DNA of 64,000 bases from Leucoraja ocellata (lineage: Eukaryota). Under the pieces are notes generated by a model. That model was not told where the DNA came from. It saw nothing but the letters and a program-made list of their open reading frames with translations, and ran no database searches. The stretch is from the NCBI GenBank assembly GCA_036785375.1, contig JAWMAR010000040.1, positions 806,001 through 870,000 on the forward strand. The letters run 5' to 3'. Every line of letters starts with the position of its first letter. Positions within the stretch are counted from its first letter, which is position 1. A program made the position numbers and the translations under genes. Of the stretch, positions 1-64,000 are shown one piece after another.

Positions 1-1964
1 TCAACCAGACTCTAATCTCCACTGATGCTCCAGTCTTCATTGTACACTATCATTCTCATTCTCGTTCTATCAAGGCCTGTTCCTGTTCCTGTTTGTTTTA
101 GGCTAAGGGATACTGACTTGAATGGGTATCATGCTAAGCCATTCACAGGTCTGAATGTACTTGCAGCCTTTGCAAGTACAAGAGAACTTAAGAAATAGGA
201 GCAGTAGTAGATCAAGCAGCCCCTTGAGCCTGCTTCACCCCTAAGTAAGACCATGGGCGATATAACGTGTGTCTTTGCTTCAGTATCTTTTTTGTTTCTC
301 ATAATTCTCTGTCTGCATGAGACTTGGAGAAATTCATTGTCTCATGCATCCTTGCTCCTTGAATTCCAAAGATTCAAAACCCTCTGTGAGGGTTCCCCTT
401 GGTCGTTTTTAAATGGGCAACGCCATATTCTGAAACTAATCCCTTGATCATGATTTCACACAACAGCAAACATCCATTCGGAATATAAAAGTCCCTCAAA
501 ATTTTGTATTTTATCCTTTTATTCTTCTAAAAATTCAATGAATATAGGCTTAAGCTGTTCAATGTTTCTTTGACAGCCATTCATCTAATACTCTTATTTC
601 TCACTTTTCAGCGATCATCCTGAAAATGAAAAGATAAGTTCCAGGTTTTACTCTCCATCAGAAAATATCCTGTTAAACCCTTGACCCTTAGCTCCATCAG
701 GTGAAAGATGCTCACTTTTATGACATTAAGACTGAGCCATTTGTTCAGCTGCCTCTACAGCTACTCTCCTTACCTTAGCCGACCAATCCAAATTTTAGAG
801 ATTCTCAAGATTTTGCTCTGAACTTGCAGGTTTCTCAAGTTGCTCTCCTCATCACTCTATGCACTCTTTTAGTGGACCATCCACCCATTTCCTTATCACA
901 CGAACTCTCCATCTTTCCAAATTATTGCTCCAACCAACTTTTCCTTCCTTTTCAAAAGTCCTCATAAGCATTATAGTCTCCCATATCCAAGCCCATTTGT
1001 GTAAACTACTATCAGTTGACTATTCTGTCATGATACCAAAGTAGCCAGCACAGAAGGATGCCACTACAGTAATTGCTGCAGGATGCCTAAAGCTGGGATC
1101 TAAATTTTCCCAATTATTTGATAATCAGAAAGGACATGTAATCAGATAAAAGAGGTGGAGTAATCTGCTTTGCTCCATGTCCACCCACACCGCTCATTTG
1201 CATGTCCACCCACACCATCTTCCTCCGTTGGCCAACTAGAGTAGGGAATCAGCTGAAGTAATGTTGCATCCCGAGTCTGTATATTGAAGACAATACATGA
1301 CTACAATCGAGCCATTTACAGTCTATAGATACATGATAAGGGAATAACATTTAGTGCAAGGTAAAGCCAGCAAAATCCGATCAAGGATAGCCTGAGGGCA
1401 CCAACAGGGTAGATAATATTCAGGACTGCTCTCTGGTTGTGGTAGGATGATTCAGTGTTGTCTGCCAACTAACCTCTCCTGCCTGGAGTCTGAAGAAGGG
1501 TAGCGATCCAAAACATTACCTGTCCATTCACTCCACTCCATGCTGCCTGACCCGCTGAATTCCCCTAGCACTTTGTGTTTTGCTCAAGGTTCCAGCATCT
1601 GCAGTTCCTTGTGTCTTCATCAGTTTCCACGTCTTCACTGACATTTCCTCAGTTTGTGCCAGTTCAGGTAGTGAATCCTGCCCAGCTCCTCGGATTTCAA
1701 TGCAGGACCTCCCCATTTTGCAAACACCCAACTCATGTAAAGCCTGTATACTGAAACAAATGTTTAGGTGACCAGCAGGATGGATTTGCTGATTGCAGTG
1801 GGTCTGCAGGCATCTTTTGCTCTGTCAAAACACAGTTCATGGCTACATTTCTGGCTTGCAAACTATTTGCTTTCCAAACAGTTCACAAGAACCAAACTTT
1901 ACTGTAACTTGGGGAGGACCTGTATGGCTAATTTCAATTGTGTTTGATATGTGTTTCACTGAAC

Positions 1965-2727
1965 CGTGGGGGCGCTGAGAGTCGGCTGCCCTGCCAGCAG
2001 CGTGTTCGTTATTTCGGCTTTTTTTGTGTGTCTAATGTTAGTTTGGGTGTCTTTTGATGTGTCTTGTGTGGGGGGTGGTGGGGGGGGATAAAAGGGGGGA
2101 ACCGCTTTTGGTCGCCTCCTCGACGGAGAGGCGACTTTTTCCATGTTGCCTCCCTCGCGGCCTAACAGCATGGATTGGAGCGGCCTTTCCCGGAGTTGGG
2201 CCCGGAGCATCGGCAGCAGGTGCAGCGTGGACTTTCCATTGCGGAGCGGGGCGAACCCTTGTCGGGGATCGCCAGAGAGGAGTGCTCCCATCGCTGGCCT
2301 AATGATGTTGACATGGGGGGGGGGGGCTGTGGTCTGCACAGCTTCTAGCCGCGGGCGTGGCATGGACTTACTATCCGGAGCCTGGGATCCCTAGCCGGGG
2401 ATCGCCCGAGAAGAGCTCCGACCACCGGCCTGCGGCCTATAACATCCTGAAGCCACGGTCGCCGGTAGGAAAGTGCCGAGTTGGGACCTCCAAGTGTGTT
2501 TGCCCGTCCCAACGTCGGAGGATTGAACATCCCGATAAGAGGGGCTGTACATCCGGCCGTCCGTAGTGGTGACTAAGAGGGGTTATGGTCCCGACCACTG
2601 GTGAACAAAGGAGGAGGACTGGCTGAACTTTGTTGCCTTCCACCACAGAGAATTGTATCACTGCTGACAAATTCATTTCACTGCACCTTCGGGTGCATGT
2701 GATGAATAAAATTGACTTTGACTTTGA
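1965..2727 (+). mobile_element. GC-rich non-autonomous retroposon, copy A
   Basis: T-tract, G-tract, GGAGA hairpin, GCGGCCTAACA, GGAGCGGCC, TTGCCTTCCACCACAG, 3' stem-loop TGCACC-TTCG-GGTGCA, AATAAA, (TTGACT)n. Confidence 0.65.
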
Positions 2728-3949
2728 ACAACCACATAACCTTTTTTGAGTTATCCCAGTGCCAAAAGTTAATGGGTAATGGACGGAGTTGAGAGAATGC
2801 ATGCTGACTCATTCCTCACTGTGGGCATCAATGTCAACTAAACCAGCATGAGCTATTTGACATCTGTGGCAACCTCCATTGTTTTTACAGACCAACCTCC
2901 AGCATCCTATCATCAGGAGTACTCCAGGAACCTAACCAAAATTAACTGCTCATTCTTTCGGAATTCTCAAGAGAGTAAATTTCATACAAGCTTCAGGAAC
3001 CTGATGGTGCTTAGGTCTTCGTATGTGTAAACTCATCATCCCAATTCCAATCCTCAGTGGGGTCTTCCCCATTTTTTTTCCTACATCCTTCAAATGTAAG
3101 TGTTTCTGGCAAGGCTGGCATTAATTGCTCCTTCACTAATAGATCATATGTAGGTGCGGTGGCTCTTGTGAACAGCTCCTTACGTGCTGAAGGCTCTCCC
3201 TTAACCTTGTTCACTTGGGACTTCCAGAAATTCACACAGGATGATAATAGAGAAAGATCTATGTCGAAGGCAGGTTGACATTCAACCTGGGGAACTTGGA
3301 AATAGTTTTCCCTGCTTCTGCTGCAATGATGGAGCTTGTCTTTTATATAAATGCCTCCATAGAAGAGTGGATGAGGTACTGCAACTTATTTCTTAATGCT
3401 ATGGTATGCCTGTAATAGAGAAAATCATGTTTAATCAGGGAGATACTGATTGAAGAAGTATGTGAAGAGATTTAAAAGCTTCGGATCTGATAATGAATGG
3501 TTCATTACTCTCCTGTGCCCAGCTGTGTACATATGGTTAATCAAGTCAAACTATAGAGTTGAGAATGATATAACCTTTTGATTGGTAACATATTTTTGGC
3601 CTTATTGGACTTCTGATGTTCTGTGACCAAGCCATCTTTTGCATATAATCAGGCTATTTGTCTTTTTAACAATTTGGATAGCAGATGGGACTTCTTGTAG
3701 TGGTTGTATTCAGCTCCTTGGCAGTACTTATTGCTGATCATCAAGCACTGGTACTGAGCTCCTTTGATCTTCTTGCAGTTGCATCCATTTGTGAGAGCAA
3801 AATATTTTCTACCAACCTCCTGATTTGTGCCACATAGAGGTTTTACTGAGTGAGAGCACCAGAATACATGGTCCTGTTTTAATACTCAGGATATTTACAG
3901 TGCTTATCTGCCATTGCTTTCTCATGCCCCCATTTAGCCCTCATGATTT

Positions 3950-5360
3950 CTTCCTTAACCTCCTCAATTCCCTATAGCTCTCCATGGATACACTTGATCC
4001 AAACTGCCTGCACTTTACCCATGTCTTCTTTATATTTCCCGACCAGAGATTCAATGTCTATCATCATCCAGGGTTATTTACTCCTACCTGCCTTACCCTT
4101 CATTCTGTAAGGAACATGTATACCTTGAACTTACATTATTATACTTTTAAAGACATCCCACTTTTCAGACGGCCTTTTGCCTACAAATAAACTTTGCCTT
4201 CAATGAACCTTTGCAGGTTCCTGTCTCATACCAACAATGTTGGCCTTGCCCAAATTTAGAACTTTAATTTGTGGACCATCCCTATCCTTACCCACACTAT
4301 TTTACATCTAATAGAACCGCTGGCCTGAAAAAGCTCACGTACTGACTCCCTCCCTTAACCAGGTTTCTAAAATGGCCGTAACGTCTCAGTCGCACAAACT
4401 TATCCACACCTGAGTTCATCCACCTTATCTGTCAGGCCCCTTGCATTGAAATAAATACAATTTAATACAATTGTCTTTCCTTGCTTCTTACCATGCTTAC
4501 CATACCAAGAGTATAGGAGCAGGGAGGTTCTACTGCAGTTGTACAGGGTCTTGGTGAGACCACACCTGGAGTATTGCGTACAGTTTTGGTCTCCAAATCT
4601 GAGGAAGGACATTACTGCCATAGAGGGAGTGCAGAGAAGGTTCACCAGACTGATTCCTGGGATGTCAGGACTGTCTTATGAAGAAAGACTAGACAGACTT
4701 GGTTTAAACTCTCTAGAATTTAGGAGATTGAGAGGGGATCTTATAGAAACTTACAAAATTCTTAAGGGGTTGGACAGGCTAGATGCAGGAAGATTGTTCC
4801 CGATGTTGGGGAAGTCCAGGACAAGGGGTCACAGCTTAAGGATAAGGGGGAAATCCTTTAAAACCGAGATGAGAAGAACTTTTTTCACACAGAGAATGGT
4901 GAATCTCTGGAACTCTCTGCCACAGAGGGTAGTTGAGGCCAGTTCATTGGCTATATTTAAGAGGGAGTTAGATGTGGCCCTTGTGGCTAAGGGGATCAGA
5001 GGGTATGGAGAGAAGGTAGGTACGGGATACTGAGTTGGATGATCAGCCATGATCATATTGAATGGCGGTGCAGGCTCGAAGGGCTGAATGGCCTACTCCT
5101 GCACCTAATTTCTATGTTTCTATGTTTCTATGTTTCACCTGTCCTGTCTCCTGAATGTACTGTGATTGATGTCAACGTCGACTTCCAGCCTCTCGCCTAC
5201 CTCGTTACTGCATTAGATCTCATCCCCCTACTAATCTAGTTTAAACCAATTACAGTGAGTAGTACCTACCAACCTGCCCACTAGAATATTGATCCCCTTT
5301 CAGTTCAAGTGCAACCCATCCATCTTCGCAAGATCACCTCTGCCCCAGAAGAGATCCCAG
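3950..5360 (-). mobile_element. Older CR1 LINE (ORF1 esterase end and ORF2 endonuclease start), split by the 4509-5135 insertion
   Basis: Minus strand WDLFWGRGDLAKMDGLHLN (SGNH-esterase-like ORF1) near 5310-5360, and LNCIYFNARGLTDKVDELR (APE start) at 4400-4470. Confidence 0.6.
4509..5135 (+). mobile_element. CR1/HER1 LINE, 5'-truncated 3' end, young
   Basis: Uninterrupted ORF YRVLVRPHLEYCVQFWSP...[13 protein letters not shown]...TRGHSL...FFTQR..NLWNSLP, then 3' UTR and (TTTCTATG)n tail. Confidence 0.9.
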
Positions 5361-5384
5361 AAGAACAAAAATTCAAGTCTAGTC

Positions 5385-6500
5385 AAGTCAAGAGACTTTA
5401 TTGTCTTGTGTCCCAGATAGGACAATGAAATTCTTGCTTGCTGCAGCACAACAGAATATTAGATTAGATTAGATTAGAATCTTTATTTGCCACGCAACCA
5501 GGGTTGGTGGTATTTGGGTTCGGTACATGATGGTACACTGCTTTAGTTACATACCACTAATAACACAGATCACCGTAATAAAGTGCATCCATACCACATC
5601 ACAAATCACAAATCTCACCAACAATACATAGTGCAAAAGAACAAACAAAGACCATAGACAAGACACTGTATACATCAAAAGTCATATTATTGTCTGATTA
5701 TTGGACGGAATTAAGAGTTCTTATTGCTGAGGGGAAGAAACTGTTTTTAAAACGAGTGGTTTTAGTAGCAAGTGACCTGAGGCGCCTCCCTGAAGGGAGA
5801 GACTGAAAAAGGTGATTTGCTGGATGGGACAACACCTTACTCTTCTTGGGCACCGGTATTATTGATGCCCTTTTAAAGCAGGTGGGAATCTCAGACCTCA
5901 GAAGTGAGAGGTTGAAAATGTCCGTAAAACTCCAGCCAGTTGGTCTGCGCAGGTTTTTAAACAATGACCGGGTATACCATCAGGTCCAGGCGCTTTTCGA
6001 GGGTTCACCCCTCCTGAAGGATCTTCTGACGTTGGCCTCTGTGACTGTGACTGAAATACCGTCATGGCGAATGGGGACTCGGGAAGGCACATCAGTGTTC
6101 TCCCTATCAAAGTGTGCGTAAAATGCTTTGAGCTCATCAGGGAGTGATGCTTCGCTGACATTTTAGCTGTCTCCTGATTTTACCTTGCAGGAGGTGATTG
6201 CATTCAAGCCCCGCCATAGTTGCCAAACGTCCGTCTCATCCTCCAGCTTGGAGCAGATGTCCCTTTTGGCCTTTTTGATAGCCTTACCAAGGTCGTATCT
6301 TGTAGACCTCTGATCTCCAGACCTGAATGCCTGGGATCTGGTCTTCAGAAGAATGCAGATTTCATGGTTCATCCAAGGCTTCTGGTTAGAAAACACTCAG
6401 AAGATTTTTTGTTGGGATGCAGTCCTCCACACATTTCTTTATGAAGAATGTAGCAACTGTGGCGTATTCATTCAGGTCCGTTGCCGAGTCCCTGATCCCT
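5385..6500 (-). mobile_element. Rex1/Babar-like LINE, internally deleted and chimeric with a second 3' end (5460-5835)
   Basis: [40 protein letters not shown], then LPSGRRLRSL..KTTRFKNSFFPSAIR. Two different microsatellite tails. Confidence 0.8.
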
Positions 6501-6969
6501 GCTCCAACCACACAGTCACACGTTTATCTATCCTATCCTCTGATTCCTACCCATGTGAGCATATGGCACTGCGAGTAATTTGGAGATTACTAACCTTTTC
6601 CTACCTATCTCATTTGTGCTAATGTGCACAATGACTTCTGTCTGCTCATCCCCCTCCTTGACGATGTTCTCCTGGGGATTCATGCACTCTCCCTTTCCCT
6701 TTCACGGTGTCACTCATCTATTTTCTGCCTTTGTTCAAATTTGAAACTGAGTCGTAGTCTCACAGCACAGAAACAGGCCCTACAGTCCAACTCAACAACA
6801 CCTCATCGTGGTCTTGTGATCATAAGAACAAAAACAAGTATTAGGAGTAGGCCACTCATAAATTTAAGTCTGCCCTGCCATTAAATATGATCTTAGCTGA
6901 AGTGCCCCAGGCCCCATCTCCTCTGCTGTGCCATCAGTTCCTTGTTTTTCAAATAACTACTGTCCGAGT

Positions 6970-7950
6970 AGTTAAATCTGGATAAAGCAAATTATAAAGG
7001 CATAGTGATATTTGGCTTTGATAGATTGGCAAATTCAATTGGAGAATATGGAAGTACACCAACACTAACTGATTCTTAAAGAATTAGTATATGGTTCTCA
7101 ACTAATTTGTATCCCTTTCAAGCAGAAACACACAACAGGAAACTGTTGTCCAACTATAGCCATCAGAATAATTTTGTTACTGTAAGATCAAAGCAAAAGG
7201 CTGTTAAGATTGCCAAAAAAAAAACAATATGCCTGAGGACTGGGAAAAAATTCATGACTCCAAGGCTAAGGAAAATAAAAATACAATAAAGTAGTAAGCT
7301 GGCAGGAAACATCGAAAGAGCTTGCAAGAGCTTCTGTTAATATATAAAAAAGAAAAGTTTGCCAACATTTAATGTGGGTCCCTTTCAGACAGAGACTTCA
7401 GACAGAAAGGGAGTAGAAGAAATTAAAAGCATTTTTTTCTTTGTCTTCATGGAAGTAGACAAAGAAAATCTTGCATAAATAGTGGAGGACCACAAGTCTA
7501 GAGTAAAGATGGAACTAAAAGAAACTAGTATTATTCAAAATGTGATATTTGAGAAAGTAATGGGACTGAAAGGTGATAAATCCCTTTGACCTAATGATTC
7601 CATATTCCACTTTTTTCATCTTCCAAAATTTTACTGATGCCATATAGATTCCTATTGAATGGAAGGCAATAAATGTAACCTCATCAAATACAGGTTGGCA
7701 AGAGAACTAGGAACTGTAAAATAATTAGCCTGATATCAGTGTTTAGAAAATACAGAATGTAACATGCAGTGGATAAAGGAGAACTGAAGATGTACTATAT
7801 TTAGATTTCTGAAAAGCAATGAATAAGATGGCACATGTAAAGTTATTGAGGGAAATATGTAGGAGCTTACGTACTGGTGAGGTGGAAAGGATTAGTTGGT
7901 GAATAGAAAACAAAAATCATTAATAGACTAGTCTTTATCTAGTTGGCAAG
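6970..7950 (+). mobile_element. Highly degraded CR1 ORF2 fragment
   Basis: Relics of LxKANY, DKSPxP, WKxxNVT, YLDFxKA with many stops. Confidence 0.55.
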
Positions 7951-7989
7951 ATGCACTTGGTAGGAACACTTGGTAGGAAGTGTCGGTTC

Positions 7990-9045
7990 CGACACTTCCC
8001 TACCATTTCTTGACCTCACTATCTCCATCGCAGGTGATAGACTTCTGACCGACATCCACTATAAACCCACTGACTCCCATGGCTATCTTGATTACTCTTC
8101 TTCCCACCCTGCTTCCTGTAAGGACTCCATCCCCAACTCCCAATTCCTCCGTCGACACCGCATCTGCCACCCCCACCCCCACTATAGATGAGGCTCTCAA
8201 CAGGGTCTCTTCCATACCCCGTAACACTGCACTCCCCATCCTCCCACTCATAACAAGGGCAGAGTCCCCCTAGTCCTCACCTTTCACCCCACTAGCCATC
8301 ACATACAACAAATAATCCTCCTTCATTTTCGCCACTTCCAACATGACCACACCACTCGCCACATCTTTCCATCTCCCCCCCCCCGTCTGCTTTCCGCAAA
8401 GACCGCTCCCTCCGTAACTCCCTGGTCAATTCTTCCCTTCCCACCCGCACCACCCCCTCCCCGGGCACTTTCCCATGCAACCGCAAGAGATGCTACACTT
8501 GTCGCTTTACCTCCCCCCTCAACTCCATTCAAGAACTCAAGCAGTCGTTCCAGGTGCGACAGAGGTTCACCTGCATCTCCTCCAACCTCATCTATTGCAT
8601 CCGCTGCTCTAGATGTCAGCTGATCTACATCTGTGAGACCAAGCGTAGGCCGAACACCTCCGCTCGGTCCGCATTAACCAACCTGATCTCCCAGTGGCTC
8701 AGCACTTCAACTCACCCTCCCATTCCGAATCCGACCTCTCTGTCCTGGGCCTCCTCCATTGCCAGAGTGAGGACCACCGGAAATTGGAGGAGCAGCACCT
8801 CATATTACGCTTCGGCAATCTGCACCCTAGCGGCATAAACATTGAATTCTCCAATTTCTAGTAACCCTTGCTGTTTCCTCCCCCTCTCAGCTCTCCCTCA
8901 GCCCTCGGGCTTCTCCTCTTCCTTTTTCCTTTCTTCTCCCCACCCTACATCAGTCTGAAGAAGGGTTTCGGCCCGAAACATTGCCTATTTCCTTCGCTCC
9001 ATAGATGCTGCTGCACCCGCTGAGTTTCTCCAACATTTTTGTCTA
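7990..9045 (+). mobile_element. Penelope-like element 3' part (RT thumb, GIY-YIG endonuclease, terminal repeat with hammerhead motif)
   Basis: LPFLDLTI...YKPTDSHGYLDYSSSHPASCKDSIP and FTCISSNLIYCIRCSRCQLIYICETKR. CTGAAGAAGGGTTTCGGCCCGAAAC at 8955-8979. Confidence 0.85.
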
Positions 9046-9723
9046 ACATAGAAAGGTACAGCATAGGAACAAGCCCTTCGGCCCACAATGTCTGTGCCAA
9101 ACAAGTTAATCTCCTCTGCCTGCACATCATCTATATCCCTCAATACCCTGCTTATCCATGTGTCTATTTAAAGGCCTCTTAAACACCACTATCATTTCTG
9201 CTTCCATCACCACTCCTGGCAGCACGTTCTAGGCACCCACCATTCTCTGCGCCCCTCATTCTGAGATGCTCCACACATTAAAACTTTCCCCTCTAAAGCT
9301 GTACCCTCTAGTTTTTGACAAAGTCTCTTGTTTCTAAGTAAACAACCCCATCTTATATTCCTTAACAGTGCTATTATCTTCCAGTCCTGACATTATGCTT
9401 GTAAACGTTCAGTGCTCCCTTGTCAGTCTAATCACATCTTTCCTCTTTTATGTTTTAAAGGTATAAAGTATCCAAATGACAGTCTAACCAATGCTGTATG
9501 CAGTTGCAGCAAAACTTTCCTCCTCTTACGAACCATGTGGTTTTTTAACCACCGTGTTTACCTGTCCTGATACCTATAAGAAGCTGTGGCTGTACACATG
9601 CATATCTGTTTAGTCCTTCACACCACTCAACTACTTCCTGCTTTGTGTGTGTTCCCATCCTTTCTTTACACTTCTTCAAATACTTTACTTCACATTCCCA
9701 GGCATCAAATTACATTTTCTACC

Positions 9724-10022
9724 TTAGTTTAGTTTAGAGATACAGCGTGGAAACAGGCTCTTCGGCCCACCGAGTCCATACAGCCCGTGATCCCCGCACA
9801 TTAACACTATCCTACACACACTAGGGACAATTTACACATACAAGCCAATTAACCTACATACCTGTACGTCTTTGGAGTGTGGGAGGAAACCGAAGAACTT
9901 GGAGAAAGCCCATGTGATCACGGGGAGAACGTACAAACTCCCTACAGGCAGCACCCATAATCGGGATCGAACCCCGGTATCTGGCGCTGGAAGCTCTGTA
10001 AGGCAGCAACTCTATCGCTGCC
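9724..10022 (-). mobile_element. HE1-like tRNA-derived SINE
   Basis: Minus-strand B-box GGTTCGATCC, conserved GGTTTCCTCCCACACTCCAAAGACG, CR1-derived tail and (CTAAA)n. Confidence 0.8.
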
Positions 10023-10783
10023 TTACAGACTCTACCTACTTTTTTGCTCAAATTACTTGATCACTGTACCATTGAGAAGCAGGCATTGCTGGATTCCCTC
10101 AGGGGAAAAGAAAACTGGGAAAAACAGAAAACATTTAAAATATGTTTGTTATTTAAATTTATGCAGAATTCACAGCAAGCTGAAAATACGTTATTAACAA
10201 TGATTCATCCATCACAGCTTTGACATTTTTCTTAACACACACCAAATTCAATCCATAAATCTGTTCATGTTTCACAAAAGAAATAATCCTTTGTTTCAAA
10301 GTGTGGAGGTTCTTTAATCAATGAGATCATCAAAGACAATCTGGGAGCATAAAAGGAGCATAACAGAACTAAAGGTTAGCCAATTAATCAGATCATTGCC
10401 AAGCATTAATATGGGACAAATTTATCAGTTTCAGTTTAAGATTGTAGTTTATCACAATTAATTAAGCAGCCATTGCCAGATTAGGTTTGAGACCAAATGT
10501 CCAAACAGTTATTAGAAGATTTTTCCCAATTTGGATCATTTTCTCTTGAATGCCAGTTGAAGGGAGACCTGATAGAAGTACTGTGTATAAAATTATGAGA
10601 GGCTTAGATAGGATAGACAGACAGACAGAACCTTTTTCACAGGAAGGAAATGTCAGAGATTAAAGGGCTATAGCTGTAAGGTGAGAGGGGCAAAGTTTAA
10701 TGGAGATGAGTGGGGCAAGTTTTTCACACAGGGAGTGATGAGTGCCTGGAACATGGCGCCACGGGTGGTGGATGCAGATACAA

Positions 10784-10920
10784 TCTTCTTCTTTTGAGTC
10801 CATCTTGTTACAAATGATGACCTCGCTGTCATCATCCATCCTGAAAAGGACGCAAGCTTCCGGCGACAATCAGTGGAAGCCATCACTTGTTGCAAGAGAT
10901 GATGGTGGTAGCAGAATTAA
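10784..10920 (-). mobile_element. Related short retroposon with (AAG)n tail, 5' part missing
   Basis: Minus-strand end TGGACTCAAAAGAAGAAGA matches the 29138-29309 element. AATTCTGCT-ACCACCA sits at the position equivalent to AATCTTTCC-ACCACCA. Abuts a CR1 fragment. Confidence 0.5.
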
Positions 10921-11028
10921 CTCAGGATACTTCACAACTCTGTTCATTTCTTTGTTCTATGATTGAATTGTTGATGTGAAATTAAAGAAAAATGTAATTT
11001 CAGGTGCTAATTTTTAATGCTTACTAAA

Positions 11029-11550
11029 CTAGACTAAGTGGGACCCGTTGGGTACCAGTCACCACAGGGCGTGTGAGCTAGGGGTGGGGGTGGGGGTGGG
11101 GTGGGAGGTGAGGTAAGTATGTGGGCATGAGGGGTTTGCGAGGGGGGGAGGAGAGATGTGGGGGGGAGTGGTCGCCGGCTGCTGGTCGCTTCGCTGGATG
11201 TTAATTTGTGTTTATTGTGTGTTGTTATTATTACATGTATGGCTGCAGGCAACGACATTTCGTTCAGACCGAAAGGTCTGAATGACAAATAAAGGATTCA
11301 ATTCAAAATTGCTGGCCGCTTCGCTGGTCGTTATCCTCTGCCGGGATCAGAGTCATTGCTTCACATCGGTGCCATCTCCGACTACACGCCGGGCTGGGCT
11401 GGGCCGGGTCGGGCTAGGTCGGGCCGTTTCCCGTCCCTCTGTCCGAAAACTATGTCCGGTTGGAGACCACCAACCGGACATCCAGAGCCTCCCGCAGCTG
11501 CAGTAAAGACGCGATGGCACAGGAAAGGGCGGACCGTCCCACGTAGTGGC
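11029..11550 (-). mobile_element. Putative non-autonomous Helitron, 3' terminus at 11029
   Basis: Minus strand GGTACCC-AAC-GGGTCCC hairpin, 7 nt, CTAG then T, which is canonical Helitron 3' end geometry. GC-rich body; 5' end not found. Confidence 0.5.
11198..11309 (+). mobile_element. 112-bp retroposed LINE/SINE 3' tail with 18-bp TSD
   Basis: TGCTGG(T/C)CGCTTCGCTGG at 11180-11197 and 11310-11327. Stem-loop TTCAGACC-GAAA-GGTCTGAA, AATAAA, (ATTCA)n. Confidence 0.75.
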
Positions 11551-11554
11551 AGTA

Positions 11555-12937
11555 AAAGGGACCAATCCAAAGAGGAAGTACTGACACTTTTGAGAAATAT
11601 AAAAATGGATAAGTCTCCAGGTCCGGACAGGATATTCCCTAGGACATTGAGGGAAGTTAGTGTAGAAATAGCAGGGGCTATGACAGAAATATTTCAAATG
11701 TCATTAGAAATGGGAATAGTGCCGGAGGATTGGCGTACTGCGCATGTTGTTCCATTGTTTAAAAAGGGGTCCAAGAGTAAACCTAGCAATTATAGACCTG
11801 TTAGTTTGACGTCAGTGGTGGGCAAATAATTGGAAAGGATACTTAGAGATAATATATATAAGCATCTGGATAAACAGGGTCTGATTAGGAACAGTCAACA
11901 TGGATTTGTGCCTGGAAGGTCAAGTTTGACTAATCTTCTTGAATTTTTTGAAGAGGCTCGGGAAATTGATGAGGGTAAAGCAGTGGATGTTGTATATATG
12001 GACTTCAGTAAGGCCTTTGACAAGGTTCCTCATGGAAGGTTGGTTAAGAAGGTTCAATGGTTGGGTATTAATGGTGGAGTAGCAAGATGGATTCAACAGT
12101 GGCTGAATGGGAGATGCCAGAGAGTAATAGTGGATGGTTGTTTGTCAGGTTGGAGGCCAGTGACTAGTGGGGTGCCACAGGGATCTGTGTTGGGTCCACT
12201 GTTGTTTGCCATGTACATCAATGATCTGGATGATGGTGTGGTAAATTGGATTAGTAAGTATGCAGATGATACTAAGATAGAAGGGGTTGTGGATAATGAA
12301 GTAGATTTTCAAAGTCTACAGAGAGATTTATGCCAGTTGGAAGAGTGGACTGAAAGATGGCAGATGGAGTTTAATGCTAATAAGTGTGAGGTGCTACATC
12401 TTGGCAGGACAAATCAAAATAGGACGTACATGGTAAATGGTAGGGAATTGAAGAATGCAGGTGAACAGAGGGATCTGGGATAACTGTGCACAGTTCCCTG
12501 AAAGTGGAATCTCATGTAGATAGGGTGGTAAAGAAAGCTTTTGGTGTGCTGGCCTTTATAAATCAGAGCATTGAGTATAGAAGTTGGGATGTATTGTTAA
12601 AATTGTACAAGGCATTGGTGAGGTCAATTCTGGAGTATGGTGTACAATGATGTCAACAAAATAGAGAGAGTACAGAGGAGATTTACTAGAATGTTGCCTG
12701 GGTTTCAGCAATTAAGTTACAGAGAAAGGTTGAACAAGTTAGGGCTTTATTCTTTGGAGCGCAGAAGGTTAAGGGGGGGACTTGATAGAGGTCTTTAAAA
12801 TGATGGGAGGGATAGACAGAGTTGACGTGGATAAGCTTTTCCCACTGAGAGGAGGGAAGATGCAAACAAGGGGACATGACTTGAGAATTAAGGGACAGAA
12901 GTTTAGGGGTAACATGAGGGGGAACTTCTTTACTCAG
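11555..12937 (+). mobile_element. CR1 LINE ORF2 reverse transcriptase (stops and frameshifts)
   Basis: KSPGPDRIFP, NYRPVSLTS, SQHGF, YMDFSKAFDKV, GVPQGSVLGP, KYADDTK, WQMEFNANKC. Confidence 0.92.
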
Positions 12938-14034
12938 CCAAAAATCGTAACACTANNNNNNNNNNNNNNNNNNNNNNNNNNNNNNNNNNNNNNNNNNNNN
13001 NNNNNNNNNNNNNNNNNNNNNNNNNNNNNNNNNNNNNNNNNNNNNNNNNNNNNNNNNNNNNNNNNNNNNNNNNNNNNNNNNNNNNNNNNNNNNNNNNNNN
13101 NNNNNNNNNNNNNNNNNNNNNNNNNNNNNNNNNNNNNNNNNNNNNNNNNNNNNNNNNNNNNNNNNNNNNNNNNNNNNNNNNNNNNNNNNNNNNNAAAATC
13201 TCACCTGCCTGTTTCAGTGACAGACACCCACCGCCAGTAAATGAAGACACCCCCATCTGTCTCCCCCTCCTCTCCCTCGACTCCCCCACCTTTCCCTCCC
13301 AACTCCAGTCCCGTCCCGACCCCCTGGGAAACTGAAGGTTTCCCGCTGTAATTAAAGAGTTCCCACGGTAGACTGTAAAACTGGGACCCTGGTTCTGGAC
13401 TCCCCCAACATCGGGAACATTCTTCCTCCATTTAGCCTGTACAATCCTGTAGATACGATTAGACAGGTATCTAGTTATTTAATTCAATTAATGATTTCTA
13501 TCGCCCAGCCTCTCATCTTTCAATCGGGTTCGGCCAGGAAGGAACTGCAGATGCTGGATTAAAACGAAGATAGACACAACATGTAGCTCAGCGGGACAAG
13601 CAGCATATCAGAAGGGTCTCGACCCAAAATGTCACCCATTCCTTCTCCCCAAAGATGCTGCCTGCCGTCGAGTTACTCATTCTCTTTAAACCGGCATCTG
13701 CTGTTCCTTCCGACACATACACAAGAAATAAGCAACTTTTCGGGCCGAAACGTTGCCTATTTCCTTCGTTCCATAGATGCTGCTGCACCCGCTGAGTTTC
13801 TCCAGCATTTGTGTGTGTGGGTGGGAGTTGGGGGGGGTTAGAGAGATAAGGCAGCCTGAGGAAAGGCTCGCCTGTCAATTTCCCTCCGTAGATGCTGCCT
13901 GGCCCGCGGAGTTCCTCCAGTTAGAAACTGCTTTCAGACAAAAAGAGACACACTGACATTAATGAAATGCTTGTTAGCTAGTTTTATTAGATTTGTATGT
14001 AAATAGCAAACTGGCTGGATTCACTCTATCCAAC

Positions 14035-14323
14035 TTCCGGGTTCACCGTTCGCAGGAGTTCCCACGGTAACTGCAAGAGTTACTACGGATATCGCACTGG
14101 CCACTACGTTCATAAAATGTTGCAATGCTCAACCACAAGTGTACAAGTCACTCTTGGACAAATTCAAACATGTTTGAATTTTCTCCCGAGTACCCAAGTT
14201 ACACGATTACCTGCCGTTAGCGCCACGGTGGTCTACGAATGCCGTACTGTATTCGCACGAGGTTCCCACGATGTTAAACTCTGGTCACCTCGTGCGTCAA
14301 GTCGCCCCGTGAAAAGGGGGTTT
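14035..14323. mobile_element. Probable PIF/Harbinger-type MITE fragment
   Basis: Perfect 22-bp palindrome AAATTCAAACATGTTTGAATTT (14160-14181), repeated GTTCCCACG, terminal GTGAAAAGGGGGTT. Only one end is visible. Confidence 0.4.
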
Positions 14324-14819
14324 CAACTCTATGCTAAAACTATTCATAATTTTGAATTGGCCTACCATAAGAGTCCTTATACTTTTTAAAGAGAAAACCC
14401 CAACCACAAGTTGCCACATAACTAAAATTCCTTATCTTTGAAACAATACTTCACAAAGGTGATTGGCCAGTTGAGCTTGTTTTGTGTAGTATTTTGAGAG
14501 GAAGGAATGTATATGAAGAATGTTGTCTAACATGAAAAATAAGGCCTTTTGTATGCACCCACCTTTGAGTTACTAGCTTTCCTGAGGTTGTTGAAAAGTT
14601 TAAGCTAATTTAATTCAATGATGCATACAACAAGATCTTTCAAATAAAACATTGGGGTTCAGTTCAATGTGAATTTCCATATATTTTGCTATTTCAATTC
14701 CTAAAGAACTTCTGCGATCTTCTGTCATGGAATGCAATAACTTTCGTTAAAATTAATCTAAATTGAAATAACTACTTAAGAAACACACCTATTCACTCAA
14801 AATAATAGGAATACTATTT

Positions 14820-15388
14820 TATTCAGATTCAGATTCAGATTCGATTTTAATTGTCATTGTCAGTGTACAGTACAGAGACAACGAAATGCATTTAGCATCT
14901 CCCTGGAAGAGCGACATAGCAAACAATTTGAATAAATAGTAATAAGGGGGGGGGGGGGGGGGGGGTGGTGATGAGGGGCAGTCCACCGAGGTACGTTGTT
15001 GCGTAGAGTGACAGCCGCCGGAAAGAAACTGTTCCTCGACCTGCTGGTTCGGCAACGGAGAGACCTGTAGCGCCTCCCGGATGGTAGGAGGGTAAACAGT
15101 CCATGGTTGGGGTGAGAGCAGTCCTTGGCGATGCTGAGCGGCCCTCCGCAGACAGCACTTGCTTTGGACAGACTCAATGGAGGGGAGCGAGGAACCGGTG
15201 ATGCGTTGGGCAATTTTCACCACCCTCTGCAATGCCTTCCGGTCAGAGACAGAGCAGTTGCCATACCATACTGTGATGCAGTTGGTAAGGATGCTCTCGA
15301 TGGTGCAGCGGTAGAAGTTCACCAGGATCTGAGGAGACAGATGGACCTTCTTCAGTCTCCTCAGGAAGAAGAGACGCTGATGAGCCTT
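14820..15388 (-). mobile_element. Rex1/Babar-like LINE 3' end
   Basis: NFYRCTIESILTNCITVWYGNC..DRKALQRVVK and LPSGRRYRSL. Tail (GAATCT)n. Confidence 0.85.
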
Positions 15389-16704
15389 CTACTAGGTTCT
15401 TGCCATTACCATAGTCTACTAGGTTCTTGCCATTATTCCAATGACCAATGCATCCCACAAGAAACGGGATTGGCCGGCATTCACTATGGGCTGTCTAAAA
15501 TCCACGTGTGGCACCGAGTTTATAAATGAATGAAAATTGAAAACTTTTCATGGTTGATATTTATAGACGACATGAAAGATTTATTGCTGAAACCTTAAAA
15601 TTTATTTTTCTAAGGAGGCCTTCAGTTCTATTTTTGGATTTTATTTAAAATTCAAGCCCCAAGGATAATTTGATTCACCATTAGAACAACCTCTATAACC
15701 ATATTCTCTTATTCTTCAGTCCTTTATGTGTCATCTCCCACCCAACCCCAACTACCCTTTTAATTCTCAGCAATTTCACATTGGAGCCTACACATTCAAG
15801 TTTTTAACCTAGTTCAAGGAAGAATCTATCAAAGAGGCAAAATGTGATGGCTCAGTAACATTGTGAGCCAGGCTGCAGCCTTTCACTCCAACCTCCAATC
15901 GAGCAGCATGATGGATGTCCCCTCACTTGAAGTCCCCATATCCTTGATTCTGATGGCCCTAAGAGCTATATCTAATTATCTCTTGAATATACCCAGTGAA
16001 TTGGCCTCCACTGCCTTCTGTCAGAGAATTCCACAGATTCACAACTGTTTTTGTTTTTTTATTATGAGGTATTGTGTGATTGTCATTGATGATAAAAAAA
16101 ATGAATTTAATCTATTTAGAATAAGCCTGTAACGTAACAAAATGTGGAAAAAGTTGTCTGAATACTTTCTGAATGCACTGTAATTCCCTGTTTTCTCTCT
16201 CCCTCCTTTCTTAAAAAGTGGGGTTCCATTAGCTACCCTCTGCAGGAACTGATCCAGAGTCCATGGAAACTACAGAGTTGATGTAAATCAACGGAAATAG
16301 CAAATGGGCTAAATGTAGAATTAGCGTAAATTCTACAAGTCGATGGTTGGCGCAGATGAGGTGTGCTGAATAGCCTTTTGGTCCACTACATCCACACTTA
16401 TCAGTGTGCATCCATCTTTATTAATCCTAGCACATGCCCAGACCATTCAACACACCTCTTCAGTGCTGCCAGCGACTCAACTTCAGTGTTATATGTCTTG
16501 ATGTCTTATGGAGGCATTCAGAGGCTTGAGCACCAAATCTAGGCAGGCCCTCGAGCGTTGGCTTACTGGTGTGCTGCAATGTTCAAGGTGCAACCTCCAA
16601 CTTAAAATGTTACGTTGATCTACCGTTACTGCAATTTCTGATCAAACATTCTTTCCCACCTGGGTCCCAGATCACTGTCCAACATCACTAAAATGCATGG
16701 CAGA

Positions 16705-17590
16705 AAAAAATGTTGGAGAAACTCAGCGGGTGAGGCAGCATCTATGGAGCGAAGGAAATAGGCAATGTTTCAGGTCGCGACCCTTCTTCAGACTGATGTG
16801 AGGGTGAGAGCGGGAAGAAGAAAGGAAGAGGCGGAGACAGTGGGCTGAGGTAGAGCTGGGAAGGGAAGGAGAAAGCCGGGACTACCTGAAATTGGAGAAG
16901 TCAATGTTCATACCGCTGGGGTGTAAACTGCCCAAGTGAAATACGAGGTGCTGCTCCTCCAATTTACGGTGGGCCTCACTCTGGCCATGGAGGAGGCCCA
17001 GGACAGAAAGGTCGGATTCGGAATGGGAAGGGGAGGGGAGTTGAAGTGCTGAGCCACCGGGAGATCAGGTTGGTAATTGCGAACCGAGCAGAGGTGTTGG
17101 GCGAAGCGATCGCCAAGCCTACGCTTGGTCTCACCGATGTAGAGCAGTTGACACCTAGAGCAGCGGATGCAATAGATGAGGTTGGAGGAGGTGCAGGTGA
17201 ACCTCTGTCGTACCTGGAAAGACTGCTTGGGTCCTTGAATTGAGTCAAGGGGGGAGGTAAAGCGACAAGTGTAGTATTTCCTTCGGTTGCAAGGGAAAGC
17301 GCCAGGAGAGGTGGTGGTTTAGGTGGGAAGGGACAAATTGACCAGGGAGTGACGGAGGGAGCGGTCTCTGCGGAAAGACGATGGGGAGGAGGTAGGAAGA
17401 TGTGGTCAGTGGTGTGATCCTGTTGGAGGTGGTGAAAATGTTGGAGGATTATTTGTTGTATGTGACGGCTGGTAGGGTGGAAGGTGAGGACAAGGGGACT
17501 CTGCCCTTGTTACGAGTGTGGGGATGAGGAGTGAGAGCAGAGTTACGGGGTATCGAAGAGACCCTGGTGAGAGCCTCATCTATAGTAGAA
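16705..17590 (-). mobile_element. Penelope-like element, second copy
   Basis: Reverse complement of the 8180-9040 region (TIDEALTRVSSIPRNSAL, GIY-YIG region). Hammerhead motif at 16765-16791. Confidence 0.85.
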
Positions 17591-17620
17591 GAATGAGGGC
17601 TTCCCTGAAGAATGAGGACT

Positions 17621-17820
17621 TCTCTAGCACAGAAGGCAGTGGAGGCCAATTCACTGGATGTTTTCAAGAGAGTTAGATTTAGCTCTTAGGTCTAAAGGAA
17701 TCAAGGGATATGGGGGGAAAAGCTGGAACAAGGTATTGGATGATCAGCCATGATCATACTGAATGGCGGTGCTGGCTCGATGGGCCGAACGGCCTCCTCC
17801 TGCACCTATTTTCTATGTTA
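17621..17820 (+). mobile_element. CR1/HER1 3' end
   Basis: GGATGATCAGCCATGATCA...CTCCTGCACCTATTTTCTATG. Confidence 0.75.
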
Positions 17821-17859
17821 GGCTTTTTTGGGTGAAGTTTCAGGTAAATGAAAAGCTTG

Positions 17860-18500
17860 GCTGTTTTGGCCAGTGCGTGGAGTTGGAGCAGGTCAGCTCT
17901 GCCCGTCCTGCCTCTCTGACTGACGTCTACGAGCGCGGCCCCACCTTCTCTTTGGACTAAACTTTCTTCCTTCTTCTGCCGCTGAGTGCAGGTCGGTGCT
18001 CAGACGCAACTCAGAGTGTGTTTATTTGCCCTTCGTTTGAGTGATTATTTGAAACAAAATACGTTTGTTCTTTACCCCCTCGCCCTCCCGCTCAGAAAAT
18101 AAGTTGACAAAAGTCGCCGCCGCCGCGAATGAAGTTTCACGGAAGGCGAAATGTGGAATGAAAGTTAGTTTTGTTTCCTGGATGAGATGGCATTGAGTCG
18201 GTGGAAGACCCCGTTGTTGCTGCTGGGCAGCGTCTTGCTTCAGGTGAGGATACGGCGAATTGAGAGCTGATTACTGACGGTAGAGAGCGGGGGGAGGAGG
18301 AGGAGGAGGAGGAGGTGGGTGGGTGGGTATGAGAGCTGGCCGACCTGCGGAGGACTGACTGCCCTGTACACCTGTCGAGCTGTGGCTGACTCTCCTGCTC
18401 CAAGAAGCTGCGCTGCCGCTATGGACAGAGATAGCCCGGCTGAAGTCTTTTCTGACCCAGTGTTGGGTCCTTCCTGGGCCCTAACGCGGAGGGATTGTTA
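17860..18500 (+). promoter_or_regulatory. CpG-rich promoter / first-exon region of the host gene
   Basis: High CpG density in non-repeat sequence (gagcgcggcc, gtcgccgccgccgcg, gagcgggggg) around a signal-peptide exon, in an otherwise CpG-poor background. Boundaries approximate. Confidence 0.7.
18187..18243 (+). CDS. PTPRJ: Coding exon 1 (signal peptide MALSRWKTPLLLLGSVLLQ) of an R3 receptor-type tyrosine phosphatase, PTPRJ-like
   Basis: ATG in strong context (GAGATGG) after an in-frame TAG at 18166-18168. Basic n-region plus Leu-rich h-region. Donor CAG|GTGAGG, phase 0. Resembles the recalled end of human PTPRJ exon 1 (LRWALPLLLLLLRLGQ). Confidence 0.75.
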
Positions 18501-19071
18501 AGTTATTTCGGAATTATCTTGACGTTCATGTGTTACAGAATTATGATTTAACCGAGTACACCCATGATTGCAAATTTCAAATTTACGAGTGGAACTAACC
18601 CAGTAATCCTACGTATCCGTGTTTGACCTGTTCCAGCAAAACATTAAAAATTAATAGATACATATGGAAGTTAACATCTACCAGGATTTAGCAGAATGTT
18701 TTTTTTTACATTTTAGAAATGTAGTGTTTGCTTATGGAACATGTTTAAAATGAAAATATCTTTTGAAAACGTGATGTTTTCCACTGTTATTTCCATCATT
18801 CAGAAATAACATTGAACTAAGTCTATGGATGTTCGTCTCCCATATCTTGGCGTGAATTCCAGTCTAATTTTGAGGATCATGTGTATTTGAGGGTAATTTT
18901 GAGGACAAGGGACTGCAGATGTAGAATTTGAAGCAAGAAGTGAGCTGCTGGATGAACTCAGTGGGTTAAGCAACATCTGTGGAGGCAAAGGGATAATCAA
19001 CATTTTTGGTTGAGTCCCTACATCAGGAGGGTTATGACCCGAAATGTTGGCTACCCCTATGCCACTCTTGA

Positions 19072-19380
19072 TTGAAAGATGCAGCATGGAAACAGGCCCT
19101 TCGGCTGTCCAACCGAAGGCCGCGTGCCGACCAACAACCACCTGTTAACACAAGTTCTATGTTATTCCACTTTCGCATCCACTCCCTACACACCAGGGAC
19201 AATTTACAGAGGTGAATTAACCTACAAATCTGCCTGTCTTTGGGATGTGGGAGGAAACCAGAGTAGCCAGAGGAAACCCACGCGTGTAAAACGTGTAAAC
19301 TCCACACAGACAGCACCCGAGGTCAGGATCGAACTTGGGTGTCTGATGATGTGAGGCAACAGCCCTACCAGCCATGCCAC
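19072..19380 (-). mobile_element. HE1-like SINE
   Basis: Same family as 9724-10022; B-box GTTCGATCC on the minus strand. Confidence 0.75.
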
Positions 19381-20339
19381 TCCAAAACTGCTTAACTCGC
19401 TGAGTTCCTCCAGCAATCTTTTTTTGCTTTGAGGAATCTGCTGCTCCATTCTTCAGTAATATTGCTCCTGGCAATAGTAATCTGGCTTCTATTCCAGTCA
19501 AACAGGCAGTGGATAAAATATCCGACTTACATTTTGTAACTTTCGGTAACTGTCATCCAACATCTATCTGTTCTGATGTCTGACAACACCATTGAGGGTC
19601 TAATAAAATATTCTGCTTGAAAGCATTTAATTTAGTCGCTGAAATAATTAATGGATTTTTTTAAATTCCAGAAAAAAGTATGATATTGCCTTTATTCTAT
19701 ATCTTTATTCCTTATTAGACATTGCATTTCTTAAAATCTAAAGGCTGTTCTCAATTTGAATGCATTCCAAAAGTAGTTGAAATGTGGTCGTGATAGACTA
19801 ACACCTTATCAGCTTCATGGGTAATGGTCTATAACACCATTATGATTAACTGCTTCTGAGCAGGGCTGTGAACCTCTTCATCCACATTTGATTATTGTTG
19901 GATAAATGGACTAGAAATGATAAAGGTTTACTTCCTTTTATAAGAATTAATCCAAACCAGACACTGACAGAAATGATGTCACATTGAATCAATGCCCCGG
20001 GTGGCAGTGAGGGAAATTCTACATTATCTATATTTAATTGACAATTTTGTTTTGTAAAATGAATTTCCTGTTATAGTTTTTTTTTAATTGTAGTTTCGCA
20101 TGACTGCAAAGTCTGGCCTAGTTTTGCAGTGTTAGGCACTTCGCTGGGCCACTCTTCTCAATTAAAATTAACTCGCTGTCACAATCTAAAAATTTGCAAA
20201 CAAGATATGAATTTCACAACTCAACTGGAAATATTAAGATTGTTAGTTAAACCATGCCATTTATGTGCATTCCAGTTCAGTGGCACAAAAAGGCCAGAGG
20301 TTAGTCTGGTAATATGCAATATTCATATTGTATAGAGAG

Positions 20340-20635
20340 AGGCAGCACAGTGACGCAGCAGTGGAGTTGCTGCCTTACAGCGCTGGAGACCCGGGTTCGA
20401 TCCTGACCACAGGTGCTGTCTGCACAGAGTTTGTACATTCACCCTCCGGATACTCCGGTTTTCTCCCACACTCCAAAGATGTACCGTTTTGTTGGTTAAT
20501 TGGCTTCTGAAAATAAAATTGTAAACATTTTCCATCGTGTGTAGGATAGTGCTAGTGTGTACAGGGTGATCAATGGTTGGCGTGAACTCAGTGGGCTGAA
20601 GGGCGTGTTTCCACGCTCTACCTCTAAAGTCTAAA
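20340..20635 (+). mobile_element. HE1-like SINE
   Basis: A-box-like GTGACGCAGCAGTGG, B-box GGTTCGATCC, central TCTCCCACACTCCAAAGA, tail CTAAAGTCTAAAG. Confidence 0.8.
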
Positions 20636-20959
20636 GGGAATATAAAGTGACTGGCTAAATTAACAGTAGAAAAGTGGAGTTACTATTCATATCACAGAAG
20701 CCTATTCTGATTCCTTTTTATTTCGTGGGTTTCACTATTCATTCTGATGCCTTTTTTCCTGGTGTGAATTTAAGGTGTCGTACTCTCTTAATCCTAGAAT
20801 CTGAAAGTTAAAGACCACTTTACGACTTGGTCTGCACAACACAATTCTGTGACAAAATAAAAGAAGACATTGATAAACTTTCAGAATGGACATGTATTGT
20901 ATTTCATTTATTACATCATGTATTTTGCTTGGAAGAATAACGTACAAAGAAAAGATGTA

Positions 20960-21595
20960 CAGTGGGATCTTGGGGTCCAAGACCAAAGCTCCCTGAAAAT
21001 GATAACACAGTAGTTGGAGTGGTAAAGAAGACGTATACTTCCCTTCATCGATTGGGATAATGAGTGTAAGAGTCAGGAGGTCATGTTGTTCCTTCACAGG
21101 ACTTTGGTTAGGCCGCATTTGGAGTATCATATGCAGTTCTAGTCACCAGTTGCAGGAAGGAAGTGGAGGTTTGGGAGAGGGTGCAGAAGAGGTTTACCAG
21201 AACGTTTCCTGGATTAGATGGTATTAATATAAAACGAGGTTGAAGAAAGTTGGTGTGTCAGAGGCTGAGGGGAGCCCTGATGGAAGGATATAACATTATG
21301 AGAGGCGTAGATAGAGTAGAAAGTCAGAACCTGCTATGGTGGAAATGTCCAATGCTCGAGGACATTGCTTAAGTGTGAAAGAGACAATGTTTAAAGGAGT
21401 TGGGCAGGCAAGTATTTGTGGGTGCCTGGAATGTGCTGCCAAGGGTGGCGGTGGGGCAGAGATTATAGTGGCATTTAAGAGGTTTTTAGAGAGGCAGATG
21501 GATGTGGAGGGATATAGATCATCTGCAGGCAGAGGTTGACCGTTCATGCTCATCTCAAGGGCCTGTTCCTGACAGGCACCATTCTATGTTCTAAC
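20960..21595 (+). mobile_element. Degraded CR1 3' region
   Basis: LVRPHLEY relic (GGTTAGGCCGCATTTGGAGTA) and TTCTATGTTCTA tail. Confidence 0.7.
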
Positions 21596-24500
21596 TAAGT
21601 GGTAGAAATGGTGACTAGATTGGCAGAGAAGCAATGAAATCCAGAGGTGCATGTGCACCACGAAAAGTAGCAATGCAGTTTTATGAAGTAATTTTTAAAA
21701 AGGAAACCAAATCAGAGTTGTTAATTTCTGAGGAGATGGAACTGAAATGCAAGGCTGTTCTGTTAGACGTTGATTGGTTTAAAGAACTGTCTGCATTTCT
21801 GGTCTCATTTTAAATATATGTAGGTGGGCTGATGAAGGTGCCAAAAATAATTGTACCGGAACTGAAAGGATATACTTGCAAGAAAAGGTTGAACAGTGGA
21901 CTCGTTCCTGTAGAAATGAGGCAGCAGAAGATAATGTTAAAGGCCATTAAGACTGACAATTCTTTAACAACTGATAAGAAGACAATGTGAAGAAAATGTC
22001 CACTTTTGCACAAGTCCAAGTCGTAAATCGTAAGATTCATAAATGTAACTTATCCTTTGAGGGATCTTGTAATTGGTGGTAGGGAAGTAAAATATGTGAC
22101 CATGAGGAATAGATAAGGCAAGTAGAAATAATTAGTGGGAAGCTAGATACATTCATAAGAGAGGAAGGATTAGAAGGGTTTCATGGAGAGGGTTAGGAAG
22201 ATGTTAAAGTGGAGCGTAAACACCAGCACAAATGAGTTGGGGCCAAATGGCCTGTGAATATGCCATGCTTAATCATTATGACCTAATTTGATGCATTATT
22301 ATTCTTATACTTTTTAAACTCCTATATCGGTCAGTAATAGAGGTTTGGGTTAGCTTCTTTNNNNNNNNNNNNNNNNNNNNNNNNNNNNNNNNNNNNNNNN
22401 NNNNNNNNNNNNNNNNNNNNNNNNNNNNNNNNNNNNNNNNNNNNNNNNNNNNNNNNNNNNNNNNNNNNNNNNNNNNNNNNNNNNNNNNNNNNNNNNNNNN
22501 NNNNNNNNNNNNNNNNNNNNNNNNNNNNNNNNNNNNNNNNNNNNNNNNNNNNNNNNNNNNGGTTTTATAAAATAAGTAAATAACATTGATTAAGGATGTA
22601 ATAATATATACTTTAAGGGTGGCTCTCAAAAACCTAGTTTAAACTGCAAACTTAAGGTAGAGGTGATGATTTCAACAACCCAATGGATTATTAAAAGATT
22701 GAGTTGGTGAACACAAATAGTAGGAGGTTGATTTTATGAGAAATATTCAGCACGGATATGATGATGTGAATCAACTTACAACACTGAGCCTGCTCAAAGT
22801 TATTTATTGCTGTTATTGATTGACCAGGATGTACTATTCATGACAAATGTGGATTGTTGTAATACTGTCCACTTTTACTTAGTCTGGCCAATCTATTTGA
22901 CACGTTTAATGTTGTATGTCGTCCCAGCAAACCCGCAGCTCTATAAAAATAGAACATGAAGGCAAAATGAACTGTTGATGTTGAAGTCTTGTACAAAACA
23001 GAAAGTGCTGGAGGAACAAAATTTCTACTATAACATTTAAAAGACATTTGGACAGGTACATAGATAGGAAGGTTTGGAGGAGTATTTGCAGATGGGACTA
23101 GTGTAGAGAGGGTATCTTGGTCGGCATGGGTAAGTTGGGCCGGAGGGCCTATTTCCGTCTTGTATGACTTTATTATGACTCAGCTGGTGAGGCCATATCT
23201 GTGGAGGGAATGGACAGTCAATGTTTGGGCTGGGTCACTTTCTCAGATTCAGTGTTTTGTTAAAAGTAGCATATTGGAAGCATTCAACAATTCAGGCAGC
23301 ACCCGTGGAAGGAGCAAACATTTTTGATAATTTTTCATTCCATGGAATCCTTCCAATCATTTCTATAGTTGTCTGATGCTTGCTGTCTATTTTGAATTTC
23401 GCAAACTGTTTTACAATGTGTCTGAACCCTTGTGATAATGAAGTGGGAAATGTTGTTTCACTGGCAGTTACCAGGTCCAGCCATCCTCACATATCTAACG
23501 GATGCTTAAGCAGTCAAATGTAAGAAATGGCAGAAAGATCTTATTTACATAATTTTATTGAAGTGAAAAATGAGAAAGTCACGATTTTTCTCGTGAATTT
23601 GTTGCAAGAATGGCGCGTTCTGTGTTGCCTAGATTTACTGACTTGATGTCTCCCTTCACAAATTGTCATTATCAATATATATATTTCTTGTCAAATTTTG
23701 ATAACCCCTCCATAGTTGGTATCATTTATTTAAATCACAGAAGCTGCCACGGCCTTTGTAGGCCTGTTTATCTGGTTTTAGGACGGATTGTGCCACCTGT
23801 AACTGATCCTTTTGGAATAGAAAATGCAGCTGAGGTAACATGCCAGGCCAGTGTTAAAGGAACAAATATCATCACCAAGTTGTGGGGTAACTCCACGAGG
23901 TTAGGCAGCATCTCTGGTGAACATGGATTGGTAATATTACGTAGAAACAAAGAACTGCAGATGCTGGTTTATACCAAAGATAGACACAAAGTGCCGGCGT
24001 ACCTGAGCGGGTTAGGCAGCATCTCTGGAGGAAGAGGATGTGACGTTTCAGGTCAGGAGCCTTTCTCAGACTGAAAGTAGGGGGTGTTGAATTGTCTAAT
24101 TTTAAGTTACTTCAAAGTACACTCTCCTCCCTTCCCCCGCTTGCCCCCTTCCTCCAGACTAATGGTTTCACCAGTTCCACAGTCTCCACATTGTTTCGCT
24201 CTTGAGATTACACCTTCCCAGGCCTGCAATGGGCCAACCAAGACTCTGCCGTGCCTGAGGTCACTGGCGGCCAGCCCTGCTAGCAACTGGTTCTTGTCTC
24301 GCCTCCAGCTCTTCAACGTCCCCACCCCCTGCTGTCAGTCTGAACAAGGGTCCCGACCAGAAATGTCACCCATCTTTTTTTTTCCCAGAGATGCCACCCT
24401 GACACACTGAGTTACTCCAGCACTTTGTGTCCCTCTTTGGTAATATTTTGGGTTGGGATGCTTCTTCAGAAACAAAGCTTTGGTGTTTGGTTTTCTAACA

Positions 24501-25489
24501 CTGGACCTGGCCCCGTGAGGTGACAATTTCTCAGGACACTGCTAATGATTTACGTCTGGCTAACAAAATCGAGAAAGAGATACAATGCAACAGGGCCTTT
24601 TGTTAATCACAGAAGTACATCATTGAACACAAGTTTGGTGAGCAGCTTGCCAATGGTTGCGAGTTTGGCTCTGAGAGTACCCGTGTACTCAGAATAAACC
24701 TTTTGCCAACTTGAATCTATGCTGCCTGGAACAATGTGAGTAGATATGTCCAATTGGAGAGAGTGTATCAGCAGTTGCCATCAGGGCAACAGTAGTTCTG
24801 AAACTGATTTCGTAATAACTCGGTTGAATGAATGTTAAATATAGTAACCGATGACAGCATGTGCAGATATGTAGCTAATTTAAGAGTTTGTAAATCCAGT
24901 AATTTAAAAAAAACTTCAACAATCTAAGTAGAGCTGGATAAAGAAAATAAGCTTTTAATACCAGCTAACAAAATAAAAACAGGTTATGCTGGAAATATTA
25001 ATCGGTCTTTCAGTGGCTGAACTTTACATACTCTGGTTATAGTAAAAACTTTAAATTTATTATGTTCCCCATCTGCAACTCCATTTAAACCTTCAAATGC
25101 CTGAAAGGTTGGATTTGAAATGGCCTATTTACAAAACAACACGAGCCAAAGTATCTAAAAGTAAATGGCAGATAAAACAAATGTGAATGGTTTAATAGTT
25201 TCATATATCTGTGAATCACAAATGAATGAATATGTATTGAATGATTTTTCTGTTTTCATCACAACTATCTGGCAAATGGTTTTGGTGGGGTATCTTATAT
25301 ACTGTTACTCAGTAGTGGAAAATTGATTGATGGTATTAATAGATTGTTTAGGTTGTCACCTTTTATAAATATCATATGAACCACATGGGATTAGAGACGG
25401 TGAAAAGAGGAAGTGCGGAATACATTCAGCTGCGACCATTCTGGGTGTAAAACAAATGTCTACAAACAGCCAGGCCGGTTCTAATCACT

Positions 25490-25918
25490 CCCTCTCCTCC
25501 TTCTCTCTCTCCTCTTTCTCTCTCTCCCCTTTCTCTCTCTCCCCTCTCTCTCTTCTCCCCTTTCTCTCTCTTCTTCCCTTTCTCTCTCCACCCCTTTCTC
25601 ACTTTCTCTNNNNNNNNNNNNNNNNNNNNNNNNNNNNNNNNNNNNNNNNNNNNNNNNNNNNNNNNNNNNNNNNNNNNNNNNNNNNNNNNNNNNNNNNNNN
25701 NNNNNNNNNNNNNNNNNNNNNNNNNNNNNNNNNNNNNNNNNNNNNNNNNNNNNCTTCTCTCCCCCCCCTTCTCTCCCCCCCCTTCTCTCCCCCCCCTCTC
25801 TCCCCCCTCTGTCCCCTCCCCCCTCTGTCCCCTCCCCCTCTGTCCCCTCCCCCCCTCTCCCCCCCCTCTCTTCCCCCCCCCCCTCTCTCCCCCCCCCCCT
25901 TCCCCCCCCCCTCCCTTG
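25490..25918. repeat. Polypyrimidine low-complexity tract spanning an assembly gap
   Basis: CT/C-rich simple repeats on both sides of the N run 25610-25753. Confidence 0.9.
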
Positions 25919-26269
25919 CCAGACACAAAGCTAGAGTAACTCAAGAGGACAGGCAGCATCTCTGGATAGAAGGAAAGGGTAACGTTTTGGGTTGAGATCC
26001 TTCTTCAGTAGTTACAGAAACTACCCACCAGTTCAGGCAATAGCAATTAATAGGGAAAAATTAAGTGAATATCACATGTAATTTTAATTCTCCAAACCCT
26101 CCCACTCTGTATTTGAACAATGTTTCAGTGAAGCCCAATATGAGTAAGCACTTGGAGCATCTCACTTTCCAACTGGGAATGTTGCAGCCTTTGGCACTTC
26201 ATGTTCAAATGAATAATTTAATATAATTTGTCTTTCTAGTTTGTTTCAGAAACATCCAGTCTTGGTTTA

Positions 26270-27275
26270 TTTTTATTATGTGTACCGAGATACAGTGCAA
26301 AACCTTATTTAGTATACTATTCAGGAAGATTCATACCACGCATGAGTACGACATGTAGTGTAAAAGAGAAAGTAAAGTGCAGAGTACACAGCTGTAGAGA
26401 AAGTACAGATTTAAAAAAAGGACCACTAAGAAATATATTGGAAGATCAAGAGTATGTCCTTGGCATACGAGAGATTTGTTCAAAAGTCTGATAGCAGAGG
26501 GAAATAAACTTTTCATTAGTCTGGTGGTACATGGTTTAGCACCTTCTGCCTGATGGGATAGAGGAGAAGAGAGGATGTTTGGGGTGTCAGTGGTCCTGGA
26601 TGGACATGTGATGGACTGGGCTGTATCCACAGCTCTCTGCAGTTCCTTGCAGTCTTAAGCAGAGCAATTGCCACACCTAGCTGTGATGCAACCTAATGGG
26701 ATGCCTTCTCTGCTCCACCTGTAGAAATCAGCGAGTCATTGGGGATATGCCACAGATCCTTCATATTTTAAGGAATTGTTGTGCTTTCGTTCCCATACAA
26801 TCAATGTGATTGGAGCAGCTCAAATGGTTGGTGATGTTTCTAACTGGGAAGTTGTGGCACTCGACTATGTTCATTGACATAGACTGTGCTGTGTCTTTCC
26901 CCCCCCCCCCCCCCCCCCCCACACTTCCTGAGCTCGATGCCAGCTCCTTCATTTCACTGATGTCAGGGAGAGGCTGACGTCATGACACCATGCACCTCGG
27001 CTCTCTATCTCCTTTCTGTACTCCATCTAGTTATTGTTTGAGATTGGCCCACTACAGTGATGTAATCTGCAAGTTCATAAATGAAGTTAGAGCAGAATTT
27101 AGCCATGCGGTGGTGAGTGTGAAGGAGACATAGTAACGGGCCGAGGATACAGCCTGGCAGCCCACCGATGTTGAGGATTATTGTGGAGGATGTTTTGTTG
27201 CCTTTCCTCACTTTGCAGTCAATGGGTCAGGAAGTCAAGGATCCAGTTGTAAAGCCGGGTGCTAAGTCCTCGGTC
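26270..27275 (-). mobile_element. Old Rex1/Babar-like LINE RT and 3' fragment
   Basis: ILNIGGLPGCILGPLL...ELADYITVVG and TTRLMKSLFPSAIRLLN. Confidence 0.7.
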
Positions 27276-27324
27276 AAAGATGATGTTGAAATATACCAAA
27301 TTCTCACAGGCTAACAGAGTATAT

Positions 27325-28345
27325 AGAAAATCAGAGCCATACAGCACAGATACAGTCCCTTCAGCACAACTCAACTACGCTGACTGGGACGTCCCATCTA
27401 ACTTTGTCCCGTTTGCTCGCATTTGGCCCAGATCCCTCTCAACATTCCATGTACCTGACCAAGTGTCTTTTAAAAGTTGTTATTGTACCTGCCTAAGTGC
27501 CTCACATGGCAGCTCATTTCTGAGTGGAAAAAGTTGCTTCTCTGGTTCATCTGAAATCTTTCCCCTCTCACCTTAAATTGATGTCCTCTGGTTCTTGATT
27601 CCCCCTACTGTGGGTAAAATACCCTCAGCAATCACCCTCTCTAGTCCCCTCATGATTTTATACACCTCTATAGGATCTCCTCTTACCCCCCTGCACGTTA
27701 CGTAATAAAGTCTGAGCTTGCCAAACTCTCCCTGTAACTCAGATCCTCAAGTCCTGGCAACATCTTCGCAAATCTTCTCTGTGCTCTTTCCAACTTAATG
27801 ACATCCTTCCTATAGCAGGGTGACCAAATCTGAACACAATTCTCCACCTCACCAATGTTTTGTTAAAATATAATATGACGCCCCGACTACTGTACTAAAT
27901 ACCCTGACTGATGAAGACCAATATACCAAAAGCCTTCTTTACTATTCTATCTGCCTGTGATGCTTCGTTCAGGAAATTGTGTACCTGTACACCTATATTT
28001 CTACAACACTTGCCCAGGCCCTACCATTTACAGTGAAGGCCTGGTTCGGCTTCTGAAAATGCAACACCTCATACCTATCTGTATTTAACTCCATGCACCA
28101 TTCTGTAGCCCACTTACCCAGCTGATCAAGATCCTGCTGTAATTTTTGTTAACCATCTTCACTGATATAAACCACAAGCAGCAATGGGCCCAGCACCAAT
28201 CCCTGAGACACAACTCAGTTCTCAGGCCTCCAGTCCAAAAAACAATGTTCCACCACCTGTTTCTTTCCATGAAGTCAACTCTGTATCGAGGCAGCTGGCT
28301 CTCGCTGGATGCCATGCAATCTCATCTTCCAGTGCAGCCTACCAT
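27325..28345 (-). mobile_element. Degraded CR1 RT to 3' end
   Basis: Minus-strand relics of QGxVLGPLL, plus a CR1-type 3' UTR. Confidence 0.7.
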
Positions 28346-29137
28346 GCAGAACCTTATCAAAGGTAAATGTGGGAAAGGTGTTTCTCCGAATTGAAGGTTT
28401 AGACTCGGAGTCAGATTTTCACAATAAGGATTCAGCCATTCAGGCAGTCTGGGTAGAAATAGAAGTAACCAAGCATGTTCTTGAATTCTTATCCCAATGC
28501 AGACCAGATTCAAGAGAGACAGTGACCATAACAAGCCTCTTCTCAAACTTCTTTATTATAACAATGCATCTCACCTCTAACAAGATGCTGTTAGAGATAG
28601 TACACCATAGTTAGTGGCAGTGTATACCTTATTTTACTTTTGTCAGTCAACCTCAAAGAGGATTTCTATTTACAGCAGTGTCATTTCTTCGACTTCCTGA
28701 ATCAACCATTCAGTATCCTCTGAGCCCTCTGCAGGTATAAAATATGATTGAAGTGGCCTGAATGAATTTCATGTGGGTTTCTTTCATGCTAGCAGACAAA
28801 TCGTTTCATCTCATGCTGGATTTGAGCCCACATGTTGCAGTTAAATCTTACATACTGAAAGTAAACCATTTACTAATTCTTTGGGATGTTGATGTCCGTC
28901 TGATAGCCCCGGTAGAAATTCAATGGATGTATGGTCTGGTGTCTAGTGTTATGTCTTAAGACAGAGAAAGAAAGGCTTTTACTTATCATCTCTTTCACAG
29001 CTTTGTGATGTATCAATGCTCTTTACAGACAACATGGTGTTTTTGAAATGTGGTCACTCATGTAAGACAACCAAGTCTTGCAAGGCAACCTTGCGCACAC
29101 GGCATTTTGGTAATGACTAATAATCATTTTCCGTGAT

Positions 29138-29309
29138 CATCATCTTCTTCTTATCGAGTCCACACACAAGATTAGAAGTTGTTCAGCCAGAGGTGAACAC
29201 ACTTCTCCGCATCTGCATACAATGGTGTCTGTCTTGTGCTTCTTGTGCGTGGTGGTGGAAAGATTGGTGAAAACAGGGTCGCGACGTGAACGCTCATTCC
29301 TTGACCCCC
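29138..29309 (-). mobile_element. Short non-autonomous retroposon (~170 bp) with 5' HDV-like ribozyme and (AAG)n tail
   Basis: Interrupts an older DeuSINE. Minus-strand 3' end TGGACTCGATAAGAAGAAGA. Imperfect flanking duplication ttccgtgat/ttcagcgat. Confidence 0.65.
29257..29309 (-). ncRNA. HDV-like (CPEB3-type) self-cleaving ribozyme motif lacking P4
   Basis: Minus strand: GGGGGTC AA GGAATGA GCG TTCACGT CGC GACCCT GT TTTCA CCAA TCTTTCC. P1 GGGGTC/GACCCT with first G-U wobble, P3 GCG/CGC, L3 TTCACGT, GT at P1.1, J4/2 CCAA, P2 GGAATGA/TCTTTCC (one mismatch). Confidence 0.75.
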
Positions 29310-30324
29310 TTCAGCGATGTTGATTAAGAGTTAAATATTGATTTGGACCCCAGGGAAAATTCCCCTGCTCCTTGACAAAATGGCATGTGATATTTTAACA
29401 CCATCTAAGAGAGTGGACAGAGCCTCAACCTAACCTTCCATCTGAAAGATTGATCGGATGTAATAAGGTAATATAACTGGACATGGACAAAGAGCTTTAT
29501 TAGTGCCTTAGTTGGCCAAAATAATGGTGATCTGAGCTGATGAAATTGTAAGAATGTTTATAAAATTGTGTGATATTCATAAGGGAAGCAAGGGTCTCCT
29601 GCAGCATTTAACAGTTGTATTATATTCAAGATGTGTCATAGACTAGTATCTCTCTTTAGTTTCATGAGCAGTGCAATAACTTAACTATTGTTATCCTTGG
29701 CTGTTTTTCCCTTAACCTCCTTTCCCCATTTCTTTCAATCATTTCATCCTGTTTTAGCCTCCACCATTTGTATCCTGTTAATGATTAATAACCCATTTTC
29801 TATCACTTCCTTTTATTTATTCCTGCTTTGCCTCTACTTCATGCTTCTAACCCCACTTCATTCTGTGTCTATTCTGAGAAAATATTTCCTTAAGTCACCA
29901 CGAAAAGCATTTTAACATTTTGGCTGCCTAGATTTTGGCTCTATATTAATCTATATTAATGATTGATTTGCTTAATCATTTCTCACTTTCATCTCTGATT
30001 CCCTTCCTCTTGTTTAAAAACTCTTGTCCCTCAGGTTTCAACTGCATCTTTAAAGACTAAGCAAAACTTTCCCCTTCAAACTACTGTCAACACCCCTCAA
30101 ATACAACCCGAATCAACTCCTCGGTGCTGCAGAGCTACTGGTTCATCTCTAACATCTGCTCCCTGCAACCCCACCCCCAACACCCCAAAGTGCCACCCAA
30201 TGCACTATCATGCTCATCTTACTCCAATTTCCAATTCAATTGGGTATTCATCCTTCTCCCAGCTTAGCAAATTTCCAAGTGCACTCTGTGGAACTGTGAT
30301 TGTATATTATACTTCATCCCCCAC

Positions 30325-30390
30325 TGCATTTCGTTGTCTCTGTACTGTACACTGACAATGACAATTAAAGTTGAATCTGAATCTGAATCT
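30325..30390 (+). mobile_element. Isolated Rex1/Babar-like 3' tail (~65 bp)
   Basis: Near-identical to the reverse complement of 14820-14892, including (GAATCT)n. Confidence 0.7.
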
Positions 30391-31152
30391 TTCTGCAGCT
30401 TTTGACGCTCTCTAGCCAATCCTCTCTAAACAGTTCCCCCTGTCAACCTTATTGAACTGGTTGTTCATGTCTGGTTTGTTATTCATCTCTGCAATTGTAT
30501 GCTGCATGCTGTAATAGTTTCATTTCCTTTTGCTACATTGTTACAGAGTAACCTTTCTGACTTCTACCTAAATGTTGCACCTTAGTTATAAAAACCACAT
30601 CATTACATTCATGCGCTGACAATGTCTTGCTCTGCCACCACTTCCTCTCTTTACTCCCACTGTCTTTCATTTGTTGCTTGCTTCTATAAATGCAAATTAT
30701 GGATCCGCATTAAAGCCTTCTGACGTTAAGATTTAGAAACAATTTGGGTTTTTTTTTGTCCTTGATGTATTCACTCACTTCATGCTGAAGCAGACTACTT
30801 GCAATTATGGTTTAATGTATAATCCAGAGATAAAAATCTTTCTGGTCCATCTAATTCCACCCACTGCTGACCCCGACTCTTTCTCAGCACATTTGCTGAA
30901 GCTTTCCCTCATGCCTTTTACCCTTGAGCTTGACTTGCAATGCTCTTCTGACCAACTTCACTCCCTCCGTCCAAAATTCTACTGCCATGTTCTGTCTTAG
31001 AAAAAAAGATTTATTCACTCACCATGCCTATGTTTACTGGCCCATATTGAGTGCTGGCATTTAAAATTGCTCTGAGGGGCAGAATTCGCAAGGTCTTGTG
31101 TAAAAGAATCTCGAGCAAAATACAAAGTGCTGGAAGAACTCAGGCAGTTCTC

Positions 31153-31681
31153 GCGTACAGTTTTGGTCTCCTAATCTGAGGGAGTGCAGAGAAGGTTCAC
31201 CAGACTGATTCCTGGGATGTCAGGACTTTCATATGAAGAAAGACTGGATAGACTTGGCTTGTACTCGCTAGAATTTAGAAGATTAAGGGGGGATCTTATA
31301 AAAACTTACAAAATTCTTAAGGGGTTGGACAGGTTAGATGCAGGAAGATTGTTCCCGAAGTTGGGGAAGTCCAGAAACACGGGGTCACAGTTTAGGGATA
31401 AAGGGGAAATCTTTTAGGACTGAGATGAGAAAAACATTTTTTATACAGAGAGTGGTGAATCTCTGGAATTCTCTGCCACAGAATGCAGTTGTGGCCAGTT
31501 CATTGGCTATATTTAAGAGGGAGTTAGATGTGGCCCTTGTGGCTAAAGGGATCAGGGGGTATAGAGAGAAGGTAGGTACAGGATACTGAGTTGGATGATC
31601 AGCCATGATCATATTGAATGGCGGTGCAAGCTCGAAGGGCCGAATGGCCTATTCCTGCACCTATTTTCTATGTTTCTATGT
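31153..31681 (+). mobile_element. CR1/HER1 3' end, near-identical to 4509-5135
   Basis: [25 protein letters not shown], with the same 3' UTR and tail. Confidence 0.9.
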
Positions 31682-31849
31682 ATTGAGATTCTCTCCATGG
31701 TGTAGTATCGATGGCACTGGGAGCTCCTGATATGGCTATTTTTCATCTGAGAGTTTAAACAATTGACTTCATCTTGTCCGCATGTTGCAGGAGTCTATAA
31801 TTAAATATCTGCAAGCATCCAATAACTCAAATATTTCTTGTCCATAAGC

Positions 31850-32206
31850 AAGGCTAAGATGCACCCTAGCCAATCCCTCTTCTCTCCTCTCCCAGCAGGG
31901 AAAAGGTAAAGATGTGTGAAAATGCCCACCACCAGATTCAGGGAAAGTTTCTTCCCAGCTGTTATCAGGCAACTGATTTATCCTACCACACCAGAGAGCA
32001 GTGCTGAACTACCTCTGCAATGACCCTTGGACTATCCTTGATCAGACTTTGCAGGCTTTAACTTGCACTAAACATTATTCCCTTATCATGTATCTATCCA
32101 CTGTAAATGCTTCGAATGTAATCATGAATTGTCTTTCTGCTGACAGGTTAGCACGCAACAAAGGCTTTTCACTGTACCTCGGTACACGTGACTATAAACT
32201 AAACTA
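31850..32206 (+). mobile_element. Old Rex1/Babar-like 3' end
   Basis: Relic RFRxSFFPAVIRQL. Tail CTTTTCACTGTACCTCGGTACACGTGAC and (CTAAA)n. Confidence 0.6.
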
Positions 32207-33134
32207 ACAGCCCATCTTGTAAGCCAAAACAATACCAGATTCCAGCAGCATGGTTCGAGTCGGGTCAGGACCTTGGTCCCAAAACTCTTCTGAAAGTTTT
32301 CACAACCTGTGAAGGCCAACATCCTGTTTTGCAAGATGTCAAACAAAGGTGATTTAAATGTGGCCAAATGCCTTGGAAAAAAATCTGGCAAATATAACTG
32401 AAAGAAAATGTTTTTAAAAGAAGCTAGAAAAAAGTTTTTAACAACTGAATGGGAATCTACCTTTTCCCCACAGCCCTAGAATTGCACTTAAATCAGTACC
32501 CTTGGTGGGATCTCATATATTGGTCTCTGCAGCTGGACTTCAGTAGCTTCAGAGAGCACTAAAACATTCAGCAATCATTATCGTTCAGAAAGTTTGGAAT
32601 ATCTGCATTTGATTATGGATGCAACCCCAAGATCTCAGAAATTCTAACCCACTGGAATAATGCAGATCACATTGGACGTAGTCACCTTTGTAGCTTATTT
32701 CCTGGAGATATTTAGCAATTGAAAAAACAAAGAAATGTATATTTATTTTAAAAATTGGATTAAGCTAAAGTAATTAACACTATTAATTAAAGTAAAATAA
32801 CCAAAACCACTTGGATTCCAGACGTTCGCACACTGTCGCCTGGCATCAAGCCAGAATTTCCCTCTAGAATGGTCTTACGACCATTTATTTTCCAACAAGA
32901 GATACTAATTCATAATCAAGATCTGTTATAAAGGCATAGAGTCATACAGCATGAAAACTGGCCTTTCAGCCAACCAATATGCACTATCTACACTAGTCCC
33001 ACCTGCTTGCATTTGACCCGTATCCATCTAAACATATCCTATCTACGTACCTGTCCACATGTTTCTTCAATATCGTGAGAATGTTTTTGTTATTACTTGC
33101 CTTTTGATATTATACCTTATTCAATAAATATATC

Positions 33135-33859
33135 CACCAGGAGACTTTGTCAGTGATAGCAGCCTCGTCTTTTCGTCTATTTTGTTTTAAAAAGTATGTG
33201 TTAATGTTCTCTGGTTTGTTTTGTGTGGGGACGGGGGGAAACTTTTTTTTCAATCTCTTGCCTTGCTGGAGATGCGATTGTTATGCGGAAGGTATCTCTG
33301 GTCGCTCTGCGGCCTAACATCATGGAACTGGCGGCCTTGCTCGAGTCTGACTTTGAGTCCCACCATGGGGCCGTGGACAAACAATCAGAGCCTGCGATCC
33401 CTTGCCTGTGATCGGCGCTCCAACCACGGCCTGCGGATTCTAACATCGAGAAGCTCACAGTCTTGGATAGACTGATTTTGGGAAGCTCCAAAGTCACAAA
33501 TGGTTCAACCAGCCCCGACCTGGGGTCCGATTGCCCGGCGTGGGGAGCTGAGATCTCCCCGATGCGGGAGCTTGATCGTCCCGAAGCAGAGGGCCCGACC
33601 GCCAGCTACGGAACCCAAGATTGTCCTGTCAATGGAAGGCTCGAGGCCCCCAGCCGCGGGAGAACAATAAAAGGGAAGAGATTGAACTTTTCTTTTCGCC
33701 TTCCATCACAGTGAGGAATGTGGAGGGGTCACTGTGGTGGATGTTTATGTTACAATGTATTCTGCGTGTTTTGTTGCTTTTTATTGGTATGACCATGGCA
33801 AATCAAATTCCTTGTATGTTGCAAAACATACTTGGCTAATAAAGTATGATTATGATGAT
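33135..33859 (+). mobile_element. GC-rich non-autonomous retroposon, copy B
   Basis: Same module order (GGAGATGC..GTATCTC, GCGGCCTAACA, CGCCTTCCATCACAGTGAGG). Tail GTATGTT-GCAA-AACATAC, AATAAA, (TATGAT)n. Confidence 0.65.
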
Positions 33860-34604
33860 CAAAAGTTTGTTTTCATTACTAGCGCAGATCAACCTCCGGT
33901 CAAGCAAGTTTAGCTACAGACCCCACCCTCCGTTGACAGAAGTTTATAATCCTTGTTGTTAGCTCTCTACCTCATAACTTTGTGAACAAACCATCACATT
34001 CTAATCATATGGCTTCTAGTGAGGGCGAGAGCTCAACAAATAAATTATTTAAATAAATATTGCTTCATTTTCACCTGTTTTAGGCCATGAGCTATTTAGT
34101 TCCTGATTTCTCAGAAATTAGCCTTGGGGGCATTAAGATTTTCCTACATAAGTAGTGGCCTGTGACCATGTAAGCCCAACAACGCTATGTACAGGACATG
34201 ATGTGTCTGAATCAGAACAGAAAGCTTACACCCTCGAGCAAAGCTTGGGGAACTAAGCGATCATAGTTCATAAAATGAAAAGCAAGACCTCCCCAATGGA
34301 GTTTTTAAGTTGTGTGACTTGCAACAGTAAAGAGACGTTGCTACCAACAGCCACCAACAGTCCAGAGGTCCTTTGAGAACTGAGGGGGCAGTGAAGCATG
34401 ACCAGGTCTCCAGACAAGGACCTACCCCCAGCATTTGTCACTTGTAATGTCCCTTTTTACTGTTTTTGAGTGTCCCTCATGGTCAGTGACATTCAGCAAA
34501 TGCTGAACTTGATTTAATATGAAAATTAAACTAAAAGTTAATGCATGAAAAAAACATAGTAGTTATTTAAATTAAACATAGTGTTAATTAAATTAAAACA
34601 TACC

Positions 34605-34735
34605 TAGTATAGAGATTCATCGCAGAAACAGGTCTTTCTGCCCACCGAGTTCACGCCAACCAGTGATTCCCGTAAATAACACTATCCTACACATTAGGGA
34701 CAATGTGTAATCATCACCAAAGCCGGTTAACCTGT
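34605..34735 (-). mobile_element. HE1-like SINE 3' half
   Basis: Matches 9735-9855 (GAAACAGG..CCCACCGAGT..ACACTATCCTACACA..AGGGACAAT). Confidence 0.65.
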
Positions 34736-35748
34736 GCTATGGGTGAGTGGTGGAATATTGCATTGGGGGAATGGGGTTCAACGTGTCCCACTTGGTCGAA
34801 GTAATATTGTAAACTTCTGTTAGGTTACACCACAATCTCCAATGCTCTGAGAAAACCATCCAAGTTTGTCCAACCTCTGCTTGTGGTCACAGAGATCATT
34901 GTGAGCTTGCACTTCCAACAGTTTTCTAGTTTTATGTTCTTATGACGTATTTAGCGCAGATAAGAATCTAACTAATATTGCAGCTTGATTTAGATTGTCA
35001 TATTTCTAAAACACAGCAGTTATGGTTTCAAAAATTCGTATTGAACTTGTATCTTTTTGGAATATGTTTTTTATTTATTCACATTTTATCACAACACATT
35101 TTAAATTTGAAAGTGGTAGCTGGTGAGAAGTTTCACTTTCTATGTTCCAAGCACAATTTTCATGCTCTGGAAAAAAAAGATGATAAGATGGGTAAAAGGT
35201 TTAATTTTTGCTGTAATACAATTTTGCTTGAATGATATCAAGATGTGCTTTCCAGAATGTTGGCTTCACTTCACGTACCTCTTGCCATTGTGTATAGGCA
35301 CATCCTGCTCGGGGAAACAATACTTCATATAGTCCACTGATCTGTATTTCCAGCACTTTGCACTATTTAAGATTTTTAGCATCTACCTTTTTTCGATTTA
35401 CTACGTAGGAAAGACCTGGGACAGATTGCCAAAAGTGCTCATGTGGGGTCATGTTTTCCAATAAGCGAGTTCGGGATTCCGACTGCGCATGCCCAGGTCA
35501 TAGGTCACTAGCTATAAAACACTCTTTGCAACGGTTGTGCTGCATTGTGTGCAGGCTTGCGTTTCGTCCGTTGTCGGGGTCGGCTCCCCTCCGCTGCGGG
35601 TGCTGTTGGGCTGTCCCCGTCCCCTCCACAGTGTCCCGTCCCTGTCTGGAGGTGTCCGGGTTGGCCTTGGGCTAGCGGGGCCCGACAGCTTGGCTCTGCC
35701 TGTCCCGCCGGGTTGGCCCAGGCAGCCCGCTACCTCCACCCCCTACCC

Positions 35749-36207
35749 TCAGTCCGACACCGAGAACCTGCTGATGATGGGCAACCGCAAGGCGACTCGG
35801 AGTCGCTGCTGCTGGAGTCGTCCTGGTCGGAGACAGAGTGTGGATGGGCTCCTGCAGGCCATGTATGGCCAGGCGCCCACTGGAGCTGCTGTTGATTGTG
35901 GTGCTGGCAGCAGCAGCAGGCTCCTCCTCCTCTCTTGCCCAGCCCCAAGCCCAGAGTCCTGGCCAGCTCTAACTCCAGGTCGGGGCTGAAGGCCGCCAGC
36001 TGCGCGGCCCAATCTAGAGCCAGGACGGAGGAGGCTGAGCCCAGGCTGGCACTCTGGCGCAGGCGAGTCGGGGCCCTCGCTCGTCGGGCTTGTGGATGAA
36101 GTGGCAGCGGGTACCGTAGGGGCAGAAGCCGGTGGTGTGCAAGGTACCGCTTGTGCTTGGGGTAACGGCTGAGGCCATGGGCGAACTGGCACGTCACCAT
36201 AGCGGCC
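35749..36207 (-). pseudogene. ZFP36/tristetraprolin (TIS11)-family pseudogene: tandem CCCH zinc-finger remnant through the C-terminal CNOT1-binding motif
   Basis: Minus strand, across frameshifts: [50 protein letters not shown]...SVSDQDDSSSSDSESP/RLPIISRFSVSD-stop. Collinear with family motifs CQFAHG, RHPKYKTELC, GFCPYGxRCHFIH, LRQSxSF and RLPIFxRxSxSD/E. Several short deletions remove zinc-finger residues. Confidence 0.9.
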
Positions 36208-36226
36208 CATCGGGGCGCGGGTTCCT

Positions 36227-36324
36227 CTGGAGTTGGAGTGGGGTTGGGCTGGAGTTGGAGTGGGGTTGGGCTGGAGTTGGAGTGGGGTTGGGCTGGAGTT
36301 GGAGTGGGGTTGGGCTGGAGTTGG
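36227..36324 (+). repeat. 22-bp minisatellite, about 4.5 perfect copies of CTGGAGTTGGAGTGGGGTTGGG
   Basis: Units start at 36227, 36249, 36271, 36293 and 36315. Confidence 0.95.
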
Positions 36325-36564
36325 CGCTGGCTGTGGGTTCTGTGAGTCTGGGGCCGTTTGGGTTGGCGCTTCTCCGCGACGGGCCTGGGGGCTGGTGTCC
36401 CGTCGGTCCAGACATCTCGACGGGGAAGGGACCGGGGACGGTCCAGTGGCGGTTCGGCAGTGCCTGCGGGTCTCCCCCTCCCCGGCCCGGTCTCTTCCCT
36501 GCCCCCCCCAGCCAATCACGCGGCCTCCTGCTCCCGCCCGGTCTCCCCCCCCCCCCCCCCCCCC

Positions 36565-37845
36565 ACTCCCTGACGAGTGCAATGCGTTCTACACACACTT
36601 TGAAAGGGAGAACACTGATGTGCCTTTCTGAGCCCCCATTTGCCGTGATGGTATTTCAGTCACAGTCGCAGAGGCCGACGTCAGAAGATCCTTCAGAGGG
36701 GTGAACCCTCGGAAAGTGCCAGGACCTGATGGTATACCAGGTCGTGTTCTCAAAACCTGTGCAGACTGGCTGGAGTTTTTGCGGACATTTTCAACCTCTC
36801 ACTTCAGAGGTCTGAGGTTCTCACCTGCTTTAAAAAAAGTACCTCAACGACTATTGACCAGTGGCACTAATGTCTGTGGTGATGAAGTGCTTTGAGAGGT
36901 TTATTATGGCGTATATCAACTCCTACCTCGACTAGAACCTCGACCCACTGCAATTCGCTTACCCCCACAACAGGTCAACGGTGGATGAGATCTCACTGGC
37001 TCTCCATTCCGCTCTGGACCACTTAGATAATCAAAATTTGTATGTCAGGCTGTTGTTCATAGACTACAACTCGGCATTTAATACCATCATCCCCTCCAAG
37101 CTGGTTACTGAGCTCACGGATCTGGGTCTATGCACATCCCTCTGCAATTGGATCCTCGACTTCCTCATCCACAGTTCGCCGACGACACCACTGTTGTGGG
37201 ACAAATCACAGATGGTGATGAGTCAGGGTATGGAAGTGAGATTGACCGATTGACCAAATGGTGCCAGCACAACAACCTGGCTCTCAACACCAGCAAAACC
37301 AAGGAACTGATTATGGACTTTGGAAGGGGTAGGATAGGGACCCATACTCCTCTTTATATCAATGGTGGAAAGGGTCAAATTCAAATTCCTGGACGTGCAT
37401 ACTTCTGAAGATCTTTCCTGGTCCCAGCACACTGATGCAATTGCAAACAATTGCACACTGATGCAAATGCGTCTCTACTTCCTGAGAAGATTACGGAGAG
37501 TCGGTATCTCAAGGAGGACTCTCTCGAACTTCTACAGGTGCACAGTAGAGAGCATACTGACTGGCTGCATCGTGGCTTGGTTCGGCAACTTGAACGTCCA
37601 GGAGCGGAAAAGACTGCAGAAAGTTGTGGCCATTGCCCAGTCCATCACCGGCTCTGACCTCCCCACCATCGAAGGGATCTATCGCAATTATTTATTGTGT
37701 ATATATGGTCTATGGTATATAGACATACTGAACTTTTATCTCCCGTTCTGTATTATGTTTACATATTCTGTTGTGCTGCAGCAAGTAAGAATTTCATTGT
37801 CCTATCTGGGGCACATGACAATAAAACTCTCTTGACTCTTGACTT
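36565..37845 (+). mobile_element. Rex1/Babar-like LINE, 5'-truncated RT and 3' end
   Basis: [53 protein letters not shown]. Tail TGACAATAAA(CTCTTGA)n. Confidence 0.9.
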
Positions 37846-38792
37846 GGCTCTTGTAATTGGCTCTTTAATGCTGTAGCAGCTTACTAAGGCCAGCCTTCAA
37901 CTTCCACAGTGAGATGTTTATATGAATTCCAACTTTGAATAAATAAGGACCATTTCCACGAAAAACTTGATTGGCTAGACTCATCCGGATTGTTCATGAT
38001 GTCAAGGTGTCCGTATCCTGTTGAATAATTTCTTCAAACAATTCTCCCATTGCTGTTTTTACTTATATCCAGCCACCCTATGACTACAGCAGGCACAAAC
38101 TGTGAGTCAATTTGTTGCCCAACACCTATGCCTTCCCCATTTTTCCAACTTTGCTCAATTGGCCTCAGTGGTTGGAGGGAAAATAGGACACGGTTCCTTT
38201 TACTGATCTTTCCATAGACCAATGCTTAAAAAAGAAAACATTTGAACAGCGAGTTATGGTTTGATGCTCAATAACATTCAGATTCCAGTCTCGCTTATCA
38301 AAAATCTGATCAGGTACCAGAGTTGGGTGATACCTGTCAAACTGAGCAAAAGCAGTTTTTGTCCGTCAGCTAAGAGGAAATGGAAACAAATTAGAACAAA
38401 GCCTCCTTTTAAGTGAACTGCGTATACCGTGCGTGACATGAACCTATCCGTTTGTTGCAAGAATGCAGAGCACAGTTTTTAAATTCTAAATACTTCCTCA
38501 TTCCTATCAGCACTGCTGTTCGTCCACATATGTTAATTTAACATTCCATAAAGCTAACTACACCAGAACTAAATCTTGTTTAACAAGAAGATACGAAGTA
38601 ACATACAACATCATTGAACGCCCCCACAAAGCAATACAGACATGGACGGTATATAAAATAATATTTCTCCTCTGATCTCTCTCTCTGTACCCCTGTATAT
38701 ATCCTACCTCTGCATTGACCTTTCCAGTTGAGTAAAATCTTTGGGTTCTAACACAGCCCATCTTTGTCATTATCTTTTTTGATCTTATTTAT

Positions 38793-39563
38793 GTATGATA
38801 CAATGATACAATTTATTTGTTATCATTTGAACCTCATTGAGGTTCAAATGAAATTTGGTTTCTGCAGCCATACACACAAGAAAAAGAACCAAGACACAAC
38901 ACAATTTACACAAACATCCATCATAGTGGATCTCCTCCTCACTGTGATGGAAGGCAAAGTCTTATCTCTCCCCTGCACTCCTCATTCTCCTCCCGATGTC
39001 AGAGTCAAAGCCCCAGCGGGCGATGGTAAGCAAGTCCCGCGGCCATTAAAGCCGCGCCGGGCGATGTAAGGCCCCGCTGCAGGTACTTTTCAACCCCGCA
39101 AGTTGGGCGGGAGCAGTCGCCGTTGCGGAAGCCCCGAAAAGCAGTCTCCCACCAGGGACCAGCGAACTCCTGGTGTAACTGTCCACCAGACCTGCGGTTG
39201 GAGCCTCCGAATCTCTGGGGTCGGGTCGCAGCCGCGTGCCACCACAGCTCCTCCCGCTCTGAACTCAGCCAGCTCCATGATGGTAAGTAGTCCGCAGCTC
39301 CGTGACTGGAGCCCCAGGTCGTTCCGGTTGGAGGCCGCTCCACGGTGCTAGGCCCCAACGACAACGGAGACCCGACAGGGAAAAGGTCGGGTTCTCCATG
39401 CAGGGGAAAGATTTTAAAAGTTTCCCCAACCCCCACCCCCCGCCCCCACACACATACCCAGTTTAAAAAAACACTTTAAACTACATTCAAACGAGACAAA
39501 AAATAAAAAACGACAGACGGACTGCAGAGGCCGCTGCGACGTGAGTCGCGCCGCCCACCCAAC
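38793..39563 (-). mobile_element. GC-rich non-autonomous retroposon, copy C
   Basis: Reverse complement closely matches copy E at both ends (GGCGGCGCGACTCAC; hairpin; GGGGCCTAGCACCGTGGAGCGGCCTCCAACC; TTGCCTTCCATCA; TTTGAACCTC/GAGGTTCAAA tail). Confidence 0.7.
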
Positions 39564-40967
39564 GATGGTGTGAATTTTTCAACTTGGAGGCAAATACGAT
39601 AGTGACATGTAAATGCTTTTATATAGACACATACATATTCAGGGAATAGAGGATATGGATATGGATCACTGGCAGTCAGAGAAGATTAGTTTAACGTGTT
39701 CAGCAAAGGGCCTGGTCCGGTGCTGTGCTGTTTTATGTTCTATGATCCATTGTTGCCTGAAGCTGGTGGTAACACTTAATGTGATGCTATTGGCTACATT
39801 GTGCTGTGTCCATAAACTCTTCTTGAAATCCAATGCGAAGCATAGATCTGTTCAAATTTCCCTGCTATCAGATAGGACACCCTCCGATTCAGGATATAGG
39901 AGGTTAAACCTGGTGCAAACAAGTGTGTGGTCCTGTAAAAAAGAATGGAAGAAGAGGGTTGCCAGGGAAACGGTAAATGTACCTTTACAGCACAACGGAA
40001 GCATTAATCTTCAATCTTAAACATTACATTTTTTTAGTATTTAAAAAAAATATTTGTAGCCTCTCCACAACCAGCCACTTGCACTTGAAGAGTAGTATTG
40101 AACTGGGAACTGCAGCCCTGGCGAGGCACCAAGGTGGAAGACATGGCAAGGTGCAAGAAAAGCTAAGTGTCAGTCTCAGGACTTGTGGTAGATCTGACCT
40201 AATGAATGAAGACATGCTACTTATTTGACATGGTTATAACAAACTGGATAAAAGAGTTCATGTGGCTGCAGGTAAATCAGAAGGATCGATATGGCAGTCT
40301 TCCAATTATTCAATAAAAACGAGTTGGGTGTTTAAAAGCCAAAACAGGCTAAATTAAACAATTGAACATAACCAATTTTTGTCTGTGCCTTCTGTTCCTT
40401 CGTGCTCTGGGATGTGGATTCTTTGCTTTATTTTACAGTTATATATACTAGATGCGATACAGATGTTCCATCAAACATTATTTCAAATGTTCCTTTAGAA
40501 TGATTCTGGAATATTCTACCAACAACATTCCATTCCAGAGAGCAGTCCATTGCGTGATGCTGCCTACACCTGACATAGTTTATCATGCAGCAGTGATCTC
40601 TACACTGATAGATATGCTTCTGAGATTACCCACAGCAGGTATCTCAAGGCATGGGAAAAATGCCACTAATGTTATCTCTGCAAAATCTTCAAAATTCTCT
40701 AGAATTGAGCTAACATCAGGTTTCTCTCCTGAGCCAGCATTGAGGCCCTAGTTACTCTGGGTCAGCTACATTGGACAGGCCACAGCGTTTGGGTGTGTGA
40801 TTATAGACTTCCATAGCACTGCTCCAAGCTCCATTGTTGAAGAGTTGACCAGGTGGACAGAGAAAAAAACTCAAGGATAGGGTTAAAACTTCTTTGAACA
40901 AGTGCAAATCCCCATTTGACTTCTGAGGGTTCTGATCCTTGAGTGTCGAAGTGTGTCACACTGACCT

Positions 40968-41549
40968 GTTGTACAGGGCCCTAGTGAGACCACACCTGGA
41001 GTATTATGTGCAGTTTTGGTTTCCAAATTTGAGGAAGGATATTCTTACTACTGAGGTAGTGCAGCATAGGATCACAAGGTTAATTCCCAGGATGGTGGGA
41101 CTGTCATATGCTGAGAAAATGGAGCGGCTGGGCTTGTATACTCTGGAATTTAGGATGAGAGGGGATCTTATTGACACATCTACAATTATTAGGAGTTTGG
41201 ACACGCTAGAGGCAGAAAACACGTTCCTGATGTTGGGGGAGTCCAGAACCAGGGGCCACAGTTTAAGAATAAGGGGTAAGCTGTTTAGAACGGAGATGAG
41301 GAAACACTTTTTCACACACAGAGTTGGGAGTCTGTGGAATTCTCTGCCTCAGAGGGTGGTGGAGACCGGTTCTCTGGATGCTTTCAAGAGAGAGCTGGAT
41401 AGGGCTCTTAAAGATAGCGGAGTCAGGGGATATGGGGAAAAGGCAGGAACGGGGTACTGATTGGGGATGATCAGCCATGATCACATTGAATGGCGGTGCT
41501 GGCTCAAAGGGCCGAATGGCCTACTCCTGCACCTATTGTCTATTGTCTA
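40968..41549 (+). mobile_element. CR1/HER1 3' end, (TATTGTC)n subfamily
   Basis: LYRALVRPHLEY...SLWNSLPQR plus 3' UTR. Confidence 0.9.
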
Positions 41550-42422
41550 ATATTAATGTGATTTATCCAGGTCCTGATTAATGGTGGCCTACTCATTACC
41601 TACTACCTCCTGCTGTCCGTCCTTTCACCCTTATTTATTTTTATTTTTAGTCCTGTTCATATCAGGTGTTTATTGGAGGTCTTCTTTTATGTGGTGGGTG
41701 GGGGAGGGGAAGGGGGAAATTATTTTTAACCCCAGTCCTACCTGGTCGGAGATGCGGTTTTTCTCCGAACCGCATCTTCGTCCTCTCTGTGCGGCCTAGT
41801 CGAACTGGAGCAGCGCTGAGCGGCGTTTCCTGCGGGGACTGCAGCTTCGACGGCGGTGTAGATGCTGGGACATCTACAAGGAGCGGGCGATGCCTTACCG
41901 GGTCGCCTTGCGGTAATCTCCGGGGCACTGTGACCGTCGACGGCACCGCGGAGCCTGGGATCCGAGATCGCCAGTGTCGGGGGTTCGGCCGGCGCGGCCT
42001 GTGAACTTTGGTCGTTGCAGTCTTCAGGGGGGGGGAAGCGGCCGCTTCAGTCCTGGCCGCTGATGGATGTTCACCGACGCCGATGGTCCAGCTTCACGGC
42101 AAGGGGGCCTGAAGACACCGGGCTGGCTGAGGAGGCCAGATATAGGCCCCGACCTCGGGTGGACTATGAGGGGGAGAACTGGATATTTTTGGTGCCTTCC
42201 CTCACAGTGAATTCTGCTGTGGGGGGACGTTTCATGTTGATTTCTATAGTGTACTGTTCTGTGTCTTTTTTCTTATTCTCTTTTTTCTCTTTTTTGATTT
42301 GTATGGATTTATTGCATTGATCTGTTCAATTAATTTAATCAATCTCTGTAAAGCACTTTGGTTCAAATACTGGTTTTGTTGAAAAGTGCTATATAAATAA
42401 ATATTATTATTATTATTATTAT
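41550..42422 (+). mobile_element. GC-rich non-autonomous retroposon, copy D, with 28-bp target-site duplication and L2-type tail
   Basis: Flanked by TACTCCTGCACCTATTGTCTATTGTCTA at 41522-41549 and 42423-42450. Ends TGTAAAGCACTTTG...AAAAGTGCTATATAAATAAAT(ATT)n. Confidence 0.75.
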
Positions 42423-42484
42423 TACTCCTGCACCTATTGTCTATTGTCTATTGACCTTTACATGTTTACGGATTTAGCCATATC

Positions 42485-43250
42485 ACACTCTGTTTAAGAA
42501 AGGCTGCAAAGAAAAACCTGGGAACTGCAGACCAGTTAGTAAGTTTGTGGATGACGCTAAACTTGCTGGTATTGTGGACAGTGAAGAAGGTTATTCTAAT
42601 TACAGGAAGGATATCATTCAACTAGAAAGGATACGAAAAACATTTACAAGGATGTATGAAGAAGGCTCCTGAACCAAAGAGTCACCTATCTATGTTCTCC
42701 AGGGATGCTGCCTGACCCGCTGAGCTACTCCAGCACTTTTGTCTTTTTTTTGCAAACCAGCATCTGTAGTTTTTTGTTCACATTTTACAAGCATGCTACT
42801 CCCTTTGGAGGTTTCGATTTACAAGAAGAGGCAGTTTAGGCTGGGTCTTGTCCCCTAAAGCATAGGAGGCTGAGGAGTGATCTTGCATCGTTATCTAGCA
42901 TCAAGAGGGATGCAGATAAGATGCATGGCCACAGTCTTTTCAGCAGGGAATCTAAAACTAGAGCAACTAGAGGGGTTAAGGTGAAAGGGGAAAGATGTAA
43001 AAGGGAACTAAGAGGCAACTTTTTTACCTTAAGGATGGCATATACCTGGAATGTGCTGGCAGAGGAAATGATAGAGGCTGATACAGTAATGATGTTTAAA
43101 ATACTTCGAAAGTTACACGGGTAAGGAAAGGTTTGGAGGGATATAGGCCAGATCCAGGAAAATAGGACTTTCTCAGTGGCACAGACAAATTGAGTGGCAC
43201 AGACAAATTGGGCTGAAGAGCCTGTTTCCATGCTGCTTGTGTGTCTGTGA
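42485..43250 (+). mobile_element. Degraded CR1 with a nested Penelope-type terminal repeat (about 42655-42775)
   Basis: KFVDDAKL relic and RGNFFTLR. Confidence 0.6.
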
Positions 43251-43264
43251 CTCCGGGGCTTGCT

Positions 43265-44690
43265 CAGCAGTACCATTGAACTGATATCACTTGCGTCCAC
43301 TCTTGCATGCTGACTGAGTTCATTTCAAGATTTACTGCGATCCCAATTGGGCTTCCGATCATTACTTTATTGTAGCTTCCTTGTGTTCTGCAGTGACACC
43401 TTCTTCCAGCACATGTTGCAACCAACGTACCAGTGTCATTAATTCTTGCACCTTGAGAACCACATGCAAATAACAAATGATCTACACAAGCTATCCTGAC
43501 CTTTCTGATGACCTTTAAGTAGTTCTTGGCTCCATACACTGTGATAACCTCTTCCTGATCTCATCTGATCTGACTGTCCATATGTGACTGGAAATTCTCC
43601 ACTGAAAAATAATTTCTTTTGATTCCAACTGGCAATGCCATCTTTGTCTACATTTCTTCTCCTCCACTCCCTACGTTTGATTGCAGCTGTTCAAACCTGG
43701 TTTCTCCAAATCTGTTTCTCCAGTCAACATNNNNNNNNNNNNNNNNNNNNNNNNNNNNNNNNNNNNNNNNNNNNNNNNNNNNNNNNNNNNNNNNNNNNNN
43801 NNNNNNNNNNNNNNNNNNNNNNNNNNNNNNNNNNNNNNNNNNNNNNNNNNNNNNNNNNNNNNNNNNNNNNNNNNNNNNNNNNNNNNNNNNNNNCGCATTA
43901 TCTGGAATGGAACTGCAGCCCTTTGATGCTAAGGACTGCAGTTCCTTAGATGGTTCACAAAGATTGTCAATGATCCTTTGCTTGTGTTGAAGGATCCCAC
44001 TGATTGAACCTCAAAACAATTGCAGTTGCTTTCTATTTATACGAGGGAGTTGTTTAGTCCCTTTGGTTCCATCCATTCAGAAATACCCTGAAATGCCATC
44101 TTTTAATTTAGTTTATTATTGTTGCGTGTACCGAGGTACAGTGAAAAACTCTTTTATTGCGTACTATCCAGACAGCAAAAAGGCTATACATGATTGCAAT
44201 TAAGCTCCAGAGTGACTTTTGCAATTTCTCTAGCTGTCACTTTAAATCAATCAGCATGATGAAAATCAACTTTTCAAAATATGCTGTGGCCTCTTTGCAC
44301 AGGAACTTGGAAAAGTTATCTGCAGTAGCATTCTGTTTTAAAGTTTGATGCTCACTATCGTAATCAAACAGAGACTGACGGCCAATTTTGACACCATCAA
44401 AAATGGCTAGCTGGGAATTGTAGTCTGCAGCAAGACTAAAAAGCCATCCTTGTGTGTAAATAAGTAATGTCAAATATAATCGTTAATGTTGCCTTTTTGA
44501 TCTGTGTATAATTATTTGTGCTTTTAGTCAATGCACAAGAAGCATATATGATTGGTTGGTTATGATCCCGATCCAATGAATGAATGTTTCTGGCTTCAAC
44601 ACGAAAAATTGAGGCATCATGGGAACGTTTCAAGCCCTTTGTATGGCATAGTGGGACAAGGCTGGTCTTACACTCATAATACACTAATTG
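43265..44690 (-). mobile_element. Gypsy/Ty3 LTR-retrotransposon pol relic (RNase H region)
   Basis: DAS...QPIIYASCALTKSTNNYTQIKKATLTIIF and NATADNFSK match the Gypsy RNase H pattern (PIAYASR.L...E.NY...EKE.LAI; NxxADxLSR). Extent beyond 44250-44690 is uncertain. Confidence 0.65.
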
Positions 44691-44985
44691 TCTGTAGTTT
44701 GCCGTTTTGGTTCAATGGTACTTTATTATCACATGTACTGCTGTACAATGGAATTCTATTTTTGCATACAGTTCAGTAAATTGTTACCAAACATAAATAC
44801 AATCCCAGATTAAGTACAAAGTGTATAGTCATAGCCCACTGAGACCATATAAAGGCTTTCCAGGTTTTGGTGTCATTAAGTGATGAGGATCATTTGTGCC
44901 ATTCTCCACTATTATTATCCTTTGGGTGGAAGAGGCAGGTAGGATGCCACCATTAATCAGGACCTGGATCAATCACATTAATATT

Positions 44986-45750
44986 AGACAATAGACAATA
45001 GGTGCAGGAGTAGGCCATTCGGCCCTTTGAGCCAGCACCGCCATTCAATGTGATCATGGCTGATCATCCCCAATCAGTACCCCATTCCTGCCTTTTCCCC
45101 ATATCCCCTGACTCCGCTATCTTTAAGAGCCCTATCCAGCTCTCTCTTGAAAGCATCCAGAGAACCGGTCTCCACCACCCTCTGAGGCAGAGAATTCCAC
45201 AGACTCACAACTCTCTGTGAGAAAAAGTGTTTCCTTTCCTTGTCTCCGTTCTAAACAGCTTACCCCTTATTCTTAAACTGATGCCCCTGGTTCTGGACTC
45301 CCCCAACATCGGGAACATGTTTCCTGCCTCTGCCTAGTCCAAACCCTTAACAATCTTATATGTTTCAATAAGATACCCTCTCATCCTTCTAAACTTCAGA
45401 GTGTACAAGCCCAGCTGCTCCATTCTCTCAGCATATGACAGTCCCGCCATCCCGGGAATTAACCTTGTAAACCTATGCTGCACTCCTTCAATAGCAAGAA
45501 TGTTCTTCCTCAAATTAGGGGACAAAAACTGCACACAATACTCCAGGTGTGGTCTCACTAGGGCTCTGTACAACTGCAGAAGGATCTCTTTGCTCCTATA
45601 TTCGATTCCTCTTGTTATAAAGGCCAAAATGCCATTCGCTTTCTTCACTGCCTGCTGTACCTGCATGCTTACTTTCATAGACTGATGAACAAGGACACCC
45701 AGATCCCATTGTACTTCCTCTTTTTCCAACTTGACACCATTTAGATAGTA
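44986..45750 (-). mobile_element. CR1/HER1 3' end, (TATTGTC)n subfamily
   Basis: DLGVLVHQSMKVSMQVQQAVKKANGILAFI...LYRALVRPHLEY. Inverted near-copy of 40968-41549. Confidence 0.9.
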
Positions 45751-46054
45751 AATGTGGCAGCTTTTTGTTGTTGTACAATTTTATATTCATTTTCAAGAGC
45801 TGGGTATTGATGGCAAGCACAGCATGTATTGCTCATCTCTAACAGCCTGTGAGGAGGCCATGGACCGCTGATGTGAACAATTGCTGTCCCTCCCACAGTG
45901 GCATCAGACATGGAGGTCTTGGATTTAGACCCACTGACAATGAAAGATGGGCAATGTATTTCCAAGTCAGGATAGTCGGTAATACTGCTCTCATGTGTCT
46001 GCTGCCCTATGGAAATAATGGTGGTTGGGAAATGTTGTTAGATTCTGGCGGAAA

Positions 46055-46365
46055 AATGGCAGATGGAGTTTAACCCTTATCAACATTGATGTACCGAGAG
46101 ATCTTGGGGTCCAATTCTTTAACTCCCTGAAAATGGCAGCACAAGTAGATAGAGTGGTAAAGAGGACATAAGGCAAGTTTGCCTTCATTGGTCGGGACAG
46201 TGAGTGTAAGAGTCAGAAAACAATAAAAGCAGCTTTATAGGACTTTGGTTAGGTCGCATTTGGAGTATTGCATGCAGTTCTGGTTCTTGGGAAAGGGTGC
46301 AGAGGTGGTTTGCCAGAATGATGCCTGGATTTGGGAGTATTAGCTACAGGGAGAGGTTGGGCAGA
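46055..46365 (+). mobile_element. Degraded CR1 fragment
   Basis: WQMEFN, RDLGV and LVRSHLEYC relics. Confidence 0.65.
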
Positions 46366-49300
46366 TATGATGATTGATTCAAAACAGGATACTCAACACT
46401 GATTTGGATGAATATTGCTAGTGGATACCAATTTATCACCGTGTACACTGAGGTGCTTATAATGAACGCAGGTCGGGCCCTGGGGTACGATATTGGTAGG
46501 CAGCAATGATAAAACAACTGAAACTCTTTCCCTCCCATCTAATCCCTCTGATATTGTATGACTCTTGTTTTGAATTGTTGTCCTTTTCCATTGCCAAATC
46601 CATTCTTGTCAAATGAGTAATAGCTTGCAAGTTGAACCAGTCATGGTGAGATTTACATCATCCCAAAGGACAAAAGCAGATCTGCTAGTTGAATAGGTAA
46701 CATTAAAAAAAATCCTAAACACTTTTCTTTTCATCTTATCAGTACAATAGTCTTCGTAGTTTCTTCGTGCTATTCATCTTTTTGTTCGTAATGTGATGTC
46801 GCTGAAGTGTTTTTTTTTAATCAGCTATTATTTGGAAGGACCATATCCGTGCGTGTTTGGCATAATTTTATATATTTGATGTATTATTAAAGAGATTCAA
46901 CAAAGCTAAATTTAAATATGAAAATGCTCAAAGTGATAATTAATTATCTCAGGACTGAGCTTTTAGAATTAAAAAAACAGGGATTCGGCTGAATTCACTG
47001 TGCTATAAAGACAATTATTTAGGCATTGCGAAAATAACAAGTCCTCTTCATAAAATCTCCTGCAAACCTGTCATGTATTCGTTCCCTTTCTGAATGATAA
47101 CATTTCTTATTAATTTTGCTGAGCTGAATAGATATTGTGAGCATCGACTTTGTCCTGTGAACACTTTTACATTTAATATTGATGCTTTTGTATTAGAAGT
47201 TCCTTTTTAGATTGTAATAAACTCTGATGTGGTCTTCTCTATTTGAAATACTTCTTAATGAATTGAGGATCTCAGGATAATTGGAACAATGAACCCTGTT
47301 GAAGAATAGAGACGTCAAGGCACAGGGAAGTTCTCTTATTCTATCAATTATAAAACAGCTTCTTGTTTTAAATGCGTGTGTTCTGTTTCTGGTTAGTGTG
47401 GTATGGAATAGATAACAATGTAAGGATCATTGTGCAGGAGCTGAGTCACTTCCTCATGCTCTTGAGTTTTACACAACACCAGTCTGTTGTGATAATGTGT
47501 GTGACATCTTGAATTCAAAGTATGAAGTGGATTAGTTTTGGGATAATCTTTATTGTATTTGTTTCAGCAAAAAAGCAAATTTCTATTTGGGATTATGATC
47601 CTCTTTATAGCTTTATTGTCTTCCGTTAATTTACAGACCCATAGTTAGTTGATAGAGAGGATTGTGTTCCATTATTTAAAGGACAGATATATATATTTGC
47701 AATAGGCAGCTCAGAGGGTCACTAAATTGAAGATTCCCTTGAATGAGGAACGATTAGGTAGGTTGAACCTAAACTCATGGAACTTTGAAAAAATGCAGTA
47801 TGAACCTACTGAAATGTATACAATTCTGAGAGGACTTTACGGAATAATGCTGAGAGAATGTTTTCTCTTGGGGAACAAGAAGGCGTAAGACATTGTCATT
47901 TAAGATTGCGTCAAAAGCTTTGTGCATTTTAAATAGTTCTCTTGCCCCGGAGAGATGTGTAGGCCAACCCATCAAATATACATAGACCATTTTTTGTGCC
48001 ATACAGAAAGCCAGGCTATGTGGAGCAGATAAGAAAATGTAGTTGAAGCCAAGATCAGACATCCCACAATCGTTTTGAATGGCAAAACAAAATCGAGGGG
48101 GCTGCAGGGCTTCCCCTATTTTTTTTAATATTATGATCTTTTATGACCACTTGAATGTCCAGTATTGTCTCATTTCCAAGAATGATGTGCCAAAAGATGC
48201 TTTACTGCCTTGAATAGTTTTGAATAACTCTGCCTTGATTTTGTGCTCGTGTCTGGAGATGGTCCGGGACTCGGGATTTTCTGACCTGAGCCAAAGTATT
48301 TTATACCTGGAATTCACATAATTTTAATCGCCCTGAATTTTATCCCTTTAATCCACCCTCTGATACTTACCTAGGCTTTCCCATTTATAGATCCATTGAG
48401 ATTTTGGAAATCTGCTTTTTACAGGTAACATACAACATCCTTTCACTGCAACATTTACATTATTCACTGCACTTCATTACAGTTAGATTCTCCTGTATTA
48501 GTTAAAGTGGATTTTCTTGTCTGTATTTCTCATTGGTTTTGTCAGTGACCAAATGTATTTTGTTGTTCAATTGAAAGATAATTTGGTTCGAATGATCATT
48601 GGTATGAATGGTTGATCCTTTTCAATTAATGTTGATTGGTGTACCCTCAGCTGTGGTCTGTATTCCCATTCTGAATTGTCCTTCCTAAAAATGAGATGAC
48701 TTGCCTTCATTTTTCATCTCAAATGAGGCGATAGACTTCAAAGAGAGGATAGAAATATTCCCAGTGCTGAAAAGCTTTATCTGTTTGCTCAGTGTCTTGT
48801 TTTATTTTGGGTTGCCATTATTCCCATTTTTTTAAACAAATTTAAATACATTAAAGGCACTTACTTGGCAGTACATCCTGTGGAACGATGCACCAACGCA
48901 ACTTGTTTTTGTAATTATCTTATTGTTGCTTACCATTTGAGGTTTATATATATATATCTCAATTAGTTTGTCGCAACATATACCACCCAATAAGCTGTTT
49001 CCAAATTTTCTCCACTCACTGTGACGATAAAGTGTGAGTTCATTCTGACCAGCTATCGTCCATTTTCTTTCTTAATTAGCTACTTTTTGCATGGAGGCCT
49101 AGCCAGTTTCGCAATAAACTTAGTTAGTGTTGTAATTTGGCAAAACAGAGAGGAAATTATGAATATTTACACAAAACTTTTTTTTACCCTTGATGATTTT
49201 AAGCAAACATTACTTGAAATCTTGCAATGTAAGAAAATATGGAATTTGTTCAGTTTATGCTGTTCACATGAAGTGTAAAAACTAAAAGTTACCATTCGCT

Positions 49301-50020
49301 CTGTCGGGTCCATGGCCCGTCCACAACATCCAAATACAAGCAAATATTTATTACATCTATTGCAGAAATTTGCATTTTCACAGTAAATCTAAGGGTTTTG
49401 ATTTTGTTGACTACACTAAAGGAAATAAAAATGTTCCTGTTTCCATGTTCCATACACCTATTATTTGCATATAACTTACACTAACTTTCTGGTTCACTAA
49501 GGTGATTTAATGGCAGTTTTTGGGACATGATTTGTCTGTGGTAAGGAATAAAATACATTTGCGTCCTTAGAACTTCTCAAAATGCTCTTCTGTATTCATT
49601 ACTGCACTTCGAAATAACATCGGACTAGTCCAGTTATTCTGCACTATTGATTCCTTTTATTTTGAATCGTTTATAAGTGCTCCATTCGCCTTCAAGTGCA
49701 ATGGTTGTCACGTTGGATCCAGTTTGTTAGGTGGACAAGCTTGGCATCCAACAGAAACTGAATGATCGATCAGTTAAACTACTTTTAATGTGATCTTGGA
49801 GCGAGTTGTGTTAGTCAGGAGAGGTTTTCTACACTTCATCAAATATTCCTGTGAAATCTTTCATCTCTCTTTCAAATCAAATTATTTCAAAATTATATCT
49901 GAAAGGTAATATCTGCAACAGGTAATATCCCAACATACAGGCCTGAAATGCTAGCCATAATTTAATTCCTATGATCTCAAATTTCGATGCGTATGCTAAA
50001 ATAAGCATACGCATCGAAGC

Positions 50021-51116
50021 ACGCTGAGCACCGGCTCCCCTCAAGGCTGTGTGCTCAGCCCTCTGTTGTTCACTCTGCTCACACATGACTGTGCTGCCAG
50101 ATTCAGGGAAAATAAAATCATAAAATTCGCGGACGACACTACAGTGGTGGGACTCATCAGTGGAGATGACGAAACAATGTACAGGGAGGAAGTAGAACAA
50201 CTGGTGGACTGGTGCGGCAAAAACAACCTAGAATTGAATGTCGACAAAACTAAGGAGATGGTTGTCGACTTCAGGAGGGCGCAGCCAAAGCATACACCGC
50301 TCAACATTAGTGGCACTGCAGTGGAGAGAGTGGAGAGCATAAAGTTCCTCGGTGTGCAAATAACGGACAGCCTCACCTGGTCCAGGAACACCACTGGGAC
50401 CGTCAAACGGGCCCATCAGCGACTGCACTTCCTGAGGAAACTAAAACAGGCCTCACTCCCCACCAACATCCTCAGGACTTTCTACAGGGGCACGGTGGAG
50501 TCTGTACTCACGTACTGCATAAATACGTGGTACTCCACCTGCAACTGTTCGGACAGGAAGGCTCTGCAGAGGGTAGTGAGGGGAGCAGAGAGGATCATTG
50601 GCGTCTCCCTACCCTCGGTACAAGAACTGTTCCAGAGCCGCTGTCTGAAGAAAGCACAGAGAATTGCCAAGGACAAACTGCACCCCCTCCACGCACACCT
50701 GGATCTCCTGCCATCAGGCAAGAGATATCGTAGCATCAAAGCCCGGACTACGAGGCTGCTAAACAGCTTCCTACCACAGGCTGTGAGGCTGCTAAACAGT
50801 CACTCTGCACTCACAGTCACTTGACTTGACTCTGCGGCTGGCACGGACACTTTAATACTGGCACTGGCCACTCAAATCAGCGGCCCCGGACATTTTTATG
50901 ATTGGTTTATTGAATTTTAACATTGTGTTTTTTTTACCTGCTTTTAACTATTTATACTGTTCCATCAGGGACTGGATTGTTTTTAGTGTTATTATGTGTG
51001 AAGTGTTTAATTTCATGTGCGATGCTCCGCTATTCACTGGGAAACGTCTTTTCATTTTGCACTGTAACAACTGTTGCTTGCAAGATGACAATAAAGGTTG
51101 ATTGATTGATTGATTA
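50021..51116 (+). mobile_element. Young 5'-truncated Rex1/Babar-like LINE with an uninterrupted RT C-terminal ORF
   Basis: ORF 50051-50824: LSPLLF...[12 protein letters not shown]...KRAHQRLHFLRKL...TTRLLNSFLPQAVRLLN. Tail (TTGA)n; candidate TSD ATCTCAA. Confidence 0.92.
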
Positions 51117-53371
51117 ATCTCAATTGGATGGATTTACTTTCACTTCCTTACTGCTAAACCATATTTACCTTGTTTACTTACAGCCAATTAACAATCATCA
51201 TTTTTGGAGATGATCTCATGATTTATAAAACATATCATGTACCCCCAATCCCCTTGCAGTATTTCTTCTGAGGTCATGCAAATGTGACGATCAGGCAAAT
51301 GATCAAAATTTACCTATGACAATAGGTCAGCTAATAATAAATTTAAATTTAAGGAACCCACATTCAAAACTTACTGGCCAATTTGCATGAGATTTGTTTG
51401 CTGTTTACATGCTGGAACTTCAAGAATTGTCCTTAAATTTGCTGGACTGCAAAGAGGAGAAAATTGTTATTGTTATTTATCTCTTTCTACGTATCAAATA
51501 TTAAGTCAGGGATAGGATTGGATTTTTAAGTTCTGAATGACATCTAGACTAACGCTTAAAGAATTGCTATTTGAGTGAGTTGTGAGAGGTTGGCAAATCA
51601 TACTTCAATAAGAATAATCAATTGAAAGCTTAATTTTACTTGACCATGTAGAATGGTTGAGCAGGTTTTTCCATCAAATACTTTAACGTGCTGGAATATA
51701 AGTATTCTCATAAAATATTAGTTGACTATGGTCTCATGGCTATGTTGAAGAGCCAGCGTATTTCAGCAGGACCTTCATATATTTATGTATAAATCAATTT
51801 TATAACATCAGAGCTGACCACAGCACAGATTTTGAGCATTCTGGCATTCCATATTCCATTTGCAATTGCTCAGATGCAAATCCTTTTCATTTCTCCAGTT
51901 TCCTGCTTAATTAGAACTTCTTCACCATAGATTTTAGCTCCCTACTTTTTTTTGAAAATTTCATTCCACTTGGCATGTTGTTAGGTAAACTCTGATCAAC
52001 TGACATCATGTGCAAAGGATCAATGGTTGAGAAGCTCTGATCCACCATCACTACACAGTCAAACACAGTGGTTTCATGTCAACAAAATGGAAGCAGTGGT
52101 AAGGGAACAATAATAAAGGTTCCTGGACTATCTGGCAGTTCGATAGTTAATGAACCACATGATCAGCAAAATGAAATGCAAAGAACTGCAGAGGTTACTC
52201 AGCAAGTCAGCTTTTATGGGGTTTTTTTTTTAGTTTCTGACAAAGGGCATCAGACTTTAAATGTTTAAGATGTTCTCTTTCCTCAGATGCTTGGGGAATC
52301 TCAAATAGTCGAGGGATTAGCTTTAAGATGAGAGAGGGAAAGTTTTTAAAGGGGATGTGTGAGGTAAGTTTTTACACAGTTAGTGGTAGGTGCAGGGGTG
52401 GTGGTGGAAGCAGATATGATAGTGACATCTAAGAGGCTTTTAGATCGACATATGAATATGCAGAGAATGAAGGGGTGTAGATTTTTTTTAGTTTAATTTA
52501 TTGCCACATGTACCGAGGTACAGTGAAAAGCTTTTGTTGTGTACTAACCAGACAACGGAGGGGCGTAAATATTGGGCAGAAGGGATTAGTTCAATTTGGC
52601 ATCCTGTTCGGCACAGACATGTTTGGAGGACCTGTTATTGTGCAGTACTGTTCTATGTCTGACATGGTGCGAACACTCGCTGTGTTTATTTTTGGATCCA
52701 GATGTTATAGCTTCCAACCCTGATCCATCCTACGATAGTGCATTTGTTCTCATGGGTGTGAACATGCATTCACACGGAGGAAAATAAATGAGTCGTGATT
52801 GCTATCAAGCGACTCCAGTTGGAAAATGCACTATATGGTGATTAGGTGAGAGCAGAGCAAACCTCCACTCTAACATTTAATTTGAGCTTAAAATGTAAAG
52901 GAACGTTTTGTGAAATCAGCATGTTAAAATTCCATGTTGGTTGTGTACTGGATAATAATCCAGAGATCGGGTTTAACAATCCAAAAACATCAATTAAAAA
53001 TCCCTTTGATGTATACAGTTAAATACTTGAATTATATTGGAATAAAAATTCTGTCGTCAATGTTAGTGATTTTGCAAACCACTGAATTATTATAGCAGAT
53101 CTTTTTGTTCATGTGTCCTCAAGAGAAGGAAATCTGCCACACTTTATGACCAAAGATCCACACCAATGCATAGTAACTGATATTGCCCCAAATGTGAAAT
53201 GACCTGGTAAACCATTGTTCAGGAGCAATTAACATTTATGGATGGATAATAAATACCGACGGTGTTTCCTATGAGGTATCAAATAGCTTGTACCATCTGG
53301 CAAAGAATTGGCAAAGGAGGAAAACTGATATTTTTCTAATGCGTTTTTTATTTATTTTCTTCCCCTTTTAG

Positions 53372-53390
53372 AGCATCATCACTTCTGAAT
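53372..53390 (+). CDS. PTPRJ: 19-nt coding micro-exon 2 (SIITSE + 1 nt), PTPRJ-like
   Basis: Branch-point-like TTCTAAT (53334-53340), long pyrimidine tract, acceptor TTTTAG and consensus donor GTAAGT. Phase 0 in, phase 1 out, which exactly bridges exon 1 and the FN3 exon. Confidence 0.75.
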
Positions 53391-56300
53391 GTAAGTATTT
53401 TTTTATTATATTAGTAATATTATTTATACCTTTTAGTCTATTGATTCCCATACGTATGCAGCAATATTTGAGTGGTGGTGGGGGGGGGGGGGGGGGGGGA
53501 GAAGAGCTCAAACTGATAAACGGTCAAAACACATTGACAGAGGATTCTCTTTTCATTGGAAAAGAAATGCTCTTCATTTCCCTAATATTTCTGCATCTAC
53601 CATTGGTTCACTGTTCCCTTGACTAACTAAGCATCTTTATTTCCATTAAAATCAAGGACCTATAGCCCCAGTAACTTTCCCTGGCAACGTCCTCCTCTCC
53701 ACTATCTCCAGAATCACAGAAAGCAGATATGCCAGACAGCTGGTGCACTCTTTCCCAGAAAACCCCACAGAATCCTGAGGTCATTGACCAAAATCTCCTT
53801 AGTTGGCCAGGATTGCCCTAGAACACAGTTAGCCCAAGATTTCTTCGTTGTTCTTGCTGTAGGTCATCTTGAACCTATTTTGTCTTTTTCAAAATCTTGA
53901 GAAACTCATGCGTATTCTGTCACTAAAGTTAGGACCAACCTTTATCTGTGTCTTCCCCTCGATATTTTGTTCAAACATTTGTGATTCCTTCCAATTCACG
54001 CTCAGACTATTTAACTTCCTCTAATCTCTCCCTCTCCTTCTCTGCTGATCTTGTTCATGAGACACAACTTCTGCTCATTTAACCAATGTTCCTGTATACT
54101 GCTAACTTTCCTTTCTGATTCATGTGTTGGCTAATGTTCCCCAAGTTTGTTCTCACCTTTAATATTGTCTGCCTCTTCAAACTCTTGTAATCAAATGCCT
54201 CCTCATAAATCAACCCATGGCCCATTCACCCTGCAAACTGCTGCATTGCCTCCATCCTCCTCTGTTTTCTTATCTGTAAACATGTAACACCCCAAATTAA
54301 TTTTGATATTTTTTTGGTACTCTTTGTTTTAATCAGTCCAGTTGTGCTTCTGCCTTGTCACACAGCAAGGAAGCTTATTTGCAAAGTCCGTGATGACATT
54401 CTTAATGATTATGACAGTCATTTCTTATCCTCCTTCTGAAGAAAAAAGAAACTGCGAATGCTGGAATTGTGAGTGTAAAACAAATGGCTGGAGGAAGTCA
54501 GTGGTTCAGGAGCATCTGTGGAGGGAAGTGGGCAGATGATGTTTTGGGTCTTAATCCACTGAATTCCTCTAGCAATTTATTTTTTAACTCATCCTCCTTG
54601 TCATGGTGTGTAAAGGCAAGATATTCCTTATACGTGTTTGTAATGTTATTAATTTTCATTATGTTTTAACATGTTTCAATCAATGTTCTTAACATTTTAT
54701 TGTTTTTAATTATTGACAGCATTTTAATAGTCTGTAAGCGTCTGAGTATTAGAGACATGTTTATAAACAATGAAAATGCCTCATTGAAAGTAGGTGAGGG
54801 TCTTGTATCAGGGTTTTTTTGAGGCATGACCTTGGTAGTTCATTTGCAAGCTGCTGCTGAGGCTTCATGATGCTCCACAGAAAATAAAGACTTTCTGGGA
54901 GCACTCAGAGCCCACATGCCATGGTGCACCGATGAGCTGGGAGACGCCTTCCTGTAGAAGATTGTGCCCAGGACCTTGCCTGTTTGCATTATTTCTACGA
55001 TGCTATAGAAATGCAAGAAGTTTTTTTTAGTATTGTTTTTGTTGTTAAAATAACTCAGCCGCATTTAGAATAGATGTGAAGAAGGGTCCCGGCTTGAATC
55101 GTTGATCTATTCCCTCCCTTCCACAGATGCTGCCTGACCTGCTGAGTTCCTCCAGTAATTTGTTTTTTTGTTGGCTCAAGATTACCGCATCTGCAGTTTC
55201 TTGTGTCTATATGATAGGTATTCTTCAGACAAACTTCTCCTTGCAATCTCCCTTGTTTTTTGGTGACGATATCAGAATTTGACACTTTTTAACTGGTGCT
55301 GGAAACAGCTTTGTGTTATGATATGTTCACAGCAACATAACCCGGGAATGGAACACTAGCACCACCTTGTGATCTCAAACAGAAATACTACTTCCAGCAC
55401 AGAACCTCTCATCCACTCAGTCTCCCAACAAATGATCTGAAAATCTTCAATGACATAATGCCTGTTAAAGCATATTAAACCTCTAATCATAAGTCTTAAA
55501 TCCATGTAATATTCAATCCCATCACAATGTTGTTTTTTTTAAAGTGGTAAATTTGCAGTTCTGTTGAAGCTTATGTCATCAATTGGAGTTAATAGATGTA
55601 ACTAACACAAAGCAAGTGCATTATTTTTTATATGGCTGTTCACTTTCAAATGCACAGAACTCGTGGGGCATTAGCATTGAATTAAACAGCAGCTAAATGT
55701 TGAGAGTCCTGAGCTCATCAGACATCACCAAGGCCTAAAATCCATTGATTTTAATTAAGAGTTCTATGTGATCCCTAAAGTTCACCATGCCAACAGATAT
55801 TTTTTCTTATTCTGGTGTAATCAAAATTATGACTACGTTTAAAAAAAAAATAGGACTATTGATCAATCTTTGTTAGTGTACTCACTAAAATGAAAAGAAA
55901 GCAAATAGTTTTATTGTGGCTTTGAAGTGCTGCGTGTTGTTAGGAGGGCATGGCTGCTGCAATACAGTCACCATCAACATCCTTGGGATCACCATTGAAC
56001 AGAAACATGATGGAAAGGTTATATTCATATTTTGATTATGCCAATAACTCAGAGGCTAGGTATCCCTTTGCTAAGAAATCCTGATGCCCAAGGCCTTTTC
56101 ACCAAGTGCACGTCAAGAGAATTGTAGAAGAGTCAGCATGTGGCTAGTGGTTTCAATAACTCAAGCTCAACACCTTCCAAGACAAATTAGAGTAAAACAA
56201 TAATCCACTACCTTTGGGACTTTGGTAGTGCAAGACTTGCAGACTTTCTTTTGGATGCTACTCCTATTAAAAGCTGAACACACATTTATTTCACTCTTTT

Positions 56301-57196
56301 GAAGTATGATAAATTTCCCCCCCAACCCGGTGAGATTAAATGAAGTACAAAATATGCAAGCACTCTGGATCCTGCCTCTGACCAAAATCTACTCCTGATC
56401 GTGAGTCTGACACACACTTGCCTTGCATTCTGGACCACGGGCCCAGATTATGGGCTAATGTGCCGGATGCTCGGAGTTTACTAGAGACAATTTGACTCTC
56501 TTCTGGTGAGTTTCAAATAACTGGAGACTCTGGACTTTGTGGATTGCTTCCCATATTACAGAAGCGAGCAAGCGCAGCCATTGAAGACACAATACACCAT
56601 CTCATCCAATATGCCAACACAGATTTATGGTGAAAAAGAATTTAAACCAATATCTCATACTCAATACCAAGCATCTTGAAAGGCATGATGTACTTCAAGC
56701 CTTTCTCATCAGGCATGTGGATGCATCATTTCTCATCTACTTATTTATGTTCTGCTTTCTTTTCTCCTGCACCATCACCCCTTTATTGTTATTTGATCTC
56801 TTACTTTCCACCCCTATGATTGACCTATTTAATCCCCCTCCTCTTAATCCTCCTGCCTGCTCCTCTCCCATGAATATTAGAATAAAAGCAGCAAATGCAA
56901 CTTTGCTGAAATACTGTACTCCAAATAAGCAGGTATCTTTTGTCATTTGTCACCAAGGTGTTGTGTGGACATGCAAGGGCTGTTGATCCTGAGCCACCAG
57001 CAATAAGTTGGAGATCAAGTTCCCATTTCATTCAACCCCTGTCTTGAGTGGGAATAGTTTATTTCAAAAGAATTGGAGGGAAGCCAAAATTAAAATGAGA
57101 GAGAAAGAGAGCGTCTGAGAAAAGATAAGCAACCTGCATAAATGAGAATCCGAAAGTGTTCCATGAATAAATAGCAAAAGGACAGTGCATGGATTT

Positions 57197-59908
57197 CAAG
57201 AGTTCAAGAGAGTTTTATTGTCATGTGTCCCTGATAGGACAATGACATTTTTGCTTTGCTTTAGCACACCAGAACATAGTAGGCACTAATACTGAACAGA
57301 TCAGTGTGTCCATATACCATTGCATAAATATATACATACATGAATAATTAAACTGATAAAGTGCAAATAAACAGATTATTGGCTATTAATGTTCAGAGTT
57401 TTGTCCGAGCTGACTTTAATAGCCTGATGGCTGTGGGGAAGAAGCTGGTTCCTGAACCTGGTCGTTGCAATCTTCAGGCTCCTGTACCTTCTACCTAAAG
57501 ATAGTGGGGAGATGAGTGTGTAGCCAGGATGGTGTGGGTCCTTGATGATGCTGCCAGCCTTTTTGAGGCAGCGACTGTGATAGATCCCCTCGCTGGATGG
57601 GAGGTCGGACCCAATGATGGACTGGGCAGTGTTTACTACTTTTTGTAGTCTTTTCCGCTCCAGGACGCTCATGTTTCCGAACCAAGCCACGATGCAATCT
57701 GTCAGCATACTCTCTACTGTGCACCTGTAGAGGTTAGAGAGAGTCCTCCTTGAAATACCGACTCTCCGTAATCTTCTCAAGAAATAGAGGCGCTGATGTG
57801 CTTTCTTTATGATTGCATCACTGTTCTCGGACCAGGAAAGATCTTCAGAGATATGCACGCCCAGGAATTTAAAGCTCTTGATCCTTTCCCCCATCGACCC
57901 ATTGATATAAACGGGACTGTGGGCCCCCATCCTCTCCCTTCCAAAGTCCACAATCAGTTCCTTGGTATTGCTGGTGTTGAGGGCCAGGTTATGTGCTGGC
58001 ACCATTTGGTCGGTCGATCTCGCTTCTGTACTCTGACTCGTCCCCATCAGTTATATGTCCCACAATGGTGGTATCGTCAGCGAACTTGATGATGGAGTTT
58101 GCACTATGACCGGCTACGCAGTCATGAGTATAGAGTGAGTACAGCAGGGGGCTAAGCACGCAGCCTAGAGGTGCTCCCGTACTGATTGTTATCGAGGCGG
58201 ACACATTTCCACCAATACGTACTGACTGTGGTCTGTGAATGAGGAAGTCGAGGATCCAATTTCAGAGAGAGTTTGTTAACCAGAGGGGATGATTGTATTA
58301 AATGCCGAGCTGTAATCAATGAATAACTGCCTGACATATGAGTTTTTGTTGTCCAAGTGGTCCAGAGCGGAGTGGAGAGCCAGCGAGATCGCATCCACTG
58401 TTGATCTGTTGTGGCGGTAAGCGAACTGCAGAGGGTCCAGGTTTTTGTCGAGGTAGGAGTTGATTTGCGCCATGATCAACCTCTCAAAGCACTTCATCAC
58501 CACAGACGTTAGTGCCACTGGTCGATAGTCATTGAGGCACGTCACCTTGCTCTTCTTGGGCACCAGTATAATTGATGCCCTTATAAAGCAGATGGGAACC
58601 TCAGAAGTGAGAGGTTGAAAATGTCCGTAAAAACTCCAGCCAGTTGGTCTGCACAGGTTTTTAAAACACGCCCGGGTATGCCATCAGGTCCAGGCGCTTT
58701 TCGAGGGTTCACCCCTCTGAAGGATTTTCTGACGTCGGCCTCTGTGACTGTGACTGAAATACCATCACAGCAATGGGAGCTTGAGAAGTCACATCAGTGT
58801 TCTCCCTGTGCGTAAAACGCATTGAGCTCGTCAGGGAGTGATGGTTCGCCGATATTCGAGCTGCCTCCTGATCTCGCCTTGTAGGAGGTGATTGCATTCA
58901 AGCCCTGCCACAGCTGACGAACATCTGTCTCATCCTCCAGTTTGGAGCAGAAGGCCCTTTTGGCCTTTTTGATGGCCTTACCAAGGTCGTATCTGGACTT
59001 CTTGTAGACCTCTGTATCATCAGACATGAATGCCTGGTGTCTGGTCTTCAGAAGAGTGCGGATCTCAAAGTTCATCCAAAGCTTCTGATTGGGAAACACT
59101 TGGAAGGTTTTTGTAGGGATGCAGTCTTCCACACATTTCTTTATGAAGTCTGTAATAAACTGTGACGTATTTGTTCAGGTTTGTTGCCGACTCCCTGAAC
59201 ATTGCCCAGTCTACAGACTCCAAACAGTCCTGCAGTTGTTCCTCTGCCCCCTCTGCCCCCTCCTCCCCCCCCCCCCCCTCCCCCCCCCCCCCCCACCGAC
59301 CAGCTCTGTGCAGTCCTCACCTTGGGGGGGGGTGCGCTCTTCAATTGCTGCCTGTAGGCAGGAAGAATCAGCCTACAGTATGGTCGGTATTTACCAAAGT
59401 GAGGGCGAGTGATAGAGGATAAGAAGGAACTGCAGATGCTGGAAAGTCAAAGGTAGACAAAAGTGCTGGAGAAACTCAGCGGGTGATTGTGGTGTAGCAG
59501 TGATCGAGGGTGTTGGTCCTCTGGTGCAGCAGGAGACATGTTGGTGGAAGTTTGGGAATGATTTCTTCAGGTTCGCTTTATTGAAGTCCCCAGCTATGGT
59601 GGTGAACGCCTCGGGGTAAGACGTTTGGTGCTTGTTGACCAAGGCGTGCAACTCCTCCAGTGCCAGACGGACGTCTGCCTGGGGTGGGATGTAGACCGCG
59701 GTCAGGATGATGGAGGTGAATTCCCTTGGGAGGTAGAAGGGGCGGCACTTCACCGCCAGATGTTCGCGGTGTGGAGAGCAGGAGTTGGACAGAACTGTCA
59801 TGTCTGAGCACCACGCAGAGTTGACCATGAGGCAGACGCCCACTCCTCTCCCGTTCCCTGATGCCAGTGTGCGATCCATACGGTGGATGGAGAACCCTTC
59901 AGGCTGGA
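57197..59908 (-). mobile_element. Rex1/Babar-like LINE, endonuclease through 3' end, frameshifted
   Basis: APE motifs (GVCLMVN, TAVYIPP, IAGDFN) and RT motifs ([25 protein letters not shown]). Tail (CTCTTGAA)n. Confidence 0.92.
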
Positions 59909-59989
59909 TCCATTTAGCACAAAAATGGGAGCTTGCACATTAATGCTAAAGGGCAGTGTTATGGTAGTAAATGCATACAAAGCACTTAT

Positions 59990-60625
59990 CTTCACAAGGG
60001 AGGAGAGTGCTTCCAAATTAATAGTGAATGAGGAGCCGTCTGAGACACTGGATACATTAAGAATTGATAGCAAGTCATCATGAATTATGGACTGCACATA
60101 AGGATTTTGAGGAAAGTACAAGAGGAAATTGCAGAGACACTAACCTTGATCATTCAATGCTCTTTGGATATGAGGCAAGTGCCAGAACACTGGAGAGTGG
60201 CAAATGTTAATCCCCATTGTTGGGAAAAGGGAGTAAGGTTAACTTTAGCAAATACAGACAAATCATTTTAACTTTGATGGTGGCAAAACTTTGGGAAACA
60301 TTAGGAAAAGAGTAACAATCACCTGGAGGAACATGGATTAATGAAGTCAAGCCAGCATGGATTTGTTCCTGGTAAAACATCTTGATAGAATTTATCGATG
60401 AGTGTATTGCAGATGATATGTGGGCTTTTGATAAAGTGCTCCATAATATGTGTATCTACAAAGTAGAAACACGTGACATAATAAAAGGACACTATGAATA
60501 TTAAATTGACTAATGAGGAGACAGCAGAGGGCAGTGTTCTTTGGGCCATTGTTTTTCTTTCATCCATATTAAGGACCAGGAATGCAGACCCAAACTTTTA
60601 AATTTGCAGATGATACAAAATATGG
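59990..60625 (+). mobile_element. Old CR1 RT fragment
   Basis: RILRKVQEEIAETL..VPEHWRVANV, SQHGF, KFADDTK. Confidence 0.7.
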
Positions 60626-61065
60626 TGGTATCAAGGAATCTAAGTGGGTGCGGTATCTGAGGATATGTGGAAATCATTTAAAGTGGCAGGTTGAGAATAC
60701 GGCTAATACGACATCAGCAAATTTGCTCTGCCACTTTCAATTATTTCCCACTGTTCCGACACCCTTTTGGAATAATATCTATGATTCGGTATTGCCTCTT
60801 CTCATTCTCCCCACCAAAATATATCAACTCACATTTCTCACATCAAACTTGTATCATGACCGCGTAGTAGCCTTCACGCTACACTGACATACTGGCAATC
60901 TTTCATCTTCCTGCAAAACTGATGCAGGGTCTGGACCTCAAACACCAACTTACATCTTTTGCTTCCATGAATACTGCATGACCCATGAGTTCTTAAAGAA
61001 GTCTGTGGAGTAGTTTCCTACTTTATTTCTCAGCTATGTCAGTGGGAATGCCTCCATGAGGGAGA

Positions 61066-61941
61066 TTGGTTGGTTGGCGGCGCGACTCACCAGTTGCAGT
61101 TGCAGCGGCCCCTGCAGCCTGTCTCTGTCTTTTTTTATTTTTTGTCTAGTTAAATGTAGTGTTGGTGTTTTTTAATACTAGTTTTAAATGTGTATATGTG
61201 GGGGGGTGGGGGGGCGGGGGGAACCGTTAAAAAATCTCTTCCCTGTTCGGGAGACCCGACCTTTTCCCTGTCGGTCTCCGTTGTCGTTGGGGCCTAGCAC
61301 CGTGGAGCGGCCTCCAACCTGAACGACCCGGGGGCTCGGGAGACTGCGGAGCTGCGGAGCTGCGGACTACTCACCATCGTGGGGCTGGCCGGCCTCGGAG
61401 CGTGGGGAGCGGTGGTGACTCGCTGCTGCAACTCGACTCCTGGGGCTCGGAGGCTCCAGCAACGCAGCCACAGGTCCGGTGAACTGGGACATCGGGAGCT
61501 CGCGGGTCCGGGGGAAGAGAGAGACCGCTTCCCGGAGCTCCCGCAACGCGACTTCTCCAGCCCGTGTCGCGGGGTTGGAACGACCCGGAGCGGGGTCGAA
61601 CATCGCCCAGCGCGGCTTCATGGCCGTGGGACATTCCAGCGCCTGCCGGGGGCTCCAACTTTGTGACATTTAGACCGGGAGCGGGGCCGTAAATCGCCCG
61701 GCACGGCCTAAAATGGCCGTGGGACTTATCATCGCCCACCTGGGGCTTGGATATCGGGAGAGACATGGAGAACAGGGGAGAGAAAAGACTTTGCCTTCCA
61801 TCATGGATGGATGTTTGTGTGAATTAAATTGTGTGTATGTCTAGGAAATTGTCTTTGTTTGTATGGCTGTGGAAACAGAATTTCGTTTGAGCCTCACTGG
61901 GGCTCAAATGACAATAAAATTGTATTGTATTGTATTGTATT
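61066..61941 (+). mobile_element. GC-rich non-autonomous retroposon, copy E
   Basis: Same modules. Tail TTTGAGCCTC..GGGGCTCAAA, TGACAATAAA, (TTGTA)n. Confidence 0.7.
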
Positions 61942-62596
61942 AAACCATATCAAGGCAAAGTCATTTGGGTACGTAAAAATATAAGATTTTTTGGTAAAAG
62001 ATTTGGTAAAAACTTTTTTTTATGTATGAGAAATACAGTTGACCGCATTGTGTTGAGTGTAGGCTATTTATGGAATGTCATGAAATTCCAACACTTATAA
62101 TAGTTGGTCAATTGATTTATAGGTTAGGAAATATGTTGGAGCTGTTGCAGTAGCACTCACTACAATGCTTGGCTAATATTTTGATGGTTTTGTCATCTTG
62201 TGAACTCATTGAGTTGTTGAGCATCACCATTTTTGAAGGGAATGTCGCAAGGGAATGTGCTCATTGCTCAGTTTTTCTGGTACATGGGATTTTGAGGTAA
62301 AACTTTGAGTGATGGAAGCAGTTGATCAACGTATTGAATTGTCAATCAGTCACATGAAGTTGCTGATCTACATACACTCTATTGCATGAGATGTTAACTA
62401 TAATCAGCCGAGCATGACTTCTGGTTTAAAAGACGGAATTGTCTGTTTTGCCAATCATGTTTGTCTGAAATTTATGTGTTAGTAAGGTGAACAATGGGAT
62501 GAGGACATTTAGCAGAATAAAATGGGCTTGAAGCATTCACTTGCATGTTATGCTTTCAGTTAATGTGTAAAATATCCACTATGTTGTTTCACACAG

Positions 62597-62863
62597 GTGT
62601 TCCCAAGCCTGGAGAAATAGTGGTGTTGGACGTTACCAACAATTCCATCTCTCTGGAGTGGGGTCAGCCTTCAAATGTGACTGGCACTCAATACAAATTC
62701 AACATTACTTACAATTCTTCTGCCGAAGTAATGACCATAACAACAACAACAAACTCCGCTGTGTTAAACAGCTTAACGTCTGGAACCAATTACAATGTCA
62801 AGGTGGTGACGATCGATGTTAATAATACAGCAAGCGATCCTGTAGTTAAAAATATTGTTACAG
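62597..62863 (+). CDS. PTPRJ: Fibronectin type III domain exon (267 nt, phase 1-1), PTPRJ-like ectodomain
   Basis: Acceptor TTTCACACAG and donor ACAG|GTAAGC. Translation VPKPGEIVVLDVTNNSISLEWGQP...YKFNITY...LNSLTSGTNYNVKVVT...SDPVVKNIVT has FN3 hallmarks (W, Y, LxxGTxY) and five N-glycosylation sequons. The FN3 call is firm; the gene name is inferred. Confidence 0.85.
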
Positions 62864-63009
62864 GTAAGCAAACAGGTTGGTTTGAGTTTTCATTGAGCTG
62901 AAGATGTAATTTGCAACTAAGGCTGCAAAAGTTGGCAGAGGGAAAATAATATCTAACTTTTAATGCAAGCTCATTGGCATGAGCCTGAATGCATGATCTC
63001 CCTGGTTTA

Positions 63010-63560
63010 TGTGGTCAGTATGGTGAAGAGGCCATTTGGTATACTTGTTTCATTGAGAAAAGGTAGTGACTACAAAAGTCAGGACATCATGTTAGTCATT
63101 GGTGAGACCACACAGAGTACTGTGTGCAGTTCTTGTCACCAAGCCATAGGAAGGGAGTCATTAAGTTAGAAAGGTTGCAGAAGAGATTTGCCAGCATGCC
63201 ACTGGGACTTGTGGGCTTGAGTTACAGGGAGAGGCTTGGTAGGCATGAACTGTGGAGCGTAGGATACTGTGGGGTGACCTAACAAGTCTACAAAATCATG
63301 AGGGTCATAGATAAAATTAATGCTCACCAAATTTTTCCCAGGGTAGAGGATTCGAAAACTGGAGGGCATAGGTTAGAGGAGAGAGATGTAAGAGGCACCT
63401 CGGGCATTGGTTTCACTCTGAGGGTAGTCTGGATCTTGTATGAGCTGTCACAGGAAGCTATGGAAGTGGGTGCAATTGCAACTTTCAAAAGACATTTGGC
63501 AGGTGTATGGATAAGAACAGTTTAGAGGGATATGGGCCAAAATGTAGGCAAATGAGGCCT
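63010..63560 (+). mobile_element. Degraded CR1 3' region
   Basis: LVRPH relic, KTGGHRL and ATFKRHL. Confidence 0.7.
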
Positions 63561-64000
63561 TTGTGAGGATAGATGAGTTATGTTTCATGCAGAAGAGCTC
63601 TTTGACTCCCATTGCATCGGTACATTCAAGCAGGGAATTGTTGTGGTGAAATTTGTGTCTGGATTTATGTAAATGTGAATTCAAAGTGCCGGTCGGATAA
63701 TAAAAAAGGCATAAAAGGGAAACAAATACTTCCCATATTAAATAGAGGCTCCAAGAGGAGTATCTTGTTGCTTTCTATTTAAATTGATGTCTTCTGCAAA
63801 AATAGACACACCTTCAGTCGATTGCTGTTCATGGGTGTTTATGCACCCCAGAGTCTGGGCATTATATGATGAGATCCCCCTTATGCCAAGCAGTGGAACC
63901 TGGGTTATTTCCAGTTTATCAGCTGTAACAGTTTTCAGTATTGATAAGGTGATTTCAGTATAAAGTTATGGGGACAAAATGTACATACTATTTACATTTA

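What the first reader, a model, noticed from the sequence alone, without database searches (positions are those of the whole stretch)
1965..61941. Five-copy GC-rich retroposon family with a covarying hairpin and no tRNA head
Copies at 1965-2727, 33135-33859, 38793-39563 (minus), 41550-42422 and 61066-61941 have divergent middles but one module order: T-tract, G-tract, GGAGA hairpin, G(C/G)GGCCTA, GGAGCGGCC-like box, GC-rich body, GCCTTCC(A/C)(T/C)CA, LINE tail. The stem changes while pairing is kept: GAGGCGAC/GTTGCCTC (2128-2152), GAGATGC/GTATCTC (33269-33298), GAGATGCGGTT/AACCGCATCTT (41749-41778), GAGAC(C)CGAC/GTCGGTCTC (about 61251-61278). Most loops are TTTTCC-like. No A/B boxes or coding ORF are evident. 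Inference: a structured RNA or internal-promoter module is conserved in a SINE-like superfamily that I cannot assign.
Basis: partly seen in the sequence, partly recalled or inferred. Interest (0 to 1): 0.7.

Follow-up and report, generated by a model that had tools for sequence, protein, structure and literature searches.

The report
Rex1-headed jumping element, conserved hairpin core
These are copies of an abundant non-coding jumping element, probably from a ray or skate, that borrows its front and back ends from LINE retrotransposons and carries between them a conserved folded-RNA core whose job is not yet known.

Summary
The five copies are real members of one high-copy family. Four tails look Rex1-type and one L2-type. 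Between them lies a CpG-rich core not seen in the visible first 400 nt of those LINE consensuses. The GGAGA hairpin holds: 51 of 54 cells pair, and 4 of 11 columns change on both sides. That count is not significant on its own (p 0.02-0.06, structure-chosen register). Copies 3 and 5 (83% alike) share 66 substitution-free columns over hairpin and GGCCTAG box (p 0.0005). A second hairpin follows GCCTTCC. One stranded RNA library shows about 9:1 strand bias against 1.6:1 for CR1, with no sharp start. No tRNA, Rfam or ribozyme match. Verdict: a bipartite-like non-autonomous Rex1/L2 derivative with an added conserved core; a new variant of a known kind. The core's function is inferred only.

The parts
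1965..2727 (+). Copy 1, full element. Leader of a second Rex1/L2-like class (1971-1989), T-tract, G-tract, core, Rex1-type tail ending in TTGACT repeats
   Evidence: leader class judged by eye against consensus rows
2111..2155 (+). Copy 1 hairpin 1 (2125-2155) with a competing upstream arm (2111-2119)
2159..2186 (+). Copy 1 GGCCTAA...GGAGCGGCC box, first unit of a degenerate internal repeat
33135..33859 (+). Copy 2, full or slightly 5'-shortened element, Rex1-type tail
33268..33299 (+). Copy 2 hairpin 1 (8 bp, weakest)
33702..33741 (+). Copy 2 hairpin 2 (13 bp) after GCCTT
38793..39559 (-). Copy 3, full element; family 5' edge at 39559
39530..39555 (-). Copy 3 Rex1 5' leader motif (GGCGGCGCG...GCAGCGGC)
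39326..39397 (-). Copy 3 conserved block: hairpin 1 (39397-39366) plus GGCCTAG box (39354); 39392-39326 has no substitution against copy 5
38917..38955 (-). Copy 3 GCCTTCC motif and hairpin 2
38793..38851 (-). Copy 3 tail: stem-loop, AATAAA, short repeats
41550..42424 (+). Copy 4, L2-type tail ending in (ATT)n. 5' edge 41550 or about 41610; a 28-nt CR1-tail stretch lies on both sides
   Evidence: the L2 label of the tail is recalled, not tested
41748..41779 (+). Copy 4 hairpin 1 (strongest, -20.4 kcal/mol)
42199..42225 (+). Copy 4 hairpin 2, with a double-sided change against copies 2 and 3
61070..61941 (+). Copy 5, full element, same subfamily as copy 3 (83% identity), with an internal duplication of about 90 nt
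61076..61109 (+). Copy 5 Rex1 5' leader motif
61250..61319 (+). Copy 5 conserved block: hairpin 1 (61250-61279) plus GGCCTAG box (61291)
61883..61941 (+). Copy 5 tail stem-loop, ATGACAATAAA and (ATTGT)n; matches a profile of tails attached to Rex1-type ORFs
   Evidence: E 0.022
11179..11307 (+). Sixth, tail-only fragment related to the copy 3/5 tail; may equally be the end of a partner LINE

Best explanation
A high-copy group of non-autonomous non-LTR retroposons of a cartilaginous fish (ray- or skate-like; host inferred). Each element has three parts: the short 5' leader and T-tract of a Rex1- or L2-type LINE; a shared CpG-rich core (G-tract, hairpin 1, GGCCTA box repeated in decayed form, GCCTTCC hairpin 2); and the 3' stem-loop and microsatellite tail of a partner LINE. 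It is transcribed by RNA polymerase II, from the leader and CpG-rich core with loose start sites or inside host transcripts (inferred). The partner LINE's reverse transcriptase recognises the tail and inserts it by target-primed reverse transcription (from established LINE/SINE biology, not shown here). Subfamilies have changed heads and tails while keeping the core. The core most likely acts as folded sense RNA that lets this non-coding transcript persist and be copied in trans; I put an RNA-level role at about 60% and cannot name its partner. Shown: family, copy abundance, head origin for copies 3 and 5, retention of pairing, extra conservation of the core, strand bias in one library. Inferred: polymerase, partner LINE, function of the core.
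For: Family: leave-one-out profiles, 5 of 5. Abundance: summed contig depth over copy 3 of 7e4-1e6 (X3) and 4e5-2e6 (X5) against about 20-55 in unique flanks; not a copy number. Head: pattern GGCGGCGCG-N-GCAGCGGC hits copies 3 and 5 only, chance 0.00. By eye it sits at the very 5' end of 3 of 19 little-skate Rex1 and 2 of 14 Hypanus Rex1 consensus rows, with near matches in 5 more (PMC13343379 supplement). All 3 library hits of two head words lie in the first ~35 nt of Rex1 rows. Tails: stem-loop, AATAAA-type word and short repeats as in tails attached to Rex1-type ORFs in this window; copy 5 matches their profile (E 0.022). Core: 51 of 54 cells paired against 44.2 in column shuffles; cognate arms rank best in 1 of 24 whole-arm permutations of four lineages. 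66 substitution-free columns between copies 3 and 5, p 0.0005. Five G-U pairs against one A-C on the sense strand; 5 of 5 fold better on the sense strand. Hairpin 2 in 3 of 5 copies. RNA: strand ratio 9.0 (copy 3) and 8.6 (copy 4) against 1.61 for CR1 in stranded run X21; sense if the library follows the usual convention. CpG observed/expected 0.73-0.89 against 0.42 for the window.
Against: Heads of copies 1, 2 and 4 are matched to LINE leaders only loosely and by eye. Only 1 of the 5 element tails (copy 5) scores against the Rex1-tail profile; the L2 label for copy 4 is recalled. The heads of copies 3 and 5 lack the AAGATGG start that the Rex1 rows show, so the presumed YY1 site is damaged. 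X21 shows no sharp start, and 841 reads run from 39559 into varied upstream sequence, so initiation at the element's first base is not shown. The unstranded run X24 shows nothing above CR1-like background. The reads come from related organisms and other copies; the unique flanks of these loci have almost no RNA depth. On the unfitted MAFFT alignment the pair counts do not exceed shuffles (202-260 of 500). The both-sided count in my register has p 0.02-0.06 and the register was chosen from the folds. Copy 2's 5' arm folds better with the arms of copies 3, 4 and 5 than with its own. Only 1 of 5 copies has a flanking duplication, and it is ambiguous.
Confidence: 0.7

Rival explanations
1. The core works as DNA: a CpG-island-like Pol II promoter or enhancer. 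The 'hairpin' is an inverted repeat (GGAGA...TCTCC reads alike on both strands) bound by a dimeric factor or kept by template-switch conversion, and the repeated GG(A/C)CT(A/T)ACATC word is a factor site. The element frame is as in the best explanation.
For: The hairpin model also matches the opposite strand of copies 3, 4 and 5. CpG-rich core. A degenerate 18-mer recurs at 20 sites in 4 of 5 copies (score 236 against 151-191 in three shuffles, which used 40 seeds against 120). Copy 1 has a second, perfect upstream arm, the kind template switching makes. Strand-biased RNA fits a promoter.
Against: Upper-stem letters differ among lineages while pairing is kept (three pair types at one column), which a sequence-reading factor would not need. 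G-U pairs favour the sense strand 5 to 1 (small numbers).
Confidence: 0.25
2. The core is part of the UTR of an autonomous Rex1 or L2 lineage that I could not see, and the elements are ordinary internal-deletion derivatives.
For: Some Rex1 consensuses have long GC-rich 5' regions with similar short words (ScyCan_Rex1-3, LeuEri_Rex1-15, LeuEri_Rex1-7). The paper notes repeated subunits near the 5' UTR of ORF1-less elements. Only the first 400 characters of each consensus were visible, so 3' UTRs were not checked.
Against: Six core words gave 2 hits in the library, both in unrelated context. In the ray Rex1 rows seen, leader and T-tract run into ORF-like sequence without G-tract or hairpin (by eye). 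The Rex1 3' UTRs in this window lack GCCTTCC(A/C)(T/C)CA. One core with several heads and tails is not what a single deletion gives.
Confidence: 0.2
3. The core is a self-cleaving ribozyme that trims host co-transcripts, as in R2, RTE or L1Tc. GGCC-UA(A/G)-CA...UG-GAGC-GGCC resembles the P1/L1/P2 half of a twister.
For: A twister-half descriptor gives 18 hits in the window; the 3 with short loops are copies 1, 3 and 5. RNA enters the element from upstream.
Against: No L4 loop in 18 of 18 half-hits, and the 3' side reads GAGCG where the published examples have GAGGG. GGCC pairs with itself. No Rfam ribozyme hit in the copies. An HDV descriptor that finds the control at 29308-29258 finds 0 hits in the copies. 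The element's 5' edge lies about 200 nt upstream of the UA. About 29% of X21 reads and 17% of X24 reads lack single letters at 39349 and 39351, inside this box.
Confidence: 0.05
4. A SINE with a small-RNA head (SINEU-like). Parts of the core recall the 5' end and first stem-loop of U1 snRNA (resemblance recalled, not from a call).
For: ACTTACC/ACTCACC words in copies 3 and 5, which read as 5' splice-site-like words on the opposite strand.
Against: No U1 or other snRNA hit over any copy at E up to 10. The head is a LINE leader.
Confidence: 0.03

Closest known systems
Bipartite ORF-less non-autonomous LINEs (RIME, NARTc, Bov-A, RTE-N; PMC5786205 section 23)
   Same: LINE 5' end joined to a LINE 3' end, no ORF, no tRNA head, presumed Pol II transcription and mobilisation in trans.
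   Different: That review lists only RTE, Ingi, Vingi and R2 as sources; here the ends are Rex1- and L2-type. About 500 nt of core lies between the ends and was not traced to the LINE; no 5' ribozyme.
SINE superfamilies with a conserved central domain (CORE, V, Deu, Ceph, Meta; PMC5786205, PMC5499810)
   Same: A shared central block kept while heads and tails are exchanged between families.
   Different: Those carry tRNA or 5S heads with Pol III boxes and are short; these are 725-875 nt, have no A/B boxes and begin with a LINE leader. I could not align the core to those domains (no library at hand).
GC-rich-headed bird elements BuceSINE and ManaSINE2 (PMC4844689 figure legend)
   Same: Non-tRNA, GC-rich element of unclear transcription that uses LINE-derived ends.
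   Different: There the GC-rich part is the head, upstream of a bipartite RTE tail; here it lies between a Rex1 leader and a Rex1- or L2-type tail.
Autonomous Rex1 of rays (LeuEri_Rex1-1, -2, -9, -12; HypSab_Rex1-5, -11; PMC13343379 supplement)
   Same: 5' leader motif followed by a T-rich tract; tail architecture as in Rex1-type fragments of this window.
   Different: No endonuclease or RT coding sequence; leader lacks the AAGATGG start; G-tract, hairpins and GC core are not in the visible 400 nt.
SVA (recalled)
   Same: Composite, Pol II-transcribed, CpG-rich non-autonomous element with an internally repeated middle that grows by tandem duplication; often transcribed from upstream.
   Different: Unrelated sequence; L1-mobilised with a poly(A) tail. 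Works-like comparison only.

Membership tests
Bipartite non-autonomous LINE | 5' end derived from the 5' end of a LINE | tested here: met
   Copies 3 and 5 carry the Rex1 leader motif; loose for copies 1, 2 and 4
Bipartite non-autonomous LINE | 3' end derived from a LINE tail (stem-loop plus short repeats) | tested here: met
   Architecture in 5 of 5; profile match for copy 5 only, E 0.022
Bipartite non-autonomous LINE | No protein-coding capacity | tested here: met
   Six-frame reading; 0 Pfam hits in 7 ORFs; no homologue for the copy 3 ORF
Bipartite non-autonomous LINE | Made solely of the two LINE ends, both from one parent LINE | tested here: inconclusive
   About 500 nt of core not found in the visible library text; 3' UTRs of the consensuses were cut from view, so head-tail pairing was not checked
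tRNA/5S/7SL SINE (SINE1-3, incl. HE1, SacSINE1, CmiSINE) | Small-RNA-derived head with Pol III A and B boxes | tested here: not met
   ARAGORN 0 genes; no B box in 5 of 5; no Rfam tRNA, 5S or SRP hit
Conserved-domain SINE superfamilies (CORE, V, Deu, Ceph, Meta) | Central block homologous to the named domain | not testable with these tools
SINEU | U1- or U2-derived head | tested here: not met
   No snRNA match over the copies at E up to 10
Twister ribozyme | P1, UAA L1, P2 and 3' GAGGG strand | tested here: inconclusive
   Half-motif in copies 1, 3 and 5, but GAGCG in place of GAGGG
Twister ribozyme | P4/L4 loop and pseudoknots T1, T2 | tested here: not met
   No L4 in 18 of 18 half-hits; no Rfam hit
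HDV-like ribozyme | Nested double pseudoknot P1-P2-P3-L3 with catalytic C | tested here: not met
   Descriptor finds the control at 29308-29258 and nothing in 5 of 5 copies
Non-LTR retroposon (TPRT) | Interspersed high copy number with common ends | tested here: met
   Contig depth and varied flanks beyond 39559; a tail-only fragment
Non-LTR retroposon (TPRT) | Target-site duplication or empty-site allele | tested here: inconclusive
   28-nt duplication at copy 4 only and ambiguous; no joint that skips a whole element among the 15 joints shown, 677 not shown

The most novel reading that the evidence does not exclude
An undescribed superfamily of Pol II-transcribed, LINE-headed retroposons whose structured core is a portable RNA device. 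It has been carried between Rex1 and L2 partners with both head and tail exchanged, and it sets RNA fate: alternative pairings among the G-tract, upstream arm, GGAGA stem and pyrimidine loop could stabilise the transcript or bring it to partner-LINE ribosomes. It would be a conserved-domain SINE equivalent without Pol III, and would add Rex1 and L2 to the few clades known to give bipartite elements.
Probability: 0.35. Interest if true: 0.7.

Novelty: new variant of a known kind. Interest (0 to 1): 0.5.

Why it matters
A 2018 review (PMC5786205) lists only RTE, Ingi, Vingi and R2 as sources of ORF-less bipartite elements and calls the origin and role of conserved SINE bodies enigmatic. A very abundant Rex1- and L2-linked group with a conserved folded core gives thousands of natural variants for a covariation test and a simple reporter test of what such bodies do. 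It also bears on repeat annotation in rays, where Rex1 is credited with 6.6% of the little skate genome (supplement row), part of which may be these elements (inference). CpG-rich, strand-biased copies could also act as dispersed promoters. It may already sit unnamed in Repbase or Dfam, which I could not search.

Tried and rejected
No whole genome was held, so the genome-wide harvest could not be run. Metagenome scan for the 3' motif: 10 of 10 loci match only the 19-mer and lie in bacterial-looking sequence, chance hits. Viral and prokaryote-genome scans: 0 hits. Protein search with the copy 3 reading frame: 51 candidates, none significant, lengths 85-273 only. Run search: no RNA holder listed; RNA evidence comes only from the raw reads laid. 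Rfam: 5 searches, nothing near a gathering score over the copies. First HDV descriptor missed the positive control and was replaced. First register table had copy 1 off by one base and was redone. Pair count on the unfitted alignment showed no signal because MAFFT misregistered the arms. The RNAalifold model R1 and hairpin model R2 found no further full copies in the window. Bacterial promoter scan is not applicable. Earlier-findings look-ups returned nothing. Nine paper searches found no description of this family; the motif search gave 6 papers on unrelated topics (listing only). Considered and rejected: U1-derived head, twister, HDV, coding remnant. An ENE-type U-rich loop and an antisense-promoter reading were considered by eye only. 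Against the latter, strand bias runs along the whole element including the tail.


Full report
Setting. The window is rich in CR1-, Rex1- and Penelope-type fragments: RT, endonuclease and GIY-YIG Pfam hits and a fibronectin type III reading frame. The clade labels rest on recalled protein motifs and on the consensus rows cited below. The host is inferred to be a cartilaginous fish, ray- or skate-like, because the element heads match Rex1 leaders of Leucoraja and Hypanus. No whole genome was held.

The observation. Self-BLAST links copies 3 and 5 over their length and the others only in patches. A profile of four copies finds the fifth in 5 of 5 trials. Pairwise global scores are 301-386 for nine pairs and 824 for copies 3 and 5, against 173-231 for shuffles. 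The copies are 725-875 nt, 50-58% GC, with CpG observed/expected 0.73-0.89 against 0.42 for the window. There is no tRNA gene, no B box, no Rfam family and no Pfam domain in 7 of 7 ORFs.

Abundance and ends. Contigs of two related organisms laid on 38600-42600 at 85% likeness give summed depth of 7e4-1e6 and 4e5-2e6 over copy 3, against about 20-55 in unique flanks. Over copy 4 the depth is 4e4-2e5 in X3 and uneven in X5. The tool warns that this is no copy number; it shows high copy only. In run X21, 841 reads leave the alignment at 39559 into varied sequence (agreement 0.36), which marks the family's 5' edge. Copy 4 has a 28-nt stretch on both sides. However, its first ~60 nt also follow a 90%-alike CR1 copy at 44925-44985, so its left edge is unsettled. 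The other 4 copies show no duplication longer than 6 nt.

The head is a LINE leader. In the supplement of PMC13343379 only the first 400 characters of each consensus were shown. There the pattern GGCGGCGCG-N-GCAGCGGC stands at the very start of 3 of 19 little-skate Rex1 rows and 2 of 14 Hypanus Rex1 rows, with near matches in 5 more, usually followed by a T-rich tract (read by eye). In the window the pattern hits copies 3 and 5 only (chance 0.00). Two words taken from those heads give 3 library hits, all at Rex1 5' ends; two other words gave no hit and one unrelated hit. Copy 1 begins with a GGCGC...GGCTGC leader like other Rex1/L2 rows (weaker). Copies 2 and 4 resemble other leaders only loosely. 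The Rex1 rows start with AAGATGGCG, which holds the YY1 core (GCCAT on the other strand; PMC11602158 passages). Copies 3 and 5 have lost that start.

The tail is a LINE tail. Copies 1, 2, 3 and 5 end in a stem-loop, an AATAAA-type word and short repeats, as do the tails attached to Rex1-type ORFs in this window. A profile of four such tails scores copy 5 (E 0.022) and none of the other four copies. Copies 3 and 5 differ by a compensating change in this stem (alignment). Copy 4 ends in a different stem-loop and (ATT)n that I recall as L2-type. So one core travels with several heads and at least four tail sequences.

The core. Six core words gave 2 unrelated hits in the visible library text. The earlier words gave 6, 14 and 17 hits, of which I saw 6, 11 and 11; none was in a G-tract and hairpin context, although ScyCan_Rex1-3 has a GC-rich 5' region with similar short words. 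Hairpin 1 folds better than all 173 background GGAGA sites in 4 of 5 copies; copy 2 is matched by 11. In an ungapped register from the stem base, with one bulge removed in copy 3 and one gap in copy 5, 51 of 54 cells pair against 44.2 in column shuffles. Four of 11 columns change on both sides (p 0.06 for five copies, 0.02 for four lineages), and the cognate assignment ranks first of 24 whole-arm permutations. The register came from the folds, and the unfitted alignment shows no excess, so this is compensatory variation seen, not significance shown. Independent of folding, copies 3 and 5 are 83% alike over 725 columns yet have 66 columns without a substitution across hairpin 1 and the GGCCTAG box (p 0.0005). 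The next most conserved stretch is around GCCTTCC. That motif opens a second hairpin in copies 2, 3 and 4 (shuffle p 0.000, 0.013, 0.002), collapsed in copy 5 and lost in copy 1. An upstream pyrimidine arm can also pair with GGAGA and wins in copy 1. The GGCCTA box is probably the first unit of a decayed 18-nt repeat found at 20 sites in 4 of 5 copies; the null used fewer seeds, so this is suggestive.

RNA. In the stranded poly(A) run X21, about 6 in 100 of which was read, the strand ratio is 9.0 over copy 3 and 8.6 over copy 4, with opposite mates as their opposite strands require, against 1.61 over CR1. By the usual library convention this is sense RNA. Depth peaks over the hairpin block (5490) and falls to 493 near the 3' motif, which may reflect subfamily mismatch. 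No sharp start or end was found. Reads enter from varied upstream sequence, and the unstranded run X24 shows no enrichment. About 29% of X21 reads and 17% of X24 reads lack single letters inside the GGCCTAG box. These are reads of other copies in related organisms.

How it most likely works. A Pol II transcript, started loosely near the leader or carried in a host transcript, holds a LINE tail that a Rex1 or L2 reverse transcriptase recognises and copies into new sites (established LINE/SINE biology; PMC3747384 and PMC5499810 passages). Source copies that keep the core succeed, so the core is selected. Kept pairing with changed letters, five G-U against one A-C on the sense strand, and sense-biased RNA make an RNA-level role more likely (about 60%) than a DNA promoter role. 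The hairpin model also fits the opposite strand in 3 of 5 copies, so the DNA rival stands. A ribozyme is unlikely.

Comparison and novelty. It works like a bipartite non-autonomous LINE and, in its head and tail exchange, like a conserved-domain SINE. It is not a Pol III SINE. PMC5786205 names only RTE, Ingi, Vingi and R2 as sources of ORF-less bipartite elements. Nine searches found no account of this family, but Repbase, Dfam and most subscription journals were not searchable. The cut parts of the PMC13343379 consensuses bear on whether the core lies in a LINE 3' UTR.

Papers seen. PMC13343379: passages, section 15 and supplement rows cut at 400 characters. PMC5786205: parts 1-2 of 5, passages and section 23. 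PMC8501958: part 1 of 9 and passages. Passages only: PMC7245038, PMC5499810, PMC4844689, PMC11602158, PMC3747384, PMC6274825. SVA, U1 and the L2 tail label are recalled.

Verdict. Observation confirmed; interpretation partly supported; new variant of a known kind; interest 0.5.

Noticed in passing
window 29257-29320 (-); core 29308-29258: CPEB3-like HDV ribozyme fold: Rfam RF00622, 29.3 bits (gathering 35), E 0.001, also found by my descriptor. It seems to open an insertion of about 200 nt inside an old SINE body that I recall as DeuSINE-like. May be a small ribozyme-headed retroposon.
   Followed up: partly
window 35480-36564 (+): GC-rich stretch (61% in 36001-37000) with a perfect 22-nt tandem repeat at 36227-36324 and a C run, directly upstream of a Rex1-type fragment; long open frames on the minus strand without Pfam hits.
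   Followed up: partly
window 40968-41610 (+) and 44925-45574 (-): Two CR1 3' fragments 90% alike in inverted orientation share about 60 nt beyond the CR1 tail; local duplication or a chimeric element. The second is followed by about 200 nt ending in a Rex1-type tail near 44731.
   Followed up: partly
window 8181-9049 (+) and 16697-17586 (-): Two 84%-alike Penelope-like fragments; GIY-YIG domain in the second.
   Followed up: no
window 57196-59939 (-), 36564-37842 (+), 50000-51105 (+), 14819-15390 (-), 5826-6517: Several 5'-truncated Rex1-type LINE fragments with at least three different tails; none carries a tail that aligns at length with those of the five copies.
   Followed up: partly
window 62521-62901 (+): Fibronectin type III reading frame ending near a splice-donor-like site, probably an exon of a host gene in whose introns or flank the repeats lie.
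   Followed up: no
window 39288, 39032 (copy 3) and 61085, 61369 (copy 5): The opposite strand of copies 3 and 5 carries four 5' splice-site-like words and, in 4 of 5 copies, AATAAA; the sense strand has no such splice word. This could make antisense insertions in genes harmful and help explain the RNA strand bias.
   Followed up: partly

Follow-up and report, generated by a model that had tools for sequence, protein, structure and literature searches.

How does the 3' part of a ZFP36/tristetraprolin-family gene, broken over three reading frames, come to lie antisense in the first intron of a PTP-eta-like gene in the skate Leucoraja ocellata? We analysed a 64,000-nucleotide stretch of genomic DNA around it (contig JAWMAR010000040.1, positions 806,001 to 870,000; hereafter the window, whose own coordinates are used throughout). 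We are fairly confident that the ZFP36 fragment is the cargo of an old, non-autonomous, tail-less mobile element that is multicopy in skates.

35749..36204, minus strand: captured ZFP36-family coding fragment, with the end of finger 1, the linker, finger 2, the C-terminal region, and the NOT1-binding terminus and stop

The minus strand of the window from 36204 to 35749 corresponds to the 3' 60% of a ZFP36-family gene. A preliminary description of this locus, made from the letters alone, had read it as a pseudogene split over three minus-strand frames, and six-frame translation recovers all the pieces that it named, in three frames of that strand. A frameshift-aware alignment against Rhinoraja XP_078287002 runs collinearly from 36204 (R119) to the stop at 35751-35749, with 119 of 143 aligned residues identical (83%) and nine gaps, six of them frame-shifting, at about 36192, 36174 (18 nt), 36148 (11 nt), 36086, 36066, 35901, 35866, 35838 and 35788 (16 nt). 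Chance resemblance can be dismissed, as searches with the finger-2 piece find the ZFP36L2 structure 1RGO (E 1e-11) and the Pfam family zf-CCCH (E 1.2e-6); a main-frame protein search returned two of 747 candidates, both skate-type proteins. The LRQSAS piece is what we take to be a 14-3-3-type site. As a working gene the fragment fails twice over: there are no two complete CCCH fingers of fixed spacing, and no in-frame C-terminal NOT1-binding domain of the kind defined in the available text of PMC12350847. Finger 1 lacks C109 and C118, the linker has lost six residues, and an 11-nt deletion has removed C147, the first cysteine of finger 2, such that neither finger is complete. The NOT1-binding terminus is a remnant, identical at 10 of 12 positions but altered by F282I and I285F and lying behind six frameshifts; these two changes, together with H139Y, Y142H and G267D, affect residues invariant across 14 chondrichthyan proteins. 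The best explanation is that the fragment is passenger DNA, unable to encode an RNA-binding tandem zinc finger. As the preliminary description had it, neither a poly(A) tail nor an AU-rich 3' UTR follows the stop in the window sequence, and a processed pseudogene is further disfavoured by the lack of a target-site duplication around the gene copy and of a common tail among other copies.

Descent from the ZFP36/TIS11 family is borne out by the 1RGO match and by the placement of the fragment in the skate clade of a compact chondrichthyan paralogue. That placement has support of 98/96 in a tree of 38 rows and of 95/95 in a tree of 27 rows, from which Protopterus and several redundant rows were left out and in which the fragment, at the tip of a long branch, is joined to Amblyraja and Leucoraja (96/90). 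The family phylogeny, which the preliminary description had proposed to build for chondrichthyans, thus identifies the parent as the skate copy of this paralogue. The paralogue lies outside the ZFP36L1/L2 clade, whose rows stand apart at 99/100 in the 38-row and 94/90 in the 27-row tree. The earlier impression that the fragment is closer to TTP than to ZFP36L1/L2 therefore survives in its second half; grouping with named ZFP36 is weak (deep branches 73/76 in the 27-row tree), the one named anchor being the long-branched alligator ZFP36, and a parent closer to TTP is plausible. PF04553 is absent from the domain listing of 13 chondrichthyan rows, and database names for the compact paralogue vary. 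Its representatives (XP_078287002, XP_032870229, XP_055519735) stand for the direct parent, with 80-83% identity over 143 residues and skate-specific motifs; compared with them the copy is without residues 1-118 (the 5' 40% of the gene), without both complete fingers, and carries six frameshifts. At one linker position some other copies of the fragment share the alanine of Rhinoraja and rays, as against the serine of Amblyraja and Leucoraja, which suggests that capture may have occurred near the base of skates. Two side observations belong here. In the trees, proteins of coelacanth, gar, sturgeon, turtle and lizard that bear the name 'ZFP36L1/L2-like' sit outside the L1/L2 clade and do not join alligator ZFP36 either, a hint of a possible fourth vertebrate paralogue that is inconsistently named. 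In the alignment, the Amblyraja model XP_032870229 (our P0004) begins with a 72-residue N-terminal extension that the 13 other proteins lack; its start was probably called too far upstream.

The host gene, on the plus strand, matches a Narcine PTP-eta-like protein, and three of its coding exons were located in the window:

18187..18243, plus strand: coding exon 1 of the PTP-eta-like host gene, signal peptide
53372..53390, plus strand: micro-exon 2 of 19 nt, phase 0 to 1, which closes intron 1; the best of the candidates scored
62597..62863, plus strand: exon 3, a fibronectin type III (FN3) repeat

The micro-exon has canonical splice sites. Because exons 1 and 2 are on the plus strand and flank the fragment, it lies antisense in intron 1, as had been described.

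What carried it there is seen when the locus is compared with other copies. Contigs of four sequencing runs, X1, X3, X6 and X10 (organisms A, B, C and E), were aligned to 34800-36226 at 80% likeness; 20 of the 24 listed runs contain part of 35100-36226, and no RNA run is listed among them, although three runs with shares of 0.04-0.06 may be RNA. Details of single contigs come from the matches listed (32 pieces, 12 indel rows, 15 joints and 24 loose ends), beyond which there are a further 13,401 pieces, 59 indel rows, 113 joints and 1,176 loose ends. The long listed pieces are biased to copies like the window copy, and summed contig depth is not copy number and gives the order of magnitude only. 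The flank at 34896-35423 is single-copy (depth 25.8, 8.8, 33.3 and 29.5 in the four runs), and from 35460 depth goes up by two to four orders of magnitude. Over seven bins of the ZFP36 part (35760-36095) the median is 239, 135, 159 and 155 times flank depth, with a range of 19-406, and direct counts at 36165 give 34, 14, 30 and 39 contigs; as an order of magnitude, we would put the element at roughly 100-250 dispersed sites. At 35459-35461, 247, 177, 336 and 350 contigs exit into unrelated AT-rich flanks whose consensus agreement is 0.34-0.39, as against 0.62-0.66 for the common continuations of a control repeat fragment at 34849-34882. Two listed contigs (records 2 and 26) carry 1.0 and 2.5 kb of different flank, single-copy in each. 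A sharp end with unrelated AT-rich flanks marks a dispersed element with a defined, tail-less end, and the many copies, common end and unrelated flanks are together what a dispersed mobile element shows. The control fragment is itself a 34-bp piece of another high-copy repeat, at about 1,900-2,600x.

The ZFP36 fragment is only the middle part of this larger multicopy element, whose parts are as follows:

35460..35520, no strand assigned: left terminus, with the sharp end at 35459-35461, a T-run just outside and an imperfect hairpin at 35465-35489
35521..35748, no strand assigned: left arm, GC-rich and multicopy, recognised by its depth and by joints to the ZFP36 part
36205..36210, minus strand: capture junction, where ATG-GGC from the element reads in frame into the start of the ZFP36 codons; the piece reads MGRYGD
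36227..36324, no strand assigned: 22-bp tandem repeat in the right arm, 4.5 copies, 100% matches
36325..36563, no strand assigned: remainder of the right arm, rich in GC and containing a C run as well as CCAAT- and GC-box-like motifs
36564..37846, plus strand: LINE, 5'-truncated and internally deleted (PF00078, E 7e-7)
38241..38360, no strand assigned: candidate right end, with partial copies of the left motif at 38248-38255 (direct) and 38288-38299 (inverted), stem-loops, and a T-run at 38356

The left arm has a depth of about 70-950x and may include the parent's proximal 3' UTR; joints 35584-35868 and 35586-36090 connect it to the ZFP36 part in other copies. Records 7, 8 and 32 align across the ATG junction, so other copies have the same build. 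The preliminary description had raised transposon capture as one example of how the fragment could have been copied, with a single copy as the finding that would speak against it; the fragment is multicopy, its left end is sharp and dispersed, and the capture junction is common to copies. The terminal bin, at 3,954-7,506x, is far above the body, which suggests that the ZFP36 carriers are a subset of a larger element family. No second copy of the element lies within the 64-kb window, as expected at the estimated copy number. The LINE, which we take to be Rex1/Babar-like, may be an insertion within the element or its direct neighbour; its family has three decayed copies in the window (36564-37846, 5374-6495 and 57196-59939), with short internal deletions in each.

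Both arms have promoter-like motifs: on the left, at 35484-35507, a perfect AGGTCA-N-AGGTCA direct repeat and a GCGCATGC motif, and on the right, at 36512-36540, CCAAT and GC-box-like motifs. DR1, NRF1 and GC box are the labels that we presume to apply to them. A TATA-like motif at 35513-35519 was rejected as the element's promoter, since the loose-end consensus of other copies differs there, and the right arm (36211-36563) was rejected as the missing 5' coding part, its alignment with the parent N-terminus being noise. Rfam gave no matches at E up to 1 in 35300-38000. The terminal 21-mer had no matches in viral contigs, and its one metagenome match is due to chance, as only the 21-mer aligns. 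No further recognisable element-derived ORF was found among the matches listed (the best 150 of 8,322).

Two other ways of multiplying a pseudogene have to be weighed against these data. The better of them, in our view still an unlikely one, is a retroposon mobilised by a LINE (SINE-like or a chimeric transcript) whose 3' end, read on the minus strand, would be 35460, or a template-switch chimera with the adjacent LINE. The ZFP36 sense strand is indeed the minus strand, depth climbs toward 35460 with a terminal bin of 4,000-7,500x that would fit 5' truncation, a 5'-truncated LINE adjoins at 36564, and an RNA route is possible inasmuch as other vertebrates have the captured part in a single exon, according to the available text of PMC3546996. 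But the end is fixed to within three bases with no common tail beyond it (the flank agreement given above), body depth is flat without a gradient, and the two other LINE copies in the window have no such head. Segmental duplication or satellite amplification of one pseudogene, without transposition, is very unlikely: a lineage-specific tandem array would give the depth pattern at 36096-36191 described below, and there is a tandem repeat in the right arm, but hundreds of unrelated flanks meet at one sharp end, some of them 1-2.5 kb long and single-copy, and such amplification explains the extra peak alone, not the family.

That peak deserves separate attention. The finger-coding bins at 36096-36191 reach 7,912x in organism A (X1) and 12,358x in B (X3), against 1,378x in C (X6) and 327x in E (X10), and because depth is so much higher in A and B we recognise a second, lineage-specific amplification of about 100 bp of finger-coding sequence, as a satellite, a short derivative or an array copy. 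In five X3 contigs the minus-strand arm 36237-36214, matched by eye at 22 of 24 letters, continues into the plus strand at 36114, a joint that implies inversion of the segment 36114-36213 with the break at a common CCG; X1 and X6 have another opposite-strand joint, at 36080/36142. A Logan ORF of 180 aa (P0007) starts at the same MG junction and has an intact finger 2 and NOT1 tail. Beyond its first residues it is 97% identical to the parent-type P0008, and the simplest reading of the two sequences is that it is probably an assembly chimera. It is tempting to speculate that the 100-bp segment, taken from a single-copy gene, is in some skates a repeat of about 10,000 copies, some of them inverted, and that the family acts on its parent, through antisense or small RNAs or through a surviving early copy that makes the 180-aa one-finger protein, and were this so, a protein begun at the element's ATG that keeps the CCR4-NOT-binding tail would be a possible dominant-negative or decoy; we regard the idea as a long shot. 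Exaptation proper, in which this copy or its family yields a regulatory antisense or small RNA or a truncated CCR4-NOT-binding protein, has in our estimate very little chance of being the explanation of the locus. Host pre-mRNA would carry antisense ZFP36 sequence, given the position of the fragment in the intron, and the element supplies an in-frame ATG from which the open ORF P0007 runs. Against this stand the six frameshifts, the want of a complete finger and the altered NOT1-binding terminus of the window copy, its protein-level identity of just 80-83% to skate parents, and the near identity of P0007 to P0008, as a chimera would have it.

To return to the captured fragment as cargo, the deletions tell something of its history. 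The 11-nt deletion is present in records 7, 8, 16, 31 and 32 (organisms A, C and E), within four letters of reference length, and the 18-nt deletion is also found, among the matches listed, in records 7, 8 and 32. Copies that span the deletions differ by 12-18% from the window copy, record 8 being gapless over 147 letters. Because they recur, both large deletions are real and older than the main amplification, and since one of them costs a finger-2 cysteine, coding capacity was gone before the master was amplified. Part of the 18-nt segment survives in four contigs from three runs; an earlier, fuller form therefore existed. As many as 10 contigs in a run restore letters at 36192, 36079, 36066/36068, 35866 and 35838. 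The suggestion that an already damaged fragment had been copied is thus right for the large 18-nt and 11-nt deletions and wrong for five small gaps that are filled elsewhere, and the same split holds for whether other copies share the deletions; their flanks are unrelated. As to confirming the indels from reads, the two large deletions occur in independent contigs, while the private small ones, in a ZFP36 part over which no long 99% contig lies, are as the assembly gives them. The neighbouring LINE is also rich in short deletions relative to a second copy in the window, and decay of this kind is therefore ordinary here. An intact nested gene corrupted by assembly errors has virtually no chance of being the answer: there are N gaps in the window and no long identical contig covers the ZFP36 part, but three organisms show the large deletions in contigs of their own, independent of one another, the gene's 5' 40% is missing, the flank matches X1 at 603 of 604 letters, and skates have intact parent genes.

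The preliminary description took the copy to be recent, or else an unmethylated island, on account of abundant CpG. Neither reading is supported. In X1, X6 and X10 the flank is connected with the element by single-copy contigs that reach 38, 44 and 59 letters inside and differ from the window at 1 of 604, 17 of 704 and 37 of 719 letters, respectively; the X3 bridge has only 19 letters inside the element, too few to count. Because the site is common to organisms that differ by 2.4% and 5.1% in the flank, the insertion predates a split with about 5% intronic divergence, and most aligned contigs are less than 95% alike to the window, which argues against a recent copy. The orthologous insertions would also hold the ZFP36 part. 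For Okamejei and Amblyraja a divergence of about 33.9 Mya is given in the available text of PMC12361510. CpG observed/expected is 0.57 in the fragment, near the 0.51 of the adjacent LINE and the 0.49 of another, and 0.60-0.88 in four other repeats of the window, so that CpG is not unusually abundant; with C>T and G>A prevailing among the differences between copies, there is no call for an unmethylated island. In organism B (record 18, aligned at 35339-35478), a single-copy contig has 19 element letters followed by 524 unlike letters, and the orthologous copy seems to have been deleted or interrupted there.

Which kind of element this is can be said less firmly. Given a mobile element, Helentron/HLE2 is our best guess, tentatively held and somewhat short of an even chance; a cut-and-paste element with terminal inverted repeats (TIRs) is a possible but less probable choice, and another superfamily is a little less probable again. 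The optional central tandem repeat of Helentrons and HINEs is present (22 bp x 4.5), and the flank consensus is T/A-rich. On the side of a cut-and-paste element, TA is the majority ending of the 35459 class of flanks in three of the four runs, and Tc1/mariner elements are described as expanded in skates in the available text of PMC12361510. In that of PMC4067079 and PMC11417382, the HINE layout has a 3' subTIR 38-60 bp from the end, a stem-loop and a T-rich target. At the 5' end of a Helentron or HINE a subTIR would stand beside a T-run, with an inverted repeat 3-22 bp off, for which the T-run and hairpin of the left terminus are candidates. The segment 38288-38299 is the best inverted match in the 64 kb to left-end queries of 30 and 38 nt, and not the best for those of 20, 40 (tied) or 60 nt; this candidate right-end match consists of nine exact bases and a weak extension. 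A T-run lies 57 bp beyond it with stem-loops between, which 10 of 300 shuffles equal in stability, with a chance by position of about 5%; at the left end, 17 of 300 shuffles are as stable as the hairpin at 35465-35489. No target-site duplication was found around the candidate ends, by eye or among repeats of at least 10 nt, in a copy that is old and whose right end is a candidate. The left end and the candidate right end would fit the HINE layout, suggestively, with the LINE as a nested insertion.

We propose that a class II-like non-autonomous element of the skate lineage took up the 3' portion of a compact chondrichthyan ZFP36-family gene, from its only coding exon, presumably by template switching or end bypass in a class II mechanism. 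An early form would have kept more of the linker, and in a later master deletions of 18 nt and 11 nt would have taken away, among other letters, the first cysteine of finger 2. By the time the four sampled organisms separated, this master may have reached about 100-250 dispersed sites; one of its copies would have inserted antisense into intron 1 of the PTP-eta-like gene and decayed neutrally thereafter.

If this is so, the next question is why such a capture matters. High-copy capture of gene fragments, best documented among vertebrates in bats and frogs, would extend to cartilaginous fishes, at a copy level well above that of reported multicopy Pack-TIRs. The donor is a key regulator of inflammation and mRNA decay, and the family offers a datable test of the 'genomic conflict' idea, discussed in the available text of PMC12001565, by which a donor gene becomes open to transposon silencing through its captured fragments. 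There are practical consequences too: de novo skate repeat libraries may mask the real ZFP36-family gene, short-read assemblies may yield chimeric ZFP36 ORFs such as P0007, and insertions common to species are clean phylogenetic markers for skates. In the literature as available to us, neither a ZFP36-carrying element nor gene capture in skates is described, and the accessible text of the skate genome preprint 10.1101/2025.06.08.657570 mentions neither; repeat libraries, Repbase or Dfam may already contain the family without a name.

The comparisons that follow are with the published systems as given in the available portions of each source. The Helitron captures of vesper bats (PMC4224331) and Xenopus laevis (PMC12001565) likewise place host coding fragments on non-autonomous elements, in tens to about 1,000 copies that were mostly fixed before species split and are mostly neutral: 12,382 bat elements carry host sequence (PMC4224331), one gene reaching about 1,000 copies (as cited in PMC12001565), and in Xenopus there are up to 17 copies (PMC12001565). 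Those elements, however, are canonical Helitron1 with TC and CTRR ends, which are not seen at the confirmed left end here, and they favour 5' gene parts, whereas the skate fragment is a 3' part in a cartilaginous-fish host. The Helentron-associated HINE/DINE-1 elements and HLE2 (PMC4067079, PMC11417382) have T-rich targets without target-site duplication, a short terminal motif with a hairpin beside it, and a central tandem repeat, to which the skate element offers the tandem repeat and candidates for the rest. Empty sites at TT and an autonomous RepHel partner with the same ends belong to that group too, whereas the skate element is known from its left end, its right end being a candidate. 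Animal Pack-TIRs (PMC8277862; the word 'shark' is missing from its main text) resemble it as DNA-type elements with an internal host-gene fragment whose parent lies elsewhere, but multicopy examples are rare among them (four, 1.4%, with three copies in the frog example) against an estimated at least 100 copies here, and the skate element's TIR pair and target-site duplication are candidates at most. The texim genes on fish Helitrons (PMC4021074) are a case from fishes in which a rolling-circle element took up a gene and multiplied it; they are intact, few and testis-expressed, whereas the skate cargo is partial and broken. Within the ZFP36 family itself, Zfp36l3 of rodents and zfp36l4 of Xenopus, proposed to be retrogenes (PMC3546996), are also extra copies made through mobile-element machinery, but they are single functional genes, and the skate fragment is high-copy and dead. 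Gene capture by mobile elements is thus a known kind of phenomenon, to which the skate ZFP36 case would add the cartilaginous fishes.
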